DNA from: Chiloscyllium plagiosum
Taxonomy: Eukaryota
Assembly (NCBI RefSeq): GCF_004010195.1
Contig: NC_057753.1
Coordinates: 2,191,243-2,253,107, forward strand
DNA: 61,865 bases
Reading direction: 5' to 3'
Shown here: positions 1 to 61,865 of the stretch, one piece after another
How positions within the stretch are numbered: position 1 is the first letter of the stretch
Layout of the letters: the number at the start of each line of letters is the position of its first letter
The notes under the pieces: generated by a model
Seen by the model: only the letters and a program-made list of their open reading frames with translations
What the model was told of the DNA's origin: nothing
The model's database searches: none
Position numbers and translations under genes: made by a program

Positions 1-289
1 TCTTCAACTGTGGCGTAATCACTTCATTCAACCTCCTTATCAAAGACTCCTGAGCTAAAGCCTCACTCTTCAATCCACAGGAACTTCCTTGGACCCTCTT
101 TTTGGGGCAGGTCTGTGGATTTTTAATTTAGGTTAGAGGAGAAGGGAGGAAGGGAGGCCCTACTTTGTAGGACCTGGGGTCGAGAACACACCCACTCAAA
201 TAACAATCACTCACCTTCTCGACCGGCTTTGCGCTCCGACTTCACTTCCGCCCAGCACCTGCCGTTCTCTGCTGCGAAAAAAAAAGGAG

Positions 290-413
290 GCTCCCAGGCA
301 CTGAGGCTGTCACCTTGACAGGGGACGAAACGTTTGCAACAAAAACTTCCAGCTGGGCGAACAGAACCACAGCAACAAGCACCCGAGCTACAAACCTTCT
401 CACAAACTTTGAA
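290..413 (+). mobile_element. Penelope-like terminal repeat fragment with degenerate hammerhead motif
   Basis: CTGAGGC-TGTCACCT-TGAC-AGGGGAC-GAAACGTT at 301-334. The downstream sequence resembles 39660-39860. Confidence 0.6.
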
Positions 414-450
414 GATAGATAGATAGATAGATTAGATAGATTAGATAGAT

Positions 451-494
<44 letters not shown>
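414..494. repeat. (GATA)n microsatellite
   Basis: Direct observation. Confidence 0.97.
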
Positions 495-1824
495 GGGGTG
501 GAAGGGACAGAGACGAACAGAATGATTGCATAAAATAAACTCATTTGGCTCCCTGAGGAAAAAAAATCAAACCCTTTTACAAGAGCTGAGTAAATTTTAC
601 AGCCTTGGGCATCATCTGGAGTTGAAAACTTTTGTTTTAGCTCTGGAACTTGCATGCATGTTTTCAAACATCACTGAGGTGAATAAATGAAGGTGGTAAA
701 TGACTAAGCCAACGATTATGAATGAGGAATCTAACAAGAACATTGAGCATATCCTCCGAGATAAAAAAAGTCACGCCGTAGTCTGATAAATTATTGTGCA
801 TTTCTTTGTTGGAAAATGGAATCAAAGCATTTTCAATTTGAGAGGAGATGTAACAACTACTTTTTTTTCTCTCATGTTGTAGATACTCTGTCAACACGAA
901 AACTACCAAAGATCTGACTCAGTAAAAAAAAAAGAGATTCGGATGTCTCAGTCAAAGAAATTAACTTCCCACCACCTGCGATCTAAAACTTCCTCAGCAC
1001 TTTCTGCATTGTCAGCATTAGCAGTGACCATACGCTGAATACTGAAATCATGTGGAATATAGACACTGTATGACTGCACACAGTGTGTTGAAATTAACAA
1101 AGGAAATAAATTGTTATTCAGTAAGACAGTATTGGTGTATTACAGAAAAACGACACATCTTGTCAAAGCATTTTCTATTTCAGTCATGTGGATAGATAAA
1201 TGAAATTAGCAAAAAAAGGGAAAATGTCATTTATATTGGATGAGAAGAGACTGCTGAGTGGTTAGAGATCGACTGTGATTTGAGAGGGGTATACATATTC
1301 TATACATACACATAAAGAAACATATATTAATGCATAAAGCCCTGTACTTTGCTGTAAAAATGAACATGTACACATCACGTGTTTCTGCACAAGTCAGGTG
1401 ACTGCCATTCTCTGATTCATTACTCAGAAATAGCCTTGAGCAAGCAGTCAACAAGCATTGTTGAACATTTAACAATGCTTGGCCGCTATATGTCAGAATT
1501 ACCTGGTACATCTTCCATGCAAGTTTTCTATTGTGACACTATGTAGGTTTAAGCGGTGTATGTTGTCCCTTTTTTTATGAAGAGAGTTTGAGACACAAGT
1601 ACTGAGCAGTACATTCCAAGCTAATAAAATAAACAGCTTGTGACACCTTGGGTTTTTCTGTTAGTTGAAATAATAGAAGCAGCAAATATTGCGAATAATC
1701 TCAGTTTTAGCTGTTAGCAGTTGCTGGTGTTTCTCTCCCAAAAGAGAGAGCGAGAGAGAGAGAGAGAGCTGTTATCCTTGGATGTGGTTCAGTAAACATC
1801 AGCTCAAGAATTGTCCAGGCAGAT

Positions 1825-2410
1825 AGTCGTACGGCATGGAATCAGACCCTTCAGTAAAACTCAACCAGATATCCCAATCTGATCAAGTCCCACTTGCCAG
1901 TTCTGGCCCACATTCCACAAAGCCCTTCCTTTCATATACCATCCTGATGCCTTTTAAATGTTGCATTTGCACTCTTCTACATCACTTCCTCTAACAGCTC
2001 GTCCCACACATGCTCCATCCTCTGCTTGAAACATTTAACCCCGAGATCATATTTTTCAATCTTTCTCTTCTCACCATAAACCTATGCACTCCAACTTTGC
2101 ACACCCCTACACCCGGAAAAATACCTTTCCTATTCATCCTAGCGATTCTCTTTATGATTTTATTAACCTCTTAAGGTCACCCCTCAGTCTATGATGCTCC
2201 AGGGAAAATAGTCCCAGCCTGGCCAGCTTCTCCCTTTAACTCAAATCTTCCAGCCCTGGCAACATTCTTGTAAATCTTTTAAGAACCTTCTCAGGTTTAA
2301 AAACATTCTATAGAAGGGACACCAGAAGATGCAGTATTTTAAAAGTGGCCTAACCAATGTCCTGTAAAGCCGCAACATGACCTCCCAACTCTTATACTCA
2401 ATACCCTTTC
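1825..2410 (-). mobile_element. CR1-type LINE 3' fragment
   Basis: Peptide GIEYKSWEVMLRLYRTLVRPLLKYC plus the CR1 3' tail. Confidence 0.85.
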
Positions 2411-3608
2411 TCCTCAGCCTCATACAGATCATCAAGAATCTACAGCAGATTCAATAAATATTTGTTAATTTTTAATGTAGAGTACAACATAAACAAAGAA
2501 TAGGATTCATTAAACTTTAGACTTACGACTTGTCGATAGGTATTATTGAAACATAAACTCCAGTTTCCCCATTATTTACACTATTGTTAATTTCTTCCCA
2601 ATTTAATTTTCATGTTTCAGATTATGGAGCAATCAGTTCAGTTCAGATCAGAAAAGACAATTGGAGTCGCTGTGGTCACTGAGACCCAACCTGATTGGGG
2701 ATACGTAAACATTCCAATTTCGATCACCACTGCTCACAACATATGAACAATTTTATCTGATTTTCTCTCCCTCCTTTCTCAGCAGACGTGCTCCAGGTTG
2801 AAATCCTACTGGTTGTTGCTGAGTCTCCTACTTGAGCTGACTGAGGGTTATTTCCTAGTGTGAGGTCACAGACCCAGCCACAAATTCACCAGGCTCAGGG
2901 ACCGGATCCCACAGCACAGCTTCTATTGGATATCCGGGCCTCAATGCTCCCAATGGGAAATACATAGCCAGGAAGGAGACACTGTGGGGACTCACTGTGG
3001 GCTGCGCAGTGGAACACTGAAAATTGCACTCAAGGCTTGGAGGTGAAGTCTCACCATTAAACTCTCGCTTCCCATAAGCAGTCCACCACTTCAGGGCTGT
3101 CTAAATCCTAAACAAACTGATACCCAACGACACACTTACTGTTTGGATCTGTCTGTTCTGCTAGGTATTTAAATCACGGACTTAGCACTAAAAAAGGTTG
3201 TGCCTTGACTTCCCCCCGTGCCCTTGAACGAGAAGGAACTGTTCATTTCAGCTACACTTTGCATTTCTAATGGGGCTGGAATCAAAATGTCTGGATAAAA
3301 ATGTGGAGCTCAATACTGACACTGGAAAAAGATGAGTGGAGTAGCAATCACAGTCAGGACATCTGGGTCAGCGTATTTAATGCAGACTCTGTCCCATTGT
3401 TATTGACGCCAATTGTACAATGAGTTTTTAAACTGCTGAAATAGAACACACTATTTGGAGCATATTCAATAGTGAATTGACCAGGTAAATTTCCTGCATG
3501 TTCAAAAAAATCATAACAAATGTGGAAGGTGGTGATTCAGTGTGAACTACACTGTAGTAAATTTACATATAGGGTCCACGTCTAAACTATGATGGGTACA
3601 ATGAATGG

Positions 3609-3916
3609 TTAGATTAGATTACAGTGTGGAAACAGGCCCTTCGGCCCAACAAGTCCACACCGACCCGCCGAAGCGCAACCCACCCATACCTCTACATTTA
3701 CCCATTACCTAACACTACGGGAAATTTAGCATGGCCAATTCACCTGACCTGCACATCTTTGGATTGTGGGAGGAAACCAGAGCACCCGGAGGAAACCCAC
3801 GCAGACACGGGGAGAATGTGCAAACTCCACACAGTCAGTCGCCTGAGGCGGGAATTGAACCCGGGTCTCAGGCGCTGTGAGGCAGCAGTGCTTACCACTG
3901 TGCCACTGTGCCACCC
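3609..3916 (-). mobile_element. tRNA-derived V-SINE (HE1-like), near full length
   Basis: A/B-box head, V-domain GTGTGGAGTTTGCACATTCTCCCCGTGTCTGCGTGGG, CR1-like tail and (TAATC)n end. Confidence 0.9.
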
Positions 3917-4429
3917 ATGGTGTCTTGTCTTAACACAGCAAGGTTCTCATCAATGAAGTAGAGGGAAGATTGTTTGATATTCTGGGTCAGGCTCCTTACG
4001 AGTTCACTCTTTTGTATTGACAATGGGGTTTGTTTTCAGAACCTGATGGACCCAAAATACATTATGTTATTTGCTGCTTTATTTTACAGCCTGATTCAAT
4101 GAGGTTTGACCATTCTGTCCTCACTGTTATATAATAAATGGCAAAGTTTCACTGTATTTATAAGACCTCAAAAATCACAGAATGGAAAGAGATAATAACA
4201 GTTAAATCAAAGATTCAAGAAGACAGCCTGACAGCAACATCTCAGTTACTCAAAGTCATGCGTAAAACTCAGCGCATTAAACCGGACAGACATGGTGAAA
4301 CAAAGAAGAAAAATGTCTTGGAGACATTGAACGATGGACAGAGAGATGAAGAAACCGATAGACTGAGAAATGGAGTCAGGCATAGAGAAATAGAGAGTCG
4401 AGTGAGGGCGAGAAAACGCTGCCATTGAA

Positions 4430-4860
4430 GAGAGCCAACCACTAATGTTGCAGCCATCAGCTTCGATAACTGAAGAGTTGTTATCGGATGTGTTGAAATT
4501 GTGTCGACACTATGCATTATGAGGATGGATTGGAGAGATGGAGAATTTTCGTGTTGGAGACCTGATGGAACTTTTCAAAACCATGAGAGCTCTAGATTGA
4601 ATGGATAGGGAAAAACTGTCCCCTAAATATATGGACCAGGAATGAGAAGACCATAGGCTCAAACTGACTTGCAAGAGTAACAGATGTGATTCGAGACTTT
4701 TATTTTTTCACAGAATGCTTTGTTTGCCTGGAGTGCCTTGCCTGGAGTTGTCAGAGAGGCAGGTATGATTGAAGCATTCAACAGTGAATTTGATCATTAT
4801 TTAAATTTTACTGAGGCATGGAGAGTTAGTGGACAGAGCAGAGTCGCACAGTTATCCTGT
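4430..4860 (+). mobile_element. Old CR1 3' fragment
   Basis: Degenerate GDLxExFK and FFTxRV..W..LP segments. Confidence 0.55.
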
Positions 4861-5324
4861 TTCTGACTCTCCACCTTCCACACTGTTAATGAGGGACCTG
4901 ATTTCTGACATCATCGAGAGAGCTCCCCATGCTGTCCCTGTCCTGGCAGACTTTGTTATGGACACTGTAGAAGGAACTTTAGTCTCTACCAAACTCCATA
5001 AAGCTGGAATTATCTTCAGAATTTTCAGATGACACAGAAATCGACAATGGAGTAAACAGTGAAGAGAAGAATAGCAACCATGAGGAGAATACAGGCAGAA
5101 ACTGTTACTAGTCAGTCTGAGGATGAAAATGATCCACAGGATTCCTGATGTCATCTCAGTAAAACAGTTACAGCACAACTTCTATATTGTTGATGGTCAA
5201 TTAATATGAAACACCGAATTCCTGTGAAATAGACATGTGAAGGATGAGAGTTTTCAGTTTTTTCATAAAGAAAAAAATAGTCACCTCTGGGAGAAAGGCC
5301 TGACAAATATTTAATCCATGACTT

Positions 5325-5692
5325 GGTGGTGCCAGTTTTGGACTGGGGTGGACAAAGTTAAAAATCACATAAGACCAGGTTATAATCTAACAGGTTTATT
5401 TGAAAGCCTATTGTTTAAAAAGCTGAGCTATCTTGAGACTGTAATTTAAAACAAGTTTTGGGATTTACATATCAAAGAACAGAAACCAGCGTATCCCACT
5501 ATAAAAGATGGAAGTTTTAATCTAAGATTATTTACTGTACCACATCTCCATGACACTGGACTCCTTTGGCTATAAATTCTGCGAGCATGATCTTAACTTC
5601 CACAACCACCTGATGAAGGAGCAGCGCTCCGAAAGCAAGTGCTTCCAAATAAACTTGTTGGACTATAACCTGGTGTGGTGTGAGTTTTAACT
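5325..5692 (+). mobile_element. Penelope-like terminal module with inverted repeat and hammerhead core
   Basis: 5357-5408 is an inverted copy of 5641-5692. CTGATGA-A-GGAGC-AGC-GCTCC-GAAA at 5610-5634. Confidence 0.7.
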
Positions 5693-6194
5693 ATATTTAA
5701 CCCAAAACACACCCTGACACTGCAAAGTAATTGAGCGATGGAGATTTATAAAATATATTCCATTTGAAGGCTTGTTCAGAATCTATCACAGAGTTCTGAT
5801 TAATCCAACTAGTTTGATCCCAAAGACCAGAATTTATCAAATGGCACACTGTCTCATTACAGATTCAAATTGTGTGCTGCATGAAAACAACAAAATCTGC
5901 AACAAACAAGTCTCCTGGAGGGAATGATTCATGCTACAGATATGTATATGTGAGAGCATGTATGCGTCTGTGAGTGTATGTGAGTTTGTCATCGAGTATA
6001 CTTGAGTGAAAGTGTACACTGAGTGTGTGAGAAGGTGTGTGAAAGATTAACTATGTGTGATGGTGAGTGCGTAAGGTTCACATGAGTGTGCATTTGCTGG
6101 GCTGGGGTCAGTTATATGAGAGCATGTGTGTGTAAGCGTGAGTGACTGACAAATTGAGTGTGTGTGTGTGTGTGTTGAGCTTTAGTATTTTCTG

Positions 6195-6795
6195 CCCTCT
6201 CATATGGCTCTGAGCAGACAGCTCAAGGCACTGGAGCAATCCTGCCAACCTTGCCTGCAGAATACCCTGAGAATCCACAGGGAAGAAAAGTACACCAATA
6301 TCAGCGGCCTCGACCAGGCCAATACCCCAGCATCGAAGCTCTGACTACCCTTGATCAGCTACAATAGGCTAGACATATTGTCTGCATGACTGATATGAGA
6401 CTCTCCAGGCAGGTGCTGTACTCCCAGCTCCAAAATGGTAAGTGAGCACCATATGCCCAGAGGAAATGCTGTAGGAGTACCCTCAACCCACTGACAAAGT
6501 GTGACATTCTCACAGACTCTTGGGAATCTCTGGCATAAGACCTATCCAAACTGGAGGAGAAGCATCTGTGAAGGTGTTAAGCAGCTTGAGATATGCTGAT
6601 GGCAAAACACAGATGCCAGGCAAAAACAGCGTAAGGCCCACACTACCACCCCAACACATCATCCAGCCCTTCCTTGGCCATCTGTCTGCCCTGACTGTAA
6701 CAGAGCCTGCAGAAGCCACATTGGTCTGCACAGTCACCTATGGACTCACCCTGGGAGTGTAGGAGAGTCACCCTCATCTGTGAGGGATCGCCAGT
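6195..6795 (+). mobile_element. RTE-clade LINE 3' fragment
   Basis: Degenerate LSYGSE..LKALEQ..CLQNTL..TNISGLDQANTPSIEALTTLDQL..RHIVCMTDMRLSRQVLYSQL, typical of the RTE ORF C-terminus. Confidence 0.8.
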
Positions 6796-7189
6796 AATAA
6801 CGTGTGTCCATTGTGTCACAGAGTGATTGCGTGAAGGAGGAGCTCCGAAAGGATATTAATATCTTCAGTGAAAGGGAAAATATGTCCTAGAGAGATTCAC
6901 AGCAGGACTTCCTCATGTTTCTAATGAAATGTGACTGAAATAACTGGCAATGTAATATTTGTCATCCTCCCTGATGGCTCTACTACGATGTTAAATTTCT
7001 GATACCATAAACTCCCTGGACCCAATAACGTGAATAATTTCTCATCATTTTAAACATAAACATTTTACTATTCTTCTTGCTAAATGTGAATCTCGTTTCA
7101 CCTTTTTATAGCTCCTCTGCCAATATTTTAAATACTATTCACACAATACAGGTGACAAACTAAATGATATGATGAGATGCAGCAAACTC

Positions 7190-7945
7190 TGTGTCAAGGG
7201 TTGTTGCAGGTTACAACAAGACATTGACAGGATGCAGAGTTGGGCTGAGAAAAGACATATGGAGTTCAACCTAGATAAATACGAAGTGATTCATTTTGGA
7301 AGGTCAAATTTAAATGGTTAAAGATAGGATTCTTGGCAGTGTGGAAGAACAGTGGGATCTTGGGATCCACATACAGTACGTAGATCACTGAAAGTTGTCA
7401 CACAATTGATAGGGTTGTTAAGAAGACGTATGGTGTTTTGGTTTTCATTAATAGAGGGATTGAGTTTCAGAGTCGCTAGGTTTTGCTGCAGTTCGATAAA
7501 ACCCTGGTTAAACCACACTTGGAATATTGTGTCCAGTTCTGGTCACCTCATTATAGTAAGGATGTAGATGCTTTACATAGCGTGCAGATATTTACTGGAC
7601 ACTGCTTGTCTTATTAAGAGAGGTTGAGTGAGCTAGGGCTTTTCACATTGAGAAGGAAGAGAGGTGATTTGATAGAGGTGATGAGAGGCATAGATAGCGT
7701 GGATAGCCAGAGTCCATTTTCCAGGGCAGAAATAGCTGTCATGAAGGGTCATAAGTTTGAGGTAATTGCAGGAAAGTATAGGGGAAATGTCAGAGGTAGG
7801 TTCTTTATGCACAGAGTGTTGGGTGCGTGGAATGCACTGCCAGCGGTGGTAGTAGAGTCAGAGACATTAGGGACATTTAAACAACTGCTCAACAAACACT
7901 TGGACGACAGTAAATTGAGGGGTGTGGAGGTTAGGTTGATCATGG
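7190..7945 (+). mobile_element. CR1 LINE 3' fragment
   Basis: LQQDIDRMQSWAEK...RGDLIEV...RVLGAWNALP. Confidence 0.85.
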
Positions 7946-7948
7946 AAT

Positions 7949-8287
7949 CATAGAATCTCTACAATGTGGAAACAGGCCCTTGGGCCCAACAAGTCTACAC
8001 TCACCCTCAAAAGAGTAAAAGAGTAACCTACCCAGACCCATTCCCCCACCCTATATTTAGCCCTGACTAATGCACATAACCTACGCATCCCTGAACACTC
8101 TGGGTAATGAAGCACAGCCAATTCACCTAACCTGCACACCTTTGGACTCTGGGAGGAAACCAGAGCACCCCGCTTAAACCCAAGCAGACACGAGGAGAAT
8201 GTGCAAACTTCACACAAACAGTCGGCAGAGGCTGGAATTGAACCTGCATTCCTGGTGCTGAGAGGCAACTGAGTTACCATGCCGCCC
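7949..8287 (-). mobile_element. HE1-like V-SINE
   Basis: Matches the copy at 3609-3916. Confidence 0.85.
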
Positions 8288-8293
8288 TAAGAT

Positions 8294-8895
8294 TAAGACG
8301 TATGGTGTTTTGACTTTCATTAACAGGGGAATTGAGTTTAAGAGCCGCAAGATTTTGCTACAGCTCTACAAGTCCCTGGTGAGACCACACTTGGAATATT
8401 GTGTCCAGTTCTGGTCACCCTACTATAGGTAAGATACAGAGGCTTTCGAGAAGATGCTGCCTGGATTGCAGAGCTTGCCTAATGAAGAAAGGTTGAATAA
8501 GCTCGGACTTATCTCTCTGGAGAGAAGGAGGAAGAAAGGAGACCTGATTGAGGTGTACAGAATAATGAGAGATATAGACAGAGTCAATAGCCAGAGACTT
8601 TTCCCCAGGACAGGATTGACTGGTACGAGGGGTCATAATTTTAAGATATTAGGAGAAAGGTATAGAGAGGTCACAGGTAGGTTCTTTACATAGAGAGTTG
8701 TGAATGCATTGCCAGCAGTGATGGTAGAAGCAGAGTCATTAGGGACATTTAAGTGACTGCTGGACATGCACATGGATAGCAGTGAGTTGAGGGGTGCGTA
8801 GGTTTAGTTATTATATTTTACATTAGGATTAAACTTCAGCACAACATCATGGGCCTAAGGGACTGTTCTGTTCCGTACTTTTCAATGTTCTATGT
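8294..8895 (+). mobile_element. CR1 LINE 3' end with tail
   Basis: MLPGLQSLPNEERLNKLGLISLERRRKKGDLIEVY and the 3' tail GGGCCTAAGGGACTGTTCTG. Confidence 0.88.
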
Positions 8896-8954
8896 ACAGA
8901 AGCTGATACTGACACACCCAGCAGGTGAATCATTCTCTGTTAACTGCAGTGTAG

Positions 8955-9305
8955 GGGTGACACAATCAATCAGTGGTTAGCACTGCTGTTGCACAGCGCC
9001 AAGGATCAGGTTCGATTCAATCCTAAGGTGACTGTCCGTGTGGAGTTGCACATTCTCCCCATGTTGGCGTGGGTTTCCTCCAGTTTCCTCCCATAGTCAC
9101 AAAGATGTGTAGGTTAGGTGGATTGGCCTGACTAAATGCCCATAGTGTCTAGGGATGTGTATATTAAGTGGATGAGCCATGTGTTATGCAAGGTTACGGG
9201 GCAAGGGTTTGGGGGTGGAGGGGAGGGGATGGATCTGGGTAGGGGGCGGAGGGGAGGGGGTGCAGACTGAATAGGCTGCATAGCCTGCTTCCACAGTTCT
9301 ATGAT
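8955..9305 (+). mobile_element. HE1-like V-SINE (diverged)
   Basis: GTGGTTAGCACTGC head and V-domain. Confidence 0.8.
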
Positions 9306-9626
9306 ACTAGACAGGTTCAAGATATTGATACTGAGACACACACAAGCTATGCAGCATCACAGGGGAGTAAATCATTCTCTGTTACCTGCAGTGTACTGGA
9401 CGTGTACAATGGAGAAACCTAAAACAGTTGACTGTTGTTAGGATGGAAGAGATTTAAGGAGATGCAGGGGTGACACAAGGAAGGGATTGCACACACAAGA
9501 ATGCAAAATTGTCAAATCAAGGTGCTGTGGGACAGGGAGCCAATGAACCTCAGAGAGCCCAAGTCGTGTATGGGAAATGAGACTTAGTTTGCAGAATGAT
9601 AAAAGAAGAAAATGGATAGTGGGAAT

Positions 9627-10242
9627 GATTAGATTCCATACGGTGTGAAAACAGGCCCTTCAACCCAACAAGTCCACATCAAACCTCCAAAGAGTAACCC
9701 ACCCAGACCCATTTCCCTCTGACTAAGGCACTTAACACTTTGGGCAATTTAGCATGGCCAATTCACCTGACCTGCACATCTTTGGACTGTGGGAGGAAAG
9801 CGGAGCACACGGAAGAACCCCACACAGACACAGGGAGAATTAGATTAGATTAGATTACTTACAGTGTGGAAACAGGCCCTTCGGCCCAACAAGTCCACAC
9901 CGACCCGCTGAAGCACAACCCACCCAGACCCATTCCCCTACATTTACCCCTGCACCTAACACTAAGGGCAATTTAGCATGGCCAATTCACCTGACCTGCA
10001 CATTTTTGGACTGTGGGAGGAAACCAGAGCACCCGGAGGAAACCCACGCAGACACGGGGAGAATGTGCAAACTCCACACAGTCAGTTGCCTGAGGCGGGA
10101 ATTGAACCCAGGTCTCTGGTGCTGTGAGGCAACAGTGCTAACCACTGTGCCACCGTGCCGCCACAAATGTGCAAACCCACATAGGCAGTCACCCAAGGCT
10201 AGAATTGAACCCGGGACCCTGGCGCTGTGAGGCAGCAATGCT
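9627..10242 (-). mobile_element. V-SINE with a second V-SINE (9841-10162) nested inside
   Basis: The host copy breaks at GGGAGAAT (9840) and resumes at GTGCAAAC (about 10169). Confidence 0.85.
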
Positions 10243-11029
10243 GGAAACACAGCCATTTCAAATCACAATCGTTGACTGATATGATGGGATAGTGTATAAT
10301 GTTTGCTGATAACACAAACTAAGATGGGACAGTAACATGCAAGGAGGACATAGCTAAGAAGGGGGTTGGATGAAAAGTAGGCTGTGCAACATAATGTCAA
10401 GAAATGTGAGGCTTTGTTCCTTCATTTCAGTCTTGAAAGGGATTCAAATTATTGTTAGAATTTTCGATGATGATTCCAGTCCTCAATCCAAACGCAGCAA
10501 GAAATATTTCTGTTGAACCCAGCAGTTTGCATGATTGTCTTGAAACATTACCTCCAATCCTTCTAAATTTCACGATTACAACCCTGGGTTTGTATCATTT
10601 CACCCCCTCATCATTGATCCTTTGCAGTCCAGATATTGTTTGGGTGGATCTATACCGCACTCAAATGGACATAGACTCGCAAGTGTCCACACTTCCTACT
10701 TATAAGGTCAATATCAGTGTTGTGCTGACATCAAGTGGCTGCAATGAACAAACCTAAAATGTCTGCCTATCTGCTTCGGAATCATTCTTTCCACCTTGCA
10801 GATTTTATACGTTATTATCATGTGGTCTCCTGCATATGAAATACAGTGGGATCTGAACTAATGGTTTTTGGATGTTCGACTGAGGACGACAATATGAACT
10901 AAATAGTACAATGTTAAACTGGGTGCAGGAACATAGAAGGATTCAGTTTGGGTCTGGAATTGGATGTGGGAGAGGGGCAAATGTATCAAAAGCTGTTTTA
11001 AGTCACATATTCTTGCACTACAGAAATAT

Positions 11030-11420
11030 TAACTTGTTTTGCAGATGCTGATAAAGGGAAGACTGCTTGAAGGAAATGCAAGTTTTGATTAAGATGCAAA
11101 TTCCAGAATCTGTTTGAAGGAAATGCCCAAGGATAGCTAAATGCTCCAACACTGTCTGGTTAACTTTTCAAACTTCAAACAGGCAGAGCAATAGGAATAT
11201 ATAAAAGGTGACAGGTCAGGTCAGCCACTGAATTGTAGGTGTGAGGCCTTGTTCAGAAACTGTTGTAAACGTTTAACTAGTGTCAGGCTTGACATAAGGA
11301 ACTTATCAAATGCCACACTGTCCTACTGTGATTAAAATTTGTGTTGTCTAAAATTTTAAATACATACAATAAACCTTCTGGATGGAATGATTCATCCCAT
11401 ATATTTGCCTGTTCGTGGGT
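11030..11420 (-). mobile_element. Penelope-like 3' fragment adjoining TG/CA-rich tracts
   Basis: Resembles the 5830-5950 segment; the family assignment is by eye. Confidence 0.4.
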
Positions 11421-12135
11421 GTGTGAGTGAGTGAGAGAGAGTTTGTGAGAGTGTGGCAGTGTGTATGTGAAAGAGAATGCTTGTAGTGTCAGAGCATGTG
11501 CGTGACTGTGAATGCGAGTCTGAGACTGTGTGTGCACTGGGTTGTACTTACACATGATTGAAGATGAATGAGACACTGCCACATTGACAGCATTAGAAAT
11601 ATATTAGCATTGAAATGTAAAAGGATTTTAATATCTTCAATTAGTGGGGAATACAGAAGTGGATGTAATTCAATGTATGCAAGTGGTAAGTCATTAAAAT
11701 AGCGCACTAACAGAAATAGATACATATCACTCAGACATGGACACTCCACGTACATTCACACAACCACTCATCACTCAGAGATATACACTCACTCATACAC
11801 AAACACGTCACATAAAGGTGTACACACGAAACACTCATAGATGTACCCTCACACAAACATATCACTGAGATGTATAATCATTCACATTCATCATATACGC
11901 AGACACACATCGAGAAATAATCTTGCACACATACATATTATGTGAGTGAATGTGTCAGTGAGTGTGATTTTGTGAATGCATGTGTGAAAAAGAGCAACTG
12001 CATGTGAGTTTGCATGAATGTGTGTTTGCATGCATGAATGTGAGAGTATGTTTGACTGTGAAAATGTCACTGAGTGTGATTGTGAGTGTGAGTGATTTTG
12101 TGAATATAAGAATACAGAGGGTGAGATTGTGTTAG
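11415..12135. repeat. Degenerate (TG)n/(CA)n low-complexity tracts
   Basis: Direct observation; similar tracts at 5940-6175, 13515-13790 and 14610-15395. Confidence 0.8.
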
Positions 12136-12137
12136 TT

Positions 12138-13503
12138 GCAAGTCTTACGTCTGTGGTCAGCAAAGTTTTGGAAAGAATTCTGAGGTATAGGATTTATGAC
12201 TATTTGGCAAAGCATAGGGTAATTAAAGGCAGTCAGCATGGCTTTTTGAGGGGCAAGTTATGCCTCACAAATATTGAGTTCTTTGAGGAGATGTCAAGAC
12301 AGGTCGATGACGGTGGAGCAGTAGATGTGGTGTATATATACTTCAGCAAAGCATTTGATAGGGTTCCCCACGGTAGGCTCATTCATAAAGTCAGGAAGTA
12401 TGGGATACAGGGAGATTTAGCTATCTGGATTCAGAACTGGCTGGCTGATAGAAAGCAGACAGTGGTTGTAGATGGAAAGTATTCTGCCTGGAGGTCAGTG
12501 TTCAGTGGGGTCCCACAGGGCTCTGTCCTTGGGTGTCTGCTCTTTGTAGTTTTTATAAATGACTTGGATGAGGAGGTTGAGGAGTGGGTTAGTAAATTTG
12601 CAGATAACACAAGGTTTGAGGTGTCGTCGATCATATAGAGGGCTACTGCAGGCTGCAGCACGACATAGACAGGATGCAGAGCTGGGTTGAGAAATGGCAG
12701 ATGGAGTTCAACCTGGATAAATGCGAAGTGATGCAATTTGGAAGGTCGAACTCGAATGCTGAATATTGGATTAAAGACATGATTCTTGGCAGTGTGGAGG
12801 AATAGAGGGATCTGAATGCACAAGTGTATAGACCCCTCAAAGTTGCTACCCAAGTGGATAGGGTGGTTCAGAAAGCATATGGTGTTTTGGCTTTCATTAA
12901 CAGGGGGATCGAGTTTAAGAGCCACGAGGTTTTGCTGCAACTCTACAAGTCCCTGGTGAGACCACACTTGGAATATTGTGTCCAGTTCTGGTCGCCCTAC
13001 TTTAGGAAAGATGCAGAGGCTTTGGATAGGGTGCAAAGAAGGTTTACCAGGATGCTACCTGGACAGGAGGGCTTGCCTTATGAAGAAAGGTTTAATAAGC
13101 TCGGACTTTTCTCTCTGGAGAGGAGGAGGGAGAGAGGAGACCTGATCAAGGTGTACAAAATAATGAGAGGAATAGACAATGTCAATAGTCAGAGACTTTT
13201 CCCCAGGGCAGGATTGACTGGTACGAGAAGTCATAGTTTGAAGATATTAGGAGAAATGTAAAAAGAAGACGTCAGAGGTAGGTTCTTACACAAAGAGTTG
13301 TGAATGCATGGAATGCGTTGCCAGCTGTGGTGGTGGAAGCAAAGTTATTGGGGGCATGTGAGCGACTGCTGGACATGCACATGGATAGCAGTGAGTTGAG
13401 AGGTGTGTAGGTTAAGTTACTATATTTTACATTAGGATTAAATGTCGGCACAACATCGTGGGCAAAAGGGCCTGTTCTGTGCTGTACTTTTTTATATTCT
13501 ATG
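12138..13503 (+). mobile_element. CR1 LINE, RT domain to 3' tail (frameshifted)
   Basis: SLTSVVSKVLE, SQHGF, FSKAFDRVPH, SGVPQGSVLG, KFADNT, LVRPHLEYCVQFWSPY, then the tail. Confidence 0.93.
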
Positions 13504-13921
13504 ATCTAAAAGCATCTGTGTGTGCAAGGGAATCTGTGCGAGAGAGCTTGTGAAATTAGTGAAGTGGGAGTGTTCAAGCATATATGTTAAGTCTCTGAGT
13601 GCAAGAGTGTAAAAGTGTGCAAGAGTATGTAAATATGAGGGTATGTGTGTTAGATTATGCGTGTGATTGCTTCGGTGTGTGTAAGTGTGAGCGCATGTGC
13701 ATGCGAGGGTGAGAACATGTATAAGCATGTGTATGTGAGTGTGTGTTGTGTTTGACGGTGTGAGAAAGTGAGCGTATGTGAGTGTGAGGCTAACCTGCAT
13801 TCTCTACGGGAAGAATGCGGGTAAGTGGAGTTGAAATGCCCATCAGCCATGATTGAATGGCGGAGTGGACTCGATGGGCCGAATGGCCTTACTTCTGCTC
13901 CTATGTCTTATGGTCTTAAGT

Positions 13922-14609
13922 NNNNNNNNNNNNNNNNNNNNNNNNNNNNNNNNNNNNNNNNNNNNNNNNNNNNNNNNNNNNNNNNNNNNNNNNNNNNNNN
14001 NNNNNNNNNNNNNNNNNNNNNNNNNNNNNNNNNNNNNNNNNNNNNNNNNNNNNNNNNNNNNNNNNNNNNNNNNNNNNNNNNNNNNNNNNNNNNNNNNNNN
14101 NNNNNNNNNNNNNNNNNNNNNNNNNNNNNNNNNNNNNNNNNNNNNNNNNNNNNNNNNNNNNNNNNNNNNNNNNNNNNNNNNNNNNNNNNNNNNNNNNNNN
14201 NNNNNNNNNNNNNNNNNNNNNNNNNNNNNNNNNNNNNNNNNNNNNNNNNNNNNNNNNNNNNNNNNNNNNNNNNNNNNNNNNNNNNNNNNNNNNNNNNNNN
14301 NNNNNNNNNNNNNNNNNNNNNNNNNNNNNNNNNNNNNNNNNNNNNNNNNNNNNNNNNNNNNNNNNNNNNNNNNNNNNNNNNNNNNNNNNNNNNNNNNNNN
14401 NNNNNNNNNNNNNNNNNNNNNNNNNNNNNNNNNNNNNNNNNNNNNNNNNNNNNNNNNNNNNNNNNNNNNNNNNNNNNNNNNNNNNNNNNNNNNNNNNNNN
14501 NNNNNNNNNNNNNNNNNNNNNNNNNNNNNNNNNNNNNNNNNNNNNNNNNNNNNNNNNNNNNNNNNNNNNNNNNNNNNNNNNNNNNNNNNNNNNNNNNNNN
14601 NNNNNNNNN
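13922..14609. other. Assembly gap (other gaps at 22151-22217, 22485-22488, 51801-51819)
   Basis: Runs of N. Confidence 1.
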
Positions 14610-15439
14610 GTGTCTTTGCGTCTGAAGTTGAGAGCGAGTGGAATGAATCGGTGAAAGTGTATGTGGGTGAGAGAGTATGAGAGAGAGTATGCGAGTGTGT
14701 GTGGATAATGCGAGAGATGAGAGTGAGAGATTATGAGAGTGAGAGAGTATGGGTGTTAGCATGTGCATTAGTGTACACTTTAGTAAGAGTGTCTGTGTAA
14801 GTGTACAAGTGTAGTGTGAGAGTGTATGCGTGAGAATGTTATGTGTGAAAGTGTATCTACGACAGGTTGAGAGTGCGTGAGACATGAGCATGTGAAGTAA
14901 CAAAGTGAAAGTGAGGATCAGTATATATGTGTAAGGTTGAGAATGAGAGCATGTGAGTGTGTGTGTCTTTGTTAGATTGTGCACTTGCGTGGTTGTATAA
15001 GTGCGAGTGGGTATGTCAGAGAAAATGTGCATGAGGGTTTGAGTGTATGAATGTGAGTGTATCTGAAACTGAGTGTTTTAGTGTGTATGATTGTGGGAGT
15101 CTGACTTGGTCCATAACGCAGGAGACGGTTTGCGTGCATCAGTATCAGTGCATGTAACTGTGAGTGATTTTGTGAGTGTGTGTCATGAGAGTGGAAGAGT
15201 GAGCGAGAACGTAACCATGTGCGAGAGTGAGTGGGAGAGAGAGAGTGAGAGACTGAGAGGCAAGAATGAGAGTGTAAGTGATTAATGTACACGCGTGAGA
15301 TTGTGTAAGCATGTGTGTGGATCTGCATCAGTGTTTGCACGAGAGTGAGTGTGAGTGCATGTGAAAGTGCGTGAGAACCTGTGTGAGACTGTGTGTTGCA
15401 AGATGGAGAGAAAGAGTTAGGAGTTACATCATGGGATCA

Positions 15440-15936
15440 TAGACATTCGAACTGTAAACTCAGATGGACGCACACAGGCATGGTCTCTCACATCGCTTCA
15501 ACACATCACTGTGTTCCTTGGCCAACATCTCTGTGCCGGGCTTGCTTCAGTGCTCCAGCAGAGCTCACTGCAGGCTGGAAGAACAGCATCTCATTTTCTC
15601 CTTCGGCATTCTCATGATCGAGTTCAATAATTTTGGGGCCTGAGCATCTTCTCCCATATCCTTATCCCAACGACTGTGTTCTGTCATCACATTGGCTGCT
15701 ACCACATTCATGCTATTGTTATTTACTAACCATTCCCGTAAGTATCTTTTGTTTTCCCCCAGGCTGACCTTGACCCCTTTCTTTGTCTGTCAAACTGTTC
15801 TCTCTCTCTCTTCAATCATCTCCTCCAATCATTTTACTGCTCACTCCCTGGCCTCCACCTAATCTTCAGCACATAAGCCAAAATTTTCCTAGCTACAACA
15901 GTTGAAATAAAGGGGCACTGGACCCGAAATGTTAAT
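15440..15936 (+). mobile_element. Penelope-like 3' end
   Basis: RLEEQHLIFSF (GIY-YIG C-terminal-like), ending in the degenerate hammerhead ...GGGCACTGGACCCGAAATGTTAA. Confidence 0.6.
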
Positions 15937-15955
15937 CATTGAATCACAGATTTGA

Positions 15956-16143
15956 ATCATAGGAACCCCACTGCACAGAAACAGGCCATTCAGCCCAACA
16001 AGTCCACACCAACCCTCTGAAGAGCAAGCACCCGGACCCATTCCTATACCCTATTACTGTACATGTCCCCTGACTAACGCACCTAATCTACACATCCCTG
16101 TACACTAGAGGCAATGTAGTATGGCCAATTCACCGTGCCGCCC
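15956..16143 (-). mobile_element. Internally deleted V-SINE
   Basis: Tail and head present; V-domain missing. Confidence 0.7.
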
Positions 16144-16154
16144 ATGTTAAGATT

Positions 16155-19100
16155 CATACAGTGCAGAAAAGCCCTTTGGCCCATTGAGTATACACTGACA
16201 TAATTACCATTAAAGGTGAGCTAATCCAAATTTCCTGCACCTGTCCCCTATCCCTGAACGTTAATGATACTTGAAGTGCTCATCCAAATATTTTTTAAAG
16301 TTTGTAAGGCTTCCTGCCTCTACTACCTTCCCAGAGAATGCATTCCAGATTCTCACCACCTGCTGAGCGAAAAAGCGTTTTCTCAGACCGCACCCCCCCA
16401 CGAATTTCCAGCTCTTCACCCTAAAACTATGCCCTCTCGTGATAAATCCCTCAATCAAGGGGAACAACTGCTCTCTATTCACCCTGTCACAATCTTTTAC
16501 ACCTCAATCAGGTCCTCTCTGCTCTAAAGAAAACAATCCAGGCCTCTCTCGTCTCTCCTTATATAGCTTACTTTCTCCATCTCAGGCAACATTGTGGTGA
16601 CTCTCCTCTGTACCCCAACTAATGTTGTCCTTCCTGTGGTGAGGTGACCAGAACTGCACACAATACTCCAGCTGTAGTCTGACCAACACTCTAAACAACT
16701 CCACCATTATTCCCTTGCTTTTATACTCCATGCCACAACTGATGAAAGCAAGTGTCCCATATGCATTCTTAACTATCTGATTCATGTGCTCTGCTGACAT
16801 TCAGGGATCTGTGAATAATTATTTCAAGATCCATTTGTTCCTCTAAGCTACCCAGTCTCCTGCGTTATGGACCAAGTCATACTCCTCAGAATATTTTAAG
16901 AAGGTAGCCCAAACTGTAACTTTGTTTCAGGTAAGTGCACATTAGATATTGCCAGAGTGAATTAGCTGGTCCGACTGTCGAATTTTAAACAAACAGAATT
17001 TATTTACAATTACGGAATGAAACACAAAGAAAACAAAATAGAATACCAGTTAACTTATCCTATCGAGAAACCTGACAGACAATCCCGACTTAATGCTGCT
17101 GTTCCAACAATACTTGCAACAATCACCATAAAGAGACCACTGTGCGCACAGATTAAAAATGACACATAAAGCTTACAGGTCACAAAGTCAGGAGGAGGGG
17201 AAGAGCTTCCCGTTTCAACTGTGGCTCTGACGCAACTAACTCCTAAACTGAGAGCTGGACACCCCCCCTTGAGTATACCTTCTTTTAAGACTTGAAAGCT
17301 AAGGCCGGAGGCGTTACCTGTTAGAGATAAACAAAAAGGGCCCCAATGAATCACTTAAATTCGGTCTGTTTGGAGCTCAGCCAATTACCCCCTTCTCCGA
17401 AAAAGAAACACAAGGGCACAGTAACCTTGTAAAAAGACCATCAATGTGACACTTGCCATTCATTAGATACTCCCTCATCTTGCTTCTTCATCTAAAGTGC
17501 ATCACCTCACATATATCCGGGTTAAATACCATCTGCCACTGGTCTGCCCATCTGACAAACCCATGTATATCTTCCTGTAACCTGCAACCATCAGCTTCAC
17601 TATGAATCACTCTGCCAATATTCATGTCATCTGCAAATTTGCATAACATTCCTCCCACATTTTCATCAACATTATTCGTGTACATAACAAACATTTAGGG
17701 TCCATTAATGATCCTTTTGATGCACCACTGGACACCGGCCTCCAGTCATTGAAACAGCCTTCTACCACTAACCTTTGCGTCTCGTAACTAAGCCAATTTC
17801 TGAACCATCTCACCAAGTTTCCCTCAATTCCATGTGCTTTCACCTTCTCAATCAGTCTCCCATGTGGGACCTTGTCCAAAGCTTTGCTAAATGTCAGAAA
17901 TGCTTTGCTAAAATCCATATAAACTACGTGAACTGAACATCCCTCATCCACACACTTTATCACATTTTCAAAAAATTTCTAACAAATTAGTTAGGCATAA
18001 CCTCCATCTGACAAAGCCATGCTGACTATCCCAAATTAACCCATGCTTTTCCAAGTGGATATTATTCGCTCCTTCAGATTTTCTCTGATAGTTACCCTAC
18101 CACTAATGTGAGACTCACCAGTCTGTAATTTCCTGGTTCAACTCTATCACTGTTCTTGAAAAATGGGACTACATTTGCTGTCCTTCAGTCCTCTGGCACT
18201 TCCCCTATTAAAGATTTGTGGCCAAGCCCCTGTAATTTCCTGCCTTGCCTCTCACAGCAGCCTGGAGTGCAATTCATGCGGGCCAGGGCTTTGTCATTTT
18301 TAAGTCTGACAGAGCTTCTATTACCTCAACCTTTCCTCTGTCAAAGTGTGCAAGTTGCTCACAATCGCTTTTCCTGAATTCCGAACCTACGTCTCCGAAA
18401 TGAAGACTGAAGCGAAACGTTCACTCAACACCTTTCTGATATCCTGCAGTTTCACAGAAAGGTTGTCCCTTGGTCGGTAACGGGCCCTACTCATTTCCTG
18501 GTTAACCTTTTAATGCATTTATAAACATCTTAGGATTCTCCCTAAACCTATTCACAAGTCCTTTTTCATGCCCTCTTTCTGTTCATCTAATTGCTTTCTT
18601 TTAAGTTCCCTTCAGCACTTCCTGTATTCCTCCAGGACCACAGCTGAATCACTCCCTTTGGACTTGCTGAAAGCCTTTCTCTCCTTCCTCAACCAGTCCT
18701 GAATTGTCCTCGACAACCAGGGTTCTCTGAACTTATTGCTCCTACATTTCTCTCATAAAGGGTACACATCAGACCTGAACTCTCCCCGGTTCCTTTTTGA
18801 ATGCCTGCCACTGCTCTGCAGTAGACTTACCTGCAAGGAGCTGTTCCCAGTTTACCGTAGACAGACCCTGCTTTATTTGCCTTTCCCCAATCCAATGCCA
18901 TCTTTTGCAGTCCATCTCTTTCCTTGTCCAGAACAATTTTGAGCCATATTGCGATTGCTATCGCTGAAATGTTCCACCACTGCCACATTGAACACCTGTT
19001 TAGCTTCTTTCCCAGACTCAGGTCCAGTAATGTGCTGTCCTTTGATGGGCCTATTAGGCAATGATACTAAAATTCACGCCTGGATGCATTTCAAGGAATA

Positions 19101-19460
19101 CGCCCCTTCCAAACCCTTAACACTATGACTTATCCCAATTTCTGATGAGAAATTTGAAATCCCCAGCATAATTACCCAATTATTACTCTTAGACACCTCT
19201 GTGAACTGTCCACAGGTTTGCTCCTGGCTGATTCATCCCTTCCCACTGACTCTTTGGAGACCTATAATAGACTCCTAATAAAGGGGCTGTCCCACTAACA
19301 TTCTAAAGTTCGACCCACAAAGCCTCGTCTGCGCACACTTCCAAAATATCATTTCACCTTTTTTGCAGAAATTAACTCCGAAATTAATACTGCTACACCA
19401 CCACTCTCTTTACAATCTCCTCTACCTTGCTTAAAGATCCTGTAGCCCAGAATGTTAACT
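16155..19460 (-). mobile_element. Long decayed CR1 LINE (endonuclease to 3' tail), interrupted by a solo LTR
   Basis: VVYMDFSKAF, KFADD, LEYCVQFWSPH and EHFSDSNRN segments in the ORF track. Confidence 0.88.
16863..17451 (-). mobile_element. Solo LTR inserted in CR1
   Basis: (T>C)GTTA...GTGACA termini, 4-bp flanks CCTG/CTTG, CR1 sequence contiguous across the insertion, and a minus-strand AATAAA near 17000. Confidence 0.65.
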
Positions 19461-19557
19461 GTGCTTTCTCTCCACAGATGCTACCAGACCAACCGTGCAA
19501 TTTCTATTTTTGTTTCGCATTTGGAGAATCTGCAGTTTTTGTGTTTACTTTTCTTTA

Positions 19558-21731
19558 AGTGAATGATGATGCTCATCCCAGGGAAGTAGAGAGGGAGAGA
19601 GTACAAGCCACAAAGGATGAACGGCCACTTTTCTCCTTTTCACAAGCTCTGAAACACTACACATTGCACCATTGTCTGTGAATGATGCCCATCCCAGCGC
19701 AGCAGAGAGGGAGACAGTATAACCCACAAAAGGCTGAATGGCCACCTTCCCCTGTGCTCTGTGACATTGCACTATTCCCTCTCAATGATGCCCATCCCAG
19801 CGCAGCAGAGGGGGAGACAGTACAGGCCACAAAGGGCTGAATGTACACATTCCCCTGTGCTCTGAGACATTGCACCATTGCCTGTGAATGATGCACATCC
19901 TAGTTAAGCAGATAGGGAGAGAGTGCAGGACACAAAAGAGTGGCCAGTTTCCCCTGTGCTCTGTGACACTGTAACACTGACTGTGAATGATGCCCATCCT
20001 AGTCCAGCAGAGAGAAAAAGAGTCCAGGCCACAAAGCGCTGAATGGCCATTTTCTCCTGTGCTCTGTGACATTGCACATTGTCAAAAATGATGCCCATCC
20101 CAGGGCAGCAAAGAGGGAGAGACTACAGGACACAAAAAGCTGAATGGCCACATTCTCCTGTGTTCTGTGACATTGCATATCACCCGTGAATGATGCCCTT
20201 CCTCGTGCTGCAGAGAGGGAGAGAGTAGAGGTCACAAAGGACTGAATGGCCACTTCTCTGTGCTCTGTGACACTGCACCATTGTCTGTGAATGATGCTCA
20301 TCTCAGGGCAGTAGAGACGGGGAGAATACAGGCCATAAATGGCCAAATGGCCACTTCCCCTGTGCTCTGTGACACTGCACACTGTACCATTCCCTATGAA
20401 TAATACCCAACCAGGACAGCAGATACAGAGAGAGAGAACGGGTCACAAAGGGCTGAATGACCCCTGTGTTCTTTGTCAATACAACATTGTCTGTGAATGA
20501 AGCCCTTCCCAGAGCAGCAGAGGGAGAGACTACAGACCACAAAGGGCTGAATAGCCACCTTCCCTGGTGCTCTGTGACACTGCACACTGTACCACTGACT
20601 GTGAATGATGCCCATCCCAGGGCAGCAGAAAACGAGAGAGTACAGGGCTGAATGGCTACCATCCCTTGTGCTCTGTGACACTGCAAATTGTCTGTGAATG
20701 ATGCCATTCTGAGGGCAACAGATAGGAAGAGAGTACAGGCCACAAAAGGCTGAATGGCCATCTTCTTCATGCTCTGTGACATTGCACATTTGCCTCTCAA
20801 TGATGCCCTTCCTAGGGCCGCAGAATGGGATAGAGTACAGGCCACAAAGGGCTGAGTAGCCACTTTCTCCTGTGCTCTGTGACAATGCAAATTGTCTGTG
20901 AATGATTCTCGTCCCAGCACAGCAGAGACAGAGACAGTACAGGCCACAAAGGGCTGAGTGGCTACTTTCCCCAGTGCTCTGTGACAATGCACATTGTCTG
21001 TGAATGATGCCCATCCCAGTGCAGCAGAGTGGGAGGGAGTACAGGCCACACAGGGCTGAATGGCCACTTTTCCCTGTGGTCTGAGACACTGCACATTGCA
21101 CCACTGTCTGTGAATAATGCCCTTCCCAGGGCAGCAGACAGGGAGAGAGTACAGGCCACATAGGACTGAACGACCACTTTCCCCTGTGCTCTGTCACAAT
21201 GCACAATGTCAAAAATTATGTCCATTGTAGTGTAGCAGATAGGGGAACACAATGGGACCCACAGGGCTGAGTGACCACTTCCGCTGTGCTCTGTGACATT
21301 GTACATTATATTATTGCCTGTGAATGACGCTGTTCCCAGGGCAGCAGAGAGGGAGAGAATACAGGCCACAAAGGGCTGAATAGCCACCTTCCCCTGTACT
21401 CTCTGATATTGTACCATTGCCTGTGAATGATGCCCATCCTCGTGCAGCAGAGAGGAAGACAGTACAGGTCTCAAATAGCTGAATGGCCACTTAACCCTGT
21501 GTTCTGTGACACTGTCCATGAATGATGCCCATCTCAGGGTAGCAGAGATGGAGACAGTGCGAACCACACTGGGCTGAATGACTACTTCCCCTGCACTCTG
21601 TGACATTGCACATTGCACCATTGTCTGTGAATAATGCTCAAAGAGATGTGAAGAATACAAACCATAAACGGCTGATCGGTACCTTCCTCTGTGCTCTGAG
21701 ACACTATACCATTGTCTATGAATGATTCCCA
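19558..21731. repeat. Satellite array, ~100-110 bp monomer (block 1)
   Basis: Recurrent unit CAGCAGAGAGGGAGAGAGTACAGGCCACAAAGGGCTGAATGGCCACCTTCCCCTGTGCTCTGTGACATTGCACCATTGTCTGTGAATGATGCCCATCCCAGGG. Confidence 0.95.
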
Positions 21732-22844
21732 GAGTCTAGATCAGAGTGGTGCTGGAAAAGCACAGCACGTCAGGCTGCATCCGAGGAACAGGAAAATCGA
21801 AGTTTCGGGCAAAAGCCCTTCATCTGGAATAGAGGCAGGAAGCCTCCAGGGTGGAGAGATAAATGGGGGGTGTGGAGCTGGGTAGAAGGCAGCATAGAGT
21901 ACAATAGGTGGATGGGGGTGGGGATGGAGGTGATAGGTCAGAGGGGAGGGTGGAGTGGATCGGTGGAAAGGGAGATAGGCAGGAAGGACAATTCATGAGG
22001 GCGGTGCTGAGCTGAAAGGTTGGAGCTGGAGTGAGGTGGGGGGAGGGGAAATGAGGAAACTGGTGAAGTCCTCATTGATGCCATGGGGTTGAACGACAAA
22101 CCTCCCCGAGGTCCTACCATTAACTCTGCAAGTCTTACCCTGGTTTGTCTNNNNNNNNNNNNNNNNNNNNNNNNNNNNNNNNNNNNNNNNNNNNNNNNNN
22201 NNNNNNNNNNNNNNNNNGGGCGCAGGTTTTGCAGTTCCTGCGGTGGCAGGGGAAGGTGCCAGGATGGGAGGGTGGGTTGTAGGGGGGGCGTGGACCTGAC
22301 CAGGTAGTCACCGCGGAAAGCGGTGGGGAGGAAAACATATCTCTGGTGGTAGGGTCCGTTTGGAGGTGGCAGAAATGTTGGCGGATGATGCGGTTTATGC
22401 GAAGGTTGGTAGGGTGGAGAGTGAGGACCACGGGGGTTCTGTCCTTGTTACAGTTGGAGGGGTGGGGTTTGAGGGTGGAGGTGCNNNNGGGGTTTGAGGG
22501 CGGAGGTGTGGGATGTAGATCAGGTGCGCTGGAGGGCATCTTCAAGCAGGTGAGAAGGGAAACTGTGATCTCCCAAGGAGGCCATCTGGTGTGTTCTGTG
22601 GTGGAACTAGTCCTCCTGGGAGCAGAAACGGTGGAGGCAGAGGAATTGGGAATACCGGATGGCATTTTTGCAGGAGGTAGGGTGGGAAGAGATGTAGTCC
22701 AGGTAGCTATGGGAGTCGGTGGGTTTGTAAAAAATGTCAGTGTCAAGTCGGTCGTCATTAATGGAGAGGAGAGATCCAGGAAGGAGAGGGAGGTGTCAGA
22801 GATGGTCCAGGTAAATTTAAGGTCGGGCTGGAATTTGTTGCTGA
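21732..22844 (-). mobile_element. Penelope-like retroelement 3' fragment inserted in the satellite
   Basis: Minus-strand peptides NKDRTPVVLTLHPTNLRINRIIRQHF and PGTFPCHRRNCKTC, plus the terminal repeat GTGGTGCTGGAAAAGCACAGC. An 11-bp flanking duplication AATGATTCCCA lies at 21721 and 22845. Contains a gap. Confidence 0.85.
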
Positions 22845-25097
22845 AATGATTCCCATCCCAGTGCAGCGGACAGAGAGAGAGAACGGGTCACACAGGGCTG
22901 AATGGCCACCTTCCCCGGTGCTCTGTGACATTGCACACTGTACTATTGACTGTAAATGATGCCCATCCCAGGGCAGCAGAGAGGGAGAGAGTACAGGCCA
23001 CACAGGTTGAATGGCTACCATCCCTTGTGCTCTGTGACACTGCAAATTGTCTGTGAATGATGCCGTTCGGAAGGCAACAAATAGAGAGTACAAGTCACAA
23101 AGGGCTGAATGGCCATCCTCCTCATGCTCTGTGACATTGCACTTTTGCCTCTCAATGATGCCCTTCACACGGTAGCAGAACGGGATAGAGTACAGGCCAC
23201 AAAGGGCTGAGTGGCCACTTTCCCCTATGCTCTGTGACAATGCACAATATCAAAAATGATGTCCATTGTAGTGCAGCAGATAGGGAAACACTACAGGCCC
23301 CACAGGGCTGAATGGCCACTTCCGCTGTGCTCTGTGACATTGTACATTGCTTTATTGCCTGTGAATGACACTGTTCCCAGAGTAACAGAGAGGGAGAGAA
23401 TACAGGCCACAAACGGCTGAATAGCCACCTTCCTCTGTGCTCTATGATATTGCACCATTGCCTGTGAATGATGCCCATCCCAGTGCATCAGATACAGAGA
23501 GAGAACGGGCCACGCGGGGCTGAATGGCCACCTTCCCCTGTGCTCTGTGTCACTGCAACATTGTCTGTGAATGATGCCCTTCCCAGAACAGAAGATACGG
23601 AGAAAGTACAGATCACAAAGGGCTGATTGGCCACCTTCCCCTGTGCTCTGTGACAATGTACATGGCACCATTGCCTGTGACTGATGCCCTTCCCAGGGCA
23701 GCAGAGAGGGATAGAGTACAGGCCACAAAGGGCTGAATGGCCACCTTCCCCTGTGCGCTGTGATACTGCAACATTGCCTGTGCATGATGCCCATCCCAGC
23801 ACAGCAGAGATGGAGAGAGCTCAGGCCACAAAGGGCTGAAAAGCCACCTTCCCCTGTACTCTGTGACATTGCACCATTTTCTGTGCATGATGCCCATCCC
23901 AGCACAGTCGAGATGGAGAGAGTACAGGCCACAAAGGGCTGAATGACCACCTTCCCATGTGCTCTGTGACACTGCACATTGCACCATTGCCTGTGAATGA
24001 TGCCCATCCCAGTGCAGCAGATAGGGAGACAGTGCAGCCACCAAGGGCTGAATGGCCACCTATCCCTGTGCTCTGTGACACTGCACACTGTAAGATTCTC
24101 TACGAACTATACCCATCCCAGTATAGCAGATACAGAGAGAGAACGGGCCACACGGGGCTGAGTGGCCACCTTCCCCTGTGCTCTGTGTCACTGCAACATT
24201 GTCTGTGAATAATGTCCTTCCCAGAACAGAAGATACAAAGAAAGTACAGATCACAAAGGGCTGAATGGCCACTTTCACCTGTGCTCTGTGACAATGTACA
24301 TTGTACCATTGCCCATGACTGGTGCACTTGGCAGGGCAGCAGAGAGGGAGAGAACAGGTCACAAAGAACTGAATGGCCACCTTCCCCTGTGCTCTGTGAT
24401 ATTGTACCATTGTCTGTGAATGATGCCCATCCTAGTGCAGCAGAGACGGAGACAGTACAGGCCACAATGGGCTGAATGGCCATCTTCCCCTGTGCTCTGT
24501 GATATTACACTTTTGCCTCTCAATGATGCCCTTTCCAGGACAGAACAGGAGAGAATACAGGCCACAAAGGGCTGAGTGGCCACTTTCCCCTGAGCTCTGT
24601 GACATTGTACCATTGTCTATGAACGATACCCATCCCAGCGCAGCAGAATGGGAGAGAATACAGGTTACAAAGGGCTGAATGGCCACCTTCCCCTGTGCTC
24701 TGATGCACTGCAACATTGTCTGTGAATGATGCCCTTCCCAGGGCAGCAGAAAGGGAGAGAGCACAGGCCACACAGGGCTGAATGGCTACCATCCCTTGTG
24801 CTCTGTGACACTGCAAATTGTCTGTGAATGCTGCTGTTCCGAAGGCAACAAATAGAATGAGAGTACAGGTCACAAAGGGCTGAATAGCCATCTTCCTCGT
24901 GCTCTGTGACATTGCATTTTTGCCTCTCAATGATGCCCTTTCCAGGGCAGGAGAACGGGAGACAGTACAGGCCACAAAGGGCTGAGTGGCCACCTTCCCC
25001 TGTGCTCTGTGACGTTGCACCATTGTCTGCGAATGATGCCCATCCCAACGCAGCAGAGACAGAGACAGTACAGGCCACACTGGGCTGAACGGCCACG
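22845..25097. repeat. Satellite array (block 2), ending at promoter 1
   Basis: Same monomer, resuming after the Penelope-like insertion. Confidence 0.95.
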
Positions 25098-25099
25098 AA

Positions 25100-25500
25100 C
25101 CTCACAATGGGGCCACGCTGATTGATGGCACCTCCTAGCCAATAGCGGTGAGCGGCCTCTGGTCCTCCGACCAATCAGAGTGAACAGCGAGTGGGGCGGG
25201 CTCAGCGCGCCGTTCCGCCAGACCGCGCAGGCGCACGGCCTCGGGGACCGGAGCGAGCGGGAAACGTTAACGGCGGAAGAGGAGAAACAGCGGAGAGCAG
25301 GTAAACGGGAAGTTTCATATCTACCCGGTACACAGGCTGGCAGACCCGAACGAAGAGCCAGAAGACTCTGAGTCCCTCGTTGGCAGCAAACGGGCGAGTG
25401 GCAGCGGAGCCAGGCCGCAACCGGCCCGGGCTGCCGCCGCCATCTTTCCTGGAAGCGAGATGCTGCAGGGCGCATGCGTAGTCCCCCTTCCACCAGGCTG
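25100..25500 (+). promoter_or_regulatory. CpG-island promoter 1 with putative non-coding first exon (donor 25300|25301)
   Basis: CpG-dense. TGATTGATGGCA at 25119, CCAAT at 25139 and 25171, GC box at 25193, NRF1-like GCGCAGGCGCA and GCGCATGCG, YY1-like GCCGCCATCTT at about 25435, and a CAG|GTAAAC donor. Confidence 0.75.
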
Positions 25501-25621
25501 TAGGAAAGGGGTTGGACTTGCACCTTGTCAACTCAATCCAAGAGGAAAGTTGGTCTCTTCTGAATTTCTTCTGTGCGCTGAAAGTGATGCATTTTATTTT
25601 ATTTCTGATCTCCTTTTGCAG

Positions 25622-25780
25622 GATTTAAAATCAGAGCAATCAAACATCCCGTCAGGATCCGACTGAGCCTTTGGAGTCATCTGGGATCTGGATATCTTTG
25701 GTATTTGACTTGGGGAGGAACAAGGTTGGTGTGTTCTACCTGTGAGCCTCAGAAATGGCTTAAGTTGAAAAGCAGCAAGA
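25622..25780 (+). pseudogene. Truncated ZNF-type exon relic (leader module plus a degenerate CxxC), followed by a CR1 fragment
   Basis: Acceptor TTTTGCAG at 25621. It translates NQTSRQDPTEPLESSG, like the leaders of both ZNF exons, then LVCSTC. No finger array follows. Confidence 0.45.
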
Positions 25781-26019
25781 AGTTAAAATTCCTGCCTTCG
25801 GCCACTCCTGCTCGATTCTGTGCCCTACACCTGAGGAAAGGGGGAAAAGAAGAAATTATGTTGGCCTTTGAAGAAACCTAGAAGAGATTTACCAAACTGC
25901 CATCTTGATTCCAGTGGTTAATTTATCAGAATTAAACAAATATGCCGGAAGGGCCATTCAGTCCATTGAATCTGACCTGCCTCTCTGGATAACAATCCAG
26001 TCTGTTTCTTTCAAGATTA

Positions 26020-26230
26020 GAGTGGTGCTAGAAAAGCACAGCAGGTCAGGCAGTATCCGAGGAGCAGAAAAATCGACGTTTCGGGCAGGAGCCCTTCATG
26101 ATTCCTGATGAATGGCTCCTGCCTGAAATGTCAATTTTCCTGCTCCTCCGATGCTGCCTGACTTGCTGTGCTTTTTCCAGCACCACAGCTCGACCTGAAT
26201 CTCCAGCAGCTGCAGTCCTCACTTTTGCCT
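26020..26230. mobile_element. Penelope-like terminal hairpin (inverted repeat)
   Basis: Arms at about 26022-26099 and 26105-26185 are reverse complements; CTGATGA...GAAA on the right arm. Confidence 0.8.
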
Positions 26231-26299
26231 TATAAAGTTATATAGTCACACCGCATGTTACAGTTCTTTAACAAGGGTAACTAATTAATTCGGCCTCTA

Positions 26300-26745
26300 A
26301 GTGGCTAGCAATGCTGCCTCACAGCAGCAGGGACCCAGGTTCAATTCCACCCTTGGGTGACTGCCTGTGTGGAGTTTGCACATTCTCCACATGTCTGCGT
26401 GGGTTTCCTCTGGGCACTCCAGTTTCCTCCCACAGTCCAAAGATATACAGGTCAGGGTGGACTGGCCATGCTAAATTGCCATCGAGAGTGTTGTGCTGGA
26501 AAAGCACAGCAGGTCAGGCAACATCCGAGGAGCAGGAGAATCAATGTTTCAGGCAAGAGCCCTTCATCGGGTATTGCTAAATTGCCCACACTGTCCAGGG
26601 ATGTGCAGGCTGGGTGGATTAGTCATGGGAATTATAAGGTTACAGGGAGAGACTGGAGGGGGGAAATGGTCTGCTTTTCAGAGGGTCATTGTGGACTCAA
26701 TGGGCCAAAAGGTCTGTTTCCACACTGTAGGGGTACTATGATTCT
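26300..26745 (+). mobile_element. V-SINE interrupted by a 94-bp PLE terminal module (26481-26574)
   Basis: The duplication TGCTAAATTGCC at 26469-26480 and 26575-26586 flanks the insert. Confidence 0.82.
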
Positions 26746-26799
26746 AATTGGAGGCAGCTTCTCTTTCACGCAACCCTGGGAGATCAAGCGCTGTCTGTC

Positions 26800-27255
26800 T
26801 TGCAGCTGCAGTTTCCAAGCCCTGCTATCTGCATGCCTCGGATGGATGGAAGAAAACAAGACCAGAAGAACAAAGGAAGAAAAGGTCAGAGGAACAGAAG
26901 GAAAGAAGAGGATGTGGATCAATGAAGAATGATGGTTCGAAGAAGCGATGGGCAACCAAAAAGGCCCAGTTCTGTGAAACGCAATTACTCCACACAACAG
27001 ACAGCAATCAGCCCGACAAATGATGGGGGGGGTCTGCTACTTATTCTCTTCCCTCTCTCATTAGAGGACTTGAAAAACGAATTCACCGCAAAACTGTCCA
27101 TCACAAAGCCTATCTCGAAATATTCAAGGAACGTTCTGGAAAAGTGGGTGACAGGGAGTTGGTGCGACCCATCAAGGAGGAAGAGGTTAAGACCAGCTTC
27201 AAAGAGATCGATCGCAAGAGTGCAGCCGGGCCAGAGAGGACGAATTTAATTGAAT
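26800..27255 (+). mobile_element. Decayed R2-like (RLE-class) non-LTR retrotransposon fragment
   Basis: Frameshifted KKAQFCETQLLHTTD ... LEDLKNEFTAKLS ... DRELVRPIKEEEVKTSFKEIDRKSAAGPE, resembling R2 RT motifs -1 and 0. Confidence 0.5.
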
Positions 27256-27569
27256 TAACTTTGTTGTCACATTTACCCACGGCAGTAAAGTGAAAAGTTT
27301 ACAAGTGGCCTCTTACGGCGCCATCTTGGGTACCAAGGTATCTCAGTACAGATACTTAAGTACAAATGCTTCAGGAAAAAAAGAAATTTAAAAAAAAAAT
27401 TAAACAGTCCAGCAATAATTTAGAAAAATAGAGAAATATGGGTTCGGAATAAGTCTTTCCAAACTAGACTGCTCTGGGCTTCACTTTGAGGGCAGGAGTC
27501 GGAGTCCACACTGAGGTTGGGAATCCACACTGGCTTTCACCCTGGACATAGCAAAACATTGTTGTTAGG

Positions 27570-27745
27570 TTTGTTCGATTATATGATTTCAGTTTCATCG
27601 CACTGTAATCTTCGGCAATAATTTCTATGCTTTATGATCTTACGCTCCACCACCGCCTGATGAAGGAGCAGCGCTCCGAAAGCTGGTGCTTCCAAATAAA
27701 CCTGTTGGACTAATAACCGGGTGTTGTGTGATTTTTAACTTTGAA
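27570..27745 (+). mobile_element. Penelope-like terminal repeat with hammerhead core
   Basis: CTGATGA-A-GGAGC-AGC-GCTCC-GAAAGCT at 27657-27684; same family as 5610. Confidence 0.7.
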
Positions 27746-28013
27746 TTTGTAATGGGAACAAGAGGAAAGTGTCTCGAACAGAACAGCAGCCTCGTTCATT
27801 TCGTGGGGCATCCATCGAAGGGTAGGAGCCCTTCGCCCAGGACATATGAAGACTCGCAATATGCCCGTCACTGGAACCACTACAAATCTTCTGCAACAGA
27901 TAGCCTGACTCGAGAACCTGAAGTAACTGCGGATGCTGGAAATCAGAAACGAAAACAGAAATTGATGGAGAAGCTGAGCAGGGGCTGGCAGCCTGTGTGG
28001 AGAGAAATCAGGA

Positions 28014-28049
28014 GTTAACTTTTCAGGTCCAGTGACCCTTCCTCAGAAC
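28014..28049 (-). ncRNA. Minimal hammerhead-ribozyme-like motif in a PLE terminus
   Basis: Reverse complement GTT-CTGAGGA-A-GGGTC-ACTG-GACCT-GAAA-AGTT-AAC. Confidence 0.5.
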
Positions 28050-28594
28050 ACTTTACAACTCGCTCAGCTAAGGCTGAGGATGTCTGATGCCATTCTGTAG
28101 GAGACAAGGTGAGGTGCTGACATATGGTAAGAAAATGGTGATGAGAGAAATTTTCTCAACCTTCTAAAATTTTGAAAACCATATAAAGCATATAAAATCA
28201 ATCAAAATGTTTTTGTGTAAAGGCAGTGAATAAGCTACCATTAAGGTATGAGATCATGGGTATTTTATTACAAGAGAGCATAAGTGGTGTTGTTATATAG
28301 TTGCAACAAAGAGCACATCAGTTTTAGTGGATTTCCTTGGACTAACAAACCAGAATGGAACTGCCTGGCTGTACATTTCCTTTGTTTTGAAGAACAGCAT
28401 GATTGGTGAATTGTCCCAGTCCTCGGGTTTCCCCTTAGATGACCCTCTTTCAACCAAGTGGCTGTGGCTTTACTATTTGGAACATTTTAAGAATGTTGAC
28501 TAACAAAATTAAGACTCTTAGAAAGCACCCTATGTGTGTAATTAAATAGCTATATTGTAGGACAGAGAACAAATCAAGATAAAATGAGGGTTTT

Positions 28595-28835
28595 TTAATT
28601 TATTCATGGGAAGAAGGTGTCGCTGGCCATGCCCAGTATTTATTGCCCATCTCTAATTGCCCGGAGGGCAGTTAGGAGCCAACTACATGGTTGTGGGTCT
28701 GGAGTCACATGTAGGCCAGACAAGGTAAGGATGGCAGTTTCCTCCTGTGAAGGACATTAATGAGCCAGATGTTTTGTTTTCCCAACAATCTACAATGGAT
28801 TCACGATCATCATTAAACCCTTAATTCCAGATTTT
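28595..28835 (-). mobile_element. Deu-SINE/SacSINE1-like fragment with LINE-derived tail
   Basis: CTGGAGTCACATGTAGGCCAGAC and TTTATTGCCCATC; a related copy lies at 39085-39230 (+). Confidence 0.55.
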
Positions 28836-28897
28836 ACACCCTTAATTGTGTAATTGTTAAGGCATGTAAAAAGATGGGTGATTCATCATGAGATTAA

Positions 28898-29209
28898 TCA
28901 TGGAATCCCGACAGTGTGGAAGCAGGCCATTCAGCCCATCAAGTGTACACTGACCTTCTGAAGAGCAACCCACCCATACCCTATAACCCTGCAGTCCCCC
29001 AGTCTGGCAATATAAGCAACATCACATGGTCAATCCACCTAACCTGCACATTTTGAGTTGTGGGAAGACATCAGAACACCTGAAGAAACCCTCACCGATA
29101 CAGGGAGAATGTGCAAACTCCAAACAGACAGGTGCCCAAGGATTGGAATTGAACCAGCATCCGTGGTGCTGTTAGGCAGCAGTGCTAACCACTGAACCAT
29201 TGTGCCACC
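28898..29209 (-). mobile_element. HE1-like V-SINE
   Basis: Similar to the other copies. Confidence 0.8.
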
Positions 29210-29711
29210 AGTTATGAATGACAAAGGGTAGATGTGGACAGGTTGATTCCCTTGTGGGTGAGAGGGCATTATTGCAGCGTATCCAAATTAGGACAGAGAT
29301 GAGGAGGAATCTCTTCTCTCAGAGAATTGTGAATCTATAAACATGTTTATTGCAGAGGGGTTGGAAGCTGGGTCATTGAGAATATTGAAGGCTGCGATTG
29401 ACTGATTTAATCAGAAAGGGAATCAGATGTTTTGACAAAATAAACCAGGAACGTGGAGTTGAGGATTATCAGATCATGGCTGATCTCATTGAATAGTGGA
29501 AGACAGTTCAAAACAGAATGTCCTACTTAACTAGTGATTTGTCTCTGAACAGTCTCCAATGCCAAAATATCTTTCCTTAGACAACGGGGCAAGAACTATT
29601 CATGGTATTCAAGCTGTGGTATAATTTGTGCTTTGTTACTGTTATCTAGGCTTTCCTATTTTATACTTCATTCTAATTCTCTGGGGTTTTTCCTGAGTCT
29701 AAGACAATTCT

Positions 29712-30230
29712 GGTCTCCTTCCTATCAGAAAAATGTTGTGAAACTTGAAAAGGTTCAGAAAAGATTTACAAGGATATTGTCATCGTAGGAGGATTTGAGC
29801 TATAGGGAGAGGCTGAACAGGCTGGGGCTGTTTACCCTGGAGCATTGGAGGCTGAGGGGGTGACCTTATAGAGATTTACAAAATTGAGGGGAATTGATAG
29901 GATAAATAGGCAAAGTCTTCTCCCTGGGGTTGGGGAGTCCAGAACTAGAGGGCATATGTTTAGTGTGAGGGGGAAAGAGACCTAAGGGGCAACTTTTTCA
30001 CGCAGAGGGTGGTAGGTGTATGGGATGAGCTGCCAGAGGAAGTGGTGGAGGCTGGTACAATTGCAGCATTTCAAAGGCATCTGGATGGGCATATGAATAG
30101 GAAAGGGTTTAGGGGGATATTGGCCAAGTGCTGGCTAATGGTACTAGATTAGTTTAGGATATCTGATCAGCACGGACAAGTTGGATGAAGGGTTTGTTTC
30201 CGTGCTGTCCATCTCTATGACTCTATGATC
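29712..30230 (+). mobile_element. CR1 3' end
   Basis: KLEKVQKRFTR...FFTQRVVGVWDELP, and a tail ending CTCTATGACTCTATGA. Confidence 0.85.
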
Positions 30231-30269
30231 CTTGGAAGATTATTACTGGTGCATCCGCGATCTCTAGAT

Positions 30270-30915
30270 AATGCCATTTCCTTTGTCTTCTCTATTTTCT
30301 GCTAAATCTGTGTTAACTTGCTGTGATTCATGCAGAACCACCCCTAAATCCCTCTGAACTTCAGCTTTCTGTATTCCTTTCCCGCTTAAATAATATTTAG
30401 CCCCTCTATTCTCCCAAAGCGTGTAAACTCACATTTTTGTATATTCCATCTGCATAGTTGTTACAAACTTATTTAACCTGTCTACTGTATACTTTTACAG
30501 ACTCTCTGTCAACCTTAGCACTTGCTTTCCCACCTATTTTTGTGTCATCCACAAAAGTGGTTGCAGAACATACATTTTCTTCACCAAAATTATGAATATA
30601 CTGTAAATAACTGTGGCCCTGACGCTGAACTGTAAGGCACACCATGAATTATAAGTTGCCATCTTGTAAATGCCATCCTTCTCCCATATCTCTATCTTCT
30701 ATTGATCAATTAATTCACTGACCATGCTAATATGCTCCATCCAACTGCCATGTATCCTTTTTAACAGAATCACCTGATATTTGGCCCTTATCAAACACCT
30801 TTCCTAAATCCAAATATATTATGCTTATTATCATTCGCTATTATGCTTAGTACCTCCTCAAAGAATTCTAATAAATTCATAAATTCAAGAAGTCACGCTG
30901 GCTCTGTGTGATTGT
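30270..30915 (-). mobile_element. Old CR1 RT fragment
   Basis: Degenerate DDTKIGG and VPxxSxxGP segments on the minus strand. Confidence 0.55.
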
Positions 30916-31093
30916 ATTTCAGATGAGGGGATAAGAGGAGTTCATCCCCGTGTGAAATAGTGATTGGCTGAATGTGATTAAAAGTCCTACCACACTCAAA
31001 GAGCTACTGTCAATTTCATAATGAGTTCAATGATTCCGATAGACTTTGATGTTGCTGTTCCCGACTGTAACTCCTGTACTTCCTAACCCTATT

Positions 31094-31825
31094 GGGGTGA
31101 CGCAGTGAGTCAGTGGTTAGCAGTATTGCCTCTCAGTGCCAGAGACATCGGTTCAATTCGAGCTTCAGACTGTCTGTGTGGATGTCTGCACATGCCCCAT
31201 GTGTATGTGTTTTTGCCTGCCTGCTCTGGATTCCTCCCACACTCCAAAAATGTGTAGGTTCGGGTGGATTGGGCACGCTAAATTACCCAAAGTGTCCTGG
31301 GATGTGTAAACACGGTGGATTAGCCTTGGGAAATGCAGGTTTACAGGGTTGGTGGGGGGGAGTGAGTTAGAACATAGAACAGTACAGCCTGCTTCGGCCC
31401 TTGATGTTCAGCTGATCTTTTACCGTACTCTAAGATCCAAACTATCCAATATACCCTTTGTTTTACTATGCTCCATGTTCCTACTAAAGAGTTGCTTAAA
31501 TGTCACTAATGTACCTGACTCTACTACTACCAATGGCAGTGCATTCCACACACCCACCACTCTCTGTGTAAAGAACCAGCCCTTGACATCACCACCAAAC
31601 CTACCTCCAATCACCTTAAAATTATGCCACCCCCATGATAGACATTTCCGCCCTAGCTGTTCACTCTAGCTATGCCTCTCATCATTTTGTACACCTCTAG
31701 CAAATCGCCTGTCACCCTCCTTTGCACCAATGAGAAAAGCCTTATCTCTCTAGTTGGGTGGGATGATCATCGGTGTGGACTTGTGGGCCAAATGGACTCT
31801 TTCCACACTGTCGAGGTCCTATGAT
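31094..31825 (+). mobile_element. V-SINE split by a minus-strand CR1 3' end (about 31369-31752)
   Basis: SINE body to about 31365, then CR1 FFTQRVVGVWNALP on the minus strand; the SINE tail resumes at about 31755. Confidence 0.75.
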
Positions 31826-31879
31826 ATTGTGTCAAAATTTGGCCACATCCATCCCTGTCGGTCCAGCATTGGCTGGATC

Positions 31880-32420
31880 TGTATTTGTGGAATATTTTTG
31901 CCCAAAAATGCATAACCCACCGTCATTCCACGCAAGATTCTGTAAATCCACTTTAGAAATAGAACCAGTATGACTCAAAATTGGGTTGCAGACTTTAACC
32001 TCACACCTTTAATGCATTGTTTGAGCTGAGATGACACCTTTTGTTAGAAATCCAGAAGGTATTTGAGAGTGACTTAAAAGGAGTTCTGTGACTTAGATAA
32101 TCATGAACCGAAGCTGGCACACGTATTCCAAAAGATGAAAGACTTCATCTAATTTTGTTTAATATATTTCAGCTGTAACCTTTTGCTATAAATTCTGTGC
32201 CTTATGGTCCTGCTCCACAACCATCTCATGAAGGGACAGTGCTCCGAAAGCTACTGCTCCAAATGAACCTTTTTTTCAGATTAGATTCCCTACAGTGTGT
32301 GATTTTTAACTTTGTCCACCCCAGTTCGACACCAGCACCTCCAAAGCATTCTAAAAGATGAAAGACTTAAGCTAAATTTGTTTAATATTGCTTTCCATGA
32401 CACTGCAAAACTTGACCACG
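31880..32420 (+). mobile_element. Penelope-like 3' fragment with mutated hammerhead core
   Basis: CTCATGAAGGGACAGTGCTCCGAAAGCTA at about 32225; matches 5500-5690. Confidence 0.6.
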
Positions 32421-32439
32421 TCCATCCCTGACTTTCCAG

Positions 32440-32910
32440 CAGCATTGAGCCAACTCACAGAGGAGAGCCTTGGCTGATTGACGGCACATTGTAGCCTATA
32501 GAGGGTGAAGGGGCGGGGAACGTCCTCCCGCCAATCGCAGTGAATGGGAGGCGGGGCTTGGTTCATAACACGTGAACTAAAGTGTCGTCACGTGATCTCC
32601 CCGCCATCACCGTGCGTCCGCGCAAGCGCCCTGCCGCTGCGCCTGAGGTCCGGGTTGAGCGCTGGAGGAGTGTTAATGTTGAAGGGTCGGGAAGGAAAGA
32701 AACGGCGAGAGTGCAGACCGAGAGGCTTCGCCAACACTCGGTGTAGGCCCCCGACCCGGACTGGAAGCTCCCGGTCCCTGGTTTGCAGGTGAAGGGAAAA
32801 CAGCTGCGGGCCCCGAAGAGGCGACAGGTCCCGGGGTTGCCGTCGCCATATTTGTCGGGGGCAATGTTGTACTGATTATGATGGGTGGCGCCATCTTTAA
32901 AGGGGGCAAG
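32440..32910 (+). promoter_or_regulatory. CpG-island promoter 2 with putative first exon (donor 32788|32789); candidate promoter of ZNF 46015-46887
   Basis: TGATTGACGGCA at 32475, CCAAT at 32531, GC boxes, CACGTG at 32569, GTCACGTGAT at 32587, a CAG|GTGAAG donor, and YY1-like GCCAT(A/C)TTT at 32845 and 32890. Confidence 0.75.
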
Positions 32911-33059
32911 TTGCAGCAGGGTGTATTTTGACTGGTAGGTGGAAGAGGAATGTTTACACACAGCAAACTCAAGCCAAGAGAAATGTATGTTTTTTTTGTA
33001 CAATTTCTACCCTGGACTGGCAATGATGGGATTTTTTTTTTGTAAACACCTTTTTACAG

Positions 33060-33171
33060 GATATTGGAATGAGGAGGATTTGCACATAGGAAAGTCGAAT
33101 CAAAAACTACATCAAGATCTGACAGTGTGGCTCGTCTTCTATCAGGAAGAGAAAAGGCCTTAAAAATTCAG
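33060..33171 (+). other. Putative 5'UTR exon 2 carrying the ZNF leader module
   Basis: TTTTTACAG acceptor and CAG|GTATGG donor. It translates EEDLHIGKSNQKLHQDLT, homologous to the leader at 55003-55111. Confidence 0.55.
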
Positions 33172-33429
33172 GTATGGGTGTAAGTGAACAAGTGCCAAGA
33201 TCTTCCATATCCTAGTTGGACCACACCAGGAGTTCTGGTGGTACTCCTGAGGAAGAATAGTCTGTATTGGCTTGAGAGGAAGCACAGAGCAGGTTTACCA
33301 GAGTGATGCCTTGACTCCCGGGGTTAGATTATGAGATATGGCTGCAAATGTGAGCCATAGTTATTAAATAGCTAAAATATTACCTCAGATTACAACAGAA
33401 TCTTGATCAGATGGGCCAATGGGCTGAGA

Positions 33430-35545
33430 AGTAGCTTGCTCTCTGTTGTCTTTGACCACTTCCGTGTGCTTGTTTTCGGGTAACAGCGCAGCTTCCTGAA
33501 CGGTAATAGCTGGCGGTTTGCCAGCTTCCAGTAACTGAACTGCACTGTTTTGGGGGAGTGTATTTGGATGGCTCGAATGTTGTCCTCTGGGTGACTGGAT
33601 CCATTTTACCTGAGTAGTGTCCCACTTTGTCTCTATGACATTACCTCTAGATTGATTGCCGTTGCTTTCACTGTGAAAGAGGTGAAAGGGCCTTTTCAGT
33701 GCTGATGCGGAGGCCAGTGTCTGTTTGATGTTGACACCTCCTGCTCAGCTCCCCAGTCGATCTTCTCTGAGCTAGCCTGTCACCCTTTGGTAAGGTCATG
33801 CAGGAGTCCAGCTAGCTCGCTATAATTCTTTACACAGCTACTGCAATAATTAAATAGTCCGAAGCTTTGTCTTGCGCCTTTAACAGTAACTTTTCATTTC
33901 TGGTGGAATGCTATGGTTGCCCCGTATTACTGTCCGTTGCTATGGCAACTGGCTGGAGCTTACTGTGCGCCTGTTGAAATCCTTGTCCTTGCATACCTTG
34001 ATGTAGGAACCAAATGTTTTCTGAGTTCTTATTGGGACAGTTCTTGGTGAAATGCCCATCGCTAATGCACACAAAACACACTCCCCTTTTTTTTCCTGTG
34101 ACCCACCGGCTCCCTTTACCAACTACTGCTGGTTTCTTAAGATTTCTATTTCCTGCATCATCGCCCAATTGAATACTTCCTTAATTTGTGTATGTGTTTT
34201 TTCATCCTCCAGTTCTCTCTCCACAATTACTTTTCCCAGTAGCATTGAAATAGCATCAAATGTAGACCCAAAATTTCTAAAGAAAATATCCATCCATTCC
34301 ACGCTACGCAGAATGGGTTAGTTAATATTGATTTACTAAAGATTCCAAAGGAGGTGGGTGTAAACTCTTAATTACATCATCCATCACTCCTCCTCCTGCA
34401 AGAACATAAATGTTACACTTTAACAGAAAAAAGAACACCACCTGTGTTAAATTTGCCTTTTCCAATTCCTCCATGAGGTTCCTCAGATTTTAGACCATAC
34501 CATCGGAATTGTGTTCAGAGAATTAAGTTTCCAAGATACCAAATTTCCTATTATTGGCATTCTTTCACATCAAAGTACCTTTCCAATGAGCAAATCTCAT
34601 GTGTTAAAGTTCATTCTGGCCAGAAAACGAAATTCCAAACACGGTAATTTCTGAAACTAAACTTTACCCAAGTGCAAACACAACACAGAGCCAATTCTAA
34701 AAGATTTTTTTACCAAGCTTTCCCGAATAGACTTTTAAAATCAACATTTCGTTGCTGACTTCTGCTTTGCACAATCACTGATAGTTTCTTGACCAGACAT
34801 TACGTTAACCATACATGTCCCAGACTTAAACAGGTAGAATATACTTTTAAATCACCCATTTGCATATTGGGAACATATGAACTTCAAAGCATTCGCCATA
34901 TCTCTAGCTCCAGGGAATAAAAAACACACAAATTGCACAGGATAACATTTAGGAACCAACAAACCAAGGTGCATTCAAACCAGACCACAAAGAGTTAACC
35001 CTTCTACAAAGTTCAGTGAACTAGCAGAGAATCGGGGTTGCTCTTTCTCTCTCTCGCTCTCACACTTCTGAATGCTGCAGCTTGTTTCTGTGTTTTTTTA
35101 AAACGCTTAGTCAGCAGAATGGACTAGTCTGAACACCACGCCGCTTGCCCACAGTCCTTCCCTGCCATTTTCCCATACTCTCGTTCTTTTAACGTCCCAC
35201 TTCTCTCACGCCAAGAGACTTCTTGCTCCCACCCACTTTTCTCCTCCTTTTCGCGCCTCTTAGCACCAGGACCCACAACCTCTTTTGTTATTTTCATTCC
35301 TCCTATTCACAACCCCTTTCACTATTCCTGTGACCGGACCCCCCCTTTCTTGCTCCAATTTAAGTTTGTTTTGTGCTGTGGCTTATAGAAACCCCCGCCA
35401 CCAAATGTCACATGAACTAAAAGGGTGGTAAATAAACATACTCCCCCAAATCGTGGCCCAAGGTGTGCTGGCTTCAGGCAGATCACCCTGCTCGCAGCAC
35501 CAATCTATTGGAGCGTACCTCCCGACCAGGACAAAGACTGAGGAT
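33430..35545 (-). mobile_element. Decayed LTR retroelement 5' portion (LTR end, PBS, gag zinc knuckle, protease relic)
   Basis: On the minus strand, ...TGTGACA (35412-35406) is followed by PBS-like TGGTGGCGGGGG. CFVCISDGHFTKNC (CX2CX4HX4C) at about 34040-34085; DTG motif at about 33715. Confidence 0.7.
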
Positions 35546-35998
35546 AATAGAATCCCTACAATGTGAAAACAGGCCCTGTGGCCCAACAAGTCCACACTGA
35601 CCCCTGCGAAGAATAACCCACCCATACCCACCTCACATTTATCTGAATTAAACCCCATCTGGTCAACATCCCGTTGTAATCTGAGGTAACCTTCTTCACT
35701 GTCCACGACACATCCAATTTTGGTGTCATCTGCAAACTTACTAATTACAAACTATGTTTACATTGAAATCATTTATATAAATGATGAAATGTAGAGGACC
35801 CAGCACCGATCCTGTGACACTCCACTGGTCACAGGCCTCCAGTCTGAAAAACAACCCTCCACCACCACCCTCTGTCTTCTACCTTTTGAGCCAGTTCTGT
35901 ATCCAAATGGCTAGTTCTCCCTGTATTCCATGAGATATAACCTTGCTAATCAGTCTCCCATGGGGAACCTTGTCAAACGCCTTCCTGAAGTCCATACA

Positions 35999-36702
35999 CA
36001 GGGGAACCTCTGATCCGAACATGATGGGTGGGCATGATTTTGTTCGGATAATTGTTTATTCGGTTAATCGATTTAAATGCCTTTCCTCTGGGACTCGGAG
36101 TTTTTAAAAGTCTGCTCCCCGTTCAGGAGACTACAGCAGCACACAGCATGCGACCCCCTGTCCCCCAACCCCGTGCGACACCGTCCCCTGCCTCCCCAAC
36201 GCTGTGCAACACCTCCCCCGCCTCCTGACCCCGGGCCACACCGTTTCTCCTCCCACCCGCCTCCTGACCCCGTGCCACTCCGTTCCCCCCTCCAACATCT
36301 CCCCTGCCCCCAAAGCCGGCCACCCCGTCCCCCCTCCTCCGGGACAGCTGGTCTGGACACCAGCCACAAGATTGCTGCTGCCTTTGTGGGGTAAGTCTCC
36401 AAATAAAGTGCACACACACGTAGCCACAGCCACACAGACAACGTTTTGACAGGTTCCACCTTTGCCCTGTACGGACAATGTTGGAGAGATTATGTGGGGG
36501 ATTGGATTTAGGGTTCACCCCTGTGTAGAACTCCAGGGAAAGTGTGGGGGGAGAGAGAGAGAGGGCGGGAGGTCAGTCATTTGGAGACGGTGCCTGTTTA
36601 ATCACTGTAAACAAAAGTCGCTATCACTGTTGGAAACACATCTTTGATGTAATGTTTCCATCATGACCTCGAGATCTCCTTCGGATAATCGAGGGTCCTC
36701 TG
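35999..36702. mobile_element. Tc1/mariner-pogo (Tigger-like) non-autonomous DNA transposon inserted in CR1
   Basis: Termini CAGGGGAACCTC ... GAGGGTCCTCTG followed by TA. The CR1 sequence is contiguous across it. Confidence 0.75.
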
Positions 36703-37882
36703 TAGATCACATTCACCGCTCTGCCCTCATCAATCCTCTTTGTTACTTCCTCAAAAAACTCGAATCAAGTTTGTGAGACATGATTTCCCATGCACAAAGC
36801 CATGTTGACTATCCCTAATCAGTGCTTGCCTTTCCAAATACAGGTACATCCTGTCCCTCAGGATTCCCTCCAACGACTTGCCCACCACCGAGGTCAGGCT
36901 CACCAGTCTATAGTTCCCTGGCTTGTGATTACCGCCCTTCTTAAACAGTGGCACTATGTTTGCCAACCTCCAGTCTTCCGGCACCTCATATGTGACTATC
37001 GATGATACAAATATCTCAGCAATATGCGCAGCAGTCACTTCTCTAGCTTCCCACAGAGTCCTGAGGATTTATCCACTTTTATGCATCTCAAGACATCCAG
37101 CACTTCCTCCTCTGTAATATGGACATTTTTCAAGATGTCACCATCTATTTCCCTACATTCTATACCTTCCATGTCCCCCTCCACAGTAAACACTGATGTA
37201 AAATGCACACATAAGCTGCCTTGCTGATCTCCGAGGGGCCCCATTCTCTCCCTAGTTCCTTTTTTATCTGTAATGTACAGTGTTTATAAAATCCTTTGGA
37301 TCTTCCTTAACCCTATTTGCCAAAGCTATTTCATGTTCCCTTTTTGCCCTCCTGATTTCCCTCTTAAGCATAATCCTACTGCCTTTATACTCTTCTAAGG
37401 ATTCACTAAATCTTTCCTGTCTAGACCTATCAGATCTTCCTCCTTTTTCTTAACCAAAACAGTCAATTTCTCGAGTTATCCAGCATTCCCTACCAAAAGA
37501 CCTTATCTATTTATCCTATCCTTGGCCCTCATGGTTTTATAAACCTCAGAAATGTCACCCCTCAGCCTCCAATGCTCCAGGGAAATCAGCCCCAGCCTGT
37601 TCAGCCTCTCCCTATAGCCCAAATCCTCCAACCCTGGCAACATCCTTGTGAATCTTTTCTGAACCCTTTCAAGTTTCACAACCTCTTTCCGATAGGAAGG
37701 AGACCAGAATTGCGCACACTATATTCCAATAGTCGCCTAACCAATGTCCTGTACAGCCGCAACATGACTCCCAACCCCTACACTCAGTGCACTGACCAGC
37801 CAACCAGCCTTGCTTTTCACCCTAACAGAAATATACTGTCTGTGGACTCTCATTATCTCATTTTTGAAGGCTTCCCACTTTT

Positions 37883-38083
37883 AGATTAGATTAGATTACT
37901 TACAGTGTGGAAACAGGCCCTTCAGCCCAACAAGTCCACACCGACCCTCTGAAGAGCAACCCACCCAAACCCTTTGCCCTACATTTACCGCTGATTAATT
38001 TAACATGGCCAATTCACCTAAACTGCACATCTTTGGACTGTGGGAGGAAACCGGAGCACCCCGAGGAAACCCACGCAGACACA
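37883..38083 (-). mobile_element. 5'-truncated V-SINE
   Basis: Tail and part of the V-domain. Confidence 0.8.
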
Positions 38084-38906
38084 GCCAAAATCAGCCTGCC
38101 CCCAATTTAGAACTTCAAGTTCCATCACCATCTATTTCCCCACATTCTGTATCTTCTATGTCATTCTGCACTGTAAACACTGATGCAAAATATTTGTTTA
38201 GTATCTCCCCCATCTCTTGCAGCTCCACAAAAAAGGCCGCCTTGCTGATCTTTGAGGGGCCAAATCCTCTCCCTAGTTATCCTTTTGTCCTTAATGTATT
38301 TGTAAAAACACTTTGGATTCCCTTAACCCTATTTGCCAAAGCTATCTCATGTCCCCTTTTTGCCCTCCTGATTTCTCTCAAGTATGCTCCCACTGCCTTT
38401 ATATTCTTCTAACAATTCATTCGATCTGTCCTGTCTCTACCTGACATGCTTCTTTCTTTCTCTTAACCAAATCCTCAATTTCTCTAGTCATCCAGCATTC
38501 TCTATACCTACAAGTCTTTCCTTTCACTCTAACAGGAGTCCAGAGATAGTATATTCCTGTTACGTCATTTCTGAAGGCTTCGCATTTTCCAGCCGTCCCT
38601 TTACCTGTGAACATGCTGTCCCCAATCAGCTTTTGAAAGTTCTAGCCTCATACTGTCAAAATTAGCCTTCCTCCAATTTCGAACTTCAGCCTTTAGATCT
38701 GGCCTATCCTTTTCCATCACTATTTTAAAACGAATAGAATTATGGTCGCTGGCCCCAAAGTGCTCCCCCACCGACACCTCAGTCACCTGAGCGGCGTTAT
38801 TTCCCAAGAGTAGGTCAGGCTTTGCACCTTTGTCTGGTACACACACAGACACCACCCCCCCCTCAATCTTCTGCACAAAAGTAACAACTTTCTCCTAGCT
38901 CCCATC

Positions 38907-38943
38907 AGTTCTGAAGAAAGGTCACTGGACCTGAAATGTTAAC
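38907..38943 (+). ncRNA. Minimal hammerhead-ribozyme-like motif in a PLE terminus
   Basis: AGTT-CTGAAGA-A-AGGTC-ACTG-GACCT-GAAA-TGTT-AAC: intact CUGANGA and GAAA boxes with a perfect stem II. Confidence 0.55.
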
Positions 38944-39274
38944 AACCGTGGAGAGAGATCAGGTTTGCCAGACCTGCTGGGATCTTCCAGTGATTTCTGG
39001 TTTTGTTTCTGATTCCCGGCACCCGCAGTGCCTTTAGTTCTTGGTTCGCTGATGTCCTGAAACGAAGGATATCTGCTGTCCTTGTCTTCTGCACATGTGA
39101 TTCCAGATCCACAATGTGGTTGACTTTGGACTGTCCTCTGAAGTAACATGGCAAGGCACTCGGTTCAAGGGCCATGAGGACTGGGAATTAAGTGCTGGCC
39201 CAGCAGTAGCCACATCACATGAACAAATCTGAGAAATGCCGATGACAAAAGAAAGTTGCATATCTACGTTTGTG

Positions 39275-39862
39275 AATGTAAGTTTGCTTAATGAGCTGGA
39301 AGGTTCATTTTCAGAACTAGGTAATATCATCAGTGAGCCTTTGGTGATGCGCTGGTGTTAGTGACCCGCTCTCTCTTTGTGTGTTTAGTTTTCCTTTGGT
39401 TACTGACATCATTTCCTGTGGTGATGTCATTTCCTCCTCTTTTTCTCAGTGTGGTAAATAAGCTCTATCAACAAACACATTGATGTGGACCCCATTTACC
39501 ACCCTCTGAGGAAAAAGAACAGGAAATTGCATCACCAGAGGCAATGGCATCACCAACCCAAGGAAACCTAAACACTCAAATCAAAAGCAGGACATAACAC
39601 CAGCGCTTCACCGGTGGCTCACTGATGATGTTACCTAGTATGGTGACAAAATGCCTGAAAACAAGCCTTCCAGCTCAGTGAGCAAACTTGCATCCAGAAA
39701 CCTAAACACTCAAATCAAAAGCAGGACATAACACCAGCGCTTCACGGGTGGCTCACTGATGATGTTACGTAGTATGGTGACAAAATGCCTGAAAACAAGC
39801 CTTCCAGCTCAGTGAGCAAACTTGCATCCAGAACCTCAACCTGAGGTAGAAATCTTCTCACT
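39275..39862. mobile_element. Penelope-like terminus with one inverted copy plus a 134-bp tandem duplication
   Basis: 39563-39696 is repeated at about 39697-39833, each copy with CTGATGA-TGTTAC..GGTGAC. 39285-39460 is an inverted copy. Confidence 0.75.
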
Positions 39863-40227
39863 ATCTACACATATGATCAGAGACTAAACTGTGATCCCAA
39901 CCCAGCTCACTTGAGAGTCAATCTAGATAAGATCTCGAAACATCTGAAGGGAGAAAACTCAAAATCAGAAGCAAGCTCTTAAGTAAGCTTGCTGGATCCA
40001 TGTGGGATGCTGCTACTATAACATTGTAGATGTCAGGCCTAGTCCCATCATTCTCGGTAGTCAGTACTGTGCAGCTGTTTGGTGAAGGTCAGTAAGATGT
40101 CTACATGCCATCTGGTCAACAGCCCATATGGTCAATCTTCCTGAGCAAGATATAATAGCAGACACCCTTTGACTCAAGGAATGAAAATTAAAGAAAGTCA
40201 CTAACAAATTCCTTGTGACAAATTTGT

Positions 40228-40568
40228 GGGCAGCATGGTGGCAGTGGGCAGCACAGTGGCACAGTTGTCTCACAGCGCCAGAGATGCGGGTTCAATTCCC
40301 TCCTCACGTCTGACTGTGTGAGTTTGCACATTCTCCCCGTGTCTGCGTGGGTTTCCTCCGGGTGCTCCGGTTTCCTCCCACGATCCAAAGATGTGCAGGT
40401 CCGGTGAATTGGCCATGCTAAATTGCCCACCATGTTAGGTGCATTAGTCAGGGGTAAATATTGGGTAGGGGAATGGGTTTGGGTGGGTTTCTCTTCGAGA
40501 GGGGTCGGTGTGGACTTGTTGGGCCAATGAGCCTGTTTCCACACTGTAGAGAATCTAATCTAATCTAA
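40228..40568 (+). mobile_element. HE1-like V-SINE
   Basis: Head, V-domain and (TAATC)n tail. Confidence 0.88.
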
Positions 40569-40779
40569 ATGACAGGCTTGCTTCTGTAAGGATGAAAGTA
40601 GTCCTTGCAAAACACGTTCAGGACAAGTGAGGTACAGCCAATCTGCATCACTGGGACTTCAGTACAAGCTCCTTGTGGACTTGCAGAGAAGCACAAACAA
40701 TGCTGCAGTGTCCCTTTACAAATAGGTGGCAAACTGATCATCTTAAACTGTGTAAATGAGACATGTACTGTTTAGCTTC

Positions 40780-41040
40780 TGGGACGGGATGGTGGCTCAG
40801 TGGTTAGCACTGCTGCCTCACAGCACTCTGGTTCGATGCCAGTCTCTGGCAACTATCTGTGCGGAGTTTGCACGGTCTCCCTGTGTCTGCGTGGGTTTCA
40901 TTTGGGTGTGCTGCAGTTTATTCCAGTCCAGTGATGTGCAGGTTTGGAGGATTGGCCGTGCTATTGGTTGGGATGCTCTTCGGAAGTTCTGTGTGAACTC
41001 GATGGGCCAAATTACCTGCTTCCACACTGTAGGGATTCTA
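40780..41040 (+). mobile_element. V-SINE (diverged, deleted)
   Basis: GGTGGCTCAGTGGTTAGCAC head and V-domain. Confidence 0.75.
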
Positions 41041-41341
41041 TTCTCTGATTTGCATTCTCTAAGTAAACAACATAACTTCAACGAAAAAGAATCAACTATA
41101 CAGTTATGGATTGGAGTGCGATAGATCAGTCTGGGATCAGTAAACCAGTTATACTTTTGTTGACAATTTGGCAACTTCTTTGACCGTTTCCCTGCTAATT
41201 TTAGTCCAGAGGGTTAGCTGGTTCATTGAATTTAATTTCAAAAGTTTTGCAGTAGTGGAATCTTAAATTTCTCCAGGTACCTTGTATAGTGTGGTCATGA
41301 ACATCTTTCATCCTGTTGACCCTGTGCTCACGACGCAGCAT

Positions 41342-41720
41342 TTAGGTAAATGTGAGGTGCTGCATTTTGGAAAGGGAAATCAGGGCTGGACTTGTACACT
41401 TAACGGTAAGGTCCTGGGGAGTGTTGCTGAACAAAGAGACCTTGGAGTGCAGGTTCATTGCTCCTTGAAAGTGGAGTCGCAGGTAGATAGGATAGTGAAG
41501 AAGGCATTTGGTATGCTTTCCTTTATTGGTCAGAGTATTGAGTACAGGAGTTGGGAGGTCATGTTGCGGCTGTGCAGGACATTGGTTAGGCCACTGTTGG
41601 AATATTGCGTGCAATTGTGGTCTGCCTGCTATAGGATGGATGTTGTGAAAGATGAACGGGTTTGGAAAAGATTTACAAGGATGTTGCCAGGGTTGAAGGG
41701 AGTGGCTGAGTAGGCTGGGG
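41342..41720 (+). mobile_element. CR1 ORF2 fragment
   Basis: KCEVLHFGK...LVRPLLEYCVQLWS. Confidence 0.88.
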
Positions 41721-41744
41721 CAACCTTTACACACACAAATGCAA

Positions 41745-44470
41745 AGAGCAGATTATTACCTTTTTGGTTCTACTCTGTCTTTTAGCTACCAGCTGCTCAT
41801 ATTCCCTCAGCAGAACCTCTTTGTCCTTTCCACCTATCTCACCAGTACCTAGTGGACCACGACAACTAGATCTTTCCCCTCCCACGCTGAGTTCCGCTGC
41901 AGCCCACATGAAACATCCAGACCCGGGCAACACACCAGCAATGCTGCCTTCGGGACTCTGGATCCTGGCCCCAGGCAACAGGTCTACTCCCCTGACTGTA
42001 CAATCCCCGATTACAGCAACGACTCTGTTTTCTTCCCCCATCTTGAGTAGCTCGTTGTACCACGGCACTGCGGTCGTTTTGCTCATCCTCTCGACCGCCC
42101 CCGCTCTGGGCCATACACTAACCGAGAATCTCCAATCTGTTGGACAAGCTCAAGGCCTCAGGCTCCTCCAAGCACCCGCTCCTGGATCCTTCCACCAGCC
42201 TCGCTCATAGTCACACTCTCCTGTTCCTGACCACTGACCGAATTAGAGTCAGTGAGCTGTACAGCACAGAAGCAGACCCTTCGGTCCAAGTCATCCATGC
42301 CGACCAGAAGATCCCAACCCAATCTAGTCCCGTTTGCCAGCATTTGGCCCATATCCCTCTGAACCCTTCCTATTCATATACGCATCAGATGCCTTTTAGA
42401 TGCTGTAATTGTACCAGCCTCCACCACTTCCTCTGGCAGCTCATTCCATACACACACCACCCTCTGTGTGAAAAAGTTGCCACTTAGGTCCCTTTTAAAT
42501 TTAAACGTCTCACCCTAAAGCTATGCCCCCTCGTTTTCGACTCCCCCACCCCAGGGAAAAAAGTTTGTCTATTTACCCTATCCATGCCCCTCATGATTTT
42601 ATAAACCTCTATAAGGTCACCCCTCAGCCTCCAACACTCCAAGGAAAACAGCCCCATCCTGTTCAGCCTCTCGCTATAGCTCAAGCCCTTTAATCCTGGC
42701 AACATCCTTGTAGATCTTTTCTGAACCCTTTCAAGTTTCACAACATCCATCCTGTAGCCGAGTGAACGGATTTGCATGCAATATTCCAAAAGTATCCTAA
42801 CCAATGTCCTGTACAGCCGCAACATGAACTCCCAACTCCTGTACTCAATACTCTGACCAATAAAGGAAAGCATACTAAACTCCTCCTTCACTATCCTACC
42901 TACCGACGACTCCACTTTCAAGGAGCTATGAACCTGCACTCCAAGGTCTCTTTCTTTAGTAACACTCCCGATGACCTTTAGCATATTCCTGCCCTGATTT
43001 GCCTTTCCAAAATGCAGCACCTCACATTTATCTGAATTAAACTCCATTTGCCACTATTTGGCCCGTTGACCCATCTGATATTGATCTCGTTTTTCTCTAT
43101 GTATCCTTCACTGTCCACTACACCTCCAATTTTGGTGCCATCTGCAAACTTACTAACTATATGTCCTATGTTCAGATCCAAATCATTTATATAAATGATG
43201 AAAAGAAGTGGACCCAGCACCGATCCTTGTGGCACACTACTGTTCAAGGACCTTCAGTCTGAAAAGCAACCCTCCACCACCACCTTCTGTCGTCTACCTT
43301 CGAGCCAGTTCTGTATCCAAGTGGCTAGTTGTCCTCTAACCTTGCTAACCAATCTACAATGAGGAACCTTGTCGAACCCCTTCTGAAGACCATAGATCAT
43401 GTCCACCACTCTGCCCTTATCAATCTTCTTTGTTACTTCTTCAAAAAGCTCCATCAAGTTTGTGAGACATGATTTCCCACACAAAAAGCCATGCTGACTA
43501 TCCCTAATCAGTCCTTGCCTTTCCAAATACAGGATTTCCTCTAGCAACTTGTCCACCACCGAGATCAGGCTCACCAGTCTATAGTTCCCTAGCTTGTCCT
43601 TACCACTTTTCTTAAATAGTGGCACCACGTTAGCCAACCTCCAGTCTTCCGGCATCTCACTGCATCGATGATACAAATATTTCAGCAAGAGGCCCAGCAA
43701 TCACTTCCCTAGCTTCCCACTGAGTTCTTGGGTACACCTGATCACGTCCTGGGAATTTATCCACCTTTGTGTTTTCAGACATCCAGCACCACCACCTCTG
43801 TAATTTGGATATTTTTCAAGGTGCCACTGTCTATTTCCCCACGTTCTACATCTTCCATATCCTTCTCCACAGTAAATACCGATGCAAAATAGTTAGGGCA
43901 GTTAATCAAAGGGCTATGATTGCTTCCTGAAATACAGCATCCAAGTAACTCTCCCCTTCCCTGATGTGTCGTGGTGCTAGAAGCTCAGATTTCAACTCAT
44001 CAACTCTGAGCTGGGGTTCCTCAAACAACGACCACTTGCTCCTGGTGTGGTCACTAGACATCTCTCATGGGCCCCACAGTGGCTCAGTGGTTAGCACTGC
44101 TGTCTCTCAGTGCCAGGGATCAGGGTTCGACTCCACCCTCGGGCCACTGTCTGTGTGGAGTTTGCACATTCTCCCCGTGTCTGCGTGGGTTTCTGCCGGG
44201 GACACTCCGGTTTCCTCCCGCGGTCCAAAAGATGTGCATGTCAGGTGAATTGGCCGTGCTAAGTTACCCATCGTGTTAGGTGCAGTAGTCAGGAGTAAAT
44301 GTAGGGAAATGACTTTGGGTGGGTTACTCTTCGGAGAGTCGGTGTGGACTTGTTGGGCCGAAGTGCCTGTTTCCACACTGTAGGAAAGCTAATCTAATCT
44401 CAATGGGGTTCACCAGCTCCCACGTCAGACAGGTACAACACGTCGCCTGGCTCTGCATCGTTTCTTGATT
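41745..44470 (-). mobile_element. CR1 ORF1 region (esterase/SGNH-like) with a nested CR1 RT-3' end (42245-43890) and a V-SINE (44068-44400)
   Basis: VVAVIGDCTVRGVD..VLPG..GTGEIG at 41745-42240. Coiled-coil QLRVDELKSEL at about 43980-44010. The nested copy has SSVPQGSVLGP and KFADGTK. Confidence 0.75.
44068..44400 (+). mobile_element. HE1-like V-SINE
   Basis: Head, V-domain and tail. Confidence 0.88.
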
Positions 44471-44743
44471 ACTTAGTTTGTTTCTTAAACGTTTTGTACT
44501 TAATCTGTAAATCTTTCCCCTGTTTACCATCAATCTGCAATGACATGTAATGCCGAGTCAAATAAGTAGCTGTCCCCAACCAATGAACGTGAGGGACAGC
44601 TGTGATGTCACACTTTTGTGCCGGCCCCCTGATCCTGGGCTTCAGTTTATCCCGTTAAGAAACCTTACAAGCTGAGAGCTAAAAAAACAAATCTCTTCCC
44701 CTCTTTACTGATTTCCCACCTTGCCACTCAAGTCCCCAAGCTA

Positions 44744-44915
44744 CAGGGGAACCTCAATTATCCGGCATTCGCTTATCCGAATGTCAGATTATCCAGCAAG
44801 ATCTCGAGGTCCCAATGCACGGCTAAACTGTGTAATCTGGCATTCGGTTATCCGGAATTCGATTAACCGAACAAAATGCCCCCGCTGTGTCGCTCAGATA
44901 ATCGAGGTTCCTCTG
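44744..44915. mobile_element. 172-bp Tigger-like MITE, same family as 35999-36702
   Basis: TA|CAGGGGAACCTCAATTATC ... GATAATCGAGGTTCCTCTG|TG terminal inverted repeats. Confidence 0.8.
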
Positions 44916-44947
44916 TGTGTACTCACTTGGTTGTGTCCGACTCTGTC

Positions 44948-45197
44948 GAGAGTGTGATGCTGGTGAAGCTCAACAGGTCAGGCAGAATCGCCGTTTGGGA
45001 CAAAAGCCATTCTTGATGAAGGGTTTTTACCCAAAAGATTGATTCTCCTGCTCCTCAGGAAAATCAGGAGTTTCATCAGGAACGACTTTTGTCCGAAACA
45101 GCAATTCTCCTCCTCCGATGCTGCCTGACCTGCTGTGCTTTTCCAGCACCACGCTCTTCACTCTGATCTCCAGCATCTGCAATGCTCGCTTTCTCCA
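44948..45197. mobile_element. Rearranged PLE terminal hairpin fragments
   Basis: GATGAAGGGTTTTTACCC and CTGCCTGACCTGCTGTGCTTTTCCAGCACCAC. Confidence 0.65.
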
Positions 45198-45247
45198 TGT
45201 GTCCTACTCTGGCTCAGTGGGAGAGTGTTCAGAATGGTCAACATTTG

Positions 45248-45553
45248 GATTAGATTCCCTTCAGTGTGGAAACGGGCCCTTCGGCCCAACAAGTCCACAC
45301 CGACCCTCTGAAGAGTAATCCACCCAGACTCATTTCTCTATGTTTACTTCTGACTAATGTACCTCACACAATGGGCAATTTAGCAAGGCCAAGCCACCTA
45401 ACCTGCACATCTTTGGACTGTGGGAGGAAACCGGAGCACCCAGAGGAAACCCACGCAGACACTGGGAGAATGTGCAAACTCCACACAGACAGTCACCCCG
45501 AGGCTGGAATCGAACCCGGGTCCCTGGCGCTGTGAGGCAGCAGTGCTAACCAG
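45248..45553 (-). mobile_element. HE1-like V-SINE
   Basis: Similar to the other copies. Confidence 0.88.
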
Positions 45554-46014
45554 TGGGTCACCGTACAGCCTGCTCTCTGCTTTTCCACTCAGTGCCTCTC
45601 TTTACCAGGCTGAAATATCTTTGTGTCGCAAACTCAATGCGGCCTTTCCACTGTCTGAGATCTATGCACATTAACAACAAGCGTGAGGTCTCTGCTGGAT
45701 CCCTGACATCCAGCAATGACAGCAGTTACCAAGATCAGCTACCCTGTTCCTTCTGTGTTGTGTGGATAGAAGGTTTAGGAGAGCCTGTCTGAGTAGCTGC
45801 ATAAAATCCTTCTTCTCCACCTTCTGTTATCCTCTCTCCCTCTCCCAACCCCCCCTCAGTCTTGCTAAACTGACTTCCTGTGTTTTTTTTTGGGAGGGGT
45901 TCTTTTTCATTCTGTTTTCTTTTCCCTGTTTTCTATTGGCAAAGGAGCATTTGCCGTCCGGAGACCCGAGCCAAACGTCCCGTCGGGATCTGATTTGCCG
46001 AATGTCTTGGGATC

Positions 46015-46887
46015 ATGAACACAGAGGTAACCAGCACTGCTCAAGGCGCAGAGAAACCGTACACGTGTTCCGTATGTGGACGAGCCTTCAGCCGGTCGTC
46101 TGGCCTCTCGAAACATAAATGCAGTCGCGATGGGGAGAAACGATGGAAATGTGGGGACTGCGAAGAGGGGTTCAGGTATCCCTCCCAGCTGGAAACGCAT
46201 CGACGGACTCACACAGGGGAGAGGCCGTTCATGTGTTCCATCTGCGATAAGGGATTTGCTCGGTCCTCTGACCTGCTGAAGCACCAGCGGGTTCACACCG
46301 ACGAAAGACCTTTCAATTGCCTGGACTGCAGCAAGTGCTTTAAATGCTCCGGTGACCTGATACGCCACCAACGCGTTCACTCCGAAGAGAGACCGTTCCG
46401 GTGTTCTCGCTGCGGCTCTGGCTTCAGGCGGTCCTCTCACCTCACCGTGCACCAGCGTGTGCACACCGGGGAAACGTTTGCGTGCTCTGAGTGCGGGAGA
46501 GCGTTCACTCGGCCGTCCAACCTGCTGAAGCACCAGCAGTTTCACACGAGGGAGAAGCGGTTCACCTGCCCGGAGTGCGGGAAGGGTTTCCCCGAGTTAT
46601 CGATCCTGCTCCGACACCAGCACGCTCACGTGGGAGAGAAGCTGTTCACCTGCTCGGTGTGTGGGAAGGGATTTAGACGGTCGTCCAATCTGTTGACGCA
46701 CCAGCGGGTTCACACTGGTGAGAAGCCATTCACCTGCCCGGAGTGTGGCAAAGGGTTTACTGAGTTAGCCACCCTTCAGTCGCACCACCGCGTTCACACT
46801 GGGGAGAGGCCATTCATCTGCTTTGAATGTGGCAAGGGATACACTCGGTCATCGCACCTGCTGAGACACCAGCAAGTTCACAAATAA
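46015..46887 (+). CDS. Tandem C2H2 zinc-finger protein (290 aa; 1 degenerate + 9 canonical fingers; no KRAB/SCAN/BTB visible)
   Basis: Uninterrupted ORF with CxxC-x12-HxxxH repeats and TGERPF/TGEKPF linkers. It is preceded by a polypyrimidine tract and an AG acceptor at 45943-45944. Confidence 0.93.
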
Positions 46888-47097
46888 TGGCAGAGATTGG
46901 ATTTTGCTGTTAATTGCGTCCAAAACGGAATTGAATCGATGAAACAGCCACATCGTAGAAATGATCAAAACAAAATTGCACGCCCCTTTTCCCGTGAGGG
47001 AGAGGGGCTTGGGTCTCGCACTAGAGATTCAAACTTGTTCTAACAAGGGGGTGGCCAACAGAAATGGAAATCAAGTTAAGATAGGTTAAGGTCAGAG

Positions 47098-47319
47098 TGG
47101 ATTAGTGGTGCTGGAAGAGCACAGCAGTTCAGGCAGCATCTGAGGAGCAGTAAAATCGACGTTTCGGGCAAAAGCCCTTGGTCAGGAATACATTCCTGGT
47201 CAAGGGCTTTTGCCCGCAACGTCGATTTTACTGCTCTGATGCTGCCTGAACTGCTGTGCTCTTCCAGCACCACTAATCCAGAATCTGGTTTCCAGCATCT
47301 GCAGTCATTTGTTTTTACC
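47098..47319. mobile_element. Near-perfect PLE terminal hairpin with a 14-bp flanking duplication
   Basis: Arms 47098-47189 and 47192-47280; TAAGGTCAGAGTGG at 47087 and 47320. Confidence 0.85.
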
Positions 47320-48072
47320 TAAGGTCAGAGTGGTGCTGGAAAAGCACAGCAGGTCATCCGAGGAGCAGCAAAATTGACTTTTCGGGCAAAAGCCCTTCAT
47401 TAGGAATGAGGCTGGGAGCCTCCGGGGTGGAGAGATAAATGGGAGGGGGGGAATGGGGCTGGAGGGAAGGTAGCTGAGTGTGCAATAGGTGGATGGAGTT
47501 GTGGGGTTAAAGATGATAGGTTGGAGAGGAGGGTGGAGCGGATCGATGGGAAGGAAGATTGACAGGTAGGACAGGTCATGAGGGCGGTGCTGAGTTGGAA
47601 GGTTGGAACTGTGGTAAGGTGGGCGGTAGGGGAAATGAGGAAACTGGTGCCACATTGATGCTCTGGGGTTGGAGGGTCCCGAGGCGGAAGATGAGATGTT
47701 ATTCCTCAAGGTGTTGGGTGGTGAGGGAGCGGTGGTGGAGGAGGTCCAGGACCTGCATGTCCTCGGCAGAGTGGGAGGGGGAGTTGAAATGTTTGGCCAC
47801 GGGGCGGAGGGATTGTTTGGTGCGGGTGTCCCGGAGATGTTGTCTGAAGGGGGCGTGGACCTGACCAAGTACCTAACAGCCCACCATACCTTCCCGGAAA
47901 CTTCCCCTGCCACTGCAGGAATTGCAAAACCTGTGCCCATACCCCCCCCCCCCACCGCTGTCCAAGGCCCCAAAAGTGCCTTCCACATCCATCAAGGTTT
48001 CACCTGCACTTCCAAACGTCATTTACTGTATCCATTGCTCCCAATGGGGTCTCCTCTACATTGGGGAGACTG
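47320..48072. mobile_element. Penelope-like fragments in both orientations (GIY-YIG region)
   Basis: Minus-strand 3' end to about 47850. Plus-strand FHIHQGFTCTS..IYCIHCSQWGLLYIGET. Confidence 0.8.
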
Positions 48073-48077
48073 GACTT

Positions 48078-48635
48078 GCTTAGGCCACTTTTGTAATATT
48101 CTGTGCAATTCTGGTCTCCTTCCTATTGGAAAGGTGTTGTCAAACTTGAAAGGGTTCAGAAAAGATTAACAAGGATGTTGCCAGGGTTGGAGGATCTGAG
48201 CTATAGGGAGAGGCTGAACAGGCTGGGGCTGTTTGCCCTGGAGCGTCGGAGGCTGAGGGGCGACCTGATAGAGGTTGACAAAATTGAGGGGCATGGATAG
48301 GATAAATAGACAAAATCTTTTCCCTGGGGTCATGGAGTCCAGAACTAGAGGGCATAAGTTTAGGGTGAGAGGGGAAAGATATAAAGGAGACCTAAGGGGC
48401 ACCTTTTTCACGCAGAGGATGGCACGAGTATGGAATGAGCCGCCAGAGGAAGTGGTGGAGGCTGGTACAATTGCAATGTTTAAGAGGCATTTGGATGGGT
48501 ATATGAATAGGAAGGGTTTGGAGAGATATGGGCTGGGTGCTGGCAGGTGGGACTAAATTGGGTTGGGATATTTGTTGGCATGGACGGGTTGGACCGAAGG
48601 GTCTGTTTCCATGCTGTACATCTCTATGACTCTAC
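48078..48635 (+). mobile_element. CR1 3' end
   Basis: QFWSPSY..KLERVQKRLTRMLPG; tail ending CTCTATGACTCTA. Confidence 0.9.
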
Positions 48636-48754
48636 GGATGCCTACTCGCAGAGCGCTTCAGAGTGAGGAAAACGATGGTTGATCCACTGCTAAGTCAACC
48701 CGAAGAATTAAATAATGGATAACGAGGAAATGTTGAATCTGTCTTTGTTGGGTG

Positions 48755-48970
48755 TTGGCTAGCTGAGTTGGCTGGATGGCTGGTCTGCAATTCGGAGCGA
48801 TGCCAACAAATGGGTTCAATTCCTGCCCCAGCTGTGGTTCCTATGAAGGATTTTCTGTCTCAATTTCTCCCCTCACGTGTGAAATGGTGAACCTCAGGTT
48901 AAACCACTGCCAGTCGTCTCGCGCTAATGAGAGAGCAGCCTTGTGGTCCAGTAAAACTACAGTGACTTGA
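48755..48970 (+). mobile_element. Second tRNA-derived SINE family (not V-SINE)
   Basis: TGGCTAGCTGAGTTGG A-box-like and GGGTTCAATTCC B-box, followed by a distinct body. Confidence 0.5.
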
Positions 48971-48987
48971 GCTTAACATTCAAATGC

Positions 48988-49266
48988 GATGGCTCAGTGG
49001 TTAGCACTGCTGTCTCACAGCACCAGGTTCGAATCCAGCCTCTGGCGACTGGCTGTTTGGAGTTTGCGCATTCTCCCCGCATCTGCATGGGTTTCCTCCC
49101 ACAATCCAAAGTGCAGGTCAGGTGAATTGACCGTGCTAAATTGACGATAGTGTCAGGTGCATTAGTCAGAGGGAAATGGGTCTGCGTGGGTTACTCTTTG
49201 GAGGGTCGGTGTGGACTGGTTGGGCTGAAGGGCCCGTTTCCACACTGTAGGGAATCTAATCTAATC
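48988..49266 (+). mobile_element. HE1-like V-SINE
   Basis: Head, V-domain and tail. Confidence 0.82.
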
Positions 49267-49399
49267 AAACCAATGAGATGGTGCAGTTTGAATCAACATT
49301 AATATGGAAACCAAATTAGTTTGAGAGCAAGAAGCCGAGAATAGGGATAACTGGATGGCTTTTGGGTGAGTGGGCTTAAATAGTGTAGGATTTATCCTT

Positions 49400-50170
49400 C
49401 ATTCCTGCTCTTTCTCATCTCCATGCTACATGAGGTGACATTGTCCAAAGGCACTGTTATTTTTCCCATGTACACTGGCAATGCCTAGTTCTACCTCCCC
49501 ACCATCCTTCTCTCCATTCCTCTAACTGTTAGTAAATTATCTAACCTCCTAATGCCGAATCCAGTGCAGGTCTTGAGCAGACATTTACTCCATTGACAAA
49601 TTGGGATGATCAAACCAGTTGTTTATTTGCCACAGCATATTCAGTTCCATGTCTACCCCTCCCTCTGGGATCTGACTGAGGCTGAACCACACAGCTCACA
49701 ATCTCTGTGGCATGTATGACTCGAGATGTATTTCTGACCATATGTTCACAGTCACTGACCGCAGCTATTTTAATCTTGGCAATGTCCCCTATTTCCTGCA
49801 CCATCCCATCTGCTGCTTAGAGCCTCATACGTGCCTGTGTTAACTTTAGACTAGACAATTCCAATGCATTCCTAACTAGCTTCAGGTTCACACAGCCAGA
49901 AACATACAATCATCCAAAACTCTAGTTGTCCATGTGCTAATCCTGTCCACCCATTTGGCCACAGTGAGGCCAAAGAAGTCTGAAATTGTAAAATGTGCAC
50001 CCTTGTTTTCAAATTCCACTGAGGCCTTGCTTATCTCTGTGATCTCCACTTGTATAACCCTCTGAGATATCAGCCCTTTTGAGTCTCCTTATTTCACGCT
50101 GTCATTGGTGGCTGTGCCTGAATGTAAAACTCTGATATTCGATTCCTGAGCCCCTTCACCTCTGTCCCGG
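49400..50170 (+). mobile_element. Old L2-clade LINE 3' fragment
   Basis: Degenerate YADDTQLYL-like and LIRACVNFRLDNSNAFL (LIHAFVTSRLDYCN-like) segments. Confidence 0.65.
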
Positions 50171-50849
50171 ACAAAGCAGTCTTTACGGTGAAGTGTCTCT
50201 CCTAGCAATGCCCGCTCAGACTCCAGTCACGTGCTGCTTCATGAAATGTCTCTGCAAGGCCTTGCAGCCTTTGATCGCATTTGGCGTGTTGCATAAAGAA
50301 AAACTGTTACTGTTTGACAACATCGGTTTGTTGGCAGCAACATACCACAAACGGGCGATCAGATGGGTGGCTGGTGCATCAGTTCCTTTGGTGGCGTTGG
50401 TTAAAGCATGATTGTTGGTCAAAGCATGATTGTTGGTCAGTCTGCACCAGAAGAACTCCCCTGTGGACAGTGTTTGTCGCTGTTGTGGTCTTCTGAACTG
50501 TCGGATCTGCAGTTACCTTTGAAGAAGTGGAGTCTGGGATTATTTCCTCTTTTGTCGGCCAAGGAGGAACAGGGTACTCGTTTGAACGGTTGTTGAATAC
50601 TGGAGCAGGCTGGAAGGGCTAAATGGCAAACTCCTGACCCCTCTTGTTTTTTTTTTAAACACTTGTGTTTCACTGATTCCTATTTGAAGTGGTTTCTGCA
50701 CTAAATGGTTTTCAATGAATATCGATCTCAATGTAGTAACTGGAGAAAAAGTTGCAAAATTAAATGAATTCTGAAAGAGAGAGTTTTTTGGTGCTCATTT
50801 TGTACCTATCTCACCTTCATAATATCACAAAATGATTCTTTTCAAAAAA

Positions 50850-51727
50850 TTGTTCACTCGTGGGGGTCACTGGCTCACCAGTGTTTTATTCCTCATTCCT
50901 AATTGCTTGTGAGAAAATGGTGATGAGCTGCCTCTTGAACCCCTGCACTCCACATGCTGTCAGGTTTTTAAAAGATTAGATTAGATTCCCTACACTATGG
51001 AAACAAGCCATTTGGTCGAACCCAAGCAGACCCATTTCCCCCCTACCCTATATTTCCCTCAGCCGAATGCATCTAACACTTACGGACAATTTAGCATGCC
51101 CAGTTCACCTAACCTGCATGTCTTTGGATTGTGGGAGGAAACCGGAACACCCAAAGGAAACCCACAGAGACATGGGAAGAATGTGCGAACTCCACACAGA
51201 CAGTCTCCCTGAGGCTGGAATTGAACCCTGGTCCTATGAGGCAGCAGCGCTAACCACTGAGCCACCGTGCTGTCACGGTGACCCACTACATCCTGAGAAA
51301 GGGAATTTCAGGATTTTAACTCATGAATAGCAAGTCAGGATGGTAATAGCCTTGGTGAGGAACTTGAAGGTGCGGGTGGACCTATGCATCTACTTCTCAG
51401 TAGAGGTTATGAGGTGTGAAATCTTTGGTGAATTTTTGCAGTGCATCCTGCTGCTACTGCACATTGGTGATGAAGAGAATGGGTGCTTGTGGGATTGGTG
51501 CCAGTCAAGTGTGATGCTTTGGCCTGAATGGTGTCAAGCTTCTTGGCTGTTGTTCGAGCTACACCCATCTAGGCAAATGGGGAATATTCATCACACTCCT
51601 GACTTGTGCCTTGCAGGTTGTGGATAGGCTCTGGGGAGATGGGCTATTCATCACATAATTCCTAATCTCTGACCTGCTCTTGTAGCTACTGTGCTTATTT
51701 GGCAAGTCCAGTGAGTTTCTGGTCAAA
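50850..51727 (-). mobile_element. L2/CR1-group LINE 3' end interrupted by a V-SINE (50974-51272, -)
   Basis: Minus-strand KAQVRSVMxYSPFA..KKLDTIQ-like segment. Confidence 0.65.
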
Positions 51728-51729
51728 AC

Positions 51730-52292
51730 GTGTGGCGCTGGAAAAGCACATCAGGTCAAGCAGCATCTGAGAAGCAGGAAAATCGACATTTCAGGCATAA
51801 NNNNNNNNNNNNNNNNNNNGGGGGGGGGAGGGGAGATGAGGAAACTGGTGAAATCTACTTTGATGCTGGGAAGAGACAGTGCATTATCCTCTGCTATTTC
51901 CACCACCTACAATCTGACCCCACCACCAGAGATACATTTCTCTCCCCAACCCTATCAGTATTTCGCAGAGATCATTCCCTCCTCGACTCCCTTGATAGGT
52001 CCACGCCTCCCCATGAACCCACCCTCCACTCCTGGCATCTTCACTTGCCACTGCAAGAGGTGTAAAACCTGTGCCTACACCCCCCTCACCTTCATCCGAG
52101 GCCCTAAAGGATCTTTCCATGTCTGGCAGAGATTTTTCCGCACATCCAAACACCTCATCTACCATGTCTGTTGTTCTCACTGTGGTCTCTTCTGCATTGG
52201 AGAGACAGGACACCAACTTGCAGAACGTTTCAAGGAACATCTCTGTAGGACACACACCAAATAACCTCCCCCTCCCAATCCTGTAGCTGAGA
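51730..52292 (+). mobile_element. Penelope-like GIY-YIG fragment
   Basis: PGIFTCHCKRCKTC..LIYHVCCSHCGLFCIGETGHQLAERFKEHL. Confidence 0.8.
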
Positions 52293-52579
52293 TGACTGAA
52301 CTTCAACAAACACAAACATCTTCCTGTATGCCAGGTATGACTCAAACCAGTTTGCCGCGGATACCTATTGATTTCAGTTTTGCTCCTTGATGCCATACTT
52401 AAGGATTCACAGATAATATTAAAGTTTCAAAAGAAAAAAATGTGAAGAGGCAAATTAAACTAAATGGAACAGTTGAGAACAGTGACTTAAGAATGTATGG
52501 TCACAATCTTTGAAAGTGATAGAACAAGTTAGTCAAGCTGCTTGAAAAAAAATTAAATGCACAGGGTCCTCCAATTTAT

Positions 52580-53066
52580 TAATTGTGTGCAATTCTGATC
52601 TCCCTCCTACAGGAAGGATGTTGTGAAACTTGAAAGGGTTCAGAAAAGATTGACAACGGTGTTGTCAGGGTTGGAGGATTTGAGCTATAGGGAAAAGCTG
52701 AACAGGTTGGGACTGTTTTCCCTGGAGCATAAGAGGATGAGGGGTGACCTTATAGAGTTTTATAAAATCAAAAGTGGCATGGAAAGGCTAAATAGACAAG
52801 TCCTTTTTCCTGGGGTGCGGGAATCCAGAACCAAAGGACATAGGTTTACGGTGAAAGGGGAAAGATTTAAAAGGGGCAACCTTTTCACACAGACGGTGGT
52901 GCATGTATGGAATGAGCTGCTAGGGGAGGTGGCGGAGGTTGGAAAAATTCCAATATTTAAAAGGCATCTGAATGGGTATATGAATAGGATGGATTTGGAG
53001 GGACTAAATTAATATAGGATGTCTGGTTGGCATGGACGTGTTGAACCAAAGGATTTGTTTCCATGC
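52580..53066 (+). mobile_element. CR1 3' end
   Basis: ORF 52623-53012 KLERVQKRLT...WNELL. Confidence 0.88.
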
Positions 53067-53122
53067 CTCTTAAGACATAATTAATCTTGACAAATCACTG
53101 ACTGATTCTCAGCTGAAACATT

Positions 53123-53475
53123 GGGCGGCACGGTGGTACAGTGGTTAGCACTGCTGCCTCACAGCGCCTGAGACCCGGGTTCACTTCCCGCCTCAGGCGA
53201 CAGCGCCTGAGACCCGGGTTCACTTCCCGCCTCAGGCGAGTGACTGTGTGGAGTTTGCACGTTCTCCCCGTGTCTGCGTGGGTTTCCTCCGGGTGCTCCG
53301 GTTTCCTCCCACAGTCCAAAGATGTGCAGGGTCAGGTGAATTGGCCATGCTAAATTGCCGTAGTGTTAGGTAACGGGTAAATGTAGGGGTATGGGTGGGT
53401 TTCGCTTCGGCGAGTCGGTGTGGACTTGTTGGGCCGAAGGGCCTGTTTCCACACTGTAATGTAATCTAATCTAAT
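53123..53475 (+). mobile_element. Young V-SINE with an internal 39-bp tandem duplication
   Basis: 53161-53199 is identical to 53200-53238. Confidence 0.92.
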
Positions 53476-53774
53476 TGTGCACAACTCTTGCGGCCCAGTG
53501 TTTTGGAGTGATATTTGGGCCTTGTATGGACAACTTCCCAGAACATCACCAGAGACAAGGGCTTTCAGTTTTAGTGGAGAGACTGCGATTCCTCTGCTCA
53601 GACAGGGAAGGTGGAGAAAAGTAGGTTCAAATATTTGCAGGAGCATTACCCCACCCGGGGAGAAATGGATTGGATTGTCACGATAATTGTTGCACGCACA
53701 AGCTAGCTTTAAGAGAATGGGGTGAAGGTGAGGAGAACCATTGTGCATTGCCCAGTTTCCATGATCAGCAATAC

Positions 53775-54370
53775 AATAACTTCCCAATAGGGCAGTCTCT
53801 CAGCCAATAAGGAAGCTTTCGGATTCAGTCCCGCCCTTCATTCACTCCCATTGGATCGAAGACCAACTGCTGAATTTGGCCCTCCAGCATGGTGCCCACT
53901 TCCTATTGGTCAGGCCTTGCCGTCAATCAGCCGGTACTGCCCCGTAGGCGTGGGCATGCGCGGTGCCGGTGTGTCGCTCCGTTCGGCAATGCGCATGCGC
54001 GGTTGCCATTTCTCCGCAGGCTGAGGGTCGTCGGTGTCGTTTTTTATGGATCGCAAAAGGTGAGAGTCAGGGTGAGAAGGTGGAGCGGTAGACAGGCAGC
54101 GGGTGGGCGGAGAGGATTAGGCAAGCGCCTTGGGTCAGCCGCAAACTCTGAAAAGAGCCCACCTCACCCCGCCTCCCTCCTTCCTTTGCACCAAACGGAA
54201 AAAAGGCGCCAGACTTCCTCCCGGTGGAGACAGCAGCCATCTTTGTTAGGGGCAGTGCGCAGCGGAGGAATGTCGCGTGTGTGCCGTCATTGTTAGGGGC
54301 CATCTTTGTTGGGGGCAAGGTTTGGAATGACTGGGCGGAGCTTGCTGCCCATTGTCCCAAATGGAGGCAT
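53775..54370 (+). promoter_or_regulatory. CpG-island promoter 3 with first exon (donor 54059|54060) of ZNF 55112-55987
   Basis: Four CCAAT/ATTGG boxes, GC box at 53829, TGCGCATGCGC (NRF1-type) at 53990-54000, an AAG|GTGAGA donor, and three YY1-like motifs at 54236-54317. Acceptor at 55002. Confidence 0.8.
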
Positions 54371-54532
54371 TGTCCATTCAACCTTGTCTATTGGCCTCTC
54401 ACACCCAGTGTTTTTTCCATGAGCCACAGCCAGAAAAGGAAGAGAAATCCTGCTTTGCAAATTCCATTTCCTCAGGTTTTCCTGATGATCCCACAAGTTA
54501 ACAAGAGTTACAACAAGAACGAGAATCGCTGA

Positions 54533-54823
54533 AGTGTGGAAACAGACCCTAAGGCCCAACAAGTCGACACCAACAGTGCAGAGGGTATCTCACCCAGGAC
54601 CCACTTCCTATAACTCTACATTTACCCCTGACTAATTCACCTGACCTACACATCCCCAAACACTACAGGCAATTTAGCACAGTCAGTTCACCCTAACCTG
54701 CACATGTTTGGACTGTGGGAGGAAACCAGAGCACCCAGAGCATACAATTGTCCTGAGGCTGGAATTGAACCTGGGTCCCTGGCGCTGTGAGGCAGCAGTG
54801 CTAGCCACTGAGCCACCATGCCG
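54533..54823 (-). mobile_element. V-SINE in intron 1 of the second ZNF gene
   Basis: Similar to the other copies. Confidence 0.8.
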
Positions 54824-55111
54824 TCCAAAGAGAAAACAAAAATTTTGACAGCACTTCTGATAATGCCCACTCTCCCCTAGCACTTACCCTCAGACAGTGC
54901 CTGTTCTCAGTCTGTGATGACACTCCAACAATGTAGTCACTCCATTTCACAGCTTTTCTGCATCTCTCACTCACTTACTGCTCTTTTCACTTGGTGAAAT
55001 AGGGTGTTTGAAAGGGAAGACCTGCAGTCAGGAAATTGAAACCAAGCATCACATCAGGATCTGACAGAGTCGTTCAATGTAGCATAACCTGAATTTCATC
55101 GGATTTGGAAC

Positions 55112-55987
55112 ATGGAGGGAGACAGCACTGTTCACAGTGGGGAGAAGTTGTACACATGTTCTGAGTGTGGACGAGGCTTCAACCGATCATCTGGCCTTTT
55201 GAGACACAAACAAACTCACAGTGGGGAGAAACCACGCAAGTGTGGTGACTGTGGGAAAGGGTTTAGATGCCCATCTGAACTGGAAAGGCATCGGCGTATT
55301 CACACTGGGGAGAGGCCATTTATCTGCTCTGAATGTGGGAAAGGATTCACCCAGTTGTCCACCCTGCAGGAACACCAGCAGGTTCACTCTGAGGACAGAC
55401 CTTTCAAATGTCCGAACTGTGGGAAATGTTTTAAAAGTTCTGGGGAGTTGATGACGCATCAACGTGTTCACAGTGATGAGAGACCCTTTAGTTGTACGGA
55501 CTGTGGGAAGTGCTTCAGAAGTTCTGGTGAATTGATGTCCCATCAGCGAGTTCACACTGACGAAAGACCTTTTAAATGCTCAGACTGCGGGAAGTGCTTT
55601 AAAAGTTCTGGGAACCTTATGGCACATCAGCGAGTTCACACTGTCGAGCGACCTTTTAAGTGTTCTAACTGCGGCAAATGCTTTAAGAGTTCCTGGAACC
55701 TGATAGAACATCAACGCGTTCACACTGACGAGAGACCATTCAGGTGCTCTCACTGTGGGACAGGGTTCAAGCATTCATCGCAACTTACTGTACACCAGCG
55801 AATTCACACCGGGGAGAGGCCGTTCACCTGCTCTGTGTGTGGGAGTGGATTCACTCAGTCATCCGACCTTCTGAAACACCAGCGCCTGCACACAGGGGAG
55901 CGGCCATTCATCTGCTCTGAGTGTGGCAAGGGATTCAGTCAGTCATCCCACCTGCTGAAGCACCAGCGAGTTCACAAGCAATGGTAG
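55112..55987 (+). CDS. Tandem C2H2 zinc-finger protein (291 aa; 10 fingers; no effector domain visible)
   Basis: Uninterrupted ORF with 10 C2H2 repeats and TGERPF/TDERPF linkers. Acceptor AG at 55001-55002, two in-frame stops upstream of the ATG, and AATAAA at 56084-56089. Confidence 0.95.
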
Positions 55988-56083
55988 TGGCTGGATCTTG
56001 CTATTGAAGCACACCTCGGACTGAATTGTATTCATTGGGGTCCGTTTCTGGTGGTGTTGGGTATCAGAGGTGTTAGTAATCTG

Positions 56084-56089
56084 AATAAA
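56084..56089 (+). terminator. Candidate polyadenylation signal of the second ZNF gene
   Basis: AATAAA about 100 nt after the stop codon, followed by T/GT-rich sequence. Confidence 0.6.
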
Positions 56090-56289
56090 GTCAAACCAGC
56101 TTTCTTTGAAACACACAGTGTGCTGATTCTTTCTAATGTCTCCAACACAAGTTACTTCCTTGTGAAGGGCTCGCTCTCATCCCCTCTATCGTCACCTCCA
56201 ACAAGAAATACAAGGAGCCAATGGAGCTTCTTTGTCACTGAGACTGAGCCTTTGCAGCTTCCCTCCCCTTCCCCCACTGGATCCAATTG

Positions 56290-57250
56290 TCCCTAAAGTC
56301 CCACCTTGCCTGAGCCCTGAACTGATGTCTTGCTTCACTTTCTCTTCCATCTCCCCTCAAGCCCTCTCAGACCTTACATGTCCATGAGACCCACCTCCTG
56401 ACCCATCAACCCTATTCTCAATAAATTATTCTCACACAACTCCCGTTTTCGCTGAGGTTGTTAACACGTCTACCTCTTTGGGTATTGTCTTACTCTCCTT
56501 TAACTCTACTGCCATCACTTTTTCTGTAAACAAACCATGACCACACTGTTATTTGCAAACTACTGCTTTATCTCCAACATTCCTTTCCTCTCTAAACGTC
56601 TTGAACATTTTGCCATATCCCGGATCCGTGCACATCTTTCCCTCAACTCCAGGTCTTTAATGCTCCCCTTAGGTTTTTGTACTGTAACAATGAAACTGCT
56701 CTTATTAAAGCCACATCCTTTATGACGGACTGTATCTCTTCTCATCCTTGTTGATCTGACTGCAACTTTGGACAAGGATCACTACACCATTCTGGTCCAA
56801 AACCCCTCTAGTCGTCCAGCTGAGTGGGGTTGCTCTCTCCTGCTTCCACTCTTGTCTGTTTGATCAGGGTCTCACTAGTAATGTATATCCTTCACAATCC
56901 CACAGTTACCTCTTGTGAACCCAAAGGGTCCAGCCTTGGCCTCCTCTTATTTCTCAGCAACATGCCCCCACAATAACAACATCATCTGAAAGCAGTCCCT
57001 GTTCTCACATGTGGAATGATAGCTCCCAGCTCTATCTCTCCACTGATCCTTTCATCCTCTCCACTGTTGTTCAATGATCAGTCTATTTCTCTGATGTCCA
57101 GTGCTGGATGTGTAGAACTCTCCAATTCAATATTAGGAAGACTGAAATCATTGTTTTCATGTCCACACTCCCAGCTGTATCCCTCTCCCTGTCTGAGACT
57201 GAACTAGACATTTTGCACCTTTGTGTCATGTTTAAACTCAAGTTAAATTT
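56290..57250 (+). mobile_element. Old L2-clade LINE RT fragment
   Basis: ANYCFISNIPFLSKRLE, LILVDLTATLD, PKGSSLG and HMWNDSSQLY (degenerate NYRPISNLPFLSK, LDLSAAFD, PQGS and YADDTQLY). Confidence 0.75.
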
Positions 57251-57567
57251 CTGACTCGGGTGTTTGTTCTGGTCAGTGTCCAATTACACTCTCCAGGTTT
57301 TCTCTCTCCCGTTCTTTAAAGTGGTGACTCAGTCTATGGGACAAAGGGTCTTTGGTGTTCATATCCTCAGTTTTGTAAAACCCTAACAAAGGGAGTTCGC
57401 TCTGATCAGTCACTCTGTTAATGTCCCTCTATCGCATGGTCTTCACTGGTTGACTGGACTACCCTCAGCTGCAGAGAGCAGTATGGACCTGGAACACCCT
57501 GCCTGCAACAGTAGTAGACTCGCCACTGTTAACTGCATTTAAATGGTCATCGCATAGACACCAGGAC

Positions 57568-58035
57568 TCAATGGTTCTGAGCTATAGCGAGGTTGGACAA
57601 GTTAGGACCTTTTTCTTTAGAGCATAGGAGACTGGTGGGGGGGGGGGGGAAGATGGGGTGTATCTTATAGAAGTGTATCAGATCATGAGAAGCATGGATA
57701 GAGTGAATGCACTCAGTCTTTTTTCCAAGTTTGGGGAATAAAGGACAAGAGGGCATCAGTTTAAGGTTAGAGGGGAATGAATAAAAGGGAACCTGAGGGG
57801 CAACTTTTTTTGACACAGAGGATGAGACACATATGGAATGAGCTGCCAGCAGAAGTGGTTGAGATGGTGCATTAACAACAATAACATTTAAAGGACATTT
57901 GGACAAATAAATGGATACGAAATGTTTAGAAGGATATGGGACAAGTGCAGGGAAACGAGGTTAGCGTTGATGGACATTTAGGTCAGCATGGACCAATTTG
58001 GGATGAAGGGCCTGTCTCCATGGTGTAGAACTCTA
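57568..58035 (+). mobile_element. CR1 3' end, followed by a partial minus-strand V-SINE (58037-58190)
   Basis: LSYSEVGQVRTFFFR-type degenerate segment, WNELP, and the tail. Confidence 0.8.
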
Positions 58036-58394
58036 CGAATCCACATTGACCCTCTGAACATCATCTCACCAGTCCCACCCCTTAACCTGACCCTTGTAAC
58101 CCTGCATTTCCTATGGATAATACACATCGTCTGCATATCCCTGGATACCACAGTCAATTTAGTATGGCCAATCCATCTAACCTGCACATCTCCTCCTTCT
58201 GTCTCTATCTATCCCCTATCGTGAATATTCCCTGTATTCTCTTTAATAGTGATATCTCCTTTTTGTTGTCATACAAATGGTTGAGTGGATGACATTTGCT
58301 GTCATCACCTGACATTCATGGGGTCTCTGCTGGGAAATTACGTTATCTGCTAATATGGTAGTACTTCTAAACATTTTTTTTTACCTCTATGTTT

Positions 58395-59400
58395 CTGCCT
58401 TACAATCGCAGCATCCATCTAGCAATTCTGTTTTGGCTCACCATGCCATCTAGCAATAGCTGGATAGGTGCATGTTCCATCAACGTGTTCAAGCCTACAA
58501 TGTAGCTAAAATGTTGTACCACCCAGAACAATGCCAATGAGTGCCTTTCGCACGCCATGTAGCCCTGCTCCATTGGTATGAGCATGAGCGAGTCACAGTC
58601 GACTGACCATGCTCCTCTTGCAACAAGACTGCAGAAATTGTGCAATGTATTGCAGCCACTTCCAGGGGAATGGTTTGAGTGGGTTCAGGGATTTGTGAGC
58701 AGAAGCACGTACCGATCCCTGTTTCAAAGTTGTTGCTCGTGTGTGTTCTGGCTTCCATCCCCACGGTGCACTTCTCTTCAGTAGCAAGATTGATGCCACC
58801 TTTGTGACAAAAGCATCAATATCATCTCTACAATGTCCAATCAGGCCTAAAAATGACCGTAATGCCTTCACATCGAAGGGGACAGGAAGTCTAGCTGCAG
58901 TTTCAGTTTGTTGCCTGTCTATCTCCTTCAGCACCACCCCAATGTCATTCACTTCTTCCCTCATTTTGTCAGCCTTTATTGTGTTCACTTTCAATTCCAA
59001 CTCCTTTAGTAGTCGCGACAACTCCTTCAGGAGCTGGTACTGCTCCTGTGTAGTTCTTGTTTGCAAAAGCAGATCATTTACATATTGTATCAGAATTGAC
59101 AGCTGGTCAGGCAGCTTTCAAGGAACAGGAGAATTGACGTTTCAGGCATAAGCCCTTCATCATGATTCGTGATGAAGGGCTGATGCCTGAAACATCGATT
59201 CTCCTGCTCCCTAGATGCTGCCTGACCTGCTGTGCTTTTCTAGCACCACACTCTCGACTCTTGATCTCCAGCATCTGCAGTCCTTACTTTCTCCTAAATA
59301 CTGTATCAGACAGTCTGGCCGAGAGAAACATCATAACCCAGTGCTCAACCGCTGACAAAATGTTAATGAGGAATTCAGAAATTCTTGAGGCAAAGCTGTC
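58395..59400 (-). mobile_element. Decayed LTR-retroelement/ERV pol (RT and RNase H-like), split by a PLE hairpin at 59095-59301
   Basis: SRPDC|LIQYVNDLLLQT (YVDD-like), VKALRSFLGLIGHCR, GYMACERHSLALFWVVQHF and RIARWMLRL. TGTATCAGA is duplicated at 59086 and 59302. Confidence 0.8.
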
Positions 59401-59726
59401 CATGTACACTGTTACCTGGTGGGGGGGCGGGGGGATGGGGCATCAGGCCTGCGGGGCTGAGCTAGAGGACCTATCATCAGGTGGCAGCCTTCAGTCATTG
59501 TAATCCTCCCCATATCGGATGGTCTTGACAACCAATGGGCCCCTGCCCCAGTTTACAGCATTAGTCTCGTCCCATCCTTCCTCAAATGGATGTCGGAGCC
59601 AAACACACACATTATTCTTCGTGGTGATATCTGACTCTGTGTCTGCCTCACACACTTACTCCGATCGCCCCCGGCGCCCTTTCACTCCTGCACTGACTTA
59701 CGCACTACAGTAATAGCCATTTTCAA

Positions 59727-60037
59727 ATTAGATTAGGTTCCCTACAGTGTGGAAACAGGCTCTTCAGCCCAACCAGTCCACACCGATCCTCCGAAGAGTA
59801 ACCCACCCAGACCCATTCCCCTCTGACTAATGCACCTAACATTATGGGCAATTTAGCATGGCCAATTCACCTGACCTGCTCATCTTTGGACTGTGGGAGG
59901 AAACCGGAGCACTCGGAGGAAACCCACACAGGCACAGGGAGAATGTGCAAAGTCCACACAGAGTCACCCGAGGCTGGAATCGAACCTGGGACCCTGGTGC
60001 TGAGTCAGCAGTGCTAACCACTGAGCCACCGTGCCGC
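59727..60037 (-). mobile_element. HE1-like V-SINE
   Basis: Similar to the other copies. Confidence 0.88.
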
Positions 60038-60437
60038 CTCACAGCACTGCTTCCTCTGTCTGTGCCTTAGCCCCTTTTAGTTTTCACTTTTCTCCATTTC
60101 TCTCATTTACTTTTCACACTGCACTGATATTAGTTCATACACGTGAGATCCACACTTCTCTGATTTTGTAAATCGTTGATCTTCTCCATCAGTCATTTTA
60201 TCTCTATGCCAGTCTGCCTCCTTTTTTTGCTTCTGGCTGCCTGTTTAATCTTCCAACATACATCCGATCTCTGCATTTCCTATCGAGCCCATTAGGGGCA
60301 CCAAACTCTGTTGTCCATCTCTGAATGACAACACTTGGTGCAGAGAGAACAACTGAGTCTCTTAGAGCTCTTTAACAAGTATAACTTTATATAAACGAGT
60401 AATCATGAATAAGTACAATAACGTAATATATATATTT

Positions 60438-60755
60438 TATAAGATGATCAGGGGAATAGATAGAGTAGACAGTCAGAAACTTTTTCCCCCGGGTACAACA
60501 GAGCGTTACAAGGGGACATAAATTTAAGGTGAAGGGTGGAAGGTATAGGGGAGACGTCAGGGGTGGGTTCTTTACCCAGATAGTGATGGGGGCATGGAAT
60601 GCGCTGCCTGTGGCAGTGGCAGAGTCAGAATCATTGGTGACCTTTAAGCGGCAATTGGATAGGTACATGGATGGGTGCTTAAGCTAGGACAAATGTTCAG
60701 CACAACATCGTGGGCCGAAGGGCCTGTTCTGTGCTGTATTGTTCTATGTTCTATA
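60438..60755 (+). mobile_element. CR1 3' end with tail
   Basis: FFTQIVMGAWNALP; tail GGGCCGAAGGGCCTGTTCTGTGCTGTATTGTTCTATGTTCTAT. Confidence 0.88.
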
Positions 60756-61865
60756 TAATTTTGAGACATCCTAACAGTTTCCCTCTGGATTCACTGAATC
60801 CGTGACAACACGGGACAGCTTCAGCTGGCCAGGTTTGTACTAGCCACATCTTCTGACCTGGGCTTCCCTCACTTCTTCACGATGGCTGGTTTCCAGAATT
60901 GCTGTTGATCACAGGGTCTCCTCAGGCTACTTGTGTTTTGGACTCTGTCCAGTGTACGACTTCATCCACCTTCCATGTTTGGGAACCGTTTGTTCTTTTA
61001 CCCGATCTTAGCCCAAACAGTTTGACCGTATAACAGTCTGATCACCCCACTCCAGCCACAGACCTTATTTGATAATCAGTTTCCCCAGAGTCACTCCACC
61101 TGAACGGCTGAGTTCAGTACAGCCCAAATGGAAAGTTTGGGTCTGAGTTCTGGTATCTTCAGCCTCACTCCACAGAAGCAAAGCAGTCACTTTGTTTTCA
61201 ATCAACAGTCATAAGATAAGTGTTCAACACAGGTTTAACATGGAAATAAGCAGCAAAATATAAATGTACATTAAATAAAACAAAACTGCAGAAGATGGTG
61301 ATTGCCTGCTGTGAGCTTACAATTCCAACCCTGTCAAATAAACTAGCTCACAACAACACATCAGCTTTCATTACTTTGGATCACAGTGTCAGAGGGTTGA
61401 AAAGAGTCAGCTGTTCCCTTCATGTGGAGAAGAGAAACTCTTCAGGTTAGTTCAGAGCTTTCTCTTCCTCAGGTCTATTCTAACAAGCTGTGTCTACCTG
61501 AGCTACATTTATACGGACTCACCAAACACTGAGCTGATTCCCCACCCCCCCCACCCCCACAAAACCACCGCAACCCCTCCCCACCCAACCTCCCTTAAAA
61601 ACCAGCGAGTGCACGCACTTCTGGGCAGCGATCATCCCTGGGGCTACTGTGGTCTTCAGGCACTTGCCAAACTCTGACAGGCCCCTTGAAGGGTCTCAGC
61701 TCCACCTTCCTGTCTTTACCCCAGTAATGCAGGATTTCCCCTTCCTGATTAAAATCTGTCTCTCTCATCCTGGAATACCTGCAACCCACCTCCCCTGTCC
61801 TTATCAGCTTTCTGCGGTAAAGACTTTCACTCACTGACTCAGTGATTCACCCCCCATCCAACCCC

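Follow-up and report, generated by a model that had tools for sequence, protein, structure and literature searches.

A predicted DECA-CCAAT promoter module shared by three probable zinc-finger gene 5' ends of the shark Chiloscyllium plagiosum and inverted in one of them

The window (the whole stretch of 61,865 nucleotides analysed here) contains three units, P1, P2 and P3, each with a module of closely set promoter motifs, and two exons coding for C2H2 zinc-finger (ZNF) proteins, Z46 and Z55. Their features are as follows.

25118..25200, plus: P1 module; DECA-like decamer 25119-25128, with GAT for GAC; CCAAT 25139; GTCCTC 25162; CCAAT 25171; AGTGAA 25179; GC box 25193-25200
25201..25700, plus: P1 predicted exon 1 and intron; NRF1-like site 25225; donor GT 25301; YY1-like site 25439; acceptor
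25622-25700, plus: P1 non-coding exon-2 block, by homology, with no ZNF coding sequence behind it
32474..32558, plus: P2 module; DECA 32475-32484; CCTAT 32495; extra GTGAA and GC box 32505-32517; GTCCTC 32522; CCAAT 32531; AGTGAA 32539; GC box to 32558
32559..33171, plus: P2 downstream region; E-boxes 32569 and 32589, NRF1-like site 32620, YY1-like sites 32845 and 32890, all predicted
33060-33171, plus: P2 non-coding exon-2 block; predicted acceptor before it, possible donor 33172, no ZNF coding sequence behind it
45945..46887, plus: Z46 ZNF exon with exon-2 block; predicted acceptor 45943-44
53784..53808, plus: two further CCAAT boxes (53784, 53804), left of the inverted P3 module
53827..53932, minus: P3 module, inverted; DECA 53929-53920; CCAAT 53909-53905; GTCTTC 53863-53858; CCAAT 53854-53850; AGTGAA 53846-53841; GC box 53836-53830
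53933..55002, plus: P3 predicted exon 1 (NRF1-like sites 53954 and 53991; donor GT 54060) and, in part by homology, predicted intron (YY1-like sites 54236 and 54299; acceptor AG 55001-02)
55003..55987, plus: Z55 ZNF exon with exon-2 block; ORF 55112-55987

The P1 splice sites and the factor names (NRF1-like, YY1-like) are predicted from the respective consensus sequences.

The word TGATTGAYGGCA occurs exactly at 25119 (+) in P1, 32475 (+) in P2 and 53929-53918 (-) in P3, and nowhere else in the 61.9-kb window at up to one mismatch. The first CCAAT box, CC(A/T)AT, with the variant CCTAT in P2, starts 20 nt past the first base (T) of the decamer in all three copies. The second CCAAT lies at +52 (P1), +56 (P2) and +75 (P3), and in 3/3 copies GTGAA stands 9 nt past its first C, followed by a GC box; the conserved word is better given as AGTGAA at +8, and GTCYTC at -9 to -4 of the second CCAAT is also common to all copies. 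These motifs and the 20- and 9-nt distances are thus as described in the initial annotation, and three copies of the exact 12-mer, of the TALE+20 pattern or of the full pattern were reached in none of 60 local Markov shuffles. Because the patterns were drawn from these same three copies, the shuffles speak for non-randomness, not for independence, and in the 1-mismatch search of TGATTGAYGGCA three matches were also reached in 5 of 100 whole-window shuffles. The further statement that only the spacer between the two CCAAT boxes varies has to be corrected, since the gap between AGTGAA and the GC box differs among the copies as well. Alignment anchored on CCAAT (17, 16 and 11 of 38 positions identical) is suggestive of an internal duplication of the CCAAT unit.

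The module had also been assigned to "all three CpG islands". The islands of P1, P2 and P3 do qualify as such (GC >0.55 and CpG o/e >0.6), with CpG o/e of 0.90, 0.88 and 0.79 and GC of 0.65, 0.60 and 0.59, respectively, but nine stretches of the window qualify by these thresholds and only three of them hold a module. The CpG-richest stretch, 46051-46850 (58 CpG), lacks a module and belongs to a ZNF coding exon.

The Z46 ORF (46015-46887) encodes 290 amino acids with nine canonical C2H2 fingers and one lacking the last His, and no module exists anywhere between P2 and this exon. The Z55 ORF encodes 291 amino acids with 10 C2H2 fingers, is 59% identical to Z46, and contains neither a KRAB nor any other domain. 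A protein search returned generic ZNFs; the top identities among the 120 matches listed were to cartilaginous fish (66% and 59%), and no orthologue was identified among those 120. Comparison of Z55 with metagenome contigs gave 36 loci, none close (best segments 28-49% identical), and the DECA-12-CCAAT pattern was found in 0/36 of them; the composite pattern had no match in the viral contigs or in the metagenome contigs. Of eight non-ZNF frames compared with Pfam, seven gave no match and one a weak match to reverse transcriptase, and there was no Rfam match in 47000-61865. Behind P1 and P2 no decayed ZNF coding sequence was detected (best tblastn E 0.32); since neither has a ZNF coding exon behind its second exon, the designation of all three as ZNF promoters is presumptive. 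A 103-bp satellite that ends beside P1 was considered as a relative of the module and rejected (z at most 1.3).

The intron-1 region and the exon-2 block are paralogous, on the same strand, in the P1, P2 and P3 units, and because these are shared in addition to the module, it was whole gene 5' ends that were duplicated. Profiles built from P1 and P2 define the orientation of each part of P3. The leave-one-out module profile matches P3 on the minus strand (E 9.5e-6), while the intron profile matches 54178-54295 on the plus strand (E 0.0025) and the exon-2 profiles match the starts of the Z55 and Z46 exons, also on the plus strand (E 1.4e-8 and 6e-4). Pairwise comparison of the P3 module with those of P1 and P2 gave z of 6.4 and 5.9 on the opposite strand and 0.2 and 0.0 on the same strand. 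The P1-P3 intron comparison reached a z of only 2.8, and the NRF1-like block of P3 is ambiguous in orientation (against P1, z 3.9 opposite and 2.6 same). Since the module matches on minus only while the intron and the ZNF exon match on plus, strand-specific homology shows that the P3 module is a real local inversion relative to its own gene, as had been proposed. No inversion breakpoints were found at P3.

Identity among the three copies is concentrated in the motifs: 34/37 motif columns show the same base in every copy, compared with 2/35 in the adjoining spacers, the motif blocks having been picked after the alignment was seen and two flank rows outside the 2/35 count scoring 3/20 and 6/20. 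The DECA block is identical at 12/13 positions against a three-way background of 79/235 (0.34; P about 2e-5), and the best downstream window of 13 columns reaches 9/13. The flanks are 50-56% identical pairwise. The fixed distances are another matter. A 12-nt spacer would stay free of indels by descent alone with a chance of about 60%, and for the 20-nt and 9-nt spacings descent alone suffices (P about 0.4-0.9). By this reckoning the spacings need no selection, and shared ancestry explains both distances.

The explanation that we favour, and consider probable, is that paralogous ZNF 5' ends inherited a DECA-CCAAT module under selection on its motif letters and that this module was flipped in P3. 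By homology, the three units would be the 5' ends of a shark-type, KRAB-less C2H2 zinc-finger family, its exons being predicted. The ancestral unit would have comprised the upstream module (a DECA-CCAAT composite, a second CCAAT and a GC box), an NRF1-like site, a short non-coding exon 1, a YY1-like intron and an exon 2 with the ZNF ORF. By analogy, PBX/PREP would bind DECA and NF-Y CCAAT, with Sp2 bridging them across the 12-bp spacer, and the bound factors together may hold the CpG-island promoter open. The copies would owe the module to common ancestry, and the conservation of its motif letters suggests that these are under purifying selection. In the P3 lineage the module of roughly 105 bp was inverted in place. 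In human data NFY, SP and NRF1 motifs are symmetric, whereas YY1 and the U1 site are directional; the P3 gene would still read plus because NF-Y, SP and NRF1 sites work on both strands, its direction presumably being set by the downstream elements and the splice donor. P1 and P2, each with a single core change (GAT in P1, CCTAT in P2), would no longer have a ZNF exon of their own; they may be decaying promoters or else alternative promoters spliced to Z46. Only in P3 are both GAC and CCAAT intact, and only P3 has an adjoining ZNF exon.

The initial annotation had instead proposed a portable cassette that moves or is copied alone and lands either way round at ZNF starts. The opposite orientation of P3 would suit such mobility, and so would the sequence left of the module, in which the copies show no relationship (z -1.2 to 1.5). 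However, paralogy extends to the intron-1 region and the exon-2 block, which means that the module arrived as part of a complete gene 5' end; it always stands in the same place, directly before the NRF1-like site; the 61.9 kb contain no free copy (next profile match E 2.5); and no convincing terminal repeats were found, the one 8-nt inverted match lying away from the module edges. We therefore regard a portable cassette as very unlikely. An origin of the ancestral promoter from an LTR or other transposon with TALE and NF-Y sites, later duplicated with the gene, would agree with the reported overlap of about 40% of human K562 NF-Y sites with LTRs and with the richness of the window in repeats, but within the window there are only three copies, all at gene 5' ends, and the module is absent from the repeat families listed for it; such an origin seems improbable.

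P3 had further been called possibly bidirectional. That the module points minus would be expected of a true head-to-head promoter, in which the ZNF gene uses the back side of a module that serves a minus transcript, either a stable non-coding RNA or that of a lost paralogue. Since NF-Y, SP and NRF1 motifs work on both strands, most promoters of this kind should give rise to short divergent RNA, and beyond this generic symmetry nothing at P3 favours the idea. The left flank, 53480-53820, is CpG-poor (GC 0.47, CpG o/e 0.27), and the island lies right of the module (o/e 0.87), on the same side as in P1 and P2; 52900-53830 has no strong donor on minus, and 0/13 YY1-like words lie on that strand. 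The exon-2 and intron profiles detect no minus-strand exon, intron or ZNF homology left of P3, and no opposite-strand gene or remnant lies within about 1 kb. A head-to-head arrangement is thus unlikely to a marked degree. The least probable reading, which we hardly credit, makes the motifs functionless relics, alike only through kinship of the copies. It would draw on the spacings, which need no selection, and on P1 and P2, with their core changes and no adjacent coding exon, but the motif columns are far better conserved than spacers and flanks, the CpG islands have been kept and the Z55 ORF is intact.

On the favoured reading of inherited, selected modules, a bolder extension can be sketched, although we consider it rather doubtful: a shark expansion of KRAB-less ZNF genes wired family-wide to TALE/NF-Y/Sp2, switched on jointly in the early embryo through a flip-tolerant block. 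The means would be a lineage-fixed 12-bp variant of DECA-CCAAT and a second, undescribed composite, GTCYTC-N3-CCAAT-N3-AGTGAA, read by a further partner; natural inversions would then show that only internal geometry matters. If the favoured explanation itself holds, a cartilaginous fish would join mammals and zebrafish as carriers of the DECA-CCAAT element, which would be tied to a zinc-finger family, and there would be a natural 12-bp allele and a naturally inverted allele for probing the proposed Sp2 bridge. Our literature searches yielded no description of the element from a shark or a ZNF cluster.

By match of geometry and half-sites, the module core is the published DECA-CCAAT composite, GAnnGAC-11bp-CCAAT, bound by PBX1/PREP1, NF-Y and Sp2 (Bernardini et al., bioRxiv 10.64898/2026.02.16.706105, which cites Volkel et al. 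2018), and binding of these factors to the shark copies is predicted. The earlier reading of the module as a PBX-PREP (DECA) site with NF-Y boxes agrees with this, and the GACGG half-site is found in the mouse Sp2 promoter site as well (10.64898/2026.02.16.706105). As in the composite, DECA lies 5' of CCAAT on the same strand, the location is a promoter and there are several CCAAT boxes. The core GAnnGAC is present in two of the three copies (P2 and P3; P1 has GAnnGAT), and the same-strand CCAAT is perfect in P1 and P3. The GAC-to-CCAAT spacer is 12 bp in 3/3, not the canonical 11, so that CCAAT is at +20 from the first base of the decamer, compared with +19 by the paper's numbering; a scan of the window for spacers of 8-14 gave three at 12, one at 10 and none at 11. 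In the AlphaFold models of the Sp2 bridge (10.64898/2026.02.16.706105) the range is 10-12 bp, with both anchors held at 12 and one lost at 13, and a 12-bp spacer would thus be tolerated. The shark copies also share words beyond the composite (CA after GACGG, GTCYTC and AGTGAA).

The zebrafish TALE/NF-Y elements at zygotic genome activation (Ladam et al. 2018, PMC6023610; Stanney et al., 10.1101/720102) are similar in that DECA (TGATTGACAG) has CCAAT at about 20 bp; they form a joint motif of roughly 27 bp, enriched at promoters of transcriptional-control genes, and the searched portions of these papers do not mention ZNF clusters. In contrast to that DECA, position 9 of the shark decamer is G for A. 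Platforms with two CCAAT boxes, GC boxes and E-boxes (Dolfini et al. 2016, PMC4889920; Volkel et al. 2015, PMC4368557) resemble the shark module, with its two CCAAT boxes and nearby GC box and E-boxes: the 36-bp distance in P2 is at the reported peak (35-37) and the 32 bp in P1 within the 30-50 range of Sp2 sites, whereas the 55 bp in P3 is outside the reported peaks. The zebrafish FiNZ-ZNF genes (Wells et al. 2023, PMC10547256) are likewise a lineage-expanded tandem C2H2 family with a common promoter type; their classes are set by TATA versus TATA-less starts, and the shark proteins have no N-terminal domain. CCAAT boxes are reported to act largely irrespective of their orientation. Because the composite, the roughly 20-bp geometry and this indifference to orientation have all been described before, and common promoters are to be expected among paralogues, the shark module is a new example of a known promoter element and not a new mechanism.

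The sequence TGATTGAYGGCA occurs three times in the 61,865 bases of the window, and the three promoter modules of the initial annotation were found where it had placed them. Each comprises a DECA-like (PBX/PREP) site, a CCAAT, GTCYTC, a second CCAAT, AGTGAA and a GC box. The module copies and the window's only two ZNF exons, both on the plus strand, are listed below.

Module copies and ZNF exons in the window
P1, 25118-25200, plus strand: module copy, predicted promoter
P2, 32474-32558, plus strand: module copy, predicted promoter
P3, 53827-53932, minus strand: module copy, predicted promoter
Z46, 46015-46887, plus strand: ZNF exon, 290 aa, C2H2 fingers, no other domain
Z55, 55112-55987, plus strand: ZNF exon, 291 aa, C2H2 fingers, no other domain

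CC(A/T)AT starts 20 nt past the T of TGATT and GTGAA lies 9 nt after the second CCAAT, followed by the GC box; both spacings, as claimed previously, were seen in three of three copies, with the second CCAAT at +52, +56 and +75. Two common words flanking the second CCAAT had been overlooked, GTCYTC on its 5' side and the A of AGTGAA on its 3' side. Both core words are intact in P3 only; the GAT of P1 is consistent with CpG decay, and P2 carries CCTAT. In P2, positions 32495-32558 can be read as two tandem units, each with a CCAAT-like box, GTGAA and a GC box. This hints at an origin of the module via internal duplication, a pattern that is weak in P3. The exact 12-mer or composite at three copies was obtained in none of 60 local Markov shuffles, and three matches with one mismatch allowed in five of 100 whole-window shuffles; because the patterns were derived from these very copies, the shuffles show non-randomness only. 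Nine stretches are CpG-rich by a simple rule. Three of them contain the module and six lack it, among the latter the richest, which is a ZNF coding exon. The coding exon of Z46 also qualifies as a CpG island (o/e 0.84, 60 CpG), whereas its paralogue Z55 is not (0.49, 27 CpG), which suggests differing germline methylation or history.

In an ungapped comparison anchored on the motifs, 34 of 37 motif columns showed no difference among the three copies, compared with 2 of 35 spacer columns (blocks picked post hoc, and two flank rows scoring 3/20 and 6/20 left out of the spacer count). The DECA block (12/13) exceeds both the three-way background (79/235, P ~2e-5) and the best downstream window (9/13), which points to selection on the motif letters. 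The constant spacings are weaker evidence: for every 100 aligned bases the copies differ by ~2-3 gaps, a rate that global alignment probably undercounts, at which the 12-nt and 3-nt spacers would stay indel-free in all three with probabilities of ~0.6 and ~0.87. The "fixed geometry" stands as an observation, which descent alone can explain.

The module had been proposed to spread as a portable cassette. A block directly 3' of a predicted splice acceptor is, however, common to P1, P2, Z46 and Z55. Profiles made from P1 and P2 alone matched, on the plus strand, the exon starts of Z55 (E 1.4e-8) and Z46 (E 6e-4) and the P3 intron region (E 0.0025), and on the minus strand the P3 module (53932-53827, E 9.5e-6). 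There are therefore four paralogous gene units, all compared inside the window, and the module is part of a larger duplicated unit (module, NRF1-like site, predicted exon 1, intron and exon-2 block), which counts against a cassette moving alone. A transposon origin of the ancestral promoter is possible, if unlikely. Our NRF1-like, YY1-like, E-box and splice-site calls are predictions from consensus words. P3-Z55 is a complete unit. P1 and P2 keep a predicted promoter, exon 1, intron and exon-2 start, and no ZNF coding sequence was found behind either (best tblastn E 0.32); their core changes fit decay of units without coding exons, although both are still CpG islands. Z46, 59% identical to Z55, has no module nearby and may be served by P1 or P2 across a long intron. 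Among the matches listed, the highest-identity proteins are from cartilaginous fish.

Inversion of the module in the third promoter was borne out. The P3 module aligned with P1 and P2 on the opposite strand (z 6.4 and 5.9) and not on the same strand (0.2 and 0.0), whereas its intron (z 5.5 and 2.8) and exon-2 block (z 6.0-9.6) aligned on the same strand; the NRF1-like block is ambiguous, being near-palindromic. In every copy the CpG island sits to the right of its module, and the P3 left flank (CpG o/e 0.27) contains neither a strong minus-strand donor nor any gene remnant. The simplest reading of these alignments is a local inversion of ~105 bp, with the gene still reading plus; breakpoints were not found.

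A satellite array of 102-103 bp (19661-25096; ~19 + 22 copies; higher-order periods 213 and 316), broken at ~21.6-22.8 kb by other sequence, stops ~20 nt short of the P1 module; comparison showed the two to be unrelated. The YY1-like word GCCAT(C/A)TT occurs 13 times on the plus strand of the whole window and never on the minus, five times in the three first introns and three in the satellite. Left of P3, a SINE-like element (53161-53239) includes a 39-bp stretch repeated perfectly in tandem and shows 96% similarity to the copy at 3748-3878, and is therefore young or an assembly slip. Decayed reverse-transcriptase-like frames (58593-59151, minus; Pfam RVT_1, E 0.004, below cut-off) are probably an LTR retroelement relic, and a 134-bp unit is tandemly duplicated at 39563-39840 (97% identity).

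The DECA-CCAAT element itself is already known. GAnnGAC-11bp-CCAAT is bound by PBX1/PREP1 and NF-Y, with Sp2 bridging; its decamer starts at nt 10 and its CCAAT at nt 29, i.e. +19, and models suggest that a 12-bp spacer is tolerated and that 13 breaks the bridge (Bernardini et al., 10.64898/2026.02.16.706105). The Chiloscyllium copies, at +20, have a 12-bp spacer rather than 11; the PREP half-site GACgg is also seen here. Geometry and half-site thus resemble the published composite, in favor of the earlier PBX-PREP and NF-Y reading, and the module would be such a composite with Sp2 bridging over 12 bp. Orientation of CCAAT is largely irrelevant (Fleming et al. PMC3730095), NFY, SP and NRF1 act symmetrically and YY1 and the U1 site directionally (Puffin preprint, 10.1101/2023.06.27.546584), so the flipped upstream block in P3 need not harm the gene. 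Relative to starts, NRF1 lies upstream and YY1 downstream (PMC11269187).

Our searches, with most subscription journals outside them, found no paper describing the element either for sharks or for ZNF clusters. In zebrafish, a joint motif of 27 bp and a spacing of ~20 bp have been described (Ladam et al. PMC6023610; Stanney et al. 10.1101/720102), as has an expanded ZNF family with shared promoter types (PMC10547256); human cells show an 11-bp bias (Ronzio et al. PMC7793273), and double CCAAT platforms, accompanied by GC boxes and E-boxes, have spacings of 24-28 and 35-37 bp (PMC4889920, PMC4368557). The present copies make a modest addition to these systems, namely an example from a shark, a spacer of 12 bp throughout, a second block without an assigned factor, and a natural inversion.

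Follow-up and report, generated by a model that had tools for sequence, protein, structure and literature searches.

A common leader, most likely untranslated and itself duplicated, at the front of the terminal exon of ZNF-only genes in the shark Chiloscyllium plagiosum

ZNF-only polydactyl C2H2 genes consist of tandem arrays without a KRAB, SCAN, or BTB effector (Liu et al. 2014, PMC3971581), and the shark family described here resembles them in its tandem C2H2 arrays and in being effector-less; in the available part of that account sharks do not occur (0 occurrences) and a common leader is not mentioned. ZNF clusters carrying KRAB are likewise clustered and made of duplicating units with partial and dead relatives, but these carry KRAB whereas the common front of the shark family is apparently untranslated and itself duplicated within the gene. 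Lineage-specific expansion with a short common sequence before the fingers is also described for the cyprinid FiNZ-ZNF (PMC10547256) and the actinopterygian KRAB-like ZNF genes (PMC11603059). However, FiNZ as described there is a conserved coding domain of 28 aa with an upstream exon to itself (PMC10547256), which sets it apart from the shark leader, located on the finger exon and showing no protein-level selection; a search with leader peptides retrieved no named bony-fish protein among its 27 matches. For cartilaginous fishes, loss of KRAB-box families has been noted (PMC8455134).

The window analysed is a stretch of 61,865 nt of C. plagiosum DNA with two ZNF ORFs, each encoding its finger array in one exon, together with dead and partial units of the kind expected of a multi-copy cluster; broken ZNF copies occur among L001–L021, and an orphan promoter lies at 25.2 kb. 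No upstream effector domain is evident: the starts lie in the finger exon, and gene models of other sharks have no upstream domain in common. The segment under study is the first 109 bases of the terminal ZNF exon and precedes 95 of 112 ZNF ORFs sampled in this genome, which are mostly on C44 and C45 and were picked by ZNF protein, independent of the leader. It is most probably an ordinary 5′ untranslated leader, without protein-level selection, that was multiplied by gene and exon duplication, a simpler cause than either alternative of the original prediction (a decayed effector peptide or a cis-acting RNA element). Nor is it a bounded module beginning at the acceptor, as had been proposed: in the paralog alignment homology continues through 80 nt or more of the intron, and in the promoter profile it spans the entire promoter. 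The intron part depends on the full alignment because a profile of the intron alone gave no match in the window at E 1.

Five copies of the segment had been proposed, with coordinates, AG acceptors, and peptides that could all be confirmed. The repeat is genuine at 25622, 33060, 45945, and 55003, while the fifth, at 32939, is a weak 5′ half-copy with counterparts in paralogs. The similarity is significant, with four of the six pairs of full copies outscoring all 1000 dinucleotide shuffles and the other two equalled by 13/1000 and 25/1000. A leader profile from which the window's own genes were left out matched at 55003 (E 8e-28), 33069 (E 7e-12), 25620 (E 6e-10), and 45934 (E 7e-8), with 0 matches in 1.1 Mb of reversed control. 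The half-copy reached only E 0.19 on this profile; against 33060, 0/1000 shuffles were as good, but no significant likeness to 25622 or 45945 was detected (906/1000 and 419/1000 shuffles as good). In the reading preferred here, 45945 and 55003 are class-A leaders, and 25622 and 33060 are class-B copies, that is, promoter-proximal relics of an older version of the exon, both with half-copies ahead of them.

In unit 1 (all features on the forward strand unless stated), the putative family promoter and exon-1 region (25252..25483) includes a CpG island and a GCCATCTT motif at 25439; a promoter profile made from 9 other loci matches 25252-25874 with E 1.3e-55. It is followed by the class-B relic at 25622..25746, which has internal deletions and continues into the start of a dead finger; besides its leader-profile match (E 6e-10) it is recovered by the class-B profile (25551-25746, E 7e-19) and clusters with class B. 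Unit 1 has no ZNF exon of its own, and tblastn showed no finger remnant in the window outside the two ORFs. A second half-copy, overlooked previously, is found at about 25506-25560; this counterpart of 32939 (25506..25560) aligns within the promoter profile, but alone reaches only E 0.97.

The promoter and exon-1 region of unit 2 (32621..32905; promoter profile 32623-33281, E 3.5e-94) is likely to drive the ZNF exon at 45945. Behind it lies the half-copy (32939..32990); its status as a mini-exon is doubtful, as the pyrimidine tract is weak and the donor is not kept in most paralogs, and the donor proposed near 32789 does not appear in the family promoter profile. The class-B relic at 33060..33171 (E 7e-12) is a candidate stand-alone 5′UTR exon with a donor after 33171, and its donor-like motif is also present in L051, L054, and L107. 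A LINE-like fragment common to paralogs (33190..33281; the profile end matches LINE copies of the window) lies behind the relic and likely marks where the class-B finger array was truncated long ago. The leader of the ZNF exon itself (45945..46014) is a class-A leader shortened to 70 nt, which is out of frame, as predicted, with an out-of-frame ATG at 46002. Equivalence of all the acceptors is not borne out: the AG at 45945 is apparently a replacement some 10 nt inside the leader, the original having been deleted. The ORF that follows (46015..46887, 10 finger-pattern matches) starts at a new ATG, two codons before the site of the lost family ATG.

Unit 3 has a family promoter-associated region at 54075..54297 (promoter profile E 5.8e-9), and neither a leader copy nor a class-B relic was found in the 605-nt interval between it and the ZNF exon. 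Its class-A leader is of full length (55003..55111, 109 nt) and contains the two predicted in-frame stops, at 55037 and 55085, codon positions at which 13/41 and 10/41 paralogs also have stops; the ORF from the family ATG (55112..55987) again gives 10 finger-pattern matches. With the use of a donor at 54059, an ATG at 54046 would be read in frame; a conserved start in exon 1 that leads into the leader in frame was considered and rejected, since the promoter profile shows neither this ATG nor this donor in paralogs.

That the segment is frame-independent and non-coding, as originally proposed, is borne out across the family. Among 46 genes in which the ATG is intact and the AG aligned, leader length modulo 3 is distributed 19/14/13, a stop in the ATG frame occurs in 37, and phase and open frame are both kept in only 5. 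Indels in multiples of three make up 16/65 in the leader and 21/102 in the intron versus 5/6 in the CDS. The pN/pS of the leader is 1.02 in 41 class-A and 1.26 in 21 class-B sequences, compared to 0.64 for the CDS, which has no stops; rates by codon position (33 genes) are 0.95/1.26/1.13 for the leader versus 0.48/0.63/1.18 for the CDS. With an identity of 0.633 (0.60-0.66) against 0.577 (0.51-0.65) at four-fold sites, the leader changes at about the rate of synonymous sites, and its stand-alone copies are frame-free. The leader thus evolves like non-coding DNA and is therefore most likely an ordinary untranslated leader. Readthrough of stop codons was rejected as a way around this: stops of all three types are found at 15/36 codon positions, and indels break the frame.

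A decayed effector peptide finds no backing: the radiation of the family shows no protein-level selection, and neither a Pfam family nor a non-shark homolog or common upstream domain came to light. No open frame under purifying selection was found, the class-A leader is contiguous with the finger ORF rather than on a separate upstream coding exon, and Pfam and protein searches revealed no likeness to a known effector. Of the protein searches, the one using the first 60 aa of the 55 kb ORF gave FEZF proteins for the most part plus a single shark ZNF, and that using a leader-open paralog gave no matches. One possibility, though in our view a rather unlikely one, is that the leader once coded for an N-terminal spacer or effector peptide and became a fossil before the shark radiation, with an internal ATG taking over; this differs from the preferred reading on the origin of the leader but is compatible with it on the present state. 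In the finger frame the class-B consensus stays open over 36 codons, and that of class A is interrupted by one stop; from the stop rate in shuffles, an open frame would be expected by chance about 9% of the time. Stops in the ATG frame number 59 versus 98 in shuffles, if among related rows, dead fingers lie within the leader of class-B genes, and many predicted proteins of other sharks read the leader open, in a sample chosen by peptide profile. Against this, pN/pS is near 1 or higher and stops are gained at a neutral rate; 0/14 leader peptides matched Pfam, the leader peptide search of 1.84 billion proteins gave 27 matches of which the 23 named are all from sharks, and the upstream parts of 16 leader-bearing proteins have no domain in common. 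Coding ancestry older than the family radiation is possible, although the searches turned up no effector domain.

Old duplications of the ZNF exon likely left behind the stand-alone copies. Their proposed reuse as stand-alone 5′UTR exons is indirectly supported: gene models of other sharks splice relics onto the ZNF exon in differing frames, three of these predicted proteins (P0131, P0127, P0134) having two back-to-back leaders in different frames, and in a class of 10 leader copies most have a donor at the leader end. Three proteins of other sharks end at the stop after the class-B dead finger, a stop shared by only 2/6 in a regex count.

Some observations count against an ordinary leader and would fit selected cis-acting elements, for example exon-definition enhancers near the acceptor or translation control, that let the segment survive on its own; we regard this as improbable. 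The leader evolves more slowly than the adjoining intron (0.633 vs 0.501), although this comparison is noisy because of pyrimidine runs; in class B it slightly exceeds the dead finger behind it (0.75 vs 0.71 identity), and the two classes have slow sites in common, their per-site identities being correlated (rho 0.28, p 0.003). Relics, found via the leader profile, keep the AG in 23/27 and 9/10 cases, most of the 10-copy class have their donor at the old start position, and ATG triplets are rarer than in mononucleotide shuffles (51 vs 88). However, the rate is near synonymous, and the core singled out in the original prediction is not clearly above the rest of the leader (0.77 vs 0.74 in class A, 0.75 vs 0.75 in class B). 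Neither conserved pairing nor an Rfam match points to a structured RNA (folding z mean 0.14 for 62 leaders, 0 consensus pairs in 25, 0 Rfam matches in the window), new upstream ATGs are about as frequent as expected (21 vs 25.8), and many large deletions are tolerated. Among 26 units outside the profile training the class-B relic is present in 14 and absent in 12. A dedicated conserved RNA element is thus not borne out; what remains in the sequence suggests, at most, mild constraint.

Descent by duplication would have started from an ancestral gene in which a promoter and exon 1 were followed by a single exon carrying leader and fingers. The front of this last exon was presumably duplicated more than once, so that a gene unit can contain a half-copy together with class-B (promoter-proximal) and class-A (distal) copies. 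The proximal copy of class-A genes would have lost its fingers; where it retained its acceptor and acquired a donor, splicing as an additional untranslated exon is predicted, and it is frequently missing altogether. The order of these duplications is inferred, as a tree of 140 columns does not separate the classes cleanly, class A requiring 4 changes. That the leader is instead an exapted fragment of a transposable element is very improbable. A stretch of about 55 nt, covering the 3′ end of the class-A leader and the start region, resembles an abundant shark SINE (8.1 bits), a likeness equalled by 1, 2, and 73 of 1000 shuffles in three scorings; however, it is a post hoc and borderline match outside the core originally described, it is weaker in class B (19, 13, and 187 of 1000), and at the loci examined the copies reside in ZNF units and are not dispersed.

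Translation likely starts at the conserved ATG just after the leader, where bases -7 to -1 are kept in 33-39 of 41 sequences, or else from a replacement ATG within the leader itself. The family ATG is lost in 7 genes, including that at 45945, and all seven (7/7) have a replacement inside the leader, compared to an ATG there in 10/48 genes that kept the family ATG. More speculatively, and we think it quite unlikely, the effector was lost before the shark radiation and the dead spacer became a weakly selected reservoir of exon-definition signals and start codons, copied into stand-alone 5′ exons and taken up time and again as a new protein N-terminus; if true, this would be a route for effector-less ZNF families to regrow heads. 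Likewise, a coding ancestor or a selected element, if real, would matter for the question of how cartilaginous fishes employ KRAB-less ZNFs. For annotation and family history, the genes examined represent a shark ZNF expansion without a coding head; the leader accounts for spurious extensions at the N-terminus of shark gene models and is a marker by which shark ZNF genes can be found and classed. One relic of it, overlooked previously, lies on the minus strand of the window at 31075-30980 (class-B profile E 6e-5), within a decayed class-B copy (30980..31089) adjoining a SINE.

This window, rich in repeats and part of a 3.56-Gb shark-type genome, holds two C2H2 ORFs in an ORF scan (45994–46887 and 55088–55987) and CpG islands near 25.0–25.7, 32.3–33.0 and 53.8–54.3 kb. 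The five leader segments of the original prediction are present at 25622, 32939, 33060, 45945 and 55003, and four of the six pairs of full copies score above all 1000 dinucleotide shuffles; for the remaining two pairs, 13 and 25 of the 1000 shuffles scored as high. The 32939 segment holds up against 33060 (0/1000), is weak against 55003 (36/1000) and fails against the other copies. With a leader profile trained on paralogs, the window's own genes left out, the four full copies are found at E 8e-28 to 7e-8 and the half-copy (32940) at E 0.19; reversed loci gave no match.

As a DNA query, 55003–55102 finds 21 genomic matches, mostly directly before ZNF starts, intact or broken. In a sampling independent of the leader, 150 matches to the ZNF protein start were merged and those on small contigs removed, leaving 110 loci of 10 kb which, together with the window, contain 112 ORFs of four or more fingers; a leader lies within 900 nt upstream of 95 of them (E < 1e-3; best reversed control E 0.5), a count in which the profile seed of 19 loci overlaps part of the tested genes. 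The aligned leader measures 109 nt from AG to ATG, and because homology reaches 80 nt or more into the intron, the acceptor is not the boundary of similarity. The segment is a genuine though unremarkable trait of the family, most likely an untranslated leader that was passed on as the genes duplicated, plus relics of exon duplication. A literature search of limited scope found no description of the shark leader (PMC10547256, PMC11603059, PMC8455134, PMC3971581 and PMC5363842 included). At L005:1600–1700, a paralogous locus, a LINE insertion directly after the start codon cuts the ZNF exon, and the leader alone remains.

A decayed N-terminal effector peptide had been proposed, to be judged by dN/dS and frame preservation. 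In the 46 of 95 genes with an aligned AG and an ATG opening the finger ORF, leader length modulo three is distributed 19/14/13, 37 leaders carry a stop in the ATG frame, and 5 keep both phase and open frame. Indels are multiples of three in 16/65 cases in the leader, 21/102 in the intron and 5/6 in the CDS. Measured against the consensus of each class, 41 class-A leaders (distal copies before the family ATG) have a pN/pS of 1.02 and 21 class-B leaders (promoter-proximal copies) one of 1.26, stops being gained at background rate; the first 60 nt of the CDS give 0.64 and show no stops. Relative rates are 1.58 for intron, 1.13 for acceptor, 0.95/1.26/1.13 for leader and 0.48/0.63/1.18 for CDS (33 of the 46 genes; four near-duplicate or atypical ones were removed by hand, the others for a non-canonical first finger). 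The leader was thus not coding during the radiation of the ZNF family. An older coding origin is no more than hinted at: read in the finger frame, the class-B consensus runs through 36 codons without a stop, and that of class A has one stop; the chance of an open frame, from the shuffled stop rate, is about 9%. In class-B genes such as L040, L082 and L099, some 250 nt of dead fingers separate the leader from a later start.

The ATG start context is strongly kept among leader paralogs. Where the family ATG is lost and finger 1 kept, all seven genes (L027, L038, L045, L054, L067, L115 and, at 46015, the window's 45945 gene) carry an ATG within the leader that is in frame, versus 10 of 48 where it is kept (p 1e-4, with genes that are related and survivors that are selected). 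These replacements and the kept context argue that translation starts in the finger exon and that the leader at times provides a short N-terminus. A sawshark gene (proteins P0128/P0151) also lacks the family ATG and has an open leader. At 46002–46118 an out-of-frame ATG, 13 nt upstream of the ZNF start, begins an overlapping ORF of 38 codons; the ZNF exon at 46 kb is CpG-rich. Provided that the 54059 donor is used, an exon-1 ATG would open an upstream ORF of 16 codons, in frame with the ZNF (54046–54059 plus 55003–55039); this ATG is unconserved among paralogs.

The other proposal, a cis-acting RNA element, is not supported: the leader does not stand out as such an element. Its identity (0.633, 0.602–0.664; third positions 0.598) is near that of four-fold sites (0.577, 0.511–0.647; intron 0.501); the proposed core scores 0.77 versus 0.74 elsewhere in class-A leaders, with 8 of 84 windows equally high, and 0.75 versus 0.75 in class B. 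Mean folding z is 0.14 (62 leaders), RNAalifold on 25 leaders gave no consensus pairs, and an Rfam search no match. Mild constraint may nevertheless act, the leader evolving slower than the intron and slightly slower than the class-B dead finger, with slow sites common to both classes (rho 0.28); mutation context could also account for a slower leader.

The 136 leader copies form four clusters: class A (65 copies, ahead of the family ATG), derived A (13, lacking that ATG), class B (48 with a dead finger behind them, of which 21 still have their own array close downstream and 27 do not) and donor-bearing copies (10, most of them ending in a donor where the start used to be). Candidate stand-alone leader exons with a donor at the former start-codon site occur at L060, L066, L067, L075, L101, L032, L064, L053 and L029. 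A gene-front profile from nine loci outside the window (promoter, half-copy, class-B copy and LINE-like tail) matches 32623–33281 (E 3.5e-94) and 25252–25874 (E 1.3e-55), so that 25622 and 33060 are, by sequence homology, corresponding positions in duplicated gene fronts; the 32939 half-copy has a twin near 25506. In the 54075 region the profile aligns in the promoter part only. An intervening leader copy is found in 14 of 26 promoter units outside the training set with a downstream ZNF exon; the other 12 include the 54-kb unit. A tree built from 73 of these 136, though poorly resolved, places every class-B and every donor-bearing copy on the same side, together with 8 class-A rows; the order of the leader duplications is inferred.

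A peptide profile from 14 open leaders, searched against 1.84 billion proteins, matched 27, of which 23 are assigned to nine shark species, the sawshark among them, one of the remaining 4 is a spurious repeat, and none is from ray, chimaera or bony fish. Upstream, the matched shark proteins share only a translated intron end, and Pfam returned only finger-type families for 26 of the matches. Three predicted models (XP_078426599.1, XP_038643830.1 and XP_072362365.1) carry two leaders back-to-back, the second in a different frame, as expected if a stand-alone copy were spliced onto the ZNF exon. About 55 nt of the leader and start region bear a borderline resemblance to a local SINE, presumably a V-SINE; kinship between the two is a lead.

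The front at 25100–25880 has a full family promoter without its own ZNF exon and may be a dead gene or an alternative promoter serving the 46-kb exon. A minisatellite of 102–103 bp, about 40 copies, interrupted by an inserted element (19661–21615 and 22845–25096), directly abuts this promoter. On the minus strand, a decayed leader relic (30980–31089) points away from the 32.6-kb CpG island, with no family promoter on its strand. At L111 (about 5500–5770, minus strand), a unit containing GCCATCTT, which we take to be a YY1 motif, is present as about seven tandem copies in the region of the first intron.
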